A stretch of DNA of 37,674 nt from assembly GCA_021160575.1 (NCBI GenBank), contig JAGHCH010000061.1, positions 1 to 37,674 of the forward strand. Reading direction: 5' to 3'. The notes beneath the pieces are model-generated. The model did not search any database and was not told where the DNA came from. It saw nothing but the letters and a program-made list of their open reading frames with translations. Both the position numbers and the translations under genes were made by a program. How positions within the stretch are numbered: position 1 is the first letter of the stretch; every line of letters begins with the position of its first letter. Origin of the DNA: Thermoproteota archaeon (GTDB lineage: Archaea > Thermoproteota > Methanomethylicia > Methanomethylicales > JAGHCH01). Positions 1 through 37,674 of the stretch are shown in pieces.

Positions 1-510
1 CTATAGCCAGCGATAGCAAAGCCATACCAAAGGGAGCCTTAGCAAAGAGAACCCCATGGCGAGCATTGGGATAACCAGCACTACCTTCCCGAGAACTCTA
101 TCCTCCGGAACCCATGTCTTGGGGTTGTTGGGGTTTTGGTCATATCCTAAGTTGGCATCCCCCTTCGTCAAGAAGCGCCACTTATCTCCGATCTTCACCT
201 TCTTCACTGCTCTATGCACAACGGGTTCCGGGTTATAGAAGGTAAAGAAGAGAATCTCTCTTTTCACGGTGTGTGCCCGTAGATACACTATGATGTCGCC
301 TTCTGGAGCTGGTGCAGCCTTAATCTTCTCTGGAGAGACTCCCTTTACTACGATGAGCGACCCCTTAGCTATAGTAGGCTCCATGCTTCCTGAGCTAACA
401 GCCGCTATGGGGATCTCCGTAGCCAAAGCTACTCTGATGAAGGCGCTTACAGCGAGGAAGATCATCAGTACTGCTACTATGGCGATGATTCCACGATACT
501 TTTCCTTCAA
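1..510 (-). CDS. sec11: Signal peptidase I, archaeal/ER (Sec11) type; C-terminus probably frameshifted near nt 60 and running off the window
   Basis: N-terminal TM helix, SSGSMEP (catalytic Ser), PVVHRA (His) and TKGDAN motifs. TTG start overlaps the porB stop. Confidence 0.88.
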   Translation of the reverse strand: MKEKYRGIIAIVAVLMIFLAVSAFIRVALATEIPIAAVSSGSMEPTIAKGSLIVVKGVSPEKIKAAPAPEGDIIVYLRAHTVKREILFFTFYNPEPVVHRAVKKVKIGDKWRFLTKGDANLGYDQNPNNPKTWVPEDRVLGKVVLVIPMLAMGFSLLRLPLVWLCYRWL

Positions 511-1456
511 CTCGACCTCTTCTCCGCCGGGTACTCTACGACTGGTCCTAAGCCGAGCTGCTTAGCTTGCTCATCAACCATAGCCTGGATCTTCTCGATC
601 TCCTCGGGAGGAAGATGCTTAAACCTTCCTTGCATCTCTAAGTACTCGATCACTGGTCTCCTCTTGGGTACCTTCACCGTCAAGTGGAGTACACCGTTTT
701 CAACTTCATAGAGGGGCCACACGCCAGTAAGCACCGCCAGTTTAGCTATCTCTATGCCCTTGTTAACATCAAATCTCCACCCGGTTGGACATGGAGTTAA
801 AGCGTGGATCACAGCTGGTCCATCAGCTTTAATCGCCTTCACCACCTTATTCGCCAAATCAACTGGATATGCTGGGGTGGCGGTTGCCGCATAGGGTATT
901 CGATGGGCAACCGCGATTCCCACCAAGTCCTTCTTGCGGGTTTTCTGCCCAATGGACTTCTTGCCGAAGGGCGAGTAGTGGTCCAAGCGCCATAGGGGGT
1001 TGCCGAGCTCCTCTGTATCCCGGTGTTCATGTATGCCTCGTTGTCATAGCATATGTAGACGAAATCGTGCCCTCTCTCTAGAGCGCCGCTCAATGCTTGA
1101 AGCCCTATATCAAAGGTTCCCCCGTCTCCAGCGAGCACTATTACATGTGGATCCTCATCGGTTATCCCCCTCCTCCTCAACGCCTTGATAGCCGCCTCTA
1201 TTCCCGAGGCAACTGCTGCAGCATTCTCAAAAGCCACGTGTATCCATGGAACTCTCCAAGCAGTCTCCGGGAAGTAGGAGGAGGCAACCTCTAAGCAGCC
1301 AGTGGGAGACACTACAATGGTGTTCTCACCAGCTGCCTTCAGCACAATCCTAACTAAGGTGGCTACAGTGCAGCCAGCGCACATCCTATGCCCTGGAGCG
1401 AAGTATTCATCAAGGGGCAGCTCCTTCAATGTCTTAAACATCCTGAGCTCCTTCAT
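507..1456 (-). CDS. porB: Pyruvate/2-oxoacid:ferredoxin oxidoreductase beta subunit, split by a one-base frameshift near nt 974
   Basis: ORF 839-1456 gives [23 protein letters not shown] (TPP motif) and [28 protein letters not shown] 507-986 continues [17 protein letters not shown]...PCPTGW...QGRFKHL. Confidence 0.9.
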
Positions 1457-2646
1457 TCTCTCAACCCCACATACTCGCAGAGCACATCCACTTCCTCTTT
1501 TTCAGCTGCCTCTAGCAGCCGCTGAATCATGTAGTCGAAACCGGAGAAGGGCACGTCCCTCCCGCCGAGACCAGCGATGTAGTTCTTCACGAGGGGCCGC
1601 TGCCTTTCATTCACGAAGATGGTGGAAACCTCGGCGAAAGCAGGTCCTCCTAGACTTCCTGGAGAAGTAGCTCTATCGAGAATGCCTATCACCTTCAGCC
1701 CTTTTAATAAATCTCTTAGCTCTTCTGCTGGAAATGGTCTGAACACCCTAATCCTGACAAACCCTACCTTCGCCCCTCTCTCGCGCCACCTCTTAATTGC
1801 CGTATAAGCAGTCTCTGCTACAGAACCCATGGCAATTAACGCTACCTCCGCATCGTCCATGAAGTGGTGCTCCATAACACCATAGGATCTACCAAACATC
1901 TCGCCGTAAACTTCATCCGCTTCCTTGATCTTGGATCTCGATCTCTCAATGGCATCTATGGCTTGATACTTCATCTCAAAGTAGTACTCTGGAGGGCCGA
2001 CCACTCCAAGAGTGTATGCAGTTTTCACTGAAAGCCTGTTCCAGAGAGGCTTAGGCGGCAAGTATTCTTCAACTAGCTTCTTCTCCGGAACTAAAACAGG
2101 CTCCACGGTGTGGCTGAGGATATATCCATCTAGGTTCACCATGACTGGCAGTAGGACATCCCGATCTTCAGCAATTCTGTAGGCTTGAAGCACGCTGTCG
2201 AAAACCTCCTGTGCATTGGCAGCCCATATCTGAATCCACCCCGTATCTCTTTCAGCCATGGAGTCGCTGTGGTCGTTCCAAATGCTGAGGGGTGCTGAGA
2301 GGGATCGGTTGGCTATGGCCATTACAACGGGGGCTCTCAATACAGAAGTTATGAAGAGGATCTCGTGCATTAACGCTAAACCTTGTGATGCCGTGGCTGT
2401 GAATGTCCTAGCGCCAGCTAGGGAAGCGCCTAGACACGCGCTAATAGCTGAGTGCTCTGATTCAACTGGAATGTACTCCGCGTCGATAATGCCATCTGCC
2501 ACATATTCTGCTAGCTTTTCCACGATTGTTGTTTGAGGAGTGATGGGATAGGCGGCGATGACATCAACATCGGCAAGCTTCACAGCTTCAGCCACAGCGT
2601 AGTTTCCAGTAAGAGCGGTTCTTTTCTGCTGAACTTGCACTGCCAT
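1453..2646 (-). CDS. porA: Pyruvate/2-oxoacid:ferredoxin oxidoreductase alpha subunit
   Basis: [40 protein letters not shown] and GLGGRD motifs. Confidence 0.95.
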
Positions 2647-2647
2647 C

Positions 2648-2938
2648 CTATCTCACCTCAGAAACCATCTCTATCGCCCCCACAGGGCAGGAGTTGGCGC
2701 AAATGCCACAGCCCTTGCAGTAATCCAAGTTTGGCTCGTAGTAGCCATCCTCCCTCGGCTGCATGGCTGCATCTGGGCAATAGATCCAGCAGAGACCACA
2801 TCTAGTGCACTTCTCGTGATCCACTACAGGCCGGAAAGTTCTCCAAGCCCCTATATGGTATTCAGCTGAGCTTCCCGGCCTATCGTTCATGGCTCCTATA
2901 GGTATTTCTCTCCAGCCGAGGAGCTTTTTCTCAGCCAC
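2648..2938 (-). CDS. porD: Pyruvate/2-oxoacid:ferredoxin oxidoreductase delta subunit (2x[4Fe-4S])
   Basis: WRTFRPVVD, CTRCGLCWIYCP and CKGCGICANSCP. Start moved to GTG 2938, which overlaps the porG stop. Confidence 0.92.
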   Translation of the reverse strand: MAEKKLLGWREIPIGAMNDRPGSSAEYHIGAWRTFRPVVDHEKCTRCGLCWIYCPDAAMQPREDGYYEPNLDYCKGCGICANSCPVGAIEMVSEVR

Positions 2939-3488
2939 TTTCCCACAACCTTGCTTCTCTATGTGCTCTCCTAACAGCTCTAACATTTCTCTCGCCAATA
3001 CGAGATCCAAATCTCTCCCGAACAGCCTCTTCAACCCTCTCCAAGGGAATGGCATCTATGGCTTTAGTTGCCGCCCCGAGCATAGCTGTGTTCACAATGG
3101 GCACCTTTAACTCCTCTAAGGCGATCTTTGTGGCATCCACCGAGAAAATCTTGCTGGCGGAGGGGAAAATCCTTCTAAACTCTGCGGGATCCTTAGCGGA
3201 GTTGACTATTGCGACGCCGCCTTGCTTCAAACCTTCTCCTATGTTCACAACTCCTATGAGAGAGGGATCCAATACTACCACTATATCCGGCTCATAGACC
3301 TGCACTCTCATCTTGATGGGGTTGTTACTGATCCTTGTAAAGGCAAGTACTGGGGCTCCTCTCCTCTCTGGGCCAAAGGCTGGAAACGCTTGTGCCCACA
3401 GCCCTTCGGCAATAGCTGCCTTCGCTAAAAGCTCAGCAGCGGTTACTGCGCCCTGTCCTCCTCTTCCATGCCACCTGATTTCCAGCAT
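2931..3488 (-). CDS. porG: Pyruvate/2-oxoacid:ferredoxin oxidoreductase gamma subunit
   Basis: EIRWHGRGGQGAVTAA, FGPERRGAP and PIVNTAMLGA motifs; first gene of a porGDAB operon. Confidence 0.95.
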   Translation of the reverse strand: MLEIRWHGRGGQGAVTAAELLAKAAIAEGLWAQAFPAFGPERRGAPVLAFTRISNNPIKMRVQVYEPDIVVVLDPSLIGVVNIGEGLKQGGVAIVNSAKDPAEFRRIFPSASKIFSVDATKIALEELKVPIVNTAMLGAATKAIDAIPLERVEEAVRERFGSRIGERNVRAVRRAHREARLWESG

Positions 3489-3629
3489 CAACTTACTTCG
3501 TCCCCCATTATAGCAGATAAGCCTAGTAGAGCTGAGAAGTAAAATGCTTTATGTTAGTACTAGTAACCGCGAGAAATCTCCAAGCAAGCCTTTAAGGGCT
3601 ACATGTGAAAATAGTTTGAAGCGGGGTGT

Positions 3630-4043
3630 ATGGCGCTGCCGCTGCCAGCTGAGGTACTTGAGGCCTTGGAGAACGGTAGGAGCTTTGAAGCGTGCTTCGA
3701 AGACGATAAACTAGTTATTGAAGGAGTCAGAGGAATAGTCAAGGGTTCAGTGTCCCGGAAGGATGTTAAAGGCGTGCGTGTCTCGCGAAGGAAGCCTTCA
3801 AAGAAGCAGCTGGAAGTTGTGAAGCAAGCGGCTGAAAGGCTTCTCGAAGCTAAGCGGAGCTTTAAAGTGGTGTTTCGCTCCAACGAGGTAGAGCTGCGTT
3901 TCGACCTAGACCACTACGTTCAGCTCTACCCCGATAGGTGCTCTGTAATGGGCTTTCACTCCCCGGATGAGCCTCCCCTTGACTTAATCTATGATCTCCT
4001 TCAGAGCTATGGTCCGGTGAGGCTCTACGTTCCTAAAACTTAA
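3630..4043 (+). CDS. Hypothetical protein (137 aa)
   Basis: GGGGTG SD-like sequence before ATG, protein-like composition, ends 16 nt before acdA. No family recognised. Confidence 0.7.
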   Translation: MALPLPAEVLEALENGRSFEACFEDDKLVIEGVRGIVKGSVSRKDVKGVRVSRRKPSKKQLEVVKQAAERLLEAKRSFKVVFRSNEVELRFDLDHYVQLYPDRCSVMGFHSPDEPPLDLIYDLLQSYGPVRLYVPKT

Positions 4044-4059
4044 CGAAAGTGGTGCCTCC

Positions 4060-5436
4060 ATGAATCATCCACTAACACCGCTATTCCAGCCGAAGGCTGT
4101 AGCCATAATAGGTGCCTCCCACGTCCCTGGAAAGGTAGGCTACGCCATCTTAGAGAACCTTGTTAAAGGCGGCTATGCTGGAAGGATTTATCCCATAAAC
4201 CCTCATGCCCGGGAGATCTTAGGCTTAAAGGTCTATCCCTCCATCCTAGATGTTGAAGACGAAGTGGACCTCGCAGTTATAGCAATCCCCGCTGGCTACG
4301 TTCCCGATGTTCTTGAGCAGTGCGGCGAGAAAGGCGTCAAGGTAGCTGCTGTAATCAGCTCGGGTTTCAGTGAAGTAGGCAATGTAGAGCTTGAGGAGCA
4401 GCTTCTGGAGGTTGCAAGAAGGTATGGCATTCGCATCTTAGGACCTAATATGTTCGGAGTAGTGTACTCTCCAAGCCGTCTCAACGCCAACTTTGGCATC
4501 GGGGAAGTCCACCCCGGAAAGATCGCGTTCATTACTCAAAGCGGAGCCCTCGGAGCAGCCCTCGCCTATTGGGCTACAGCCGAGAAGATAGGCTTTTCAG
4601 CCATCATCAGCGTAGGTAACAAAGCAGACATAGACGACGCTGAGCTCCTAGACTACTTAGCGGAGGATCCCAACACTCGGGTAGTTCTCACCTACATGGA
4701 GAGCGTCAAAGACGGAAGGAAGTTCATGAAGTCCGCTAAGGAGTGCGCACTTAAGAAGCCAGTAATCGTAATGAAGGCTGGGCGTTCAGCGAAAGGTGCA
4801 GAGGCAGTTGCCTCTCACACCGGATCCCTAGCTGGCTCCGACGCTATCTACGATGCAGCCTTTAAGCAGTGTGGGGTGCTCAGAGCCATCACGTTCATTG
4901 AGGCCTTCGACTGGGCTAAGGTGATGGCTATGCAGCCTCCTCCAAGGGGCAAGAACACTGTAATAATAACTAATGGCGGCGGACTTGGAGTGCTAGCCAC
5001 CGACGCTTGCGAAGATCTCGGGATACCCTTACCTCCTGTCCAAGAGGATCTTCGAAGAGCTTTGAAGGCTATTCTTCCTCCCTTTGCCAGCCTTAAGAAC
5101 CCCATAGACCTCACAGGTCAAGCTGACGAGGATCTCTACTATCACAGTGTAAAAGCTGTTCTGGAACACCCCTCCGTGGATAACGTTATTACTCTTCAAT
5201 GTGAGACCGCCCTCGCACCAATTCTCGAAGTATCCAAGGCTATACTGGACGCCCATAAAGATGCTAATGTGGAGAAACCTCACCTCATCTGCGTGATAGG
5301 TGGTTTAAGAGCAAGGGAGGCTGCACACTTCCTTGAAGAGCACTCTCTCCCTGTCTATAATGCCCCAGAGAGGCCAGTAAGTGCTCTCCACGCCTACATG
5401 CAGTGGAGCCGCTTCACAGGTTTGCTCAGCGATTAG
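4060..5436 (+). CDS. acdA: Acetate-CoA ligase (ADP-forming) alpha subunit
   Basis: CoA-binding N-terminus (AVAIIGAS..GKVG), QSGALG, SHTGSLAG phospho-His motif, TNGGGLGVLATD and NPIDLTG. Confidence 0.92.
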   Translation: MNHPLTPLFQPKAVAIIGASHVPGKVGYAILENLVKGGYAGRIYPINPHAREILGLKVYPSILDVEDEVDLAVIAIPAGYVPDVLEQCGEKGVKVAAVISSGFSEVGNVELEEQLLEVARRYGIRILGPNMFGVVYSPSRLNANFGIGEVHPGKIAFITQSGALGAALAYWATAEKIGFSAIISVGNKADIDDAELLDYLAEDPNTRVVLTYMESVKDGRKFMKSAKECALKKPVIVMKAGRSAKGAEAVASHTGSLAGSDAIYDAAFKQCGVLRAITFIEAFDWAKVMAMQPPPRGKNTVIITNGGGLGVLATDACEDLGIPLPPVQEDLRRALKAILPPFASLKNPIDLTGQADEDLYYHSVKAVLEHPSVDNVITLQCETALAPILEVSKAILDAHKDANVEKPHLICVIGGLRAREAAHFLEEHSLPVYNAPERPVSALHAYMQWSRFTGLLSD

Positions 5437-5945
5437 CGCTTGCCAAAGTGCCTCCTAGCCAGCTCAAGGTAGCTCTTTGCATTATTTAATATTCTCTCCA
5501 CATCCTTCTCCGTCACTGTACGTACGATCTTCGCTGGCACACCAACGGCTATAGATCCCTCCGGAATCTCCTGTCCCTCTCTCACCACAGCTCCAGCTCC
5601 AATGATGCAGCGTCTTCTCACCCTGCTCCCAGTGAGCAGTACTGCTCCCATCCCTATAATCACTTCATCCTCGACAGTGCATCCGTGAATCACGCATCTA
5701 TGCCCTATTGTCACTCTCTCGCCAATCCGTGTTGGATAGCCAGGATCGGTGTGCACAACCGTGTGGTCTTGAACATTAGTTTCAGCTCCTATCTCTATCG
5801 GCTCAATATCTCCTCTAATCACTGTGAAGGGCCAGAGACTGACCTCTCTGTGGATTGTTACATCCCCTATTATGAGTGCTGTTTCGTCAATAAAGGCTGA
5901 GGGGTCAATAATAGGCTTCTTGCCCTTAAACATTCTGATAGTCAT
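5433..5945 (-). CDS. Gamma-carbonic anhydrase family protein (CamH/YrdA-like, hexapeptide repeats)
   Basis: IRGD, TNVQDHTVVH and TIGHRCVIHGC with three His ligands; left-handed beta-helix repeats. Confidence 0.92.
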   Translation of the reverse strand: MTIRMFKGKKPIIDPSAFIDETALIIGDVTIHREVSLWPFTVIRGDIEPIEIGAETNVQDHTVVHTDPGYPTRIGERVTIGHRCVIHGCTVEDEVIIGMGAVLLTGSRVRRRCIIGAGAVVREGQEIPEGSIAVGVPAKIVRTVTEKDVERILNNAKSYLELARRHFGKR

Positions 5946-6458
5946 TTACCTCCCCTCTTTAAACTCCTCCACCTTCACTGGATCTAGCGTAATGTCTACT
6001 ATGTAGTCGAATGGTATTTTCTCAGTCCACTTCGCGGCGTCGAAGATTCCCATCATGCTGAAGCCTATAACCTTGCCATCTTCGGCGAGCACCTCTCTTA
6101 GGAAACCGAGCACCTTCTCTATGGGCACAGCATACTTTGGTATGGCCATTCCACCCAGCAAAACAGCCACTTTGGCGCCTCGTGGATCGCCTTCTTCTCC
6201 AAGCTGCACTCCATAGCCCTCCACCATCACAAGTCTCCTAGCCTTGCTAATCTCAGCGTTAGGGCAGAAGTAGTGCTCAAGTTTCATTGCTCGGATAGCT
6301 CCTACCACGATCTCAGCAAAGGGGAGGCAGAACAGCGGCGTTCCAGCGAAGACCACCTTGCTTCCCTCATTTGGATTGATGGCTGCAAACACTGCCTTTA
6401 AGGAGTTATTCATGCCTACAGCTCCCTTATTTACACTAACAGTTCTCCTAACCCTCAT
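5946..6458 (-). CDS. DUF2124 family protein (methanogen-associated)
   Basis: FAGTPLFCLPFAE, GVQLGE, VLLGGMAIPK and W.EKIPFDYIVD match the family pattern as I recall it. Confidence 0.78.
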   Translation of the reverse strand: MRVRRTVSVNKGAVGMNNSLKAVFAAINPNEGSKVVFAGTPLFCLPFAEIVVGAIRAMKLEHYFCPNAEISKARRLVMVEGYGVQLGEEGDPRGAKVAVLLGGMAIPKYAVPIEKVLGFLREVLAEDGKVIGFSMMGIFDAAKWTEKIPFDYIVDITLDPVKVEEFKEGR

Positions 6459-6546
6459 GAAACTCCACCCTGCACTTCAAAGAGAAATTAATATTGTTTA
6501 TAAGGTAATAGTTTCTATAGCCTTACGAAAAGCTGAGGCGTTAAGT

Positions 6547-7176
6547 GTGATTCTCCAAGAGTTGAAGTCCCTCTCGGCTAGAGGGTTAAGAGGCCCTGCT
6601 CCGAGCTTCGACGAAATTCATATTGCAAGGGCTCTTTGCCTTCTTCACGATAACCCCCCTCTAGGGAGAATTGCACTTTCCAAGTCGCTCGGAATAGGGG
6701 AGGGAGCTGCGAGAACGTTGATTAAAAAGCTTTCCTCCCTAGGTTTATTGAAGATAGATGCTGTAGGAGGCTGCCTGCTGACGGAGAAGGGTGAAGCTTT
6801 AGCCCGGAGGCTGCGAAGCTTCTTCCCAAGGAATCTCCAGTTAAACCTTCCATCCCTAGGCGTAGGTCGGCATGGATATGCCATCCTCGTAAGGTGTACA
6901 ATTAGTGAGCACCGAGTTGTCTCAATTAGAGATATAGCTGTCCGCTATGGAGCTACTGGCGCTCTTGTTATCAAGTACTGCGAGGGGCGTCTAGAAGTGC
7001 CTCTCGTGTACAACGACTTAAAGGAGGAGTACCCCTCAGAAGCCAAGCTAATACTCTCCAAGCTCAAGCCAGAAGACGGAGACACAATCATAATAGCTTT
7101 TTCAGACACTACTTTAAAGGCCGAGCACGCTGCATGGGCCGCTTCTCTTCACGCAGTTAAAGGAGGTGCCCTCTAA
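6547..7176 (+). CDS. Winged-helix transcriptional regulator (CggR-like N-terminus plus DUF4443-like domain)
   Basis: GPAPSF..HI..AL, LGRIALSKSLGIGEGAARTLIKKL and IRDIAVRYGATGA. Start set to GTG 6547 after GAGGCG, because the longer ORF overlaps the divergent DUF2124 gene. Confidence 0.8.
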   Translation: MILQELKSLSARGLRGPAPSFDEIHIARALCLLHDNPPLGRIALSKSLGIGEGAARTLIKKLSSLGLLKIDAVGGCLLTEKGEALARRLRSFFPRNLQLNLPSLGVGRHGYAILVRCTISEHRVVSIRDIAVRYGATGALVIKYCEGRLEVPLVYNDLKEEYPSEAKLILSKLKPEDGDTIIIAFSDTTLKAEHAAWAASLHAVKGGAL

Positions 7177-7514
7177 TGCCGACTATTGTAGATGTGTATG
7201 CCGGGGCCTGTGGTTTCAGAACGATTATCAGAGCTGAAAGCGAAACCTACTCAGCAGGTGATGTCTGTGCTTATGCTGCACGAGTATTCATAGAGAGTGA
7301 GTGCCCATACATTAAAGATCTCGCCAAGAAAATCAAGAGGCTCACCATCCATGACCTATACAAGCCAGTAGGCGACAACCCTGTCTTTAAGGAGGCAGCC
7401 ATCTGTTTACGCCACCCCATGTGCCCTGTTCCATGCGCCATCCTAAAAGCAGCCGAAGCTGAAATGGGACTAGCTCTCAAGAAAAATGTCAGCATAACCT
7501 TCAGAGAGGAGTAG
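7176..7514 (+). CDS. Small Cys-containing protein, DUF6951-like
   Basis: GACGF, ESECP and HPMCPVPCAILKAAEAEMGLAL. TAATG overlap with the upstream gene and a GGAGGTG SD. Confidence 0.75.
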   Translation: MPTIVDVYAGACGFRTIIRAESETYSAGDVCAYAARVFIESECPYIKDLAKKIKRLTIHDLYKPVGDNPVFKEAAICLRHPMCPVPCAILKAAEAEMGLALKKNVSITFREE

Positions 7515-7521
7515 CTCTTCC

Positions 7522-8088
7522 ATGAGCAGCTTAATCCACCCCGCTCTCTACGAAGAACTCATAGCTGCTTCCCTTAAGTCAGAGGCAGAGCTGGCCGCCG
7601 CTCTTAGAAAAGTGCTACAAGAACTGGGCATGACCGTAAAGGAGTTCAGCGAGAAAACAGGTATCCCTGAGAGCACTTTGCACAAAATTCTCTCCGGAAG
7701 TAGGGATATACGCCTTTCCACCCTTCGAGTGCTCGTGAAATCCATTAAGAACCTAGAGGCACCGCCACCGAGCGAGGGTTCCATAGTTATAGGAGTAGTT
7801 GCAGCCCCCTCTTCTCTTAGATGCCTCACCCGCAGAGGATTCACCATTAGGGGCAAGCACGTAATCCTCAGGATGTATCCTGCTAAAACCATTGAGGATG
7901 CCATCATAGCGGCGATAGTAGCTGAAAGGGAGGGTGCCCACGGCATTGTCTGTGCCGAAATAGTTGGAGCGACTGTGAGGAAATTTGTGAGAATTCCAGT
8001 AGCCTACATCTACGTTTGCGAAGAGAACTTCTTGGAAGCTGTGAAGCAGCTTATCAGTGAGATGCGAGTTAAGAGCAAGAGTGCTTAG
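7522..8088 (+). CDS. XRE-HTH transcriptional regulator, COG4800-like
   Basis: LGMTVKEFSEKTGIPESTLHKILSG HTH plus C-terminal YPAKTIEDAIIAAIVAEREGAHGIVCA domain. Confidence 0.82.
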   Translation: MSSLIHPALYEELIAASLKSEAELAAALRKVLQELGMTVKEFSEKTGIPESTLHKILSGSRDIRLSTLRVLVKSIKNLEAPPPSEGSIVIGVVAAPSSLRCLTRRGFTIRGKHVILRMYPAKTIEDAIIAAIVAEREGAHGIVCAEIVGATVRKFVRIPVAYIYVCEENFLEAVKQLISEMRVKSKSA

Positions 8089-8096
8089 AAAGTAAC

Positions 8097-8137
8097 GACT
8101 TCCTAACTAGGATAGTTATCTATATATTAGGGAAGTC
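8097..8137. promoter_or_regulatory. Inverted repeat flanking a TATA-like box upstream of the ABC importer
   Basis: GACTTCC (8097-8103) and GGAAGTC (8131-8137) enclose TCTATATA. Confidence 0.35.
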
Positions 8138-8161
8138 AAGGCTTTCTATGGAGGTCTTACA

Positions 8162-9223
8162 TTGGCAAGTGCAAAGCTCATTGTAGCACTACTAGTAATT
8201 GTTGTCGCTGGTATTGGAGGTTATGCATGGTATCTTCAAAGCCAACCAAAGGTTCTAACCATAAGAATAGGCTATCAGCCATCTACCCATCAAGTGGCGG
8301 AATTCATTATCTCAGCTAAGGGCTGGCTTGTGGAGGAGGCTAAGAAGCTGGGCTATGAGCTGAAGATCGAGGAACACCTCTATCCCTCGGGGCCTCCGGA
8401 AATGGAAGCGTTTATGGCTGGCAGATTGGACGTGGTGTACGTTGGGGCTGCTCCCGTGGTCAATGAAGTCGGGCAAGCCAAAGGCAAGGGTGCACCCCTA
8501 GCTAAGATAGTAGCTTCTACTAACACCCAAGGCTCGGCATTAGTCGTTAGGAAAGACTTCAACTACACTGGTCCCGAAAGCTTGAAGGGAGCAGTCATCG
8601 GCACCTTCCCGCCGGGAAGCATTCAAGACGCCATCCTCAAAGACTGGCTCACCAGCAACGGACTAACCTTCGGCGCCCCTGGAGAAGGTAAGGATGTGAC
8701 CATTATCGCTGGCGGTCCATCAGAGCTCGTCGAAGCTCTGGAGGCCGGAACCGCGGATGCCATTTTCGTTCCAAGTCCAGCGCCCGAGATCTGTGAACTT
8801 AGGGGAATCGGCAAATCTGTGGTGAACTCCTATGAGATGATGCCGGGACACGCCTGCTGCGTTCTAGCAATCAGTGATAAGTTCATTAAGGAGCACAGAG
8901 AGCTAGCCAAACTCATAGTCAAGCTGCATATAAAAGCTCAGAAGTTCATCAAAGAGAACCTCGATGAAACCATAGAAATTGCTGCACAGAGACTCTCCAA
9001 GGACTGGGGCTACGACCTCAGCTTTACCAGAACAGTGGTTGAGAAAGCCTATAAGGAGAACCCAACAGCCCTAGAATTCCCATGGGATCCCCACGAAATC
9101 GTGGACTCGGTGCTCAAATACGCGGAGATACAGTACAAGCTTAAATACATCCCCATACAGCTCACCTGTGATGACCTCTTTGACCTCGACCTCTACGATG
9201 AGGCTGTTGCCGAGATGAAGTGA
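8162..9223 (+). CDS. ABC transporter substrate-binding protein, NitT/TauT/SsuA family
   Basis: N-terminal TM anchor, IRIGYQPSTHQ, SGPPEMEAF.AG.LD..YVGAAP, PPGSIQD and HACC motifs; GGAGG SD. Confidence 0.9.
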   Translation: MASAKLIVALLVIVVAGIGGYAWYLQSQPKVLTIRIGYQPSTHQVAEFIISAKGWLVEEAKKLGYELKIEEHLYPSGPPEMEAFMAGRLDVVYVGAAPVVNEVGQAKGKGAPLAKIVASTNTQGSALVVRKDFNYTGPESLKGAVIGTFPPGSIQDAILKDWLTSNGLTFGAPGEGKDVTIIAGGPSELVEALEAGTADAIFVPSPAPEICELRGIGKSVVNSYEMMPGHACCVLAISDKFIKEHRELAKLIVKLHIKAQKFIKENLDETIEIAAQRLSKDWGYDLSFTRTVVEKAYKENPTALEFPWDPHEIVDSVLKYAEIQYKLKYIPIQLTCDDLFDLDLYDEAVAEMK

Positions 9224-9271
9224 GAATAGCCTTATACAGGTGTTAGCAATTAACTGGAAAGTCTCAGCAGG

Positions 9272-10066
9272 ATGGTGTTGCCATTGACTTCGAGGGATCT
9301 AATAAAGCGATCCCTCACAGTGGAGATCTCAGCTATACTCACCTTTCTCGCTCTATGGGAGGCAGTGGCTAGGTTCAAGCTATTGCCTGCTTATGCTCTC
9401 CCATCGATAGAGGAGGTTGTAGCAGCCCTCTACAGCCAGGCAGCCCTTGGGAATCTAACCTATGCCTTACCCCACAGTCTCCTCCACCTAGCTTTAGGTT
9501 TCGCCGCAGCCTTTGCAGTAGCCTTGCCTTTAGGCATGGCTATGGGCTGGTATAGAACTGCTCAACGCTTCTTTGAACCTCTCATCGGGATCTTCAGACC
9601 AATTCCGCCAATAGCATGGATTCCCTTCGCCCTCCTCTTTTTTGTCTCCCTTCTCCAAGCTTCAGCCTTCATTATCTTCATAGGCGCCTTCTTCCCCTTG
9701 GTCACTAACATCTTCTTTGGCTTCCGCAATGTTCCTAAGCAGCTGGCCGAGATAGCTCACTCCTTCGGAGCATCTGAGAGGGAGATTCTCCTGAAAGTAG
9801 CTTTTCCCTCAGCTCTACCCTCAGTACTCACTGGAGTGAAAGTAGGGCTGGGAGTGGCTTGGATGTGCGTGGTTGCGGCGGAGATGTTTGGCGCCCCAGG
9901 TTTAGGCTTCATGATCATGCAGATGCGTTACGTACACGATATAGCTGGCGTGGTAGCCTACATGGCGGTCATAGGTGCACTAGGCCTTCTTCTTGAGTTC
10001 CTAGTCAAACTTCTCGAACGCAAGCTCCTCAAGTGGAAAATCGGGCTAGTAGCGGAGGGAATCTAA
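9272..10066 (+). CDS. ABC transporter permease, NitT/TauT/SsuC family
   Basis: Multiple TM helices, RPIPPIAWIP, EAA-like loop (AHSFGASE) and WMCVVAAEM. Confidence 0.92.
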   Translation: MVLPLTSRDLIKRSLTVEISAILTFLALWEAVARFKLLPAYALPSIEEVVAALYSQAALGNLTYALPHSLLHLALGFAAAFAVALPLGMAMGWYRTAQRFFEPLIGIFRPIPPIAWIPFALLFFVSLLQASAFIIFIGAFFPLVTNIFFGFRNVPKQLAEIAHSFGASEREILLKVAFPSALPSVLTGVKVGLGVAWMCVVAAEMFGAPGLGFMIMQMRYVHDIAGVVAYMAVIGALGLLLEFLVKLLERKLLKWKIGLVAEGI

Positions 10067-10815
10067 TGAAACCAGAGATTATTGCTGATTCTCTCGTGAA
10101 GAGGTTCAACGATCTTTTGGTGTTAAACCACGTATCCTTCAATGTTTATCCCGGTGAGTTTCTCTGCATTGTTGGCCCCTCCGGATGCGGCAAATCTACA
10201 CTTATCAGAATTTTATTAGGGCTCGAGAAACCTGATGAAGGTCGCGTGGAAATCCATGGACATTCTCCAAATCCAAGGATGTGCAAGTGCATAGGCTACG
10301 TCCCACAAGATGACGCGCTCTTCCCGTGGAGAACAGTGCTCAAAAATGTGCTCTTCGGCTTAGAGCTGAAAAACGAAAACGGGGAAAAAGCTCTCGAAAA
10401 GGCCCACCAAACCATAAAGATGGTAGGTCTCTCCGGGTTTGAAAACTACTATCCTCACCAGCTCTCAGGAGGTATGCGGAAACGAGTAGCGCTTGCCAGA
10501 GCCGTAGCCGTTGATCCCCAAATACTACTCATGGACGAGCCTTTTGCCAACATCGATGCCCAGACGCGGGCCCTCCTTCAAGTGGAGCTCATGAACATAT
10601 GGTCTAGGCTGAGAAAGACGGTGGTCTTTGTTACTCACAACGTTGAAGAAGCAGTGTTCCTAGCCGATAGGGTTCTGGTTCTCACCAAGAGGCCAGCCAA
10701 GGTGAAGGCTGAGATCCCTATAGAGCTTCCACGCCCCAGAAAGCGGTTAAGCCCACAGTTTATTTCTGTTAGAGAACGCATCATAAGAATGCTAAAAGAG
10801 GAAGTTTCAATATAA
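10066..10815 (+). CDS. ABC transporter ATP-binding protein, NitT/TauT/SsuB family
   Basis: GPSGCGKST, LFPWRTV, YPHQLSGGM, LLMDEPF and VTHNVEEAVFLADR. ATG 10066 overlaps the permease stop. Confidence 0.93.
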   Translation: MKPEIIADSLVKRFNDLLVLNHVSFNVYPGEFLCIVGPSGCGKSTLIRILLGLEKPDEGRVEIHGHSPNPRMCKCIGYVPQDDALFPWRTVLKNVLFGLELKNENGEKALEKAHQTIKMVGLSGFENYYPHQLSGGMRKRVALARAVAVDPQILLMDEPFANIDAQTRALLQVELMNIWSRLRKTVVFVTHNVEEAVFLADRVLVLTKRPAKVKAEIPIELPRPRKRLSPQFISVRERIIRMLKEEVSI

Positions 10816-10874
10816 CACATACTTCACTTTTCATTAATTAGTGGGTTTTAAAGAATCTGATTTTTACTAAAAGT

Positions 10875-10892
10875 GGGCGAAAGCTATTTAGT
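10875..10892 (+). promoter_or_regulatory. Putative BRE/TATA promoter of mcrBGA
   Basis: GGGCGAAAG followed by CTATTTAG about 60 nt upstream of the proposed mcrB start; weak match. Confidence 0.3.
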
Positions 10893-10949
10893 CTAAGCTC
10901 GCCTCTAATGGATTACTGCCAGAAAGGCGTTTTAAAGAGGGAAGATATC

Positions 10950-12281
10950 TTGCCTAGGTACCCTGATAAAATAGACCTCTATGACGACCGTGGTAACCTC
11001 GTTGACACCAATGTGCCTCTTGAGGCCATTAGCCCTCTTCTGAACCCGGCTATCAAGCAGATGGTGCAGCTCATCAAGAGGTGTGTCGTCGTTGACCTCG
11101 AGGGTCTTGAAAAGGCTTTGGCCACTGGCGCTGTAGGTGGCGCTCGATGCATAGTGGCTGGTCGTTCTCTAAAGCTAGACCTAGTGGCAAACGCTGAAGC
11201 CATTGCTGACAAACTGGCTGAGTGCATTCGCGTGAAGCCAGACGACGACACTGAGGTCAAGGTCATAAGGGGAGGCAAGACCCTTCTAGTCTACGTCCCT
11301 AGCACAAGGTTCGAGGCTGGCGTTGAGTACACCACTGGCTGCACCACGGTTGCCGCTGGCCTTTGCTACACCATTATTGAGATGTTCAACGTAGACCTCT
11401 TCGACGCAGATCTTATCCACACTGCGGTCTGGGGTAGGCATCCGCAGACCGTAGATATGCTCGGCGGCTTCGTGAAGATGCTCTTAGCGATGCCTCAGGC
11501 AAATGAGGGTCCCGGCTATGCTCTGAGAAACGTCCCTGTAGCCCACTTGGCCATTATCACTAGGAAGAACGCCATGAATGCCGCTGCTCTAGCCTCAATC
11601 TTGGAGCACACTGCAGCTTTCGAGATGGGCGACGCCATCGGGCCCTTCGAGAGGCTTCACCTCCTAGGCCTAGCTTATCAAGGCTTAAATGCCAACAACA
11701 TGGTCTACGATCTAGTTAAGGAGAATGGCAACGGCACTCTAGGCGACGTTGTCCGATCCACTGTGAGGCGCGCTGTTGAGGATGGTGTGATCAGACCTCT
11801 TAAGAAGCTGTCTTCTGGCTATACCGTCTACACAACCGATGACCTACCGCTGTGGAATGCCTATGCCGCTGCTGGCCTCATGGCTGGAACCATGGTAGTC
11901 TGCGGTGCAGCTAGGGCGATGCAGCATATACCTTCAGTCATGATATACTTCAACGATCTAATTGAGAGGGAGACTGGTCTCCCCGGCGTAGACTTCGGCA
12001 GAGTTGCCGGAACAGGTGTGGAGATGAGCTTCTTCAGCCACTCCATCTACGGCGGAGGCAACCCCGTGGTCTTCCACGGCAACCACATTGTCACAAGGCA
12101 CTCAAAGGGCTTCGTCATCCCATGCGCCGCAGCTGCAGTAGCCCTAGATGCTGGAACAGTGGGCTTCACACCAGAGAGAGTTAGCGGAGTAGTCGGTGAG
12201 GCTCTAGGCGAGGTGCCTCTACTCAGAGAGCCTCTAAAGCATGTAGCTCAAGCAGCTTCTCAAATTAAGGGGGAGATATGA
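10950..12281 (+). CDS. mcrB: Methyl-coenzyme M reductase beta subunit
   Basis: DKIDLYDDRG, LEAISPL.NPAI, EGPGYALRN, GPFERLHLLGLAYQGLNANN and SFFSHSIYGGG (active-site Tyr). Start set to TTG 10950 after GAGGG. Confidence 0.97.
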   Translation: MPRYPDKIDLYDDRGNLVDTNVPLEAISPLLNPAIKQMVQLIKRCVVVDLEGLEKALATGAVGGARCIVAGRSLKLDLVANAEAIADKLAECIRVKPDDDTEVKVIRGGKTLLVYVPSTRFEAGVEYTTGCTTVAAGLCYTIIEMFNVDLFDADLIHTAVWGRHPQTVDMLGGFVKMLLAMPQANEGPGYALRNVPVAHLAIITRKNAMNAAALASILEHTAAFEMGDAIGPFERLHLLGLAYQGLNANNMVYDLVKENGNGTLGDVVRSTVRRAVEDGVIRPLKKLSSGYTVYTTDDLPLWNAYAAAGLMAGTMVVCGAARAMQHIPSVMIYFNDLIERETGLPGVDFGRVAGTGVEMSFFSHSIYGGGNPVVFHGNHIVTRHSKGFVIPCAAAAVALDAGTVGFTPERVSGVVGEALGEVPLLREPLKHVAQAASQIKGEI

Positions 12282-12282
12282 A

Positions 12283-13059
12283 ATGTCCGAGTGGAAGCCT
12301 CAATTTTACCCAGGTCAGAGCTCCATAGCCGCCAATCGCAGAAAGTATATTGACCCGTCCTTCCGGCCTAGGAAAATACGCTCGGTAAGCGACGAAGATA
12401 TCGTCAAGCTGCTAGGGCACCGAGCTCCCGGAGAAGCCTACAGATCGGTCCATCCACCACTCGAGGAGATGGGAGAGCCAGATTGTCCAATACGAAAGCT
12501 AGTAACACCGACTCCTGGTGCCAAGGCAGGTGACAGAATTCGATATATACAGTTCACTGACTCCGTATACTTCTCGCCACTAGTTCCATACATGAGGGCT
12601 TGGGTGGGCCATTCAAGGTACCGTGGCGTGGACATAGGTGTCCTATCTGGAAGAAGCCCCCTTGAGGCCAGAGAAAGGGACGTGGAAATAATTGCAAAGG
12701 AGTTCATAGAGACCGAATGGTTTGATGCTGCTAGGACTGCTGTCAGAGGCGCTACTGTGCACGGGCACTCTCTTAGGCTAGATGAGAACGGCTTAATGTT
12801 CGATGCCCTACGAAGATACGTCTACGACAAAGAGACAGGTGAAGTTGTCTACGTAAAGGATCAAGTAGGTGTGCCACTAGACAAGCCTATCTCCGTAGGT
12901 AAGCCGCTGCCTGAAGAAGAGCTTAAGAAGGTCACAACTACCTTCCGTGTGGACGGCGTGCCTTTCAGAGAGGACAAGGAGCTCATTGAGTTTGTCCAGC
13001 GTGTTCATGAGCTTAGAACAAGAGCTGGCTTCAACCCTGAGAAAGTAAAAGGTATTTAG
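12283..13059 (+). CDS. mcrG: Methyl-coenzyme M reductase gamma subunit
   Basis: [42 protein letters not shown] and [20 protein letters not shown]. Confidence 0.97.
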
Positions 13060-13099
13060 AGTCATGGTTAAAAGTAGGGGAAGGAGGGAAAGATCGAAA

Positions 13100-14794
13100 A
13101 TGAGTGCTCGAGGCCCTGAATATTACACAGACAGGGAGAAGATGTTCCTCTTCGCGCTGAGGAGGAAGTTCAAGGAGAAGCCTGAAGAGCGCTACACCAA
13201 GTTCTACATCTATGGAGGCTGGCAGCAGTCAAAGCGCAAGCGCGAGTTCGTCGAGTGGGCTAAGAAGTTGGAGAAGGAGAGAGGCATACCCTTCTACAAC
13301 CCAGACCTACACCTAGGAGGTATCCCCGTAGGTCAAAGAGTCCTCATGAGCTACCAGCTCTCAGGCACCGACATCTTCTGCGACTGTGACGACCTCCACT
13401 TCTGCAATAACGCCGCCATGATGCAGATGTGGTGGGACATCCGCAGAACAGTCATTGTAGGGCTAGACATGGCTCATACCATCCTAGAGAAGAGGCTGGG
13501 CAAGGAGGTCACCCCTGAGACAATCAACCACTACTTAGAAGTTCTGAACCACGCTCTGCCTGGTGCAGCTGTAGTGCAAGAGCACATGGTTGAGATTCAC
13601 CCCGCCATAGTAGCCGACAGCTATGTGAAGGTCTTCACTGGAGACGACGAGCTGGCCGACGAGATTGATGATAGATTCCTCATTGATATCAACAAGGAGT
13701 TCCCGCCAGAGCATGCTGAGCAGCTCAAGAAGGCTATCGGCAAGAGGCTCTATCAAGTCCTTAGAATGCCCACCATCGTAGCCATGACCTGCGATGGAGG
13801 CACAATGTACAGATGGGCTGCTATGCAAATCTCGATGTCAATGATCAACTCCTACAAGCTGATGGCTGGAGAGTCAGCCATCGCAGAGTTCGCCTACGCT
13901 GCCAAGCACGCTGAGGTCATTGTTATGGGCACGCCCATGCCCTGGAGAAGAATTAGATCACCCAATGAGCCTGGAGGCATACCTCTAGGCTACATCGCCG
14001 ACATCTGCCAAGCTTCAAGGGTGCGCCCAGACGACCCAACATGGGTTGCCCTAGAAGTCATCTCAATGGCCGCCGTGCTCTACGACCAGTTCTGGTTCGG
14101 CAGCTACATGAGCGGAGGCGTAGGCTTCACCCAGTACGCCACCGCAACCTACACTGACAACATCCTAGACGACTACTGCTACTACGGAGCCGACTACGTC
14201 CAGAAGAAGTATGGAGGCTTCGCCAAGGCTAAGCCAAGCTTCGACGTCATCAAGGATGTAGCCACCGAGGTCACCCTCTACGGCCTAGAGCAGTACGAGC
14301 TTTATCCATCGCTGATGGAGACCCACTTCGGAGGCAGCCAGAGAGCCGCCGTAGTCGCAGCTGGCGCCGGAGTCTCCGTATCTCTAGCTACTGGCCACGC
14401 TACCGCCGGAGTGAATGGCTGGTATCTGAGCCAGCTCCTCCACAAGGAATCCATGGGCAGACTGGGCTTCTACGGCTACGACTGCCAGGACCAGTGCGGT
14501 TCAGCTAACAGCTTCAGCTGGAGAAGCGACGAGGGCCTGATGTTCGACCTCAGAGGCGTCAACTACCCGAACTACGCCATGAACGTAGGACACCAGTCCG
14601 CCTACGGAGGCATCGTCTCAGCGGCTCACGGCGCAAGAGGCGACGCTTGGTGTGTCAACCCGCTAATCAAGGTGGCCTTCGCCGACAAGAACCTCAAGTT
14701 CGACTTCACCAGGCCGCGCTACTGCTTCGGCAAGGGCGCTATCAGGGAGTTCCTACCAGCAGGGCTGCTAGATCCGATCATCCCGCCGCACTAA
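13100..14794 (+). CDS. mcrA: Methyl-coenzyme M reductase alpha subunit
   Basis: GAAVVQEHM (F430 axial Gln), [43 protein letters not shown] and [12 protein letters not shown]. Start ATG 13100 after GGAGG. Confidence 0.98.
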
Positions 14795-14836
14795 AGGGTT
14801 TCTTTTAAATTCTCCAGTTTCCCTTTTCTTGTTTTT
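14795..14836 (+). terminator. Putative oligo-T archaeal terminator after mcrA
   Basis: TTTCTTTT...TTTCCCTTTTCTTGTTTTT immediately after the stop codon. Confidence 0.5.
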
Positions 14837-15469
14837 ATGAACTCAAATCCAGCAATTGACGGTCTCAGACGCATTTTAAGGATAGTTAAAGATCTAGCTA
14901 GCCTGGCCTCTTCCTCTAATTTCAGAGAGGAGGCATCAAGGAGGTACCCTGAGTTTCCCAGCATCGCAGCTCACATCGCGGAGCAGTTTGCTGAAGAATG
15001 CGTCCTTGAAGCCGTACCCCGCATCGAGAGGCAACTGGAGATTGTAGAGAAGTACATGCCTCCTGTGAGGCCAGCTCTGGATCCCATCGCTGGCCTAGAA
15101 CTCGGCATCTATTCAAGGCTCTTTAGCGATCGTGAGATAGGTTTCTTCATGGGTTATCCCGGCTGCTGCGTAGAGAAGTTCGCCAGCGAGCTTCAGATAG
15201 GCTTCACTAAGCAGCACGTGGGGGAACTCGCCGAAGTGCTGAGTGAAAACCAAGTGCTAGTTATTACAGCTGGTTTCATCCCATGCAGCCTAAAGTGTGT
15301 CAAAGCTCGAGAGAAAGGTCTACTGGCGGTTGTTAGCAAAGAGGAGGTATCCCGACTCGAAGAGCTGGAGAAAGAGCTCTATCATGAGCTACCCCACTTC
15401 CACTACGAGTACATGGAGCATTACTACGAATACCTCAGGAAAACCTCGCCTCCACCAACCATAATCTAA
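14837..15469 (+). CDS. DUF483-like protein
   Basis: QLEIVEKYMPPVRPALDP, EIG..MGYPGCCVEKF, GFIPCSLKC and LPHFH..Y. Confidence 0.75.
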   Translation: MNSNPAIDGLRRILRIVKDLASLASSSNFREEASRRYPEFPSIAAHIAEQFAEECVLEAVPRIERQLEIVEKYMPPVRPALDPIAGLELGIYSRLFSDREIGFFMGYPGCCVEKFASELQIGFTKQHVGELAEVLSENQVLVITAGFIPCSLKCVKAREKGLLAVVSKEEVSRLEELEKELYHELPHFHYEYMEHYYEYLRKTSPPPTII

Positions 15470-15492
15470 GCATAGCGACCTCCGCTCTTTTC

Positions 15493-15910
15493 TCAATGCT
15501 TAAACCTCTGAAAAACCTTCTTCAGCCTGTCCACTCCGCGCTTTATCTGATAGTCCCAGTAAACCATGTGGATATGCCAAAGACCTTCGGCAAGGAGTGT
15601 GCTTCAAGTCCATCAAAAACAGCTATGTCCCCAGCCTCTCTAAGCTGCAGCTTTTCCTTTCTCTACTGATATCTGCTACATAATGGGCGAACTCGCGGCT
15701 ATGATAGTTTGAGAAAGATCTCTCGGGCGTACGCGTATTGCCTTCCCTCATCTGCTGTAGAAGGCTGGGCAGCTCAGGCGCACATGCTCTGGAAGGTTCT
15801 TGAAAGGCTCATTACTTATAATGAGCTTAGACCCCAGCACCCTGCGTCCTTAGCTGGTCAAGTCAAATACTCTTGAGCACGTTCCTCACTGAACAGCTGA
15901 TTTTCATGAG
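15493..15910 (-). pseudogene. Probable eroded gene of unknown family
   Basis: Hand translation gives protein-like segments in changing frames (REFAHYVADISR / KEKLQLREAGDIAVFDGLEA / TLLAEGLWHIHMVYWDYQIKRGVDRLKKVFQRFKH*) in the only ~0.5 kb gap of the window. Confidence 0.4.
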
Positions 15911-16000
15911 CAAACCCTACAGAGCGATACTTTTTTAAAAAGCTGGAATCGATCTCCAGGCCTTTTCTGAATATCATCCGCAATATGTTTCAATGTATAA

Positions 16001-17032
16001 CTATAGGGGCGTTTTAGTAGTCAAATTTACAGCGATCTCCGCTATACCTGCCGAGTATTCGGATACACGCCTTATACTTTCAAGTATCATCCTCAAGGCT
16101 GCTACTTCTCGTGCGTTAAACTTTCCTTTTTCGAGGATTTCAGCCACTAAGCGCTCTTCCCTCATTCTAACCTTTTCTCTAGCCTTAATCGCTTGGTCAG
16201 CTCTAGCGACGTCCCTACCAATAACCGCATCAACCGAGTACTTTAACGCTTCCAATGCATTGTTCACATAGTCCTCCAGCTCTTCCAATAGATTCTCACT
16301 AACTGGTCTACGGATGATCTCCAGTAAGCTCTTACATACAACTACTGCATGATCTGCTACTCTCTCTAAGTGCCTAATCACAAGTCTAAACTCTAAACAA
16401 TCTCTAAGCTCATGCAAGCCTATCTCATGCAGTAGCTCTGGAGAGCGTATAGCTAATGTCAACTGCCGAGTAGCAAGCATGTACAGCCTGTCCACTTCAT
16501 CATCACGATTCATAATCTCCTTCAAGAGTTCCGCGTTTCTCATCTTAAATGCTTTCAAAGCGTCTAAGTACATATGTGTAGCCAGCGAGGCCATTCTTTG
16601 AACAGTTTTTACCACTGGAAAATCCACATGATGAATAAACACTTGCAGGACAAGCTTCTCCATAGTCTCTTCAACTAACTCTACTCCAATTAATGTTCTC
16701 TTGATGATGGTTTTCACCCTCTCAACGCATCTTGGTGGAATCCCCTTGTTTAGCGATGTAACCTCGATGGTGTTGTACCCCGCAATATATGCAGCTACAA
16801 CAAGCCTAGCCAAGGAATCTGGATCATCTTCTGTTACATTGATTCTGGTTAGCTTATCTTTCAATGAAGGGGCTTTCATAGAAGGTGATATCAACAAGGA
16901 GCCATCGGGCAATTCACGGACAAGTAAGATATCCCCCGGCTTTACACCCCTCTTATTTGCCCAGTTCTTAGGCAGCGATATGATATATGTTGCTCCTCCT
17001 GTCAGTTGAACTCTGCGAATGGTCTCCTCCAT
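16001..17032 (-). CDS. phoU: Archaeal phosphate uptake regulator PhoU with N-terminal AbrB domain
   Basis: RRVQLTGGATYIISLPKNW (AbrB), DDEVDRLY, LERVADHA and ESIRRVSEY PhoU repeats; divergent from pstS. Confidence 0.92.
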   Translation of the reverse strand: MEETIRRVQLTGGATYIISLPKNWANKRGVKPGDILLVRELPDGSLLISPSMKAPSLKDKLTRINVTEDDPDSLARLVVAAYIAGYNTIEVTSLNKGIPPRCVERVKTIIKRTLIGVELVEETMEKLVLQVFIHHVDFPVVKTVQRMASLATHMYLDALKAFKMRNAELLKEIMNRDDEVDRLYMLATRQLTLAIRSPELLHEIGLHELRDCLEFRLVIRHLERVADHAVVVCKSLLEIIRRPVSENLLEELEDYVNNALEALKYSVDAVIGRDVARADQAIKAREKVRMREERLVAEILEKGKFNAREVAALRMILESIRRVSEYSAGIAEIAVNLTTKTPL

Positions 17033-17058
17033 GATATCGTCTCCATATTTTATACATG

Positions 17059-17098
17059 ATCTATATAGCCTATCTAAAATAGTGTGGCAATCTATATA
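17059..17098. promoter_or_regulatory. Repeated ATCTATATA elements in the phoU-pstS divergent promoter
   Basis: ATCTATATA at 17059 and 17090, with variant ATCTAAAAT at 17072. Confidence 0.35.
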
Positions 17099-17133
17099 AA
17101 TCCATTGTCTCCGCCTTCTCCCGGGGATAAAAC

Positions 17134-18165
17134 GTGGAACCTATCAATCAGCGAGGCTTAGGAAAAAGCGGCGTCATCCTAGCAGTGCTAGTAGTTGTTG
17201 TGCTACTGATTTCGGTCACCTACATTCTCCAGCCCAAAGCTGTAGAGATACATCTCTCCGGCTCTACCACTGTCTACCCCCTTGCTACAAAGTGGGCGGA
17301 AGAGTATATGCAAAAGAAACCCAACTATAAGATCGACGTTTCCGGAGGCGGATCTGGCAAAGGTATCAGCGATGTAGCGCAAAACCTCGTAGACATAGGA
17401 ATGTCCTCGCGGCACTTGAAGAGCGAAGAGTTCAAAAAGTATCCTTCGCTAATCCCCATCCCTATCGCTCATGACGCGGTAATGATCATCATAAATTCTA
17501 AGAATCCTGTGCTCAACACATTGCTGGAGAAGGGGATTTCAAGGGATGCTCTCATCAAAATTTACGTTGAGGGCTCTCTCAAGAGCTGGGAGTATGTTGC
17601 TAGCATTGATCTGGATGACGACGGCTACATAGACTACAATGGGACTCACGCACTTAACCCTGAAACTGGCCTCCTTGAGTACATGCCCAGCAATTACAAG
17701 CTTTCTGCAAGCTATGAGATACATCCTATCACGAGAAGCGATGCATCTGGAACCGCAGAAACCTTTGCTGAATTTCTTGGAGTAAACCAAGAAGATCTCA
17801 AGGGTATAGGCGCCTCTGGCAATCCGGGAGTTCTCCAAGCGGTAGCAAGTGATCCACTCGCAATAGGGTATGTGGGCCTTGCCTTTGCCTTCAAGGAAGG
17901 AGTATGCGCCATGCCTATCGACGCCAACAATAATGGCATTATTGAGGAACATGAACGAGTTGATAGCGAGGCTTACGTAGCCAGTCACATAGCTGACTAT
18001 CCAATCTCAAGGATCCTGTTCTTCGTAGTTAATGGTAAGCCCACTAAAGAGGTGGCCGACTTCATCCATTGGTGTCTGACGGAAGGACAGACGTATGTAA
18101 GCGATGTTGGCTACGTCTCACTCACACCAAGCGAAGTTGAGGATGCCTTAAGTCTAATCCGCTGA
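17134..18165 (+). CDS. pstS: Phosphate ABC transporter substrate-binding protein
   Basis: SGSTTVYP, GGGSGKGI, DIGMSSR, TRSDASGT and AIGYVGL. Confidence 0.93.
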   Translation: MEPINQRGLGKSGVILAVLVVVVLLISVTYILQPKAVEIHLSGSTTVYPLATKWAEEYMQKKPNYKIDVSGGGSGKGISDVAQNLVDIGMSSRHLKSEEFKKYPSLIPIPIAHDAVMIIINSKNPVLNTLLEKGISRDALIKIYVEGSLKSWEYVASIDLDDDGYIDYNGTHALNPETGLLEYMPSNYKLSASYEIHPITRSDASGTAETFAEFLGVNQEDLKGIGASGNPGVLQAVASDPLAIGYVGLAFAFKEGVCAMPIDANNNGIIEEHERVDSEAYVASHIADYPISRILFFVVNGKPTKEVADFIHWCLTEGQTYVSDVGYVSLTPSEVEDALSLIR

Positions 18166-18170
18166 GGGAG

Positions 18171-19154
18171 ATGGCAGTGTCCCTCAAAAACCGCTCCACA
18201 TTTTTTACTGATCGAGAAGGGGCTAATCCTCGCAGTTTACGCGGTAAAATTGACAAGTTGTCATCATGCTTTCTAGCAATAGCCTCAATTTCATCAATCT
18301 TCGTAGTTTCAACTATTGCTGCTCTTCTTCTGTATAACTTCATGAAATTCTGTGAACAAGGTTTTCTTCCAAGCATTCTCTCTGATGTGTGGCTCCCCAG
18401 TAAAGGAGAATATGGTCTCCTCCCATTCATAGCCGGGACACTATGGATTACCGCTGTTGCTATGACCATTTCTCTGCCACTAGGCTTTCTTACGGCAATC
18501 TTCATGGCAGAATACATTCCGCGGAAAATGCATTCTCCGATTAAGTCGCTGATCGAACTTCTAGCGGGAATTCCGTCCGTAGTGTATGGTATGTGGGGTT
18601 TAATGGTCCTAGTGCCTCTTGTGAGAGATCAACTTGCTCCTCTTATAGGAGGCAGCCTTGGCAAAGTTTTCCCACTATTTAGGGTGAATGTAAATATTGG
18701 TTTCAGCATTCTCGCAGCGGGGATTGTTCTTTCAATAATGGTGCTTCCAATAATGATCTCCACATCGGAGGAGGTTATGCGTGCAGTTCCTATGGAGTAT
18801 CGTGAAGCGGCTTTAGCTCTAGGTGCCACTAGGTGGCAAGCAACTAAAACGGTAGTCTTACGGCTGGCGTCCCCTGGTATCTTTGCTGGTATTATTCTCT
18901 CCTTCTGCCGTGCATTTGGGGAGACTATGGCCGTGCTGATGGTTGCTGGGAATGTAATAACAGTTCCTTCTTCACTGTTTGACCCTGCTTATCCGCTTAC
19001 AGCTCTCATTGCAAACCACCTTCCAGAGATGATCTCTATTCCATCCTATGCTTATGCATTGCTAACAGCTGGTTTCATACTGTTCGTAGTTACCTTTTCT
19101 TTCAATGTGATTGCTAGGTTAGTCGTCCGCAGACTGAAAAGAATGGGGCAATAG
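18171..19154 (+). CDS. pstC: Phosphate ABC transporter permease PstC
   Basis: ELLAGIPSVVYGMWG, REAALALGATRW and RAFGETMAVLMVAGN. Confidence 0.94.
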   Translation: MAVSLKNRSTFFTDREGANPRSLRGKIDKLSSCFLAIASISSIFVVSTIAALLLYNFMKFCEQGFLPSILSDVWLPSKGEYGLLPFIAGTLWITAVAMTISLPLGFLTAIFMAEYIPRKMHSPIKSLIELLAGIPSVVYGMWGLMVLVPLVRDQLAPLIGGSLGKVFPLFRVNVNIGFSILAAGIVLSIMVLPIMISTSEEVMRAVPMEYREAALALGATRWQATKTVVLRLASPGIFAGIILSFCRAFGETMAVLMVAGNVITVPSSLFDPAYPLTALIANHLPEMISIPSYAYALLTAGFILFVVTFSFNVIARLVVRRLKRMGQ

Positions 19155-19156
19155 CC

Positions 19157-19999
19157 ATGCGCAGAGCGATGATGGAAGAATTGCTGATAAAGCTTCTCAT
19201 GGCGATAGCGACCGTCGTTGTACTAGGTTTTCTTCTAGTAATTCTAGTAGATATTGCAAGAAGGGGGGTCTCTGCTCTCTCCCTGTCAATGCTTATTGAA
19301 CTGCCCAGAAATGCTGGGCGAGAAGGAGGGCTTCTCAATGCTATAGTGGGCTCCCTTTACATATCGAGTTTGGCAACATTGTTTTCAGCTTCAATTGGCG
19401 TTCCCGCCGGGCTCTACATTGCGGAATTTGAGGGTAAGTCTAGAATCGCGCGTGCAGCCAGCTTCGCAGCTGAAGTACTGTCGGGAATCCCGTCTATAGT
19501 TTTTGGAGTGTATGGATTCATCATCTTCGTAATAATGCTTAACATGGGAGTTTCATTGCTTGCTGGAGCTCTTACTCTGGCTTGCCTAGAACTACCCATA
19601 ATAATCAAGGTTACAGAGGAAACTGTAAAGCTAGTGCCCTCACATATTAAGGAAGCTGCTCTATCTCTTGGGGCTACTCGCTGGGAGGTTCTCTCCAAAG
19701 TTACTATTCGCCAAGCTGTTCCAGGCATTGCGACTGCGGTACTTCTAGCATTCGCCCGCGGAGCTGGAGAAGCAGCCCCGCTCATGTTTACTTCTGGTTA
19801 CAGCAACTTTACACCAAGCTCTCTTCTCAGCCCGGCAGCAAACCTTCCCCTAGCTGTTTACTACTTGATTATGATGCCATTTCCTGAAGCTCACATGAGG
19901 GCATACGCGGCTGCTTTCATCCTAACAATAATGGTTCTCTCCATGAATTGGTGTTCCAGGATGCTCTTTAAGAGGTGGAGTCGATATGTTGTCAAGTAA
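19157..19999 (+). CDS. pstA: Phosphate ABC transporter permease PstA
   Basis: GGLLNAIVGS, LSGIPSIVFG, EAALSLGATRW and ARGAGEAAPLMFT. Confidence 0.94.
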   Translation: MRRAMMEELLIKLLMAIATVVVLGFLLVILVDIARRGVSALSLSMLIELPRNAGREGGLLNAIVGSLYISSLATLFSASIGVPAGLYIAEFEGKSRIARAASFAAEVLSGIPSIVFGVYGFIIFVIMLNMGVSLLAGALTLACLELPIIIKVTEETVKLVPSHIKEAALSLGATRWEVLSKVTIRQAVPGIATAVLLAFARGAGEAAPLMFTSGYSNFTPSSLLSPAANLPLAVYYLIMMPFPEAHMRAYAAAFILTIMVLSMNWCSRMLFKRWSRYVVK

Positions 20000-20789
20000 G
20001 AGTCTTAAAAACTTGCAGCATTCTCGCCCCTCTGTCCAAGGTAAAATAGTTGTAGAAAACTTGAATGTCTACTTTGGGAAGCACCATGTTCTCAAAAATC
20101 TCTCCATAGCCATACCAGATCGTCAAGTGACCGCGATTATTGGTCCTTCCGGCTGCGGTAAGACAACATTCCTCCGCTCGCTCAATCGGATGATAGAGCT
20201 TGTAGACGGCGCTAAGGTAACAGGCAAGGTGTTCCTAGACGGCCTTAACATCTACTCCCCGAAAGTAGATAGCTCTGATATCAGGCGCAGAGTAGGCATG
20301 GTCTTCCAAAAACCAAATCCTCTCCCAATGAGCATATATGACAACGTAGCCTTCGGGCCAAGGATACACGGCATCAGAAACAAGAAGGTTCTTGACAAAT
20401 TGGTAGAGGAATCTCTCAAAGCTGCTGGACTTTGGGATGAAGTAAAGAATAGACTTAAAGATCCCGCCGTCTCCCTCTCTGGCGGTCAGCAGCAGCGTCT
20501 CTGCATCGCAAGGGCACTCGCAGTCAACCCAGAAGTTCTACTGATGGATGAACCCACCGCTTCTTTAGATCCCATCTCCTCAGCGAAAATAGAATCCTTA
20601 ATTCGTGAGCTAAAAAGAAAGTACACTATCATAGTTGTTACCCATAACTTGCAGCAAGCTATGCGCATCGCTGATTATGTAGTCTTCCTCTTCATGGGAG
20701 AACTGATAGAACACGGAGCAGCTGATGAAATCTTCACCTCTCCAAGAAATACTAAAACTATTGAATATCTTAGGGGGGCTTTCAGCTAA
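19986..20789 (+). CDS. pstB: Phosphate ABC transporter ATP-binding protein
   Basis: GPSGCGKTT, VGMVFQKPNP, LSGGQQQRLCIARALA and LDPIS. Confidence 0.95.
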   Translation: MLSSKSLKNLQHSRPSVQGKIVVENLNVYFGKHHVLKNLSIAIPDRQVTAIIGPSGCGKTTFLRSLNRMIELVDGAKVTGKVFLDGLNIYSPKVDSSDIRRRVGMVFQKPNPLPMSIYDNVAFGPRIHGIRNKKVLDKLVEESLKAAGLWDEVKNRLKDPAVSLSGGQQQRLCIARALAVNPEVLLMDEPTASLDPISSAKIESLIRELKRKYTIIVVTHNLQQAMRIADYVVFLFMGELIEHGAADEIFTSPRNTKTIEYLRGAFS

Positions 20790-20851
20790 GCCTATAATTT
20801 CCAGCTACGTAAGACAATAATGCCAGCTCTTTCCGTGCGCGGTGTCTCCTC

Positions 20852-22207
20852 GTGAAAATCGCGGTTGTCACTCCTGAAGTTTACACTTATGGCGCTATGC
20901 TGGTAGCTGGTTCCTTAGAGGAAGCTGGACATGAAGTTAAGCTGATCAAGGTCGCTGATCTACGATCTCCTCCGGTGGACGAGCTAAGAAACTACCCCAT
21001 GGTTTGCCTCGGCCTTTACTCCACCCTTCACATAGCTAAATTAGCTCCGCTTATACGGCAGCTTGCTAAAGCTGGCTGCTACACCGTTGTAGGGGGTCCG
21101 GCCGCTTTTGAACCTAGAGTGGTTTTCTACCATATTCCTGAAGTTGATGCAGTGGTGGTTGGTGAAGCTGAAGACTCTATAGCCGCTTTAGCCAACTTGT
21201 TCTCTAAAGCCTCTCCTAAGCCTCCTCCAAAAGACCTTGAAGGTATTCCTGGGGTATTTTTCGTGGAGGGCGATGAAGTTGCTGGCACTCCTCCTAAACC
21301 AGTAGACTTGGACAAGCGCCCTCCACCCAAGATCCCCCCAGACATCTACAGAGAGAACATTCGAGGAGCCAACGTCTACATGGAGATTCTCCGCGGCTGC
21401 CATGGCAACTGCACCTTCTGCCAAGTGCACTGCATGTTCGGGAGAGTTATCCGCTGTAGAGCTCTAGAAGACGTAGTTGCCGAGGCTAGGGAGTTCTCAA
21501 GAATGGGAGCTTCAAGAATAGCCATTAGTGGAGGCACAGTCACCTACTATAGATGCAGCGGCTATTCTTTCACCGACCTCCTCCATAGCCTCTCTTCTCT
21601 AGTCGGTCCTGACAATCTTTCAACACCTGACGTTAGAGTTGATGCAGTGGATGATGAAGTGCTTGAAGCTATAAAGAGGTACACAATAGGGTGGATTTTC
21701 TACGGCATAGAGTCTGGCAGCCAGAGAATGCTCAATAAAATGCGTAAGGGAATTACCCTCCAGCAGATCAAAAATGCTGTGGAAATGGCTAGAGAACTTG
21801 GGGTAAAGGTGGCCGGTTCCTTTATCGTCGGCTATCTAGGAGAGAGCGATGAAGACTACGAAGAGACCAAGCAGCTAGTGGAGGAGCTTTCTCTCCACGA
21901 CTGCTTTGTCAGCATAGCCGAGCCTTTGCCCAGAACCCCCTACCTTGAAGAGGTGCTCAAGTCACCCCTCTCTGAAAACCCAGTGTTCGTAAAGGATCAA
22001 GGGCTCTATGGGAGGAAGTATGGGCTTACAGTGGCTGAAGCGAGAGCCTTCGACCTCATGATAACTGGCTTCATCTCAAAGCCTAGGCTGGAGCTTCTGT
22101 CAAGAGATGTCGAGCTCTCCTTCCTTCAAGAAGCGAAGAGGCAAGGGGAAGATATACGAAAAGCAACCCTAATGCTGCGGCAAGCCCTCACTCAGCTCTC
22201 TCTATGA
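20852..22207 (+). CDS. mgmA: B12-binding radical SAM protein, MJ0865/TIGR04014-like; probable MCR glutamine C-methyltransferase
   Basis: N-terminal PEVYTYGAML.AG, LYSTLH and VGGP B12 domain; IRGANVYMEILRGCHGNCTFCQV (CxxxCxxC), RIAISGGT, PDVRVD and GIESGS. Lies 6 kb from mcrA. Confidence 0.78.
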   Translation: MKIAVVTPEVYTYGAMLVAGSLEEAGHEVKLIKVADLRSPPVDELRNYPMVCLGLYSTLHIAKLAPLIRQLAKAGCYTVVGGPAAFEPRVVFYHIPEVDAVVVGEAEDSIAALANLFSKASPKPPPKDLEGIPGVFFVEGDEVAGTPPKPVDLDKRPPPKIPPDIYRENIRGANVYMEILRGCHGNCTFCQVHCMFGRVIRCRALEDVVAEAREFSRMGASRIAISGGTVTYYRCSGYSFTDLLHSLSSLVGPDNLSTPDVRVDAVDDEVLEAIKRYTIGWIFYGIESGSQRMLNKMRKGITLQQIKNAVEMARELGVKVAGSFIVGYLGESDEDYEETKQLVEELSLHDCFVSIAEPLPRTPYLEEVLKSPLSENPVFVKDQGLYGRKYGLTVAEARAFDLMITGFISKPRLELLSRDVELSFLQEAKRQGEDIRKATLMLRQALTQLSL

Positions 22208-22991
22208 TCTGATCTACTAGTCCTAGAATCTCCCTAGTCTCCTCCACCACGTAGTCCGCGACTTCAAAAAGTTCTCTGGGCTTCTCCTCTCCATCTTGAA
22301 GCGTCAAAACCGAAATATCCGCGTGTATCATAGCTTCATAGTCGTTTAGATCGTTACCTATCATGAAAACTAAGCCATAAAAGCCCTTCAACCTCTCCAC
22401 GATCTCCGCTTTCTCATAGGGATCTGCGTTAGCAAAGGTAAAGTAGCTTGAAATGCCGAGCTTCTTAGCCAGCTTGCCCACCGAATTTCTGCAGTTCCCC
22501 GAGACCAAGAAGAAGTCAATTCCTCTCTTCTTTAAGCCGCCTATGAGCTCCACAATCCCCGGGTAAAGCTCCCCACCTAAGCCTACACAATGGGAGGGCC
22601 TTCTAATCTCACCGTCAACAATTACAGCTAATCCAGTGCCATACTTCGTTTTACCTGTGCGCAGCACCTCCAAATAAGCTGCTTTAAGTCCTTCAGCTAT
22701 TCGTCTAAAATTTTCTTCTTCCTTCAAGCTAAGGCGATAGATTTTCACAGCTTCCTCTTTCGATATTCCTACGTAATAGCTGGCAACAGCCCTTGCCTTC
22801 TCCAAGAACTCCCCAGGGTCTTTTGTAACCCTACTTAAAGGCCCCTCTAAATTCACAAGAGCTCTCTTTGCAGAGGAGACCAACTCGATAACTGAGATCT
22901 CCTTAAGTAGTTTACCACCCCAGCAGTCAACAACTACCCTATAGGGCTTGAGGATAGTCCCCGATACGTCAAAGACTATTGCTATCCTCAA
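22188..22991 (-). CDS. HAD-family soluble P-type ATPase-like protein (COG4087-like, methanogen-associated)
   Basis: AIVFDVSGT (DxSGT), LVSG, K...V..L and MIGNDLND..AM..AD; no TM segments. Confidence 0.8.
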   Translation of the reverse strand: MRIAIVFDVSGTILKPYRVVVDCWGGKLLKEISVIELVSSAKRALVNLEGPLSRVTKDPGEFLEKARAVASYYVGISKEEAVKIYRLSLKEEENFRRIAEGLKAAYLEVLRTGKTKYGTGLAVIVDGEIRRPSHCVGLGGELYPGIVELIGGLKKRGIDFFLVSGNCRNSVGKLAKKLGISSYFTFANADPYEKAEIVERLKGFYGLVFMIGNDLNDYEAMIHADISVLTLQDGEEKPRELFEVADYVVEETREILGLVDQIIERAE

Positions 22992-23006
22992 GGATGTTAC
23001 ACCGCT

Positions 23007-23324
23007 TCAGCCCACGCAACCGCTGTCGTAAATTTCTTTTTCAAGAAGCTCCTCTGCACCCTCCTCCTCCAAGCTCCTTCTAGGCTTCAACTCAACCTCC
23101 GCTTTTACTCTTTCCTCTTTCTTCCTTCTTCTCTCCATCAGCTCAAGAACTCTCTTTAGCTCCTCCTCCGAAGAGGGCTCAAGATACTCTACGCTATAGA
23201 GAAGCCCGGTAGTGTCTAGCTCAGCCCATAACCCCCCTATTTCATCTCTTACAACACTAATAACCCTACCAACGGTGCCAGTTCCCTTATACCTCACCAC
23301 ATCCCCAATTTTCACAGCTTCCAT
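23007..23324 (-). CDS. DUF2098 family protein (methanogen-associated)
   Basis: IGDVVRYKGTGTVGRV...WAELDTTGLLY..EYLE, charged linker, C-terminal GCVG. Confidence 0.8.
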   Translation of the reverse strand: MEAVKIGDVVRYKGTGTVGRVISVVRDEIGGLWAELDTTGLLYSVEYLEPSSEEELKRVLELMERRRKKEERVKAEVELKPRRSLEEEGAEELLEKEIYDSGCVG

Positions 23325-23435
23325 GATTAAGCATCCCCCACCAATCTTATTACACGCCCCCCTATAACAGAGTTCCTCTCCAGCGAATTTCTCCTAAGAT
23401 TATCACCCGGCATCAGCTGCGTATCTCAAGACCAT

Positions 23436-23471
23436 AAACTATATTTCAGCAGTCCAAAATTATATCTCAGC
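23436..23471. repeat. Imperfect 15-bp direct repeat in a divergent promoter
   Basis: AAACTATATTTCAGC (23436-23450) and AAATTATATCTCAGC (23457-23471); 13/15 identical, 21-bp period. Confidence 0.55.
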
Positions 23472-23477
23472 TCCCTA

Positions 23478-24458
23478 GTGGGGATGGGTTCCTTGCTACA
23501 AGAGAGCTTACAGCAAATCACCGAGGAACTTCGAAAGTTTCGAGGGCTCTCAAGGAAGTCCTGCATAGGCGACATCTTGAAGGTCTTCGGAGAAAGAGAA
23601 TTCGATGACGCTGGTTTCCTCGATATAGATGACTTCTATATAGTGGTCTCAACCGATGGGATAACCGAAGATCTGGTGAAGGCGGATCCATGGCTAGCTG
23701 GCTACTACTCCGTGCTGGTAAACGTGAACGACGTTGTTGTGAAGGGAGCTAAACCTCTAGGCTATGTCAACGTAGTTTCCTCTCCTAACAGTCAAACCCG
23801 GCTGATGATAGCCAAGGGCATCGAGGCCGCGCTTAAGAAGTATGGGCTGAAGCTCTTGAAAGGGCATACACACCCTGACACTTCTTATGAAGCTATAGAT
23901 GCCGCGGTGATAGGCGTTGCGAAGCGCATTGCAAGAAGCTCCACGGCAAAGCCAGGGGATAGCATCCTTCTTGCAGTAGACCTCGACGGCTCCTTTGGAC
24001 AGAAGGGATGGGTAAAGTGCTTCGACTCTACTCAGCATAAAAGCCCTGAAGAACTCCGGCAAATGCTCTTCACAGTAATCGACGTGGTCGAGTCCTCATT
24101 GGTCACCGCTTCAAGAGACGTCAGCGCCCCCGGAATCATCGGGAGCATTGCCATGCTCTGTGAGTCAAGCAACGTTGGTGCTTCCATCAACCTAGAAGCG
24201 GTACCAAAGCCTGAAAATACCTCTATCGTCGATTGGCTTACCGCTTATCCAGCCTTAGGTTTTATCTTCACAACGTCCAAAGCCCGAGAATGCCTCCGCC
24301 TACTCGAGAGCAAGGGTTACCACGTTTCTGTCATAGGCGAAGTCAACAATACTAAGAAAATCACCCTACAATACCGAGGAGAAAGCGAAATCTTTGCAGA
24401 TCTTAACACAGAGTCTATCTTCGGCTTCAGAAAGCCCATACACCCCTGCCTACCCTAA
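23478..24458 (+). CDS. mmp2: Methanogenesis marker protein 2 (AIR synthase/PurM-like)
   Basis: LRKFRGLSRK..IGD, DDAG, ADPWLAGYYSVLVNVND, GHTHPD, RDVSAPG and DWLTAYP. Confidence 0.82.
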   Translation: MGMGSLLQESLQQITEELRKFRGLSRKSCIGDILKVFGEREFDDAGFLDIDDFYIVVSTDGITEDLVKADPWLAGYYSVLVNVNDVVVKGAKPLGYVNVVSSPNSQTRLMIAKGIEAALKKYGLKLLKGHTHPDTSYEAIDAAVIGVAKRIARSSTAKPGDSILLAVDLDGSFGQKGWVKCFDSTQHKSPEELRQMLFTVIDVVESSLVTASRDVSAPGIIGSIAMLCESSNVGASINLEAVPKPENTSIVDWLTAYPALGFIFTTSKARECLRLLESKGYHVSVIGEVNNTKKITLQYRGESEIFADLNTESIFGFRKPIHPCLP

Positions 24459-24842
24459 GTGCATAAAGGCCGTTCTAAGCTGCTTCACGCCCCTTGTAGT
24501 CTTTAACCCGGCGATGAGTTCCTTTACTTTCTCTGATTCCCCTGAAATCACTAAAACTTCAAGGCAGCTCTTTTCATCGACATGAACGTGCATTAAGGAG
24601 TTTATGACATCTCCATATTCATGTTGAACTTCGAGAAGCTCTCCCCTCTGCCTCCTATCATAGAGGATCGTGATGGTGGCAATCACCTGTCCCCTTACAT
24701 CCTCGTACTCATGGTGATCAGCAATGAAGTTTCTGAGTGCTTGCCTGAAGAGTTCAGAACGACTGGCATATCCATACTTTTTAGCGACTTCATCGAGCTG
24801 AGAGGTTAACTCCTTTGGGAGTGAAATGCTTATAATGTTCAT
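24450..24842 (-). CDS. nikR: Nickel-responsive regulator NikR family
   Basis: RHH N-terminus (IISISLP..L...LD...GY.SRSE) and QH...MHVH.....CLE with all four canonical Ni ligands. Confidence 0.88.
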   Translation of the reverse strand: MNIISISLPKELTSQLDEVAKKYGYASRSELFRQALRNFIADHHEYEDVRGQVIATITILYDRRQRGELLEVQHEYGDVINSLMHVHVDEKSCLEVLVISGESEKVKELIAGLKTTRGVKQLRTAFMHLG

Positions 24843-24887
24843 TTTTCCAGCTCCTTATTAACTACTAATCCTCAATCCTCTTAAATA

Positions 24888-24916
24888 TTATTAACTTAAT
24901 GAAGGAAAATTAATAA
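24888..24916. promoter_or_regulatory. Putative NikR operator
   Basis: TTATTAA-N15-TTAATAA inverted repeat between nikR and the metal ABC operon; extra TTATTAACT half-site at 24855. Confidence 0.45.
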
Positions 24917-24950
24917 GTCTCCTCATCTTCATTTTCAAGTAGGAGGTTTC

Positions 24951-25934
24951 ATGCGTTTAACCATTTTAGTAATACTGCTGTTGTTTCTCTTAATACCTAC
25001 AACTGGAGGAGCCCTTGAAAATAAGGTAGTGGTAGCTGTCTCCGTGCCTTCGCTATCATATATTGTAAAAAGTGTTTTAGGAGATTATGCTGAAATAGTG
25101 GTTATAGTTCCGGAAGGTGTAGATCCACATCTCATCCAGTTCTCTCCCGATCTCCTCTCCAAGGTTTCTAATGCTGAACTCCTCGTGCTGACAGGGCATC
25201 TCCCCTTTGAGCAGAAGCTCTGTCAAGAAGTTGGCCCTCAGAGGTGTCTCACACTTAAAGACTACTTAAAGGAGGGCGCTGTTCTGCTGAAACTGCCTAG
25301 TGGCGAGTTAAATCTTCACGCCTATTGGTTACATCCAAAGAATGCTCTCGCAATAGCCTCGGCATTGTGCAAGAGAATTTCCATTTTGCATCCTGAGTTG
25401 AAAGATTTCTGTGAGACCTCTCTGGCAAAGTTCGCGGATGATGTGCAACAGTTCTTGAAGAGTTCCTCCTCAATTATGAGGGAGCGTCAAATGGTCAACT
25501 GCCCTGTTCTGGTGGTCTTCCCAGCCGAAATGTACATTGCCAATGCATTCAACTTGACAGTAGCTGAAGTCTTAGTGGAAGGTGAGCTGGCCCCCTCAGC
25601 TGAGAAGTTGTCGAAGATCTCCGAGATGGTGGAGAAGGGAGAGATTCAGCTCATAGTAGCATCTGATGTGTCAATGTATACTAAAGCTGGTGAATACGCT
25701 GAAGGCTTCGCGAGAGATCATGGAGTGCCATTAGTCCGCGTTGCTGTCCTCTCTGGAGCTTTCTCTGACTACCTCGACTTGATGTACTACAATTTGGGGG
25801 TTATTACATCCTCCTACTTGAAGGGCTCATCAAAGAGTCATAGCGATCTCTCCTTAGTTCTAGTGCCTATACTCGCAGTAGTAGCATCTATTGCAGCCGC
25901 TGAAAGCTTCATCCTGTGGGGGAGAAAGCCTTGA
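24951..25934 (+). CDS. Metal ABC transporter substrate-binding protein (ZnuA/TroA cluster A-I)
   Basis: Signal peptide, PEGVDPH, NLHAYWLHPKNA and a C-terminal TM anchor; AGGAGG SD. Confidence 0.88.
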   Translation: MRLTILVILLLFLLIPTTGGALENKVVVAVSVPSLSYIVKSVLGDYAEIVVIVPEGVDPHLIQFSPDLLSKVSNAELLVLTGHLPFEQKLCQEVGPQRCLTLKDYLKEGAVLLKLPSGELNLHAYWLHPKNALAIASALCKRISILHPELKDFCETSLAKFADDVQQFLKSSSSIMRERQMVNCPVLVVFPAEMYIANAFNLTVAEVLVEGELAPSAEKLSKISEMVEKGEIQLIVASDVSMYTKAGEYAEGFARDHGVPLVRVAVLSGAFSDYLDLMYYNLGVITSSYLKGSSKSHSDLSLVLVPILAVVASIAAAESFILWGRKP

Positions 25935-26713
25935 GCTATGCCATAGAAGTTGAAAACCTCACAGTAACTCTCAACTCTACAGTTGTACTTGATAGTCTCT
26001 CCTTCAAGCTGCCGCATCCAAGCTTTCTGGCAATTATGGGCCCTAATGGTGCTGGAAAGACTACTCTGATTAGAGTTCTTCTAGGCTTTCTGAAGCCGGT
26101 GAAAGGGAAAGTTAGAGTTTTTGGAATAGATCCAGTTGAGCATCCATCTGGAGTGAGGGCTCTAGCTGGGTATCTTCCTCAAAAGGAGAGAATTTCCTTC
26201 GAGATTCCCATGTGCGTGAAGGATGTTGTGTTGATGGGTAAGCTTCTCAAGAAATCTCCTCCAAGGGTTCCCACCCGAGAGGATATTGAAGCTGCGAGAG
26301 ATGCTCTCCGCGCTGTAGGCCTCGAAGAACTCTGGAACCGCTGTTTTCGAGAACTCTCGGGAGGGCAGCAGCAGCGCGTTCTCCTCGCTAGATTGCTAGT
26401 CGCTGAGCCTAAGATAGCCTTCCTCGATGAGCCCTTTGCCGGTGTAGATGTGCAAACTCAACAAGCGTTAACAGCTCTCCTCCATAAGCTGGTGCGGGAA
26501 AGGAAGGTAACCATTGTCCTTGTAACTCACGATGTGAACCCGATTCAAGAGCACACCGACTACATCTTGTTGCTGAACAGGAAGGCGATAGCCTTCGGAC
26601 ACCCCACGGAGGTGATTACCTCGGAGAATCTCTCCAAGATGTATGGTGCTCCCATCAAGGTCATTCAGTATGGTCAATATTGCTATGCCATCACAGGTGA
26701 TGTCCATGCTTGA
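25931..26713 (+). CDS. Metal ABC transporter ATP-binding protein (ZnuC-like)
   Basis: GPNGAGKTT, GYLPQ, LSGGQQQRVLLAR and LDEPFAGVD. TTG start overlaps the upstream stop. Confidence 0.92.
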   Translation: MSYAIEVENLTVTLNSTVVLDSLSFKLPHPSFLAIMGPNGAGKTTLIRVLLGFLKPVKGKVRVFGIDPVEHPSGVRALAGYLPQKERISFEIPMCVKDVVLMGKLLKKSPPRVPTREDIEAARDALRAVGLEELWNRCFRELSGGQQQRVLLARLLVAEPKIAFLDEPFAGVDVQTQQALTALLHKLVRERKVTIVLVTHDVNPIQEHTDYILLLNRKAIAFGHPTEVITSENLSKMYGAPIKVIQYGQYCYAITGDVHA

Positions 26714-27524
26714 ACCCTTCCTAGTGAGAGCACTGGTTGGCGCTCTTTTAACCTCTATTATAGCCGCTACCAGCGGAACCTTCTCAGTTCTCCGCGGGCT
26801 CTCCTTTCTGGTCTCCGGCGTAGCACACGCAGCCTTTGGAGGAGTTGCGCTAGGAATTTTCCTCCAAGAAGTTATAGGCGTGAAGTGGTTTCACCCTCTT
26901 CTAGGAGCCTTACTCTTCGCAGCTATTGTAGCTGTTGGAGCTGGATATGCTGGTGAAGGCGGTTTCACGGCTAGGATGGAGGCAGCCATTGGAGTGATCT
27001 TCGCCTTCTCCATGAGCCTCGCCGTGCTAATCATGTTCTACCTCCCTGCAGAGAAGATCCCCCTCATCTGGGGTTTCCTCTTCGGAGACATCCTCCTCCT
27101 CACCAACGAAGACCTTTTTCTGCTAGGGGCTATGACCTCCCTAATGATAGGCTTCACCATAGTCTTCCATAGAGAGTTCACCTACATTATCTTCGACCCC
27201 GAGACGGCTGAAGCATATGGCATGCGCAGCAGAGCATACCACTACCTCCTCCTCGTCCTCTCCGCCTTAGCCATAGCGGCAGCTACTAAAGCCGTGGGCG
27301 CGATACTGGTGTACGCGGTGATAGTAATTCCAGCAGCTACATCCGCTCTGGTGGGGAGGAGTATTCCATCCATAGCCTTGAGGGTATTTCTCATAGCAAT
27401 CTGCTGCCAATACCTAGGGCTCGCAGCCTCGGCAGTCTTCCAAGCAGCTCCAAGCGCTGTAGCAGGGGTTCTAGCAGCCCTCATCTACCTCATCATCCTC
27501 CTCGCTAAGAGGAGGGGCCAGTGA
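26706..27524 (+). CDS. Metal ABC transporter permease (ZnuB-like)
   Basis: GVAHAAFGGVALG, FLFGDIL, FDPETAEAYG and VGAILV...IPAA. Confidence 0.92.
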   Translation: MLEPFLVRALVGALLTSIIAATSGTFSVLRGLSFLVSGVAHAAFGGVALGIFLQEVIGVKWFHPLLGALLFAAIVAVGAGYAGEGGFTARMEAAIGVIFAFSMSLAVLIMFYLPAEKIPLIWGFLFGDILLLTNEDLFLLGAMTSLMIGFTIVFHREFTYIIFDPETAEAYGMRSRAYHYLLLVLSALAIAAATKAVGAILVYAVIVIPAATSALVGRSIPSIALRVFLIAICCQYLGLAASAVFQAAPSAVAGVLAALIYLIILLAKRRGQ

Positions 27525-27527
27525 AAG

Positions 27528-28652
27528 GTGGGCAGCATCCAAGTAGCTATAGCAAGGGTAGAGCGCAGCGATGTCTTCTTAGCTGTTAGACGGGCAGTTA
27601 ACCTCGTAGGAGGTCTTCAACTAGGCGAAGGTGATTTATTAATAATCAAGCCTAACATGCTCAACGCGAGAACAGCCCTCGAAGGCGTAACTTCAGATCC
27701 CAGAATTGTTGCCTCTCTCGTGAAGCTCGCTAGAGAGCGTGGAGCTAGGGTGGTGGTGGGCGATTCAAGCGGCTCTTCAACGCCGCTGAGAACTAGAGAG
27801 GTCTTCAAAGCCACCGGGATGGAAGACGCCGTCAAGAATGCTGGCGGCGAGGTTGTAGACTTTGATTCGCAGCAGCCAATGCTAGTTGAGGTGGCAAGCA
27901 ATCCTCCTTTAAAAGTGGTAGTGCCTCGCCTTCTCATAGAGGCCTCTATGGTAGTAAACGTTCCAAAACTGAAAACACACGTGCAGACTATCTACACTGG
28001 GGCTATAAAGAACATAGCTATGGGATGCATCATAGGGCAGACTAAACTCCTAGTCCATAGGCTCGGCAGAAGCTGCAAAGATCTTTCAAGGCTAATTGTA
28101 GACATCTATGCCTCTATTTCAAGCAATGTGAAGCTTCACGTCATGGACGCGATAGTTGGCATGGAGGGCAATGGTCCCAATGTAGGAGATCCGGTTGAAC
28201 TCAATCTTGTTTTAGCTTCAAGAAATGCTCTTGCACTGGACATTGCCGCTACACTACTAGTCGGCTTCGACCCTAAGGAGATCCCCACCATAAGCTATGC
28301 CATGCAGCGAGGTTTAGGTCCCTCTTCTATCGAGGAAGTTGAACTGATAGGTGATGCAGTATCCATTCCGGTTAAAAGGTTCAAGAAGCCTTCTATCTTC
28401 AAGACAAACCTTCTCTCCTATCTTTCCTCTTTAGCTTATCCCGTCCTTGAATGGAGACCCTATATACGAAGACAGCAATGCGCAAACTGCGGAAGCTGTG
28501 CAGACTCTTGTCCAACTTCAGCCATAGACCTCCAAACTTCCACCATAAATTATTCCAAGTGCATCAGATGTTATGTCTGCTACGAGGTATGCCCCTCTAG
28601 GGCCATAACCTTGAAGAGGAGAATCAGCCTTCCAATATCGAGGCTCTTTTAG
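27528..28652 (+). CDS. DUF362 domain protein with C-terminal 2x[4Fe-4S] ferredoxin domain
   Basis: IKPNML, TSDP, NVPKLKTH, GAIKN, GMEGNGP; CANCGSCADSCP and CIRCYVCYEVCP. Confidence 0.88.
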   Translation: MGSIQVAIARVERSDVFLAVRRAVNLVGGLQLGEGDLLIIKPNMLNARTALEGVTSDPRIVASLVKLARERGARVVVGDSSGSSTPLRTREVFKATGMEDAVKNAGGEVVDFDSQQPMLVEVASNPPLKVVVPRLLIEASMVVNVPKLKTHVQTIYTGAIKNIAMGCIIGQTKLLVHRLGRSCKDLSRLIVDIYASISSNVKLHVMDAIVGMEGNGPNVGDPVELNLVLASRNALALDIAATLLVGFDPKEIPTISYAMQRGLGPSSIEEVELIGDAVSIPVKRFKKPSIFKTNLLSYLSSLAYPVLEWRPYIRRQQCANCGSCADSCPTSAIDLQTSTINYSKCIRCYVCYEVCPSRAITLKRRISLPISRLF

Positions 28653-28664
28653 AGGGGCAATTTC

Positions 28665-29681
28665 ATGGCACGTAAGCTCATAGTGCTCGGCGAAGATATC
28701 CCTCTCATAGGCTCCATAGCCTTTGGGCTAATAGACAGGGGCACAAATCTCATTCAAGTGAGGCCCTCCACTCAATGTCTACTCTCCTGCATCTTCTGCT
28801 CCACCGATGCTGGTCCCAACTCTAGGTGGAGGCAAGTTGAGTACTTGGTGCTGCCAGATCTTCTTGTGGATGCCTTCAAGCAGTTAGCCATCTTCAAGGG
28901 AGGTAGAAAGCTTGAGGCCCACATAGACACGGTAGGTGATCCCCTCACCTACCCCCATCTAGTGGAGCTGATCTCCCTCCTAAGAGAAGTGCCTGGAGTC
29001 GAAGTGATCTCCATGCAGACTCACGGCACTCTTCTAACCGAGAAGCTCGTAGATGATCTGGCTTCTGCTGGGTTATCTCGAGTGAATCTCTCCATAGACG
29101 CCTTAAATCCTGAGCTGGCTAAGAAGATGGCTGGAACTCAACACTATGATGTTGCCCATGCCTGCTATATCGCAAGGTACATCGCCGAAAACACCTCCAT
29201 GGACATCATTATAACTCCCCTCTGGCTCCCCAAGTTCAACGACGCAGAAATCCCAAAGCTCATCGAATTCGCCCTCGGAATAGGTGCTGGAAAGCAGGTT
29301 CCCGCGCTGGGCATCCAGAAGTATGAGGTACATAAGCATGGGCGAAAGGTGAGGGGGGTTAAGCCTCAAACATGGTATCAGTTCTATCAGGAGCTACGAC
29401 TGCTGGAAAAGCGGTTTAAGACAAAGCTTGTTCTATCTCCAAGCGACTTTGGGATGTTCAAGTGTCAGCCTCTCCCTAAGCCCTACCGCAGAGGGGAGGT
29501 GCTTTCAGTCAAGGTAGTGGAATTGGGCTGGCTTCGAGGAGAAGTGCTGGCAGTTCCCCCGCGAAGAGATAGGGTGTTCACCATAGTTGGCATAGACAAT
29601 CCAGAACTGCTGCTGGGTCAGAGAATAAAGGCTGTAGTCATAGGCAACAAGGACAACATCTACATCGCTAAGCCAGCTTAG
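28665..29681 (+). CDS. Archaeal radical SAM protein with C-terminal TRAM-like domain (COG2100-like)
   Basis: IPLIGSIAFGLIDRGTNLIQVRP, CLLSCIFCSTD and EAHID.VGDP. Confidence 0.85.
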   Translation: MARKLIVLGEDIPLIGSIAFGLIDRGTNLIQVRPSTQCLLSCIFCSTDAGPNSRWRQVEYLVLPDLLVDAFKQLAIFKGGRKLEAHIDTVGDPLTYPHLVELISLLREVPGVEVISMQTHGTLLTEKLVDDLASAGLSRVNLSIDALNPELAKKMAGTQHYDVAHACYIARYIAENTSMDIIITPLWLPKFNDAEIPKLIEFALGIGAGKQVPALGIQKYEVHKHGRKVRGVKPQTWYQFYQELRLLEKRFKTKLVLSPSDFGMFKCQPLPKPYRRGEVLSVKVVELGWLRGEVLAVPPRRDRVFTIVGIDNPELLLGQRIKAVVIGNKDNIYIAKPA

Positions 29682-29807
29682 CTGAAAAATGTCGATCTTT
29701 CCTTACTCAAAGCTTGTTCCTTGAATTGTGCATCTAACCTAAGCGCAGCCTACTTTAACCTCTACATCACCAGAGCTAAAAACACTCTCTTCTCCGGAGG
29801 GCTGCAC

Positions 29808-30536
29808 GTGATACCCAATAAGCTCAAAATACTGCTATCCGGTGTGCCTGGCTTCTCCTCTCGTGGCTTCTTCGGCTGGTGCACCATAGCCTTGGTAAAA
29901 GTGAACTCCGGTGAATACCTTCTCTTCGACACTGGTCACCATGGAGACCGTCTAACACTTCTCCGCGAACTCGAGAGGATGGGGCTATCGCCAGACAAGA
30001 TTTCGCATGTCGTAGTCTCCCACCTCCACTTTGACCACTGCTTGAACATGCACCTCTTCAAGAAAGCTAAAATCTACGCCTCTGAGAAGGAGCTTAACTA
30101 CGTGCTCTCAAACGAATATGAAGCAAAGGGAGACCCCTTCGTTCCCTACGCCTATGTCAAGGACCTTTCCTCAAGGATCGCTACCGTGGAGGATGGGCAA
30201 GAACTAGCTCCTCGCTGCCAGGTAGTGCTTCTTCCGGGCCATACTCCTGGCTCTCTTGGACTGTTCCTCGAAGATGTCAAAGTAATCCTCGTGGGGGACG
30301 CCATAAGGCACGCTTGGGAGCTCCTTCATGAACCCGGCATCTGCTTCCATAGTCTTCAAGAAGCCGAGAAGAGCGCCAAGAAAGCTCTGGAGATTGCTGA
30401 AGTCGTAGTTCCAGGGCACGATAGGCCCTTTAAGCTGGAGGAAGGCAGAGTTCACTACCTTGAGGACTTCCATTTAGAATTGATTTTCAGAATCCATCCA
30501 CATGATCAGCCCGTAACGGTGAAGCTCGAAAGCTAG
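29808..30536 (+). CDS. MBL-fold metallo-hydrolase
   Basis: FDTG, SHLHFDHC, PGHTPG, GDA and PGHD. Start set to GTG 29808 after GGAGG. Confidence 0.9.
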   Translation: MIPNKLKILLSGVPGFSSRGFFGWCTIALVKVNSGEYLLFDTGHHGDRLTLLRELERMGLSPDKISHVVVSHLHFDHCLNMHLFKKAKIYASEKELNYVLSNEYEAKGDPFVPYAYVKDLSSRIATVEDGQELAPRCQVVLLPGHTPGSLGLFLEDVKVILVGDAIRHAWELLHEPGICFHSLQEAEKSAKKALEIAEVVVPGHDRPFKLEEGRVHYLEDFHLELIFRIHPHDQPVTVKLES

Positions 30537-31504
30537 TTTTTCTCCACTTTTTCCCAACATCTATTGGGGCATCTGCTGCACATACCTTTCTCCCAGCATC
30601 TTCCCATGCAGACAACCCCCGCTGTATAAGCACAAGCACAGCACGCTGAGTTAAAGAAAATCAAGCCCTTCTCTTCTGCGAGAATTCTAACTGTCCTCTT
30701 TAAGTCGCTGCAATTCACTGAGAGAAACTTCCCCTCCTTGCCGCGAATCCTCCTCCTAATCTCCCCAGTATCAACACCTGCTCTCTCCATTCTCGCTAAG
30801 ATGAGAGGAGACACCCTGAGAGCGCCAGCAACAACTCCCATCGCTCCAGCTCTCCGAGCTTCTTCGACAATGTCTTCAAGCTCGTCGTCAACTACTCCAG
30901 GAATGAGCGGCCTAAGAAATAGTACGGGCTTCAAGCCAGCTCGCTTTAGCTCCCTCATGAATTCAAATCTCTCAGCTGGTGGAGGCGCTCTCGGCTCGAG
31001 AACTCCCGCTTTCTCTAGGGAAACCACCGTGATCAAGGGGTTAACGCATATTTTCAGCTTCTTCAAAAAGTCGATGAACTCTCTTGGAGCCCTCCTCTTC
31101 GTTGAGAACTGGCATGGATTGCCAAGGTAGCGGTTCACTGCCTCTAGGTACTCCATAGTCCTCTCGAGGCATACCGGGTGTAGAGGCTCGGTAACGCTGC
31201 CAAAGGCTAGAAATGTTCCGTCTTTCCCCGCTTTGAAGTATTGGTTAAATAGGAGCGCTAATGCAAGTTCCTCTCCTGACAAGGGATAAGGCCTAATTCT
31301 CGTAAACTCAAATCCTAAATCTTGAATATAGCAGTAAACACATCTTGCGTCGCAGCCAATGCCTGGATGTACCGTGAGCCCGCACGGTCTGGGCTTTCTT
31401 TTGGCATGGCTATCTCTCTTAACCCTCAATATTCCTTTCTCGCCGATCTTCCGTGACAATTCATGTATGGTTGTCCTCCTAACTTCCATGGAGAAAAGCC
31501 TCAC
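30533..31504 (-). CDS. Radical SAM protein (SplB/photolyase-like) with Cys-rich C-terminus
   Basis: GCDARCVYCYI, GSVTEP, LEPRAPPPAERF and FLRPLIPG. Confidence 0.82.
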   Translation of the reverse strand: MRLFSMEVRRTTIHELSRKIGEKGILRVKRDSHAKRKPRPCGLTVHPGIGCDARCVYCYIQDLGFEFTRIRPYPLSGEELALALLFNQYFKAGKDGTFLAFGSVTEPLHPVCLERTMEYLEAVNRYLGNPCQFSTKRRAPREFIDFLKKLKICVNPLITVVSLEKAGVLEPRAPPPAERFEFMRELKRAGLKPVLFLRPLIPGVVDDELEDIVEEARRAGAMGVVAGALRVSPLILARMERAGVDTGEIRRRIRGKEGKFLSVNCSDLKRTVRILAEEKGLIFFNSACCACAYTAGVVCMGRCWEKGMCSRCPNRCWEKVEKN

Positions 31505-31651
31505 TAACTACCTTTATGACTTCACCCTCCTTAAAGAACTGCCACGCAGCTTATGAAAAAGGGTTCCATGCATTCTCCCGAAAATGTGAAATAATAGAGC
31601 TTTGATTTTAACGACCATAGACTTTTTCTAAAGAGGCTTGTGGTGTTGCTT

Positions 31652-32419
31652 ATGAGTGAATTCCACGAACTCGCTTCCACTTTGAGGCAGTACCTCAATT
31701 TCAAGGGGTTCGCAGTGGGTATAAAGCTGTTGAAGGAAGAGGACCTCAAGGCCCTTGAAGGCAGGTCCCACCGCTTTAGACCTGGGCTTCTGATGTGCCA
31801 GCTCTTCAACGCCGCTAGGCTCTATGGCTGGACCTTTATAGTGAAGGCGGAAGAAGCTGAGTGCATCTTGGGAGCTGTTTCGCTAGGGCTTCGAGAGCCC
31901 ACTGAGGACATGGAGTCTGGAGAACTGTTCGTTAAGCTGGGCTACGCTCCTAACAAGGAGCTTGGAAGGAAGTTTTACGAAGGAATACCCAAGCTTCCGC
32001 CAGAGTACCGAGGAGTCCTAGTGGCCCCTCTTGAGAGATCGCCTTTGAAGCCTGATCTAGTGTTCATCTACTGCAATGCAGCTCAACTGATTAGGCTTAT
32101 ACAAGCCTACAACCGGAGGCGCTGTGAGCGGCTGACCTTCAGCAGCATAGGCGATGTGGGCACATGCGGGGATGGCGTTGCTTACACTATGCTGACCAGG
32201 AGACCTCAAGTAGTCCTTCCTTGCTACGGTGACCGTCGTTTCGGGCACATTGAGGATGACCTCATGGTCTTTGCCACTCCAATAGAGTATCTTCAAGAGA
32301 TTGCTGAGGGTCTTGCGGAAACCCATAAGCTTGGAGTCCGCTATCCAGTGCCCATCGCTGGCATTACCTCTCCGCTAATTATCCCCGATATCATATTAGC
32401 AAAGGTGAGGGAGACCTAA
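31652..32419 (+). CDS. DUF169 family protein
   Basis: AVGIKL, MCQ...AR..G, CILGA..LG, APL....PDLV.IY.NAAQ, TCGD and PCYGDR. Confidence 0.85.
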   Translation: MSEFHELASTLRQYLNFKGFAVGIKLLKEEDLKALEGRSHRFRPGLLMCQLFNAARLYGWTFIVKAEEAECILGAVSLGLREPTEDMESGELFVKLGYAPNKELGRKFYEGIPKLPPEYRGVLVAPLERSPLKPDLVFIYCNAAQLIRLIQAYNRRRCERLTFSSIGDVGTCGDGVAYTMLTRRPQVVLPCYGDRRFGHIEDDLMVFATPIEYLQEIAEGLAETHKLGVRYPVPIAGITSPLIIPDIILAKVRET

Positions 32420-33483
32420 TGAGCGAGCTTTACGAGCTTCTCGAAGAGCTGATCTGCACTCCAAGTGTTACTGGCTTTGAAGACCTAGCTAGGAGGCTTG
32501 TGGCAAGGGAACTGCAGAAGCTGGGGCTCAAGGTGGACACCGACCTCTTAGGCAACGTGATAGGAGTCCATGAGGGCGGCGAGCCCAAAGTCATGGTCGC
32601 TGCCCATGTAGACCAGATAGGCATCATGGTGACCCACGTGGATGAGCGGGGCTATATCTACTTCTCAGCCCGCTCCCATGATCCCCGCGTACTCTATGGA
32701 GAACCCGTGGTCTTCCACACTGAAAAGGGACCAGTGTACGGTGTCATAGGAGCTAAGCCCATTCACCTAACGAAAGCTGAGGAGCGCGATAAAGTGGTGA
32801 AAGTTGAAGACATGGCAATAGACGTTGGAGCTTCAAGTAGAGAGGAAGTCTACTCGCTGGGCATACGCGAAGGTTCCGTTGCCACAACTCTCCTCTTCCT
32901 AAGAAGACTCCATGGAGATCGTGTGCTCGGAGTTGGATTGGATGACAAGGCTGGAGTCGCCGCAATGATCCATGCAGCTAAAATAGCCAAAGATCTAGGA
33001 GTGAAGCCTACAGCCTTTTACGTGGCAACCACGCAGGAGGAAGTTGGCGCTAGAGGAGCTATGGTCTCTGCCTTCAACTTGAAACCCGACCTAGCAGTGG
33101 TGGTCGAGGTCTGCCATGCTTCAGCCTACAACGTAGACGAAAAACTAGCCAGAGGAGTTAAACTTGGAAGCGGACCTGCCATAGGTGTAGGGCCAAATTT
33201 CCACACCAAGTTCACCCGGTTACTAATGAAGGTCGCTGAGGACCACGACATCCCCTATCAACTGGAGGCAATCCAAGGACCCAGCGGCACGGATGCTTGG
33301 GCAATACAGGTCGCTAGAGGCGGAGTAGCTACAGCTTTAATTTCCATTCCTCTCCGATACATGCACTCCCCCGGTGAAGTCATCTCGCTAGGCGACTTAG
33401 AGCACGCTTCAAAGCTCATCGCACTTCTCCTAGAGATGCTCGGCGAGGAGAACTGGAGAGACCTCTTAACCCCCAAGCTATAG
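32419..33483 (+). CDS. M42 family metallopeptidase (TET/FrvX-like)
   Basis: AAHVDQIG, IDVGA, LDDKAG, QEEVGARGA, GTDA and RYMHSP.E. Confidence 0.93.
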   Translation: MSELYELLEELICTPSVTGFEDLARRLVARELQKLGLKVDTDLLGNVIGVHEGGEPKVMVAAHVDQIGIMVTHVDERGYIYFSARSHDPRVLYGEPVVFHTEKGPVYGVIGAKPIHLTKAEERDKVVKVEDMAIDVGASSREEVYSLGIREGSVATTLLFLRRLHGDRVLGVGLDDKAGVAAMIHAAKIAKDLGVKPTAFYVATTQEEVGARGAMVSAFNLKPDLAVVVEVCHASAYNVDEKLARGVKLGSGPAIGVGPNFHTKFTRLLMKVAEDHDIPYQLEAIQGPSGTDAWAIQVARGGVATALISIPLRYMHSPGEVISLGDLEHASKLIALLLEMLGEENWRDLLTPKL

Positions 33484-34155
33484 GGGGAGGATAGGCACTT
33501 CAAAGGCAACCTTTGAGATGAAGTGCGCTCCAAAGAGTATCAGAACTACGCCGAAAACAGCTAAGGTGGCGGCATAGCTCTTGGGGCTGAGGAGCTTCCT
33601 TCCAGTGTGCGCTGCTCTAGCCACCACTGTCAGCCACGCGTAGTCCATCCAGACATGCAACACATACATGATGAGCACTCCTACAAGAGCAGCTAACGCC
33701 AAAGCTTCCAAAACCAGCTGAGCCCCTATTGTGAGCCACCATAAGATGAAGAAGGGGTTAAAAGCGCTCAGCACAGCTCCCACAAAGAACGGATTGTCCA
33801 TAAGCCTTGCCGCTCCACTACCTTTCTTCTCATCCACCTCGAAGAAATCCACACGTCTTCTCCATGCGTTAACTCCATCTCTAAGCTGAAGCAGCCCCAA
33901 TGCTATAAGAACCACGCCGCCCCCTATCCCCAAAGCTAGCTTCACAGCTGTTACGTTGAGGACTGTGAGAAGACCTAGCGCCAGCAAGAGCACTAGTGGT
34001 AGCTCCACAGCACTATGTCCAACAGCCACCTTAAACCCAGACCAACCTCCCTTCTTCACACCCATCAATAGTGTGGCGAAGAATAGGGGTCCCGGAGCTA
34101 GTGCCCCTGACGCTGTTAACACCACCACGAGGACAGCAAAACCAAGCCAATCCAT
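33478..34155 (-). CDS. LysE family translocator
   Basis: SGALAPGPL, GH..VE and NPFFILWWLTIG; about six TM helices. Confidence 0.88.
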   Translation of the reverse strand: MDWLGFAVLVVVLTASGALAPGPLFFATLLMGVKKGGWSGFKVAVGHSAVELPLVLLLALGLLTVLNVTAVKLALGIGGGVVLIALGLLQLRDGVNAWRRRVDFFEVDEKKGSGAARLMDNPFFVGAVLSAFNPFFILWWLTIGAQLVLEALALAALVGVLIMYVLHVWMDYAWLTVVARAAHTGRKLLSPKSYAATLAVFGVVLILFGAHFISKVAFEVPILPL

Positions 34156-34257
34156 GGCGGGGGCTCTCCAGCAGCTTTTTCAAGGCTTTAAGGCAGCACA
34201 TCTACATAGAGATTTCTCAGAACTAGTGCTCTTAGCGGGGCTTGGAAGTTAGAGCCA

Positions 34258-34531
34258 ATGGCGATCGACGTCGAGAAGGTGCGCCAAGCATTGGAGCGGC
34301 TCAACTACCTTAGAGCTCCCAAGATCACCGCGAAGCTGATCTCCATCAAAGATGACTGTGTAACCGTAGACTTCAATGGTTTTTCTCCTCGTCGATGTCT
34401 GCTGCATAGCGGATTGGTTTGACAATCTCCGCTTTGAAATGGAGTCCCTCCTTGGAAGGAGGATTCAGGTAAAATCCATAGAGGTGCTCTCGCCAGTAAA
34501 GCATCGTGTGATATACGAAGTAACGCTGTAA
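34258..34531 (+). CDS. Small conserved-looking archaeal protein (90 aa if repaired), frameshifted in a T5 run at 34380-34384
   Basis: MAIDVEKVRQALERLNYLRAPKITAKLISIKDDCVTVDFNG continues after removing one T as FLLVDVCCIADWFDNLRFEMESLLGRRIQVKSIEVLSPVKHRVIYEVTL*. Absent from the ORF track. Confidence 0.65.
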
Positions 34532-34537
34532 CCTTTT

Positions 34538-34741
34538 CTAAGAAACTTCTTCAATTGAGATGGCTCCTGTAGGGCAGCTCTCCTTAGCTTCTCGTGCGCA
34601 ATCAGCGAGTTCTCCCTCAACAACCTCTATCTTCACTACTGCTTGCCCATCCTCGCTGAGCTCAAAGACGTCTGGGCAGAGAGAGCTGCAGGTACCACAG
34701 CCAATGCAAGTTTCCTTCTCCACAGAAACCCTTGCCTTCAT
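34538..34741 (-). CDS. Monocluster ferredoxin
   Basis: CIGCGTCSSLCP...CPTGAI. ATG 34741 follows a GAGGTGG SD. Confidence 0.92.
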   Translation of the reverse strand: MKARVSVEKETCIGCGTCSSLCPDVFELSEDGQAVVKIEVVEGELADCAREAKESCPTGAISIEEVS

Positions 34742-34877
34742 AGCATTCCACCACCTCGGCATCTAGCCTTAATTTTAATAAAATAAAATAAGGTTTTTCT
34801 TTAAGCTTTATGCAAACTTTTATCCTTCTCAAAGCTTCTTAGAGTAGCATGAGATTCTCTCTCAGAGGTGCTTTCCT

Positions 34878-35237
34878 GTGGATCTGAAAATTCTTAGAAG
34901 ACAGCTGGAGGCTGGAGATCTCGACGTCAAGGAGATCATGGGCTGCCTTCTTCAGCTCAACGACTTAGAGATAAAAGCGTACCAAGCCCTCTGCGAAGGT
35001 CCATTAACTGTGGCCAAGGCCTCTTCGAAGCTAAAGAAAAGCAGACCTACAACTCAGAGAGTGCTTTCTTCCTTGGTTGCCAAGGGGCTGGCAATTAGGA
35101 GAGTCGCTCCTTTGAAGAAGGGGGGCTACGTATACATCTACCACGCGATTTCAAAGGAGCAGCTGAGGGAACTTCTCCTAGTCCGTTTAAACCACTGGTA
35201 CTCCAAGATAGTTGACGTGATCTCCAAGATCTGCTAG
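34878..35237 (+). CDS. TrmB-like HTH transcriptional regulator
   Basis: CLLQLNDLEIKAY, LKKSRPTTQRVLSSLVAKGL and GGYVYIY; GAGGTG SD. Confidence 0.85.
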   Translation: MDLKILRRQLEAGDLDVKEIMGCLLQLNDLEIKAYQALCEGPLTVAKASSKLKKSRPTTQRVLSSLVAKGLAIRRVAPLKKGGYVYIYHAISKEQLRELLLVRLNHWYSKIVDVISKIC

Positions 35238-36298
35238 CTCAGAGCCTTCACTCCCACCAAGGAGATCAAAGTGCTCCACTCGCTAGGAGTACGAGCAAAA
35301 ACGCTGATGTTGCCCAGCTTCACCTTTTCCAAGCCCGCTTCTTTAGCGGCTCTATACGCTGAAACCATTTCCCATAGGCTTGGTGCCCTAATATTTCTCA
35401 GCTTAAACTCGGGGAAGAAGGCTAGAATTGTAAAGGGAATCTCCTTATCCACTTCAGCTACCAGCTCTGCTATTCTCCTAATCTGGTCAACTTCCACCCA
35501 CCCCGGAATGTACAGCGTAAGCACCTCTAGCACAAATCCCATGTCCACTATCCTCGCCGGAGCCTCCAAAATCCACTTGTTCGTTGTTCCGCAGAGCTTC
35601 TTGTAGACCTCCTCTTCATACGCCTTGATATCGAGCCAAAACGAGTCCACACCGCCGCTAGCTAAGATCTCCAGGTTGCGTGGAGTGAGCCCATAGCCAT
35701 TCGTCTCCAAGAGCACCCACATCTTATGGCAGCGTTTTTTGATCTCCTCAGTAGCCTCGGCATAGAACTCCGCTCTACAGCAGACATCCCCTCCAGTGAA
35801 GGCAACTATGTTTCTAGCTGGACCCCACCCCTGCACACTCCACACCACTTGGCTGGCGTCTAGCTTTTTCGGGCAGAGCAGGCTCCTCCTTCCCTCTAAA
35901 ACGCAGAGTCCACAATGCCTACAGAGATCTGTGGCATGCCACATGGTTGCTCTCTCTCGTGGTTCCCAAACTGTAACCTCCTCCTCATACTTCGCAGCCT
36001 CCTCCGCCAACATCTCTGTAGACATCCATCTCCCAGCAGCTCTCTGAGTAAAATGCCAAGAGTGGCACTTCAAGCACGTGTGGTTACACCCCGACTGGTA
36101 AATGGATAAGTAGTCCTCAGGTCTTGAAAGGTGAACCGCCTCGATCCTCCTCCACCATTTCCCCTTCTCCCTTTTCAGAGTGACTTGGCATGCAGGATGC
36201 CTACTGCCATCCTCAGCTAATGTGCTGCAGCTCCCTCTTGGATACCCTTGAAGCTCCATGGCGCAGCGTAGCTCCATGCTCAAAGCGAGGTTCACCAC
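35234..36298 (-). CDS. Radical SAM protein, PflA/COG1180-like
   Basis: YQSGCNHTCLKCHSW, AFTGGD, ETNGYG, WLDIKA and AFFPEFKL. Confidence 0.85.
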   Translation of the reverse strand: MVNLALSMELRCAMELQGYPRGSCSTLAEDGSRHPACQVTLKREKGKWWRRIEAVHLSRPEDYLSIYQSGCNHTCLKCHSWHFTQRAAGRWMSTEMLAEEAAKYEEEVTVWEPRERATMWHATDLCRHCGLCVLEGRRSLLCPKKLDASQVVWSVQGWGPARNIVAFTGGDVCCRAEFYAEATEEIKKRCHKMWVLLETNGYGLTPRNLEILASGGVDSFWLDIKAYEEEVYKKLCGTTNKWILEAPARIVDMGFVLEVLTLYIPGWVEVDQIRRIAELVAEVDKEIPFTILAFFPEFKLRNIRAPSLWEMVSAYRAAKEAGLEKVKLGNISVFARTPSEWSTLISLVGVKALS

Positions 36299-36430
36299 CT
36301 AAAGGTGATCTGTTAACAGCTATGAAGCTAGCTCAACCACTACATCGCAGAGGCCATGCTATAAGCCATAGCAAATAAAAGTGGAAGACTCCTTCTTTTC
36401 TCCCCGAGGCCCCTGCGGAGGGCAGGCAAA

Positions 36431-37228
36431 TTGGAAAATCTTCTCAGCGCAGTTAGAGGCGAAGTTAAGGAAGCTGTGATTTTAGCAGCAGGTCTTGGAA
36501 CCAGAATGAAGGAGCAGTATCCTTCAACACCCAAGTTCGCCATTCCTATAGGCAAGATCCCCCTCATTCTCTTTCCCTTCAAGGTATTGCAGAGGTTTGG
36601 TGTAGAAAGGTTTACCATAGTTGTGGCCAAGGATTTCTCCCACATCCTTAAAGGGATAATTAGCCACGTCGCTGGGCCGGAGGTCGAAGTAACCATAGTA
36701 GAGAACCCTTCCCCTGAGAAGGGTAATGGCTACAGCTTCTTTCTCACAGAGAACTCCACTACCAGCCAGTACTTCTTCGTCTCCATGTGCGACCACCTCT
36801 ACCCTCCAGCTTTACCAGCCAGATTGGCAGACGCCCTAAAAGCAACGCCAGCAGATCTCATCGTAGGCGCTGACTCCATCCCCATTTACATCAACCTAGT
36901 TGAAGCAACGAAGATTAGAGCAAACGATGAAGACCGCCTCCTAGCAATAGGCAAAAACCTCAACTACTACAACTTCGTCGACGCTGGCGTCTTCATAGCC
37001 AGCCGAAGGCTCTATCAGCTCTTCAGCTCCCTCCAAGAACTTCGCGTAATCGAATTCTCAACAATAGTCAAGGCTGCGGCAAATGCTGGGTTCAAAGTAT
37101 TAGTCTGCGATGTAAGCGGCATCCCATGGACAGATGTGGATACTCCTGCCGACATCCTAGACCTCCTAGGAGGGAAACGAAGAGAGGTCCTGAACTCCAT
37201 CCTCAGCGAGGTAAAGTTCGATGAGTAG
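36431..37228 (+). CDS. ipct: Nucleotidyltransferase, probable CTP:inositol-1-phosphate cytidylyltransferase
   Basis: AVILAAGLGTRM, PK, N..PEKGNGYS, MCDHLY, EATKI, DAGVF and WTDVDTP; adjacent to dipps. Confidence 0.82.
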   Translation: MENLLSAVRGEVKEAVILAAGLGTRMKEQYPSTPKFAIPIGKIPLILFPFKVLQRFGVERFTIVVAKDFSHILKGIISHVAGPEVEVTIVENPSPEKGNGYSFFLTENSTTSQYFFVSMCDHLYPPALPARLADALKATPADLIVGADSIPIYINLVEATKIRANDEDRLLAIGKNLNYYNFVDAGVFIASRRLYQLFSSLQELRVIEFSTIVKAAANAGFKVLVCDVSGIPWTDVDTPADILDLLGGKRREVLNSILSEVKFDE

Positions 37229-37674
37229 CGGTGCCTTCAAGAGCACCGATGGCTATGTCTCAAGGTATATTAACCGTAGGTTCTCCACCCCAATTACCAA
37301 CTTCATAGTTAGGCACAACATCCCCCTAACCCCCAACCAAGTATCGGTTATCTCCTTCCTAATAGGAGCAGCTTGCCTCCCCTTCTACCTACTAGGACAT
37401 CCGATAATCGCGGGCATCCTGGTGCAAGTCTCCTCCATAGTAGACGGTGTCGATGGAGAGCTTGCTAGAATTTTGAACATGTCCAGCAAGTTCGGCGCTT
37501 TTCTAGATGCCGTACTCGATAGGCTTGCCGACGTCTTAGCAGTTTTGGGAGCGGCTCTCTATCTCTCCCTCAAAATGCCGATCTCTCCACTGCTGCTGGC
37601 CGTATTCATGCTAGCGGTGAGCGGCTCACTAATGGTCAGCTACCTCCATATCAGAACTCAACACGACTTAGGAA
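37221..37674 (+). CDS. dipps: CDP-alcohol phosphatidyltransferase, probable di-myo-inositol-phosphate phosphate synthase (partial, runs off window)
   Basis: Hand translation MSSGAFKSTDGYVSRYINRRFS...TPNQVS...DGVDGELAR.....SKFGAFLDAVLDR. Absent from the ORF track. Confidence 0.85.
   Translation, partial: MSSGAFKSTDGYVSRYINRRFSTPITNFIVRHNIPLTPNQVSVISFLIGAACLPFYLLGHPIIAGILVQVSSIVDGVDGELARILNMSSKFGAFLDAVLDRLADVLAVLGAALYLSLKMPISPLLLAVFMLAVSGSLMVSYLHIRTQHDLG

Follow-up and report, generated by a model that had tools for sequence, protein, structure and literature searches.

The clustering of marker genes near mcr is an already known kind of finding. In the Methanomassiliicoccales, a 2014 report described approximately 16 kb containing 13 marker genes, mcr among them (PMC4153887). 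In other orders mgmA is reported to cluster with mcr, and the same source describes MgmA as methylating the active-site glutamine in methyl-coenzyme M reductase, hereafter MCR (PMC11796369). DUF2098 is described as co-purifying with the MCR activation complex and contacting a loop of McrC in its structure (PMC12176620), and the functions of MgmA and DUF2098 are already published. The window analyzed here, 37,674 nucleotides, comes from an uncultured marine archaeon whose genome is the sole representative of its family, and in it the mcr genes are clustered with helper, transporter and regulator genes. We read the region, with a probability of about 0.75, as an mcr-centred neighbourhood typical of the order Methanomethylicales, present in the window in an expanded version.

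ORF calls and searches with Pfam and NCBIfam HMMs recovered the families named in the preliminary description at positions 5,946-24,458. The matches comprise DUF2124, mcrBGA, DUF483, MgmA, DUF2098, a HAD protein, a divergent form of Mmp2 and two HTH regulators. The span holds roughly 21 genes, about half of them non-marker genes, and includes DUF6951, an SsuABC-type transporter, phoU with pstSCAB and a DUF4443 regulator, which had gone unnamed. The marker families have one match each over cut-off (or one full-length match) in the 1.40 Mb genome, and simple arithmetic puts the probability that six unlinked genes would all lie within 10 kb of mcrA by chance at about (20/1402)^6. The accompanying statement that such genes are usually scattered fails in the Methanomethylicales, where the cluster is near-invariant across the sister family, and also in the Methanomassiliicoccales, given the 13 marker genes in about 16 kb noted above.

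The genes mcrB (10,908-12,281), mcrG (12,283-13,059) and mcrA (13,064-14,794) lie on the forward strand and match the Pfam families MCR_beta, MCR_gamma and MCR_alpha. McrA, encoded by a single-copy gene, scores 983.8 bits against TIGR03256 (cut-off 767.75) and 898 bits against the M. kandleri MCR (PDB 1e6v), and the closest McrA sequences are from Methanomethylicaceae and Nezhaarchaeota MAGs. These results show that mcrBGA encodes a canonical MCR. Neither mcrC nor mcrD was found within the mcr operon; the core activation genes mcrC, mcrD-like, mmp3, mmp5, mmp6, mmp7 and mmp17 and the gene for an A2-like ATPase are on a second contig, C70. The main activation machinery (McrC, Mmp3, Mmp7, Mmp17 and the A2-like ATPase) is encoded there, in a second cluster. 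Contigs from RNA libraries cover ssuA, mcrG, mcrA, pstS and pstB; such contigs are no proof of transcription.

The class set comprised 62 genomes, with mcrA in three families and six families without mcrA (19 genomes); the sister family, also of the Methanomethylicales, comprised 32 genomes in 10 genera. Linkage was counted as genomes with a gene within 12 kb of mcrA over genomes holding both that family and mcrA, the remainder having the gene on other contigs. The sister family carries a tighter, nearly invariant order: DUF2124, then DUF4443 regulator-ssuABC-XRE regulator-mcrBGA-DUF483, then HAD-DUF2098, then Mmp2. Relative to this order, the window shows an insertion of phoU-pst-mgmA, a displaced XRE gene and an additional gene, DUF6951. 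Linkage in the sister family was 30/31 for DUF483, 30/31 for HAD, 29/30 for DUF2098, 28/31 for Mmp2, 26/28 for the XRE regulator, 22/27 for the DUF4443 regulator and 19/26 for DUF2124. DUF2124, DUF2098, Mmp2-like, MgmA, the short DUF483 of about 200 aa and the soluble HAD protein occur in the three mcrA-bearing families and were essentially absent in the 19 genomes from families without mcrA, the exceptions being two weak DUF2098 matches and a longer DUF483 paralog. For these six protein families the proposed confinement to MCR-bearing archaea is supported in the class. The two regulators (DUF4443 and XRE) and DUF6951 do not share it, since all three occur in genomes without mcrA.

DUF483 (14,837-15,469, forward strand, 210 aa; PF04467, 108.4 bits) begins 42 bp 3' of mcrA on the same strand and is probably co-transcribed with it. 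Its median gap to mcrA in the sister family is 225 bp, and it is the most faithful neighbour of mcrA across two orders. The protein is mainly helical (AF2 model, pLDDT 91.4), with C110, C111 and C154 invariant and H187 and H189 near-invariant. Its model found no fold match in the PDB at E<=0.001, and it has 13 representatives at that threshold among 1.84 billion proteins. DUF483 may be a metal-binding accessory of Cys4/His2 type acting on newly made MCR, with or alongside DUF2098, in maturation or activation. DUF2098 (23,007-23,324, reverse strand, 105 aa; PF09871, 68.2 bits) lies within 10 kb on either side of mcrA in 16 of 80 related loci from several lineages, and is directly 3' of mcrA in four Methanomassiliicoccales loci and in L018, L022 and L023. 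A profile of 20 family members matches PDB 8s7x_L, 8s7v_L and 9h1l at E 5e-14, showing DUF2098 to be a homologue of the small McrC-docking subunit of the ATP-driven MCR activation complex.

MgmA (20,852-22,207, forward strand) scores 487.1 bits against TIGR04014, B12_SAM_MJ_0865 (cut-off 360), has B12-binding and Radical_SAM domains and carries a CxxxCxxC motif in its translation. Enzymes of its family are glutamine C-methyltransferases that introduce 2-methylglutamine into McrA, and the McrA of the window contains the target glutamine context, FGGSQR. Scores over the TIGR04014 cut-off were confined to 3 of the 62 class genomes, and none of the 32 sister-family genomes reached it.

The soluble HAD protein (22,188-22,991, reverse strand, 267 aa; PF00702, 64.8 bits) matches P-type ATPase models in part, and in the PDB its best hits are catalytic fragments of CopB (E 2e-12). 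It retains the domains for phosphorylation and nucleotide binding, without the membrane part that P-type ATPases have. The residues D8-x-S10-G11-T12, K194 and G212-N-D-x-N-D217 are invariant in all nine orthologues compared. In 30 of 31 genomes of the sister family its gene has DUF483 on one side and DUF2098 on the other, and none of the 10 sister-order genomes gave a full-length match. The Mmp2-like protein (23,478-24,458, forward strand) is AIR-synthase-related, of the ATP-utilising PurM-type fold, with AIRS and AIRS_C domains. Its score against TIGR03267, 272 bits, is under the cut-off of 365, yet this is the best-scoring family. Matches were found in 39 of the 62 class genomes and in none of the 19 from families without mcrA; all 39 score 207-271 bits, so low scores characterise this lineage. 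HAD and Mmp2 may carry out ATP- or phosphate-dependent steps. DUF2124 (5,946-6,458, reverse strand, 170 aa; PF09897, 120.5 bits) is divergent from the DUF4443 regulator gene and matches PDB 2r47, the uncharacterised MTH_862, at E 1.8e-21. It is present in 33 of the 62 class genomes, including three matches in incomplete genomes where mcrA was not found, and in none of the 19; of the controls, M. jannaschii and M. acetivorans alone carry it. In the sister family, 7 of 26 genomes carry it on contigs other than that of mcrA.

The winged-HTH regulator with a DUF4443 domain (6,358-7,176, forward strand; PF14544, 72.2 bits; PF22167, 32.5 bits) is PH0730-like, and its true start is probably 3' of 6,358, since orthologues are about 210 aa. 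It was found in 53 of the 62 class genomes, with every family lacking mcrA represented, as well as in the Sulfolobus control, and is thus not MCR-specific; it probably serves this archaeal group as a general regulator and flanks the cluster by chance. It adjoins the mcr cluster in four Methanomassiliicoccales loci. DUF6951 (7,176-7,514, forward strand; PF22263, 90 bits), a small cysteine-rich protein, has a start that overlaps the stop codon of this regulator, and the two are paired 3' of mcrA in the Methanomassiliicoccales loci L053, L056, L065 and L079. The sister family has DUF6951 at another place, with about 2 kb between it and a B12 radical SAM gene whose score is under the TIGR04014 cut-off. 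The XRE-type regulator (7,522-8,088, forward strand, 188 aa; HTH_3, 34.1 bits) has a small alpha/beta C-terminal domain and is likely the gene called COG4800-like previously. In Foldseek its AF2 model (pLDDT 80) resembled LacI/PurR/Rex repressors weakly (E 4e-4 to 1e-3, TM 0.23-0.34), and its nearest Atlas clusters (score 0.95) are archaeal HTH_3 proteins of about 176-183 aa, most often from Methanobacteriota. It also occurs in sister-order genomes where mcrA was not found. The orthologue is directly 5' of mcrB in 26 of 28 sister-family genomes (median gap to mcrA 2.3 kb), and the XRE protein is a candidate small-molecule-responsive regulator of the ssu-mcr array.

Three other readings were weighed against the evidence. 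The first concerns the SsuA/NMT1-type ABC transporter, which is encoded 5' of mcrB on the same strand (binding protein 8,162-9,223, NMT1_2, 107 bits; permease 9,272-10,066, SaoP/TauC/SsuC-like; ATPase 10,033-10,815) and in the preferred account would import coenzyme M (CoM) or a sulfonate precursor. Import is proposed because sulfopyruvate decarboxylase is missing from the class, as is the CoM synthase Mmp16 from most of the order. ComA and ComD were not found in the genome of the window; ComD was found in none of the 62 class genomes, two single-contig genomes included, and Mmp16 was found in 9 of the 62 and is missing from 27 of the 32 sister-family genomes (5/32 have it), so an outside source of CoM would be needed. 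The transporter could instead import a sulfur, nitrogen or carbon compound of general use, such as aliphatic sulfonates or taurine to supply sulfur, nitrate or bicarbonate, its position beside mcr being irrelevant to cofactor supply. The binding protein is consistent with this, as it scores 140.3 bits against TIGR01728 (SsuA_fam), under the cut-off of 163.5, and also matches NMT1/THI5 and phosphonate-binding families. Its few PDB relatives are unspecific, consisting of uncharacterised binding proteins and a bicarbonate binder. For these reasons CoM is only a candidate substrate. In addition, the genome of the window retains Mmp16. Against a general importer, the transporter holds its place beside mcrB order-wide, being in a co-directional array with mcrBGA in eight Methanomethylicales-type loci, and in the Bathyarchaeota-labelled locus L011 it lies on the opposite strand, adjoining the regulator and mcrB; in M. 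acetivorans a transporter of this type has been called CoM-specific. The medium described for M. petrocarbonis, a cultured relative, contains 10 mg/l CoM, and the essential growth factor named in that source is yeast extract, not CoM (PMC12244365). Import of a general compound is unlikely, while being the strongest of the alternatives, and CoM import is preferred.

The second reading is that the region was inherited intact in a young, slowly rearranging order, and that most neighbours (DUF2124, the regulators, the transporter, HAD and Mmp2) are without a functional tie to MCR. Upstream of the cluster, synteny in the order is equally strong for the por genes, for orf137, which is an unknown ORF, and for a gamma-carbonic-anhydrase-like gene, so adjacency within the order is weak evidence by itself. 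In the sister order only DUF483 and DUF2098 are still beside mcrA (2.6-5 kb away, 4/4 genomes), and DUF2124, both regulators and Mmp2 are 0.14-0.7 Mb from it. The wide occurrence of the DUF4443 regulator points the same way, as does the pst insertion, which indicates that unrelated genes are tolerated inside the cluster. However, several of these families are limited to mcrA-bearing families, as given above, two members have experimentally shown MCR roles, and ssu-XRE-mcr-DUF483 forms a single co-directional array with gaps of 0-93 bp. Moreover, DUF2098, Mmp2 and DUF483 adjoin mcr in other, distant lineages; for example, Mmp2 does so in L016, L017 and L038 and in Archaeoglobi-type and other loci. 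The sister order has mgmA-DUF2098-DUF483 co-directional; DUF2098 and DUF483 overlap in L099 (4 bp) and in L103 (11 bp), and in L100-L102 there are 12-23 bp between them. Synteny by descent is therefore a rather improbable account of the whole, and a neighbourhood centred on mcr is favoured.

Third, pieces of different organisms could have been joined in assembly or binning, for example at the phoU-pst-mgmA block of lower G+C. This block includes a phoU-like gene (16,001-17,032, reverse strand; PhoU) and pstSCAB (17,134-20,789, forward strand; PBP_like_2, BPD_transp_1 twice and ABC_tran, with PstS-family matches). The G+C content is 0.52-0.54 over mcr and falls to 0.45-0.48 at 15-26 kb, the block is missing at the equivalent place in all sister-family loci, and 530 bp without a credible ORF lie at its left border. 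Nevertheless, an artefact is hardly credible, since one 31.8 kb contig from an independent metagenome study (run X4) spans positions 5,900-25,000 at about 99% identity (215 differences, 13 gaps), contigs of other runs bridge pstB/mgmA, mgmA/HAD/DUF2098 and both borders of the phoU-pst block, synteny of the order matches on both flanks, and neither flanking repeats nor tRNA genes were found. With the same approximately 19 kb in one contig of an independent assembly, the region is not chimeric. Among the compared loci, pst and phoU are beside mcrA only in the window (pstS, pstC, pstA and phoU gave no match within 10 kb on either side of mcrA in 80 related loci), and the phoU-pst block is probably unrelated to MCR and would represent a passenger insertion. 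Past the end of the span, nikR (24,450-24,842, reverse strand; NikR_C, 77.2 bits, and RHH_1) is divergent from a ZnuABC-type metal ABC transporter (24,951-27,524, forward strand; ZnuA, ABC_tran and ABC-3). It is possible that these supply nickel; they were not found beside mcr in related loci, so the link to MCR is conjecture.

The view of the cluster as a system for MCR maturation, cofactor supply and regulation is partly supported. The published MCR roles of MgmA and DUF2098 agree with it, while the location of the core activation genes on C70 and the presence of pst and phoU, which have no evident tie to MCR, do not. The arrangement, shared across the order, marks out a few unstudied genes as well worth testing. 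Useful as leads are DUF483, which is cysteine-rich and has no relative of solved fold, and the sulfonate-type transporter as the likely importer of CoM.

The gene map was based on an ORF listing and HMM scans of the window, which is the entire contig C60 of a 1.40 Mb genome in 131 contigs with a completeness estimate of 91.9%. All of the families named in the preliminary description were found in 5946-24458, with the XRE/HTH_3 gene as the likely COG4800-like regulator. DUF2124 (5946-6458, - strand) is followed on the + strand by a winged-HTH + DUF4443 regulator (6358-7176), DUF6951 (7176-7514), an XRE/HTH_3 regulator of 188 aa (7522-8088), the three genes of an SsuA/NMT1-type ABC transporter (8162-10815), mcrB, mcrG and mcrA (10908-14794) and DUF483 (14837-15469), which starts 42 bp 3' of the mcrA stop. 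Next are a phoU-like gene (16001-17032, -), pstSCAB (17134-20789, +), mgmA (20852-22207, +), a soluble HAD/P-type-ATPase-like protein (22188-22991, -), DUF2098 (23007-23324, -) and an Mmp2-like AIRS protein (23478-24458, +). Just past this end lie nikR (24450-24842, -) and a ZnuABC-type metal transporter (24951-27524, +). The genes that had been named are real, and about half of the span, consisting of transporters and other genes, had gone unmentioned.

The contig is not chimeric, because a single 31.8 kb contig of X4, a public metagenome run from an independent study, spans 5900-25000 with 215 differences and 13 gaps. The contigs of four runs were aligned to this region, and those of a second run, X5, bridge pstB/mgmA and mgmA/HAD/DUF2098. 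Words of 14000-23500 were found in 20 public runs from 12 studies, labelled as marine sediment or hydrothermal vent metagenomes. Contigs from RNA libraries fall on ssuA, mcrG, mcrA, pstS and pstB and leave the rest uncovered, and neither expression nor silence can be read from them. G+C is 0.45-0.49 from about 15 to 26 kb versus 0.52-0.54 over mcr. The borders of the pst-mgmA block showed neither an Rfam family nor a tRNA gene, nor any flanking repeat of note, and 15470-16000, the 530 bp at its left border, contains no credible ORF, Rfam match or tRNA. A promoter/terminator scan of the window, using a bacterial and not an archaeal model, showed no excess of sites, with 21 and 14 versus 17.2 and 15.9 in shuffled sequence. 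Outside the cluster, the beta subunit of pyruvate:ferredoxin oxidoreductase (507-1456, -) is broken up over two ORFs that overlap, 839-1456 and 507-986; each has a TPP_enzyme_C match, to profile positions 2-105 and 95-150 respectively, a pattern suggestive of a frameshift or sequencing error. The regions 27528-32419 and 35234-36298 encode DUF362 fused to a ferredoxin, three radical SAM proteins that fit no specific family, a protein with a metallo-beta-lactamase fold, and DUF169; two Methanomassiliicoccales loci have a weak DUF169 match about 6 kb upstream of mcrA.

The product of mcrBGA is, by sequence comparison, a canonical methyl-coenzyme M reductase (MCR) and not an alkyl-CoM reductase. 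McrA scored 983.8 bits with TIGR03256 (cut-off 767.75) and 830-898 bits with solved methanogen MCRs versus 537 bits with the ethyl-CoM reductase structure, and the beta and gamma subunits, which matched MCR_beta, MCR_beta_N and MCR_gamma in Pfam, are encoded in one operon with alpha. Alignment to M. kandleri McrA indicates that 'AKHAEV', 'RRxR', 'FGGSQRA' and 'FYGYDxQDQCG' are kept and that the residues bearing the known MCR modifications, which we take to be the His, Arg, Gln, Gly, Asp and Cys of the active-site region, are all present. The nearest McrA sequences (83-86% identity) belong to MAGs titled Methanomethylicaceae, Nezhaarchaeota WYZ-LMO8 and Methanosuratincola. In six genomes of the sister family (G018, G020, G024, G026, G031 and G035) a second, divergent mcrA-like gene of 516-534 bits, below the MCR cut-off, is located on another contig and may be an alkyl-CoM-reductase-type paralog. 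The available text of PMC9081873 gives the operon of Methanobacteriales, Methanococcales and other euryarchaeal methanogens as mcrBDCGA. The window shares with it the enzyme and the B-G-A order, but mcrD and mcrC are not between mcrB and mcrG; they are instead on C70, a second contig of the same genome, adjoining mmp5 and opposite mmp3-6-17-7. The gene 3' of mcrA also differs, as DUF483 was found near mcrA in none of the loci titled Methanobacteriales or Methanococcales among the 80 best McrA loci.

The window genome is the sole member of its family among 62 class genomes. Its sister family in the same order contains 32 genomes in 10 genera, 31 with mcrA; the sister order contains 10 genomes, four with mcrA, and the six other families contain 19 genomes, none with mcrA. 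Gene coordinates were obtained from family and protein searches of the 62 genomes and distances to mcrA were computed from them. In the sister family, where a genome having both the gene and mcrA counts as positive if the two are no more than 12 kb apart (the remainder are on other contigs of fragmented assemblies), DUF483 is beside mcrA in 30/31 (median gap 225 bp), HAD in 30/31 (658 bp), DUF2098 in 29/30 (1.4 kb), Mmp2 in 28/31 (1.8 kb), the XRE regulator in 26/28 (2.3 kb), the DUF4443 regulator in 22/27 (5.5 kb) and DUF2124 in 19/26 (6.3 kb). Thus, the statement that these genes are usually scattered is wrong for Methanomethylicales. The cluster was also described as compact, which holds for the window, although that of its relatives is tighter still. 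Gene maps of the compared sister-family loci begin with por genes, orf137, a gamma-CA-like gene and DUF2124 (-), continue with a + strand array of DUF4443 regulator-ssuA-ssuC-ssuB-XRE-mcrB-mcrG-mcrA-DUF483 with gaps of a few bases to about 90, and end with HAD (-), DUF2098 (-), Mmp2 (+) and a double-ABC ATPase (-). Compared with this arrangement, DUF483 and HAD are separated in the window by the phoU-pstSCAB-mgmA block, the XRE gene precedes ssuABC and does not follow it, and DUF6951 lies 3' of the DUF4443 regulator.

In the sister order only DUF483 and DUF2098 remain near mcrA (4/4 genomes, 2.6-5 kb); DUF2124, Mmp2 and the two regulators are either on other contigs or separated from it by 0.14-0.7 Mb. 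There mgmA, DUF2098 and DUF483 are co-directional, and DUF2098 and DUF483 overlap by 4 bp (locus L099) or 11 bp (L103) or are otherwise 12-23 bp apart. The double-ABC ATPase of about 545-585 aa, which lies 3' of Mmp2 in sister-family loci (L008 14331-15968, -), is directly 3' of mcrA in the sister order (L099 8958-10709, -) and is possibly component A2; the A2-like gene of the window genome is on C70 instead. HMMs from orthologues of the compared loci were also searched against the ORFs lying within about 10 kb on either side in each of the 80 best McrA loci; these HMMs were built from TACK sequences, so divergent homologues may be missed. DUF2098 was found near mcrA in 16 loci (including four of Methanomassiliicoccales and L018, L022 and L023), Mmp2 in 16 (including the Archaeoglobi-type L016, L017 and L038), the DUF4443 regulator in 12, DUF483 in 10, the XRE regulator and ssuA in nine each, HAD in eight, DUF2124 in seven and DUF6951 in four, all Methanomassiliicoccales and again paired with the DUF4443 regulator. 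With these TACK-derived HMMs, loci titled Methanobacteriales or Methanococcales showed no cluster family besides mgmA, except for a weak Mmp2 match of 35 bits in L069.

Several of the families had also been described as largely confined to MCR-bearing archaea, and the class genomes bear this out in part. DUF2124 (33/62 class genomes) and Mmp2-like proteins (39/62) occur in 0/19 genomes of families without mcrA, and DUF2098 (39/62) has two weak partial matches in one such family. Full-length DUF483 (84-121 bits) was found in 37 genomes, every one in the window's family, its sister family or the sister order. A paralog of about 300 aa, matching the domain core only, occurs in 12 genomes of families without mcrA, and the PF04467 family as a whole is not MCR-specific. 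One Atlas cluster hinted that these paralogs are methyltransferase fusions; no second Pfam domain was present in the two examined. The soluble HAD protein was matched, in full or in part, within the mcr cluster of the window genome and of 31/32 sister-family genomes; elsewhere its query matched only membrane ATPases of 580-840 aa. The claim does not extend to the DUF4443 regulator (53/62 genomes, every family, and Sulfolobus among the controls), DUF6951 (also in f3, a family lacking mcrA) or the XRE regulator (9/10 sister-order genomes, some without mcrA).

Of the uncharacterised families, DUF483 stands out as the strongest candidate for a new MCR factor. It scored 108.4 bits with PF04467 (cut-off 25) over profile positions 2-121 of 122. 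Invariant positions are R78-P79, Y107-P108-x-C110-C111, G146-F-x-P-C150 (H in one sequence), C154 and L-P-H187-x-H189 (near-invariant H). The AF2 model (pLDDT 91.4) is mainly helical; Foldseek against the PDB returned 0 matches at E<=0.001 (best TM 0.23), Atlas structure neighbours were all at TM<=0.36, and phmmer against PDB sequences returned 0 matches. Among 1.84 billion proteins, phmmer found only 13 representatives, and a word-index homologue search, low in yield because of the index, gave four matches each for DUF483 and the XRE regulator. In the proposed mechanism DUF483 would cooperate with DUF2098, hence with McrC, in maturing or activating fresh MCR. In the TACK methanogens mcrC and mcrD are gone from the operon, and DUF483 may take over part of their role. 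A complex prediction of DUF2098 with DUF483, both as alignments and without controls, gave a median score of 0.13 versus the mark of 0.32, which weighs neither for nor against binding.

DUF2098 matched PF09871 at 68.2 bits (cut-off 25). A single sequence gave 0 matches to the PDB by phmmer, and a profile of 20 family members reached the solved chain 8s7x_L at E 5.3e-14. In Methanococcus maripaludis, according to the available part of PMC12176620, DUF2098 co-purified with McrC, Mmp3, Mmp7, Mmp17 and A2, and it binds a McrC loop in the cryo-EM structure of the ATP-driven MCR activation complex (PDB 8s7v, 8s7x, 9h1l). The window protein is therefore classed by profile as a homologue of the McrC-binding subunit, chain L. 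The genome also has McrC, Mmp3, Mmp7, Mmp17 and an A2-like ATPase (317 bits, below the family cut-off of 517), but of the components of the complex DUF2098 alone is encoded in the neighbourhood of mcrBGA. C70 (L098 1969-16135) represents a second methanogenesis-marker cluster of this genome. It carries mmp5, mcrC (281 bits) and a short mcrD-like gene on one strand, mmp3, mmp6, mmp17, mmp7, the A2-like ATPase and a RamA/AcsV-like corrinoid activase on the opposite strand, and mmp16 further on.

The product of 20852-22207 qualifies as MgmA by score (TIGR04014, 487.1 bits, cut-off 360), by an N-terminal B12-binding domain (PF02310) and by PF04055 with the radical SAM CxxxCxxC motif, 'CHGNCTFC' in the translation. 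According to PMC11796369 (available text), MgmA methylates the glutamine in the MCR active site, and in Methanobacteriales and Methanosaeta mgmA is found clustered with mcr. The window gene is of the same family, above the curated cut-off and likewise a few kb from mcrA; in four of the 80 loci, from Methanobacterium or Methanothermobacter, mgmA is about 6 kb upstream of mcrA. Because the same text, as far as available, places Methanomethylicales among the orders without MgmA, the window genome is an exception, as it is the sole carrier of 33 in its order; above the cut-off, MgmA was found in 3/62 class genomes (this one and two of the sister order) and 0/32 of the sister family. Recent import of mgmA is the alternative to ancestral retention. 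The named proteins closest to the window MgmA come from Thermoproteota, Nezhaarchaeales, Hadarchaeales and Bathyarchaeota (47-49% identity), with Methanothermobacter and Methanoculleus proteins at 44-47%, and this ranking together with the mgmA-DUF2098-DUF483 arrangement of the sister order suggests retention. In L100 (G057, sister order) two ORFs of 103 and 105 aa at 7637-8262 (-) match parts of MgmA where relatives have the intact gene and look like a decaying mgmA. The NCBI proteins P0018 (MgmA, 90% identity) and P0002 (DUF483, 66%) are possibly from one relative, in which case DUF483 is evolving much faster than MgmA. A pairing that recurs in at least 13 genomes of the sister family places DUF6951 some 2 kb away from a gene for a B12 radical SAM protein, which scores 139-165 bits with TIGR04014, below the cut-off (for example, G018:C9:12876-16140 and G036:C1:52878-56183).

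The soluble HAD protein (267 aa) matched isolated catalytic fragments, is of about their size and lacks the membrane domain. D8-V-S-G-T12, K194 and G212-N-D-L-N-D217 are invariant in 9/9 orthologues, with all catalytic HAD/P-type motifs kept, consistent with a soluble P-type ATPase-like HAD protein; the names arCOG01579 and COG4087 come from PMC4153887 and the preliminary description. The Mmp2-like protein is the best match in the genome to TIGR03267 at 272 bits, below the cut-off of 365 and so outside formal membership; class matches were all 207-271 bits, and the score with the sll0787 AIR-synthase-like family was 220.9 (cut-off 321.3). It is likely a divergent Mmp2 orthologue. In other methanogens Mmp2 reportedly belongs to mmp clusters (PMC12978539, available text), and a term search returned nothing specific on its function. 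DUF2124 belongs to PF09897 (120.5 bits, positions 2-140 of 141) and is a relative of a solved, uncharacterised structure, PDB 2r47 (E 1.8e-21). A term search returned no function paper in methanogens for DUF2124, DUF483, COG4800, COG4087 or 'soluble P-type ATPase'. COG4800 refers to a methanogen HTH regulator of the MMP1499 type (Gao and Gupta 2007, PMC1852104). The XRE regulator matched HTH_3 only; the nearest Atlas clusters, archaeal HTH_3 proteins of about 176-183 aa and mostly Methanobacteriota (score 0.95), offer a lead only, and in its model an HTH domain is joined by a small alpha/beta domain, the resemblance to LacI/PurR/Rex repressors being weak. NikR has both domains above cut-off (NikR_C 77.2 bits versus 22; RHH_1 38.6 versus 20.5), and its gene is divergent from the ZnuA/ABC-3-type transporter across a 108-bp spacer. 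The two are probably a nickel-responsive uptake unit, and that this unit, adjoining Mmp2, serves the nickel supply of MCR is conjecture because the pair is not conserved beside mcr in relatives.

The binding protein of the transporter scored 140.3 bits with TIGR01728, below the cut-off of 163.5, and so is not an SsuABC member by that measure. Its permease and ATPase are below the SaoP, TauC and SaoA cut-offs, and the binding protein is above the cut-off for Pfam NMT1_2 (107 bits). For these reasons the transporter is described as working like an Ssu-type importer, with its substrate proposed only. ComD is needed by both published routes to coenzyme M (CoM). It was found in 0/62 class genomes at E<=1e-10, two single-contig genomes included; the window genome has Mmp16, and ComA and ComD were not found in it. 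Mmp16 is present in 9/62 class genomes and only 5/32 of the sister family. SsuABC is called a CoM-specific ABC transporter in Methanosarcina acetivorans (PMC12068725, available text); the likeness is by type alone (an SsuA/NMT1-like binding protein, a TauC/SsuC-like permease and an ATPase), with the difference that the score of the window binding protein does not reach the cut-off of the SsuA family. The medium of M. petrocarbonis holds 10 mg/l CoM, and the sole essential factor reported in the available text of PMC12244365 is yeast extract. Most simply, the transporter would be an importer of CoM or a CoM precursor, since it is fixed in the mcr array of an order without CoM synthesis. This role is only a proposal, as the score of the binding protein stays under the SsuA cut-off and none of its solved relatives is informative. 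Methanomethylicales would then import CoM through an SsuABC-type transporter built into the mcr array under the XRE regulator. A term search returned nothing specific on this transporter in Methanomethylicales.

Similar clustering is known. In Methanomassiliicoccales, 13 marker genes with mcrBGA in about 16 kb were reported in 2014 (Borrel et al., PMC4153887, available text). Both have mcrBGA with methanogen-restricted genes of unknown function on a small stretch, a small gene adjoining mcrA (in Methanomassiliicoccales loci DUF2098, which starts 7 bp after mcrA) and the DUF4443 regulator-DUF6951 pair, which in those loci is a few kb downstream of mcrA. They differ in that the 'soluble P-type ATPase' is a cluster member in the window but absent from Methanomassiliicoccales according to the available part of that report, in that the 10 kb around mcrA in the compared Methanomassiliicoccales loci yielded no DUF483, DUF2124, Mmp2 or SsuABC transporter, and in that the mmp/A2 activation genes of the window genome are on a separate contig. 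The cluster is a lineage-specific case of known mcr/marker-gene clustering, and the gain is incremental because such clustering was already known. A term search of the literature, which could miss an earlier description, returned no account of how the genes are arranged in Methanomethylicales or of a link of either DUF483 or the transporter with mcr. The functional reading proposed earlier, a system for MCR maturation, cofactor supply and regulation, is broadly right where maturation (MgmA) and activation (DUF2098) are concerned and probably also for cofactor supply, and is overstated for the regulators.

Our boldest reading, that DUF483 is a new metal-binding MCR accessory in TACK methanogens and that Methanomethylicales import CoM and are unable to make it, is tentative, with a joint probability of roughly three in ten; as far as the literature was searched, these linked readings exceed the published record. 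The cluster is of value for several reasons. First, heterologous MCR production and in-vitro activation are held back by unknown accessory factors (PMC9081873, available text), and the cluster yields a short ranked set of candidates in a group that is one of the few non-euryarchaeal methanogen groups in culture. DUF483 ranks first as the tightest and most persistent mcrA neighbour, with conserved Cys/His and no solved fold relative, followed by the soluble HAD protein, Mmp2 and DUF2124. Secondly, MgmA and Mmp16 are kept in the window lineage and lost in most of the order, which aids reconstruction of the order's ancestor. Lastly, a dependency on an outside cofactor, as suggested by the transporter together with the absence of CoM biosynthesis genes, would bear on cultivation and ecology and, if true, Methanomethylicales would be cofactor scavengers in their communities.

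Follow-up and report, generated by a model that had tools for sequence, protein, structure and literature searches.

The mcrBGA operon and its surroundings

The 37,674 nt stretch of archaeal DNA analysed here (termed the window) carries an intact mcrB-mcrG-mcrA operon on its plus strand. The operon extends from position 10908 or 10950, depending on the start codon assigned to mcrB, to position 14794, and on translation it consists of three adjacent ORFs that are free of internal stops. These genes and the other features considered in this report are as follows.

8162-9223, plus strand: SsuA-like substrate-binding protein of a sulfonate/nitrate/taurine-type ABC transporter (Pfam NMT1_2, 107 bits)
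9272-10066, plus strand: SsuC/TauC-like ABC permease (Pfam BPD_transp_1; best NCBIfam matches SaoP, TauC and SsuC, all below cut-off)
10033-10815, plus strand: SsuB/TauB-like ABC ATPase (Pfam ABC_tran, 124 bits)
10816-10949, plus strand: AT-rich spacer or leader 5′ of mcrB, with TTTTAAAG boxes and GAGGGA 6-8 nt before TTG 10950 (direct reading)
10908-12281, plus strand: mcrB, MCR beta subunit, 457 amino acids from ATG 10908 (TIGR03257; Pfam MCR_beta_N and MCR_beta)
12283-13059, plus strand: mcrG, MCR gamma subunit, 258 amino acids (TIGR03259)
13064-14794, plus strand: mcrA, MCR alpha subunit, 576 amino acids (TIGR03256, match to PDB 1e6v, motifs and tree)
14837-15469, plus strand: DUF483 protein, directly 3′ of mcrA (Pfam PF04467, 108 bits)
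20852-22207, plus strand: mgmA, B12-dependent radical SAM MCR glutamine C-methyltransferase, 451 amino acids (TIGR04014, 487.1 bits; cut-off 360)
23478-24458, plus strand: AIR-synthase-related protein similar to methanogenesis marker 2 (272 bits with TIGR03267, under the cut-off of 365)
24450-24842, minus strand: NikR-type nickel regulator (Pfam NikR_C and RHH_1)
24951-27524, plus strand: ZnuABC-type metal ABC transporter (Pfam ZnuA, ABC_tran and ABC-3)
36431-37673, plus strand: inositol-1-phosphate cytidylyltransferase and di-myo-inositol-phosphate-phosphate synthase halves, on two ORFs of which the second is cut off by the contig end

A chance assignment of the MCR subunits is excluded by their Pfam E-values (1e-65 to 1e-141, with domains that span the full length) and by NCBIfam equivalog scores of 983.8 bits for TIGR03256 (cut-off 767.75), 624.7 bits for TIGR03257 (cut-off 516.25) and 380.5 bits for TIGR03259 (cut-off 172.1). 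The longest mcrB ORF opens at ATG 10908, but the true McrB start is probably TTG 10950, which was used in a first-pass annotation of this DNA and is preceded by GAGGGA. This start is favoured because the resulting 443-amino-acid McrB opens where alignment to the Pfam and NCBIfam models sets in, at residue 20 of the long ORF. The TTTTAAAG boxes and GAGGGA constitute a putative promoter and ribosome-binding site for mcrB. The McrA protein begins either at 13064 (576 amino acids) or at M13, encoded at 13100 (564 amino acids), and each form is found in public collections.

The operon encodes a methane-type MCR

The first-pass annotation, made from the letters and their ORFs, had called the enzyme a divergent but methane-type MCR on the strength of several motifs. 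All of these are present in the translations (VVQEHM, GFTQY, GSQR, GFYGYD and AMNVGH in McrA; FFSHSIY in McrB). The McrA set, together with KHA..RR and the extended form GFYGYD..DQC, aligns with the McrA proteins of class I and of other group II enzymes, and the quoted motifs, conserved in both class I and window McrA, are ones that we take to be the catalytic and modified sites of MCR. The narrow aromatic pocket that the annotation described is suggested by these conserved residues.

In a search of the PDB, McrA residues 24-575 proved collinear with class I MCR structures from M. kandleri (1e6v, 898 bits) and Methanothermobacter (3pot, 1hbm and 5a8k, approximately 831 bits). Several differences from class I are also evident. 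Following GYD, window McrA carries Cys in place of Leu, and it reads FWF, LRGV and HQSAY where class I reads IWL, LRGP and HQGEY; Methanothermobacter and Methanocaldococcus, for example, have YDQIWLGSY at one of these sites. The annotation was thus right that these variants depart from class I. However, all three are common to the Methanomethylicaceae and Nezhaarchaeota McrA proteins in our alignment, and so they mark a clade and are not unique to the window. A further difference from class I is that mcrD and mcrC do not lie between mcrB and mcrG; the host copies reside on another contig (C70).

Ethyl- and alkyl-CoM reductases (PDB 7b1s and paralogues in G008, G010 and other genomes) share superfamily and subunit architecture with the window enzyme, and in six further genomes of the order a divergent McrA, 41-43% identical to that of the window, occurs as a second copy. 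An enzyme acting on ethane or longer alkanes might accordingly be considered, yet the host has only one McrA, and this protein scores 537 bits against ethyl-CoM reductase versus 898 against MCR. Two of the ACR-like paralogues from the order show GAPMR/GAPIR, GSLR, GFFAQD and NV-VAN at the columns where window McrA keeps GFTQY, GSQR, GFYGYD and AMNVGH, and the paralogues cluster apart at the end of a long branch (0.65-0.8), far from window McrA, which groups with MCR. An alkyl-CoM reductase is already contradicted by bit scores, motifs, identity and tree position alike, and we assign it next to no probability.

A careful maximum-likelihood McrA tree of 49 rows, preceded by a quick tree and rooted with the ACR-like rows as outgroup, places window McrA within a 17-row clade with 100/100 support. 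This clade comprises 12 Methanomethylicaceae rows, four Nezhaarchaeota or ‘Bathyarchaeota’ rows and the window, in agreement with the earlier suggestion of a TACK-type MCR. Within the clade, a grouping of the window with Nezhaarchaeota receives support of 66/22 and the alternative topology has a p-AU of 0.445, such that trees cannot separate window McrA from this group. The best McrA match elsewhere is 86-88% identical, and in the compared loci identity to relatives reaches 76% for McrB and 77% for McrG. McrBGA is an ordinary methane-type MCR (‘group II’, Thermoproteota-type) and not a new kind of enzyme; the window genes extend a known group by a deep branch.

The host belongs to the Methanomethylicia

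The analysis directly established gene identities, phylogeny, synteny and which genes the assembly contains or lacks; the family and order names used here are inferred. Among the compared genomes, that of the host (1.40 Mb, 131 contigs, 91.9% complete) alone represents its family, and it falls in the order that includes Ca. Methanosuratincola verstraetei LCB70. Its SRP54 is 59-65% identical to that of the sister family. The gene order Por-Hexapep-DUF2124-DUF4443-HTH-SsuABC-mcrBGA-DUF483-HAD-mmp2-like is common to Methanomethylicales loci, although the non-mcr genes of this block share only 30-70% identity with their counterparts there. Synteny and genome placement both bear out the earlier claim of a non-euryarchaeal host.

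The closest match in organization is provided by M. verstraetei LCB70 and M. petrocarbonis LWZ-6, in which the mcrBGA order likewise lacks an internal mcrC or mcrD. The flanks are also those of the window, with Por, Hexapep, DUF2124, DUF4443, HTH and SsuABC on the 5′ side and DUF483, HAD and mmp2-like genes on the 3′ side. Identity to the Methanosuratincola subunits is 82-83% for McrA, 72% for McrB and 76% for McrG. LCB70 and the host belong to separate families of the same order, have the MtaA-like/corrinoid pair in common and both lack MtrA, Mer, ComA and ComE (none found). In contrast, MgmA is present in the host and not in LCB70, MtaB and MtmB are both present in LCB70 and neither is found in the host, and LCB70 has four corrinoid proteins versus one. 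A host block 3′ of DUF483 that carries Pst/PhoU, MgmA and NikR/metal-transporter genes is absent from the 10-kb flanks of the relatives.

Nezhaarchaeota (Methanonezhaarchaeia) offer a second comparison. The McrA of WYZ-LMO8 is 84% identical to that of the window and likewise has HQSAY, and DUF483 follows mcrA in both, but synteny on the 5′ side is not common to them except for an ABC ATPase at 34% identity. The Nezhaarchaeota host represents a different order of the same class, and WYZ-LMO8 has MtrA (227.9 bits) and Mer (468.6 bits), both of which the window host lacks. A cultured member of the Nezhaarchaeota type has been described as methyl-dismutating in the portion cited of a preprint (10.1101/2025.10.16.682713). 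A Nezhaarchaeales-type methanogen is ruled out by the missing MtrA and Mer and by placement of the genome in another order. Of the three example lineages that the annotation offered, Methanomethylicia is upheld, and Nezhaarchaeales and Korarchaeia are not.

The further suggestion of a new lineage holds in part. The host is alone in its family in our comparison, as noted, but eight public McrA records are at least 90% identical to that of the window, one of which is labelled Ca. Methanomethylicia archaeon. The available text of two reports indicates that MCR in Methanomethylicia has been known since 2016 and that members have since been cultured (PMC12244365; bioRxiv 10.1101/2025.10.16.682713).

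Thermophily, which had also been proposed, is corroborated by reverse gyrase (1148.5 bits) and by the di-myo-inositol-phosphate synthesis genes at the window end. The latter match NF041135 at scores under the equivalog cut-off (144 bits over positions 2-210 of the profile and 114.5 bits over 224-353) and presumably represent a thermophile solute pathway. The IVYWREL fraction of the host is 0.445. Such hyperthermophile markers distinguish the host from M. petrocarbonis, whose growth is best at 55 °C according to the excerpted description (PMC12244365). The host is an uncultured, probably hyperthermophilic archaeon of the class Methanomethylicia/Methanosuratincolia.

Methanogenesis genes and the direction of the pathway

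Proteins above their cut-offs include McrC (281.2 bits; cut-off 213.5), Mmp3 (488.9), Mmp6 (144.3), Mmp17 (98.3), Mmp7 (393.2) and component A2 (783.7 bits; cut-off 517.1), and an McrD-like protein scores 76.7 bits, below the cut-off of 100. The genome also encodes an MtaA equivalog (431.5 bits; cut-off 400), a RamA/AcsV-like corrinoid activase that scores below its equivalog cut-off, and a TIGR02370 corrinoid protein (217.9 bits; cut-off 215.3) whose gene adjoins an MtaA/CmuA-like gene (268.9 bits). LCB70 and G035 have a pair orthologous to this last one (62-69% identity). The host further encodes one MtrH-like protein, as is also reported for relatives. Six proteins have CCG domains (HdrB-like), two of them within complex-I-like clusters, and there are five [NiFe] large-subunit-like genes; none of these CCG and [NiFe] proteins was identified as HdrA or MvhADG as such. 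Only 187 bp separate the host MtaA gene from the end of its contig, C109.

Searches of the 91.9%-complete genome for MtrA, Mer, Mch and CdhC gave no matches, and no multihaem cytochrome was found, in that none of 2567 frames of at least 100 amino acids contains more than one CxxCH motif. In principle MCR can run either way, and the window alone gives no direction, as the annotation had cautioned; a methane oxidiser running MCR in reverse could be proposed on these grounds. However, no MtrA, Mer, Mch or CdhC is available to take the methyl-CoM carbon to CO2, and the lack of frames with at least two haem c motifs leaves no sign of an electron outlet through multihaem cytochromes. Moreover, the literature passages cited here describe the cultured members of the order as methanogens. 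ANME-type reverse methanogenesis is rejected on the same gene and cytochrome counts, anaerobic methane oxidation by this host is very improbable, and the genome favours methanogenesis.

The annotation had proposed a search for mtr, mta/mtb/mtt and hdr genes. MtaA, HdrB-like proteins and [NiFe] hydrogenases are present, and there is no MtrA and no match to MtaB, MtmB, MtbB or MttB (PF12176, PF05369, PF09505 and PF06253) in the incomplete assembly. The absence of MtrA, Mer, Mch, CdhC and cytochromes, coupled with the presence of MtaA, the corrinoid pair, the activase, McrC and Mmp proteins, HdrB-like proteins and hydrogenases, points to H2-dependent methyl-reducing methanogenesis. In culture, relatives use H2 to reduce methanol and monomethylamine, as the quoted section of PMC12244365 describes.

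The host might be an ordinary methanol- or methylamine-reducing methanogen like Methanosuratincola whose mtaBC or mtmBC genes fall in the unassembled ~8% of this fragmented genome. MtmB occurs in two copies in each of the four relatives compared, MtaB occurs in LCB70, a RamA-like activase is retained, and the truncated surroundings of host MtaA fit with an LCB70 arrangement in which mtaB, mtaC and mtaA lie within 8 kb of one another. Against this, four independent families are all absent, tblastn with the MtaB and MtmB of relatives yields no match in the host at E ≤ 1, not even a fragment at a contig end, and the host has one corrinoid-protein gene versus four to six in relatives. Furthermore, MtaB is also missing from G002 and G003, which rank among the closest McrA relatives. 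We regard this explanation as unlikely on balance, though it deserves appreciable weight.

A four-subunit 2-oxoacid:ferredoxin oxidoreductase and an ADP-forming acetyl-CoA synthetase are encoded 5-10 kb upstream on the mcr contig. These genes, and the missing substrate-specific methyltransferases, would suit an organism that ferments peptides or 2-oxoacids to acetate and seldom or never uses MCR for energy, with mcr retained or facultative. A preprint cautions, in the portion cited, that Thermoproteota with MCR genes may grow by non-methanogenic means as well (10.1101/2025.10.16.682713). Nevertheless, the operon is intact, and the activation set (McrC, Mmp3/6/7/17 and A2) and a dedicated modification enzyme have been kept. 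Por genes occupy the same syntenic position among M. petrocarbonis relatives, and the isolate itself used no pyruvate, lactate or glucose for energy according to the extract of PMC12244365. A chiefly fermentative host is improbable.

Flanking genes and probable coenzyme M import

The mcr neighbourhood was compared across 21 loci. An SsuA-like gene lies 5′ of mcrB in nine of these (25-43% identity; the window protein scores 140.3 bits with NCBIfam SsuA_fam, below the 163.5 cut-off), and a permease gene adjoins mcr in 12, three of which are Archaeoglobi-type. The ATPase is 51-58% identical to a gene 5′ of mcrB in 12 loci (eight Methanomethylicales-type, the ‘Bathyarchaeota’-labelled L007 and three Archaeoglobi-type). 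The SsuABC-like transporter, a candidate coenzyme M importer, probably supplies the host with CoM. ComE was above cut-off in none of 33 genomes of the order. ComA was above cut-off in none of five, a weak test because the M. acetivorans control is also without ComA. An ssuA/ssuC ‘CoM-specific ABC transporter’ is named for M. acetivorans in the cited portion of PMC12068725.

Downstream, DUF483 follows mcrA in nine of the 21 loci (42-47% identity); the protein has no PDB relative at E ≤ 1, and its Atlas structural matches all have TM scores below 0.4. The mmp2-like gene is found near mcr in 14 loci (39-60% identity). The NikR regulator and ZnuABC-type transporter possibly supply nickel for F430.

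MgmA and a model for the host

The mgmA gene lies 6 kb downstream of mcrA. MgmA is above cut-off in one of 33 genomes of the order (the host alone) and in three of 62 of the class, and it occurs in two of 10 genomes of a family inferred to be Nezhaarchaeales. In a tree, window MgmA is sister to these Nezhaarchaeales/Thermoproteota homologues. MgmA probably equips host McrA with 2-methylglutamine. In its cited portion, PMC11796369 associates MgmA absence with methylotrophy and describes Methanomethylicales as being without MgmA; the host conflicts with both the association and the statement as given there.

Our preferred reading, which we consider probable, is that of a canonical methane-forming group II MCR in a host that, among the compared genomes, is the sole representative of a family in the order of Methanosuratincola, with H2-dependent methyl-reducing methanogenesis as the most likely metabolism. 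Reaction direction, methyl donor, CoM import and McrA modification, which we infer, would fit together as follows. A methyl group would be passed to CoM via the corrinoid protein and MtaA-type methyltransferases, and MCR would reduce methyl-CoM with CoB to yield methane. The heterodisulfide would be re-reduced by HdrB-like proteins whose genes adjoin [NiFe]-hydrogenase or complex-I-like modules. CoM would be imported by the transporter encoded just 5′ of mcrB, and MgmA would generate 2-methylglutamine in McrA.

More tentatively, and in our view rather doubtfully, this deep-branching hyperthermophilic Methanomethylicales family may have kept an ancestral group II MCR and MgmA, truly lack all four substrate-specific methyltransferases, use a methyl donor not yet recognised and scavenge its CoM. 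The route might then be the order-wide MtaA-like/corrinoid pair, acting as an MtsA/MtsB-like two-protein system, or an orphan MtrH-like enzyme. If this proves true, the host would be a natural counter-example with which to test the proposed link between MCR glutamine methylation and methyl-CoM supply.

A canonical mcr operon

The mcrBGA operon (10908-14794) is itself ordinary and encodes a canonical methyl-coenzyme M reductase (MCR) of the Thermoproteota type, the class described as 'group II' (10.1101/2025.10.16.682713). Pfam models cover McrB, McrG and McrA over their full lengths (E-values of 1e-65 to 1e-141), and all three subunits exceed the curated NCBIfam cut-offs. All motifs quoted in the first-pass annotation are present in the translations, confirming the operon it had called.

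Features of the window discussed in the text
8162-10815, + strand: sulfonate/taurine/nitrate-type ABC transporter (SsuABC), directly 5′ of mcrB
10908-12281, + strand: McrB open reading frame, 457 aa, no stops; NCBIfam equivalog 624.7 bits
12283-13059, + strand: McrG open reading frame, 258 aa, no stops; NCBIfam equivalog 380.5 bits
13064-14794, + strand: McrA open reading frame, 576 aa, no stops; NCBIfam equivalog 983.8 bits
14837-15469, + strand: DUF483 protein, directly 3′ of mcrA
20852-22207, + strand: mgmA, MCR glutamine C-methyltransferase; TIGR04014 487 bits (cut-off 360)

The real McrB start is probably the TTG at 10950 chosen in the first-pass annotation, which has GAGGGA immediately 5′ and would yield a 443-aa protein. 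Neither mcrD nor mcrC was found within the operon, and the 37,674-bp window contains no tRNA or Rfam family.

The enzyme had been read as methane-type rather than alkane-type. A search of all PDB chains with McrA gives 898 bits for M. kandleri MCR I, about 831 bits for Methanothermobacter MCR I and only 537 bits for the ethyl-CoM reductase 7b1s; McrA is 68-70% identical to structurally solved MCRs. We aligned the window McrA with two divergent paralogues and 11 reference McrA sequences. The motifs VVQEHM, GFTQY, GSQR, GFYGYD and AMNVGH are the same as in every canonical MCR aligned, whereas the two paralogues, which resemble alkyl-CoM reductases (ACR), show GAPMR/GAPIR, GSLR, GFFAQD and NV-VAN instead. 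The scores and motifs together bear out the methane-type reading. The variants flagged earlier ([20 protein letters not shown]...HQSAY) are common to Methanomethylicaceae and Nezhaarchaeota McrA, and a Cys after GYD is likewise present in most of these proteins; the flagged variants are signatures of that clade. A second, divergent McrA (41-43% identity, ACR-like motifs) is encoded in genomes G008, G010, G014, G016, G021 and G025 of the sister family (for example at loci L094 and L095), and none was found in the host genome (G000).

Affiliation of McrA and placement of the host

In a collection of 5.8 billion proteins, 8000 candidates were scored to give 1439 McrA matches, of which the best 120 were listed. 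Besides the window's own protein, the closest of these are 85% (unlabelled), 84% (Ca. Nezhaarchaeales) and 82% (Ca. Methanosuratincola subterraneus) identical, and the class I methanogen sequences among the matches listed reach at most 70%. A search of GTDB species genomes confirmed 585 of 599 candidate stretches. Among the best 80 of the 585, the highest identities belong to L001 (Methanomethylicaceae) and L003 (both 86%), L027 (85%), L002 (Nezhaarchaeota WYZ-LMO8) and L006 (both 84%), and M. verstraetei LCB70 (83%).

Trees were built from 49 of 57 McrA rows, with redundant euryarchaeal rows from Methanobacterium, Methanocaldococcus and Methanothermococcus (L021, L023, L024, L025, L026, L028, L030 and L031) left out. 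By maximum likelihood, the window McrA falls in a clade of 17 rows (100/100), made up of 12 Methanomethylicaceae sequences, four labelled Nezhaarchaeota or 'Bathyarchaeota', and the window itself. This clade, which substantiates the proposed TACK-type affiliation, is nested within a larger group of Thermoproteota, Korarchaeia-like and Archaeoglobi sequences. Inside it the window McrA forms its own branch of length 0.1, and the branching order is not separable (window with Nezhaarchaeota, 66/22; window constrained with Methanomethylicaceae, -0.95 lnL, p-AU 0.445).

The host assembly comprises 1.40 Mb in 131 contigs, one of which (C60) is the entire window (estimated completeness 91.9%, contamination 0.97%; GC of the window 50.7%), and contains no SSU rRNA, and its placement rests on McrA, contig synteny, SRP54 and genome taxonomy. 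The McrA coordinates of genome G026 of the same order are those of CP186953.1, Ca. M. verstraetei LCB70; from this match we infer that the order is Methanomethylicales (NCBI: Methanosuratincolia). A family search returned G000 as the only genome of its family, and the order has one further family of 32 species, 31 of them with McrA. SRP54, for which 60 of 62 genomes gave a match, points to a deep branch: its identity is 59-65% with the sister family and 53-63% with the seven remaining families in the class.

Synteny was assessed by comparing 45 proteins encoded in the window with 21 related loci. The order Por, hypothetical protein, hexapeptide protein, DUF2124, DUF4443, HTH, SsuABC, mcrBGA, DUF483, HAD and mmp2-like gene recurs, whole or mostly, in eight Methanomethylicales-type loci with flanks (L003-L006, L008-L010 and L027; L001 spans only 2 kb and so is not among them). 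The non-mcr neighbours are only 30-70% identical, compared with 67-86% for the Mcr subunits of these loci. The Nezhaarchaeota locus has no more than DUF483 and a weakly matching ABC ATPase in common with the window. By its gene order, the contig itself is Methanomethylicales-like, and this synteny, with an order that includes LCB70, upholds the earlier call of a non-euryarchaeal host.

That host had also been called a thermophile, in agreement with a reverse gyrase above cut-off (1148.5 bits) and with the two halves of a di-myo-inositol-phosphate pathway enzyme at the window's end. The reverse gyrase occurs as two pieces at contig ends (C85:32-3007, profile positions 3-951; C33:2-754, profile positions 925-1171), probably a single gene split by assembly. 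Amino-acid composition of the whole genome gives an estimate of about 82 °C, which adds weak support given a poor short-locus control. Applied to 20-kb loci, the estimate was rejected as unreliable, a Methanocaldococcus control coming out at 45 °C.

The host thus stands as a branch of family rank, probably hyperthermophilic, within a class that has been known to carry MCR since 2016 and has yielded cultured members, as reported in PMC12244365 and 10.1101/2025.10.16.682713. The suggestion that it might be a new lineage holds in that the genome stands alone in its family, but the lineage had already been sampled: the public 90%-identity cluster of its McrA has eight members (from NCBI, ENA, JGI and Logan), one labelled Ca. 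Methanomethylicia archaeon.

Genes flanking the mcr operon

The position of the ABC transporter 5′ of mcrB is kept in Methanomethylicales loci, and a permease and ATPase also lie 5′ of mcr in Archaeoglobi-type group II loci. None of the 33 genomes of the order carries ComE above cut-off (nine have only weak TPP-enzyme matches, of at most 44 bits). ComA was absent from all five genomes searched, a weak test since the M. acetivorans control also lacked it. That the upstream transporter imports coenzyme M (CoM) is perhaps an even call on this genomic context. Because the transporter is kept at mcrB and ComE exceeds its cut-off in none of the 33 genomes, the sequences suggest that reliance on imported CoM extends across the order. 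In M. acetivorans, an ssuA/ssuC 'CoM-specific ABC transporter' is named in PMC12068725. The literature searched yielded no link of a sulfonate/taurine-type transporter to mcr in the Methanomethylicales group.

On the 3′ side, DUF483 follows mcrA in nine of the 21 related loci, including that of Nezhaarchaeota WYZ-LMO8; it has no PDB relative, and its structural matches in the Atlas fall below the useful threshold. A phosphate transport block (PhoU and PstSCAB, 15993-20789) lies between DUF483 and mgmA and is not at that position in relatives. Farther downstream, 24450-31504 encodes a NikR regulator, a metal transporter of the ZnuABC type, a DUF362 and ferredoxin protein, two radical SAM proteins and a protein with a metallo-beta-lactamase fold. 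The 10-kb flanks of the relatives contain none of these, and linking them to nickel supply is only a guess.

MgmA, the B12-dependent radical SAM enzyme whose product in McrA would be 2-methylglutamine, sets this genome apart. TIGR04014 exceeds its cut-off in one of 33 genomes of the order (G000; next best 164.5 bits) and in three of 62 genomes of the class, the other two belonging to a family that we infer to be Nezhaarchaeales. Among the matches listed, the closest relatives outside its own lineage (47-49%) are from Nezhaarchaeales, a Thermoproteota record and Hadarchaeales. A tree of 64 rows (62 of the 120 listed matches plus two G000 paralogues) places the protein in a clade of 10 rows (SH-aLRT 99%), where it is sister to Nezhaarchaeales/Thermoproteota homologues. 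This topology looks like ancestral retention together with group II MCR rather than a recent gain from euryarchaeal methanogens. Methanomethylicales are described in PMC11796369 as lacking MgmA, an absence tied there to methylotrophy. G000 is an exception to that statement as worded, and an interesting case for the proposed link because the known substrate-specific methyltransferases are also missing from its assembly.

Methanogenic machinery and direction of metabolism

A single cluster on contig C70 encodes McrC, a McrD-like protein, Mmp3, Mmp6, Mmp17, Mmp7 and a RamA/AcsV-like corrinoid activase. Its best PF04609 match (C70:6700-7500) was rejected as McrC because it is Mmp7; the true McrC is the weaker match at C70:2963-3628. 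Component A2, an MtaA equivalog and an MtrH-like gene are also present. An MtaA/CmuA-like gene and the corrinoid protein gene that comes after it form a pair orthologous (62-69%) to one in LCB70 and in the relative G035. The MtaA/CmuA-like gene occurs as two copies (C119:10327-10993 and C107:2-937; L101 and L102), 89.6% identical over 566-568 bp and both cut by contig ends, reflecting either true duplication or strain variants that fragmented the assembly.

The genome further encodes six HdrB/D-like proteins with CCG domains and has five genes resembling [NiFe] large subunits. Complex-I-like clusters on C62 (L105) and C89 (L104) enclose two of the six CCG proteins; each cluster combines a fused NuoC/NuoD-type [NiFe] subunit and a 4Fe-4S protein with its HdrB-like CCG protein. 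The C62 cluster is complete and adds NuoH and an antiporter-type subunit, the C89 cluster is cut by a contig end, and they may be duplicates of a single locus.

Family searches for the substrate-specific methyltransferases MtaB, MttB, MtmB and MtbB gave no match in G000, and tblastn with relatives' MtaB and MtmB found nothing there at E<=1. MtbB was also absent from the four relatives compared, each of which has two MtmB copies, and one corrinoid protein was found in G000 versus four to six in relatives. The missing genes could lie in the roughly 8% of the genome that is unassembled, a possibility in keeping with the location of MtaA at a contig end. The relatives' MtmB genes form tandem pairs (G035:C6:544358-547070, on G002:C86 and G003:C22, and G004:C1:1355201-1357941) and read through without an in-frame stop, so that a pyrrolysine codon is not apparent.

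MtrA, Mer, Mch and CdhC were not found in the 91.9% complete assembly, and none of its 2567 frames of at least 100 aa has two or more haem c motifs. There is therefore no visible route for methyl-CoM oxidation and no visible electron outlet for methane oxidation. M. petrocarbonis, a relative in isolation, is reported to reduce methanol and monomethylamine with H2 (PMC12244365). Because of this physiology and the missing oxidative route and outlet, H2-dependent methyl-reducing methanogenesis is the reading we favour, with reasonable though incomplete confidence, as the physiology of G000.

Implications

The overall first-pass interpretation is supported. MgmA, the missing methyltransferases and the likely import of CoM place the interest in the host genome and in what surrounds the operon rather than in the reductase, whose identity the unusual gene complement leaves unchanged. 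Thermoproteota with MCR have been shown to be methanogens only recently, and work to chart their diversity and substrates continues, as described in 10.1101/2025.10.16.682713. G000 represents a family-level, probably hyperthermophilic branch beside the cultured Methanosuratincola that has full MCR and activation machinery, an MgmA that no other genome of its order carries, and no recognisable substrate-specific methyltransferase. It thereby gives a handle on how methyl-CoM is supplied in such lineages, on the reason some MCRs carry 2-methylglutamine, and on whether the whole order relies on imported CoM, a question that bears on cultivation because the medium described for a related class already contains CoM (PMC12700198).

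Follow-up and report, generated by a model that had tools for sequence, protein, structure and literature searches.

The window, by which we mean the whole stretch of 37,674 nucleotides of archaeal DNA analysed here, carries a gene at 20852..22207 (+ strand) that very probably encodes a functional methyltransferase of the MgmA/QCMT type, a class-B (cobalamin-dependent) radical SAM enzyme that would turn Gln426 of the archaeon's own McrA into 2-(S)-methylglutamine. Based on sequence comparisons, we assign this reading a probability of roughly 0.85, and we infer the methylation of Gln426 as well as the expression and activity of the QCMT. As an enzyme the protein is ordinary. Since its family, reaction and structure have already been published, it adds no new chemistry, and its value lies in its distribution: the presence of the gene here is unusual because the closest relatives of the archaeon are without it.

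The open reading frame that the first-pass annotation had placed at this position is present and uninterrupted. It starts with GTG, encodes 451 amino acids with no internal stops and has its stop codon inside the end coordinate; the database copy P0002 agrees with it in length and start. The claimed architecture was recovered as well, with a B12-binding domain ahead of a radical SAM core and with the quoted signatures. The B12-binding (Rossmann) domain covers residues 3-113 (20858..21190, + strand; Pfam PF02310, 45.7 bits) and the radical SAM core residues 178-342 (21383..21877, + strand; Pfam PF04055, 99.1 bits), and both signature stretches were found, namely TPEVYTYGAML near the N-terminus and NIRGANVYMEILRGCHGNCTFCQV. 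The CxxxCxxC motif for the [4Fe-4S] cluster (21398..21421, + strand) is formed by C183, C187 and C190 in RGCHGNCTFCQV, and these three columns are invariant among the 20 sequences of our alignment (A1).

The checks proposed along with the annotation include a score against the TIGR04014 model and a phylogeny of the family. TIGR04014 is the NCBIfam equivalog B12_SAM_MJ_0865 with a curated cut-off of 360 bits. In the profile search the protein scored 487.1 bits (E 4.2e-146) over the full length of the model (positions 1-433 of 434), and the family match is therefore far beyond chance; the runner-up model, TIGR04013, gave 129.7 bits, under its own cut-off of 251. A six-frame search of the window genome returned a single TIGR04014-level copy (486.8 bits). 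The protein also matches PDB 9ccb_A over residues 2-445 (335.8 bits, E 4e-99). This structure is MgmA of M. marburgensis, for which methylation of McrA in vivo and of peptides in vitro is described in the available part of PMC11796369. When compared to the window protein, the QCMT-type ORFs among the fetched loci scored 324-436 bits (13 full-length loci, plus G358 at 422 and G370 at 384) and the non-QCMT loci at most 130 bits. In a set of 118 other homologues, 73 columns reach a conservation of 97% or more; the window QCMT agrees at 70 of them, and ten comparator family members each have 0-5 deviations in the same columns. Its three departures from near-universal residues, S202C, P329L and L364Y, are all also found in the homologue P0003. 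By these sequence measures the gene is confirmed as an intact member of the MgmA/QCMT family.

By analogy with the characterised homologues, a reduced [4Fe-4S] cluster on the three cysteines would cleave one SAM to give the 5'-deoxyadenosyl radical, which may then abstract the C-alpha hydrogen of the glutamine in a still unfolded, extended segment of McrA. Methylcobalamin held on the N-terminal Rossmann domain would donate a methyl group to the resulting C-alpha radical, and the cob(I)alamin would be re-methylated by a second SAM. Because of this second SAM, a ratio of 5'-deoxyadenosine to SAH of about 1:1 would be expected.

The presumed substrate is encoded by mcrA at 13064..14794 (+ strand), which scores 983.8 bits on TIGR03256 (cut-off 767.75) as an ORF of 576 amino acids. 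Translation probably begins at the Met at 13100, which would yield the 564-residue database form P0122, a protein that is 100% identical to the window McrA at 98% coverage. It is preceded by mcrB (10908..12281, + strand; TIGR03257, 624.7 bits) and mcrG (12283..13059, + strand; TIGR03259, 380.5 bits). The description of the operon as TACK-like holds, in that McrA is 73-84% identical to TACK-labelled proteins (Nezhaarchaeales 84%, Methanosuratincola 82%, Korarchaeum 73%) compared to 69% for the best named euryarchaeal match, Methanothermus fervidus; within its own order and class, McrA shares 80-88% identity with its relatives. The annotated target glutamine in HFGGSQRA is likewise intact, with the codon CAG exactly at 14339..14341 (+ strand), in frame, as Q426 of the ORF or residue 414 if McrA starts at Met 13100. 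According to the available part of PMC9401015, HFGGSQRA matches the central part of the peptide from M. thermophilus that QCMT methylated in vitro. Three residues further, A429 (14348..14350, + strand) occupies the position equivalent to Thr423 of M. acetivorans in the McrA comparison. This position was Gly or Ala in 84 of 85 MCRs from MgmA-encoding organisms (PMC11796369, available part), a pattern that the alanine of the window McrA fits.

The target motif has little discriminating value within the class. HFGGSQRAA is present in the McrAs of all 21 relatives examined, and 20 of those 21 genomes are without QCMT; since the relatives lacking the enzyme carry the same motif, the intact glutamine does not discriminate. 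We therefore rejected both the intact glutamine and the alanine at +3, which are common to all 22 McrAs of the class, as predictors of methylation. On the sequences compared, the target glutamine and a small residue at +3 would be necessary, not sufficient, for QCMT membership.

A QCMT-family enzyme could also have drifted to a new target, whether elsewhere in McrA, in a further MCR subunit or in a different protein altogether, in which case Gln426 would be unmodified. The long branch of the window protein and its 48-51% identity to its clade mates would suit such a drift, as would the three substitutions at near-invariant positions and the catalytic versatility of QCMT in vitro, where it alkylates other residue types (PMC13469106, available part). 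However, the canonical HFGGSQRA and the alanine at +3 are intact, the full-length score is well over the equivalog cut-off, the gene is linked to mcrBGA, and its immediate neighbours, pstB and a HAD hydrolase gene, provide no second candidate substrate. We thus consider a changed target very improbable and retain Gln426 of McrA as the likely site.

On the contig, 6 kb separate QCMT from mcrA, which lies upstream of it on the same strand; a phoU-pstSCAB block is inserted between mcr and QCMT, and the HAD gene runs convergently on the far side of QCMT. The source genome is an assembly of 131 contigs, 91.9% complete with 0.97% estimated contamination, and within the order QCMT is confined to it (41 class genomes examined); QCMT might accordingly have been joined to this mcr by an error of binning or assembly, the two never sharing a cell. 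Because QCMT and mcrBGA share one contig, binning is not at issue. The G+C content is even (0.44-0.56 over 8-26 kb of the window). Moreover, contigs of DNA runs from two other studies together tile 15064-23000: in run X6 (study P4) they bridge from pstA/pstB into QCMT (19394-21210) and from inside QCMT to the HAD gene beyond it (21560-23000), and run X5 (study P3) has a single contig spanning the whole of QCMT (20799-22277). These contigs have 4-6 differences from the window over 1.5-1.8 kb. In addition, the P0003 protein (QCMT, 90% identity) and P0268 (DUF483, 66%) each trace to a longest contig of 89,692 bases, and for that reason linkage of QCMT to an mcrA-linked DUF483 gene is probable in a sister genome as well. 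With these observations, a foreign origin of the gene through such an error is the least probable of the alternatives that we weighed, and we regard it as highly improbable.

The gene may instead look intact and be a silent or decaying relic, unexpressed or inactive, on its way to the loss seen in the sister family, with MCR left unmodified. The absence of QCMT from all sister-family genomes and the separation of QCMT from mcr by the phosphate block point in that direction. Nearly absent cover of QCMT in the RNA libraries would suit it too: in two metatranscriptome runs, examined as contigs that may hold DNA, mcrBGA is covered at 95-99% likeness, and on QCMT there are a single contig of 287 bases (22070-22356), which reaches into the convergent HAD gene as well, and a bin (21382-21788) with a depth of about 1. 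As a measure of expression itself this record is neutral. Against decay, the 451-residue frame is open and retains nearly all of the highly conserved positions, P0003 at 90% identity is likewise full length, near-identical copies occur in metagenome runs of 12 studies, and the DNA contigs have few differences over 1.5-1.8 kb, together a pattern like that of purifying selection. Decay is in our estimate slightly more probable than a changed target and still improbable, and a functional enzyme remains the preferred reading.

The distribution of the gene is what sets this genome apart. The first-pass annotation had called the family patchily distributed, and in our samples of species representatives the TIGR04014 cut-off was passed by only 3 of 401 genomes of the phylum and, within the class, by the window genome alone (1 of 41). 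The sister family, which includes Methanosuratincola, comprises 32 genomes, none of which has kept QCMT; 31 of the 32 encode an McrA whose target motif is identical to that of the window. Since this family lacks QCMT despite the identical motif, the enzyme is dispensable for a TACK-type MCR of the sister-family kind. The window genome and the Methanosuratincola-type genomes are assigned to one order, and Methanomethylicales were stated to lack MgmA in the 2025 MgmA study, whose Discussion speculatively pairs the absence of MgmA with methylotrophic methanogenesis (PMC11796369, available part). In the literature searched, we found no report of MgmA in Methanomethylicales or Methanomethylicia. 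The remark in the first-pass annotation that the target residue is Val in ANME-1 found no confirmation in the review PMC7581889, where valine is not mentioned. Elsewhere among the QCMT homologues, P0042 is labelled Methanospirareceae.

We then consider the phylogeny, based on a tree of 46 rows, 8 of them outgroup. The window protein falls inside the QCMT ingroup, and a branch with 100/100 support and a length of 2.85 changes per column sets this ingroup off from all but one of the outgroup rows. It pairs with P0003 (100/100), and the two form a clade (95/98) with P0004, Methanodesulfokora washburnensis (P0008, locus L022) and two Nezhaarchaeales proteins. Its branch is long (0.63), and the QCMTs of Korarchaeia and Nezhaarchaeales are 68-73% identical to each other. 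A species-like union of the window lineage with Nezhaarchaeales to the exclusion of Korarchaeia, named after inspection of the tree, was rejected by the AU test (delta lnL 88.7, p-AU 2e-14), and simple vertical descent of QCMT within the class was rejected on this basis. Recent transfer from a euryarchaeal methanogen was also rejected, the window QCMT falling in a Thermoproteota clade. Rooted on the outgroup, the tree does not clearly put the TACK clade inside the smallest clade holding the three characterised lineages, the nodes being weak or open. The suggestion that the gene bears on how old the modification is consequently fared poorly: because the TACK clade is at odds with taxonomy and the deep QCMT nodes are unresolved, the gene tells little about the age of the modification and does not date it.

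A tentative account of this distribution, which we consider possible and on balance rather doubtful, is that QCMT belongs to a maturation kit travelling with the TACK-type MCR, disappeared in a single event at the root of the Methanosuratincola/Methanomethylicus family, and persists within the order only in the family of the window genome. The gene directly downstream of mcrA (14837..15469, + strand) encodes a DUF483 protein (PF04467, 108.4 bits), and a DUF483 homologue adjoins and follows QCMT in two Nezhaarchaeales-family genomes (L020 and L021; tblastn). Among methanogens, Methanothermobacter and Methanocaldococcus have named DUF483 homologues. A tie between DUF483 and MCR maturation is a conjecture. 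The AlphaFold2 model of the protein has a pLDDT of 90.3; a Foldseek search of the model against the PDB gave zero matches at E <= 0.001, and the highest Z that VIA-align reached over 48,161 chains was 3.4, with no fold assignable. Among the DUF483 literature matches listed, titles and abstracts include none on methanogens or MCR, and DUF483, PF04467, MJ0865 and TIGR04014 are all absent from the available part of one supplement file of PMC9635834.

If the maturation-kit account is true, there would be sister lineages with near-identical McrA target segments, one with the methylase and one without it, offering a clean comparison for the role of 2-methylglutamine. The DUF483 gene would then encode a further unrecognised MCR-associated metalloprotein, and the archaeon would be methylase-positive without Mtr and Mch, contrary to the proposed link between the absence of MgmA and methyl-based methanogenesis. 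In the 91.9% complete genome we found none of Mtr, Mch, MtaB, MttB and MtmB, but it encodes a URO-D methyltransferase and a corrinoid protein. With MgmA beside a TACK-type MCR and this gene content, the genome is a useful exception to the absence of MgmA in Methanomethylicales. The 20 relatives that share HFGGSQRAA and lack QCMT make it one side of a natural contrast, with and without the enzyme, for the role of methylglutamine.

Compared to other cobalamin-using radical SAM proteins, the nearest paralogue family is TIGR04013 (MJ_1487-type), which shares the two-domain architecture and is present in two copies in the window genome (C39 and C4) and in all 40 relatives. On TIGR04014 these paralogues stay at or below 165 bits, and they are separated from the QCMTs by the 2.85-change branch described above. 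The MCR arginine C-methyltransferase Mmp10 (TIGR03278) likewise uses cobalamin and radical SAM chemistry to methylate an sp3 carbon of McrA, whereas its family and architecture differ from those of the window QCMT; no Mmp10 match was found in the window genome, at its 91.9% completeness, at E <= 1e-10. The characterised MCR glutamine C-alpha-methyltransferases are MgmA of M. marburgensis, MgmA of M. harundinacea and QCMT of Methanoculleus thermophilus (PMC11796369 and PMC9401015, available parts). The window protein resembles them in its membership of TIGR04014, in having a B12-binding domain, a radical SAM core and a C-terminal domain, in the CxxxCxxC motif, in a length class of 430-450 residues and in the HFGGSQRA target of the cognate McrA. 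It is about 44-48% identical to the Methanothermobacter- and Methanoculleus-labelled proteins and stands in a separate clade of Thermoproteota sequences. It has Tyr where MmMgmA has Gln49, for which a possible role as the lower ligand of cobalt has been discussed (PMC11796369, available part); the residue at this column is variable among family members (Q, H, Y, T). Its nearest clade consists of the QCMTs of Methanodesulfokora washburnensis (Korarchaeia) and the Nezhaarchaeales MAGs, whose hosts also have a TACK-type MCR. The QCMT of M. washburnensis has zero mcr genes within 10 kb, and that of G358 lies 2.9 kb downstream of mcrA, compared to 6 kb in the window. The host, finally, differs from those of the characterised enzymes in being a TACK archaeon of an order reported as MgmA-less in 2025 (PMC11796369, available part).

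The gene at 20852-22207 (+) is an unbroken ORF of 451 aa with the start codon GTG, and P0002, its copy in the database, is equally long. Both signature stretches on which the first-pass annotation had based its call of a methyl-coenzyme M reductase (MCR) glutamine C-methyltransferase (QCMT, or MgmA), namely TPEVYTYGAML and NIRGANVYMEILRGCHGNCTFCQV, were found in this ORF. In order to assess that call, we scored the protein against NCBIfam TIGR04014, an equivalog model named 'methyl-coenzyme M reductase glutamine C-methyltransferase'. The call was borne out: the score of 487.1 bits exceeds the curated cut-off (360), and model positions 1-433 of 434 are covered. The second-best family was the paralogue family TIGR04013, with 129.7 bits and below its cut-off of 251. 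By Pfam, residues 3-113 form a B12-binding domain and residues 178-342 the radical SAM core; across 20 aligned sequences C183, C187 and C190, the cysteines of the cluster, never vary. When the 120 listed homologues were aligned, the window QCMT was found to match 70 of 73 columns whose conservation reaches at least 97% in the other 118. It departs by S202C, P329L and L364Y, all of them shared with its 90% identical relative P0003, and ten comparator members depart at 0-5 of such columns each. The family boundary is sharp: QCMT-type ORFs of 13 full-length fetched loci score 324-436 bits against the window protein, those of genomes G358 and G370 score 422 and 384 bits, one truncated locus scores 203 bits, and all remaining fetched loci score at most 130 bits. 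Judged by these sequence features, the window gene is an ordinary, intact MgmA/QCMT, and a known family gains a member.

The top solved-structure match of the window protein is 9ccb_A (E 4e-99, residues 2-445 aligned). According to PMC11796369, 9CCB is the MgmA of M. marburgensis, whose expression in M. acetivorans led to methylation of about 95% of McrA Gln420 and for which peptide methylation in vitro was also achieved. PMC9401015 describes QCMT as binding base-off cobalamin and one [4Fe-4S] cluster, as using two SAM per turnover with 5'-deoxyadenosine and SAH formed at about 1:1, and as passing the methyl group via methylcobalamin; abstraction of the C-alpha hydrogen atom and transfer of the methyl group are distinct steps in PMC13469106. 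The wide cleft of the M. marburgensis enzyme suggests an unfolded, extended McrA peptide as substrate (PMC11796369), and by analogy the window QCMT would act likewise on an unfolded, extended segment of its own McrA.

That McrA is encoded at 13064-14794 (+), with the real start probably at the Met at 13100, as suggested by the 564-aa database form P0122. It is the last gene of the operon mcrB-mcrG-mcrA (10908-14794, +); neither mcrC nor mcrD lies between or beside these genes in the window. The target Gln was claimed to be intact, and the motif HFGGSQRA is indeed present in frame with the codon CAG at 14339-14341. Since HFGGSQRAA is common to all 22 aligned McrAs of the class, an intact Gln or an Ala at position +3 cannot separate QCMT-positive from QCMT-negative genomes. 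In PMC11796369, Gly or Ala is reported at this position in 84 of 85 MCRs from MgmA-encoding organisms, and roughly a third of the organisms with Gly or Ala there are without MgmA. In its YDCQDQCG, the window McrA also carries Cys at a position that is Leu or Gln in many methanogens. At what we take to be the methyl-arginine site it has WRRIRS, and 24 of 34 aligned McrAs have WRRARG.

The description of the mcr as TACK-like agrees with McrA identities of 80-88% to 21 relatives, compared to 69% to Methanothermus fervidus; another more distant named match is Korarchaeum with 73%. A genome of the Methanosuratincola/Methanomethylicus family (hereafter the sister family) encodes a McrA that shares 99.8% identity with a Ca. 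Methanosuratincola subterraneus-labelled protein, and G040, of another family of the class, has one 99.5% identical to a Nezhaarchaeales-labelled protein. From these identities we conclude that the mcr is of TACK type, and that the genome belongs to the order of the Methanosuratincola family, but to a separate family. The window is contig C60 of this 1.40-Mb genome (131 contigs, estimated 91.9% complete). In the genome at this completeness, a YcaO-type marker 1 was found (499 bits), and no match was obtained for Mmp10, the MCR arginine C-methyltransferase, or for MtaB, MtrA, Mch, MttB and MtmB. The sole corrinoid methyl-transfer module found in it is on contig C107 (1-1618), where one corrinoid protein comes after a URO-D family methyltransferase that is truncated at the contig start. 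Because of this gene content, the organism, a putative methanogen, looks methyl-dependent and not CO2-reducing.

Upstream of the QCMT gene are phoU (16001-17032, -) and pstS, pstC, pstA and pstB (17134-20789, +), and convergent with it is a HAD hydrolase gene (22188-22991, -), followed by DUF2098 (23007-23324, -). An AIR-synthase-like gene (23478-24458, +; 272 bits to methanogenesis marker 2, TIGR03267, below the cut-off of 365), nikR (24450-24842, -) and a ZnuA-type ABC transporter (24951-27524, +) may relate to nickel supply. Three more radical SAM genes (28665-29681, 30533-31504 and 35234-36298) lie within 27528-31504 and 35234-36298, as does a DUF362/ferredoxin gene, and none of these four reached a NCBIfam cut-off. 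On the other side, an SsuA-type ABC transporter (8162-10815, +), consisting of a binding protein, permease and ATPase of sulfonate type (SsuA/TauC/SaoA-like), ends 92 bases 5' of mcrB on the same strand; we would guess that it imports a sulfonate such as coenzyme M. Assembly artefact is unlikely for this region, since G+C is even across 8-26 kb (0.44-0.56) and two further DNA runs, of different studies, have contigs that tile the region, one contig joining pstA/pstB to QCMT (19394-21210) and another spanning the entire QCMT (20799-22277). In addition, for P0003 and for the DUF483 homologue P0268 (66%) alike, the longest contig of origin measures 89,692 bases, and the QCMT-DUF483 linkage is thus probably present in a sister genome. 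Near-identical QCMT copies were found in the metagenome runs of 12 studies, whose labels are marine sediment or hydrothermal vent. In the contigs of two RNA libraries mcrBGA is covered, and for QCMT there is cover just at 22070-22356 and in a single bin of low depth.

Directly 3' of mcrA is a DUF483 gene (PF04467; 14837-15469, +; 210 aa). Of the 31 sister-family genomes having both genes, 27 have it, by coordinates, within about 600 bases after mcrA and in the same orientation. A homologue (about 41% identical) adjoins QCMT in G358 and G370, two Nezhaarchaeales-family genomes, at 3374-3976 of locus L020 and 480-1088 (-) of locus L021. All named proteins among 103 homologues stem from lineages with MCR genes, thermophilic for the most part (Methanomethylicia, Nezhaarchaeales, Bathyarchaeota, Methanocaldococcus, Methanotorris, Methanothermococcus, Methanothermobacter and Methanothermus), and among 14 control genomes only M. 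jannaschii has the gene. Residues C110, C111, H127, C154, H187 and H189 are invariant in eight aligned sequences. The AlphaFold2 model is confident (pLDDT 90.3) and gave no fold match among solved PDB structures. The protein is a candidate for an uncharacterised MCR-associated metalloprotein, and we conjecture a role in MCR maturation or assembly.

The window genome alone exceeds the TIGR04014 cut-off in a set of 41 genomes of the class, made up of itself, 32 sister-family genomes and 8 more, and McrA is present in 31 of the 32 sister-family genomes. Across the phylum 3 of 401 genomes pass, the other two being G358 and G370 from the family of the Nezhaarchaeales-like G040 (2 of 10 genomes positive). 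Both sets consist of species representatives, and the negatives apply to the genomes searched. The patchy distribution noted for QCMT can be seen here. A homologue with 46% identity, P0042, is labelled Candidatus Methanospirareceae, presumably an ANME-1 family; the first-pass annotation gave Val as the residue of ANME-1 McrA at this target position. According to PMC11796369, MgmA is encoded by several TACK organisms and missing from Methanomethylicales; with the ranks of the genome database, the window genome is an exception to the latter statement. The gene is of modest added interest as the only QCMT copy found in sampled genomes of its order, and its presence and absence around the window lineage provide a natural contrast for methylglutamine studies. 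An ancestral QCMT retained by the window lineage and lost in the sister family would fit the data, as would lateral gain by the window lineage.

We estimated a tree from a pool of 120 listed homologues plus 15 locus-encoded QCMTs, keeping 16 named proteins and then others only if less than 72% identical to those kept, with near-duplicates dropped (38 ingroup and 8 paralogue outgroup rows, 458 columns; careful IQ-TREE run, LG+C20+F+G4). The window QCMT pairs with P0003 (support 100/100), in a clade (95/98) that also holds P0004, P0008 (identical to Methanodesulfokora washburnensis locus L022) and two proteins labelled Nezhaarchaeales. Given this position within a Thermoproteota clade, the gene did not come recently from a euryarchaeal methanogen. 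Support was also obtained for Hadarchaeales with Bathyarchaeota BA2, for a Helarchaeota pair, for Methanobacteriales, and for a large clade of Methanomicrobiales, Methanotrichales, Methanococcales and Methanolliviera. The tree does not settle the order of these clades (ingroup root 53/80), and the gene gives no date for the modification, so that its suggested bearing on the age is weak. A species-like clade of the window lineage and Nezhaarchaeales without Korarchaeia, chosen for the AU test after the tree was seen, was rejected (delta lnL 88.7, p-AU 2.4e-14). Either lateral transfer or very uneven rates would account for the QCMT history inside Thermoproteota. The window QCMT is 48-51% identical to the QCMTs of Korarchaeia and Nezhaarchaeales, whereas these are 68-73% identical between themselves.
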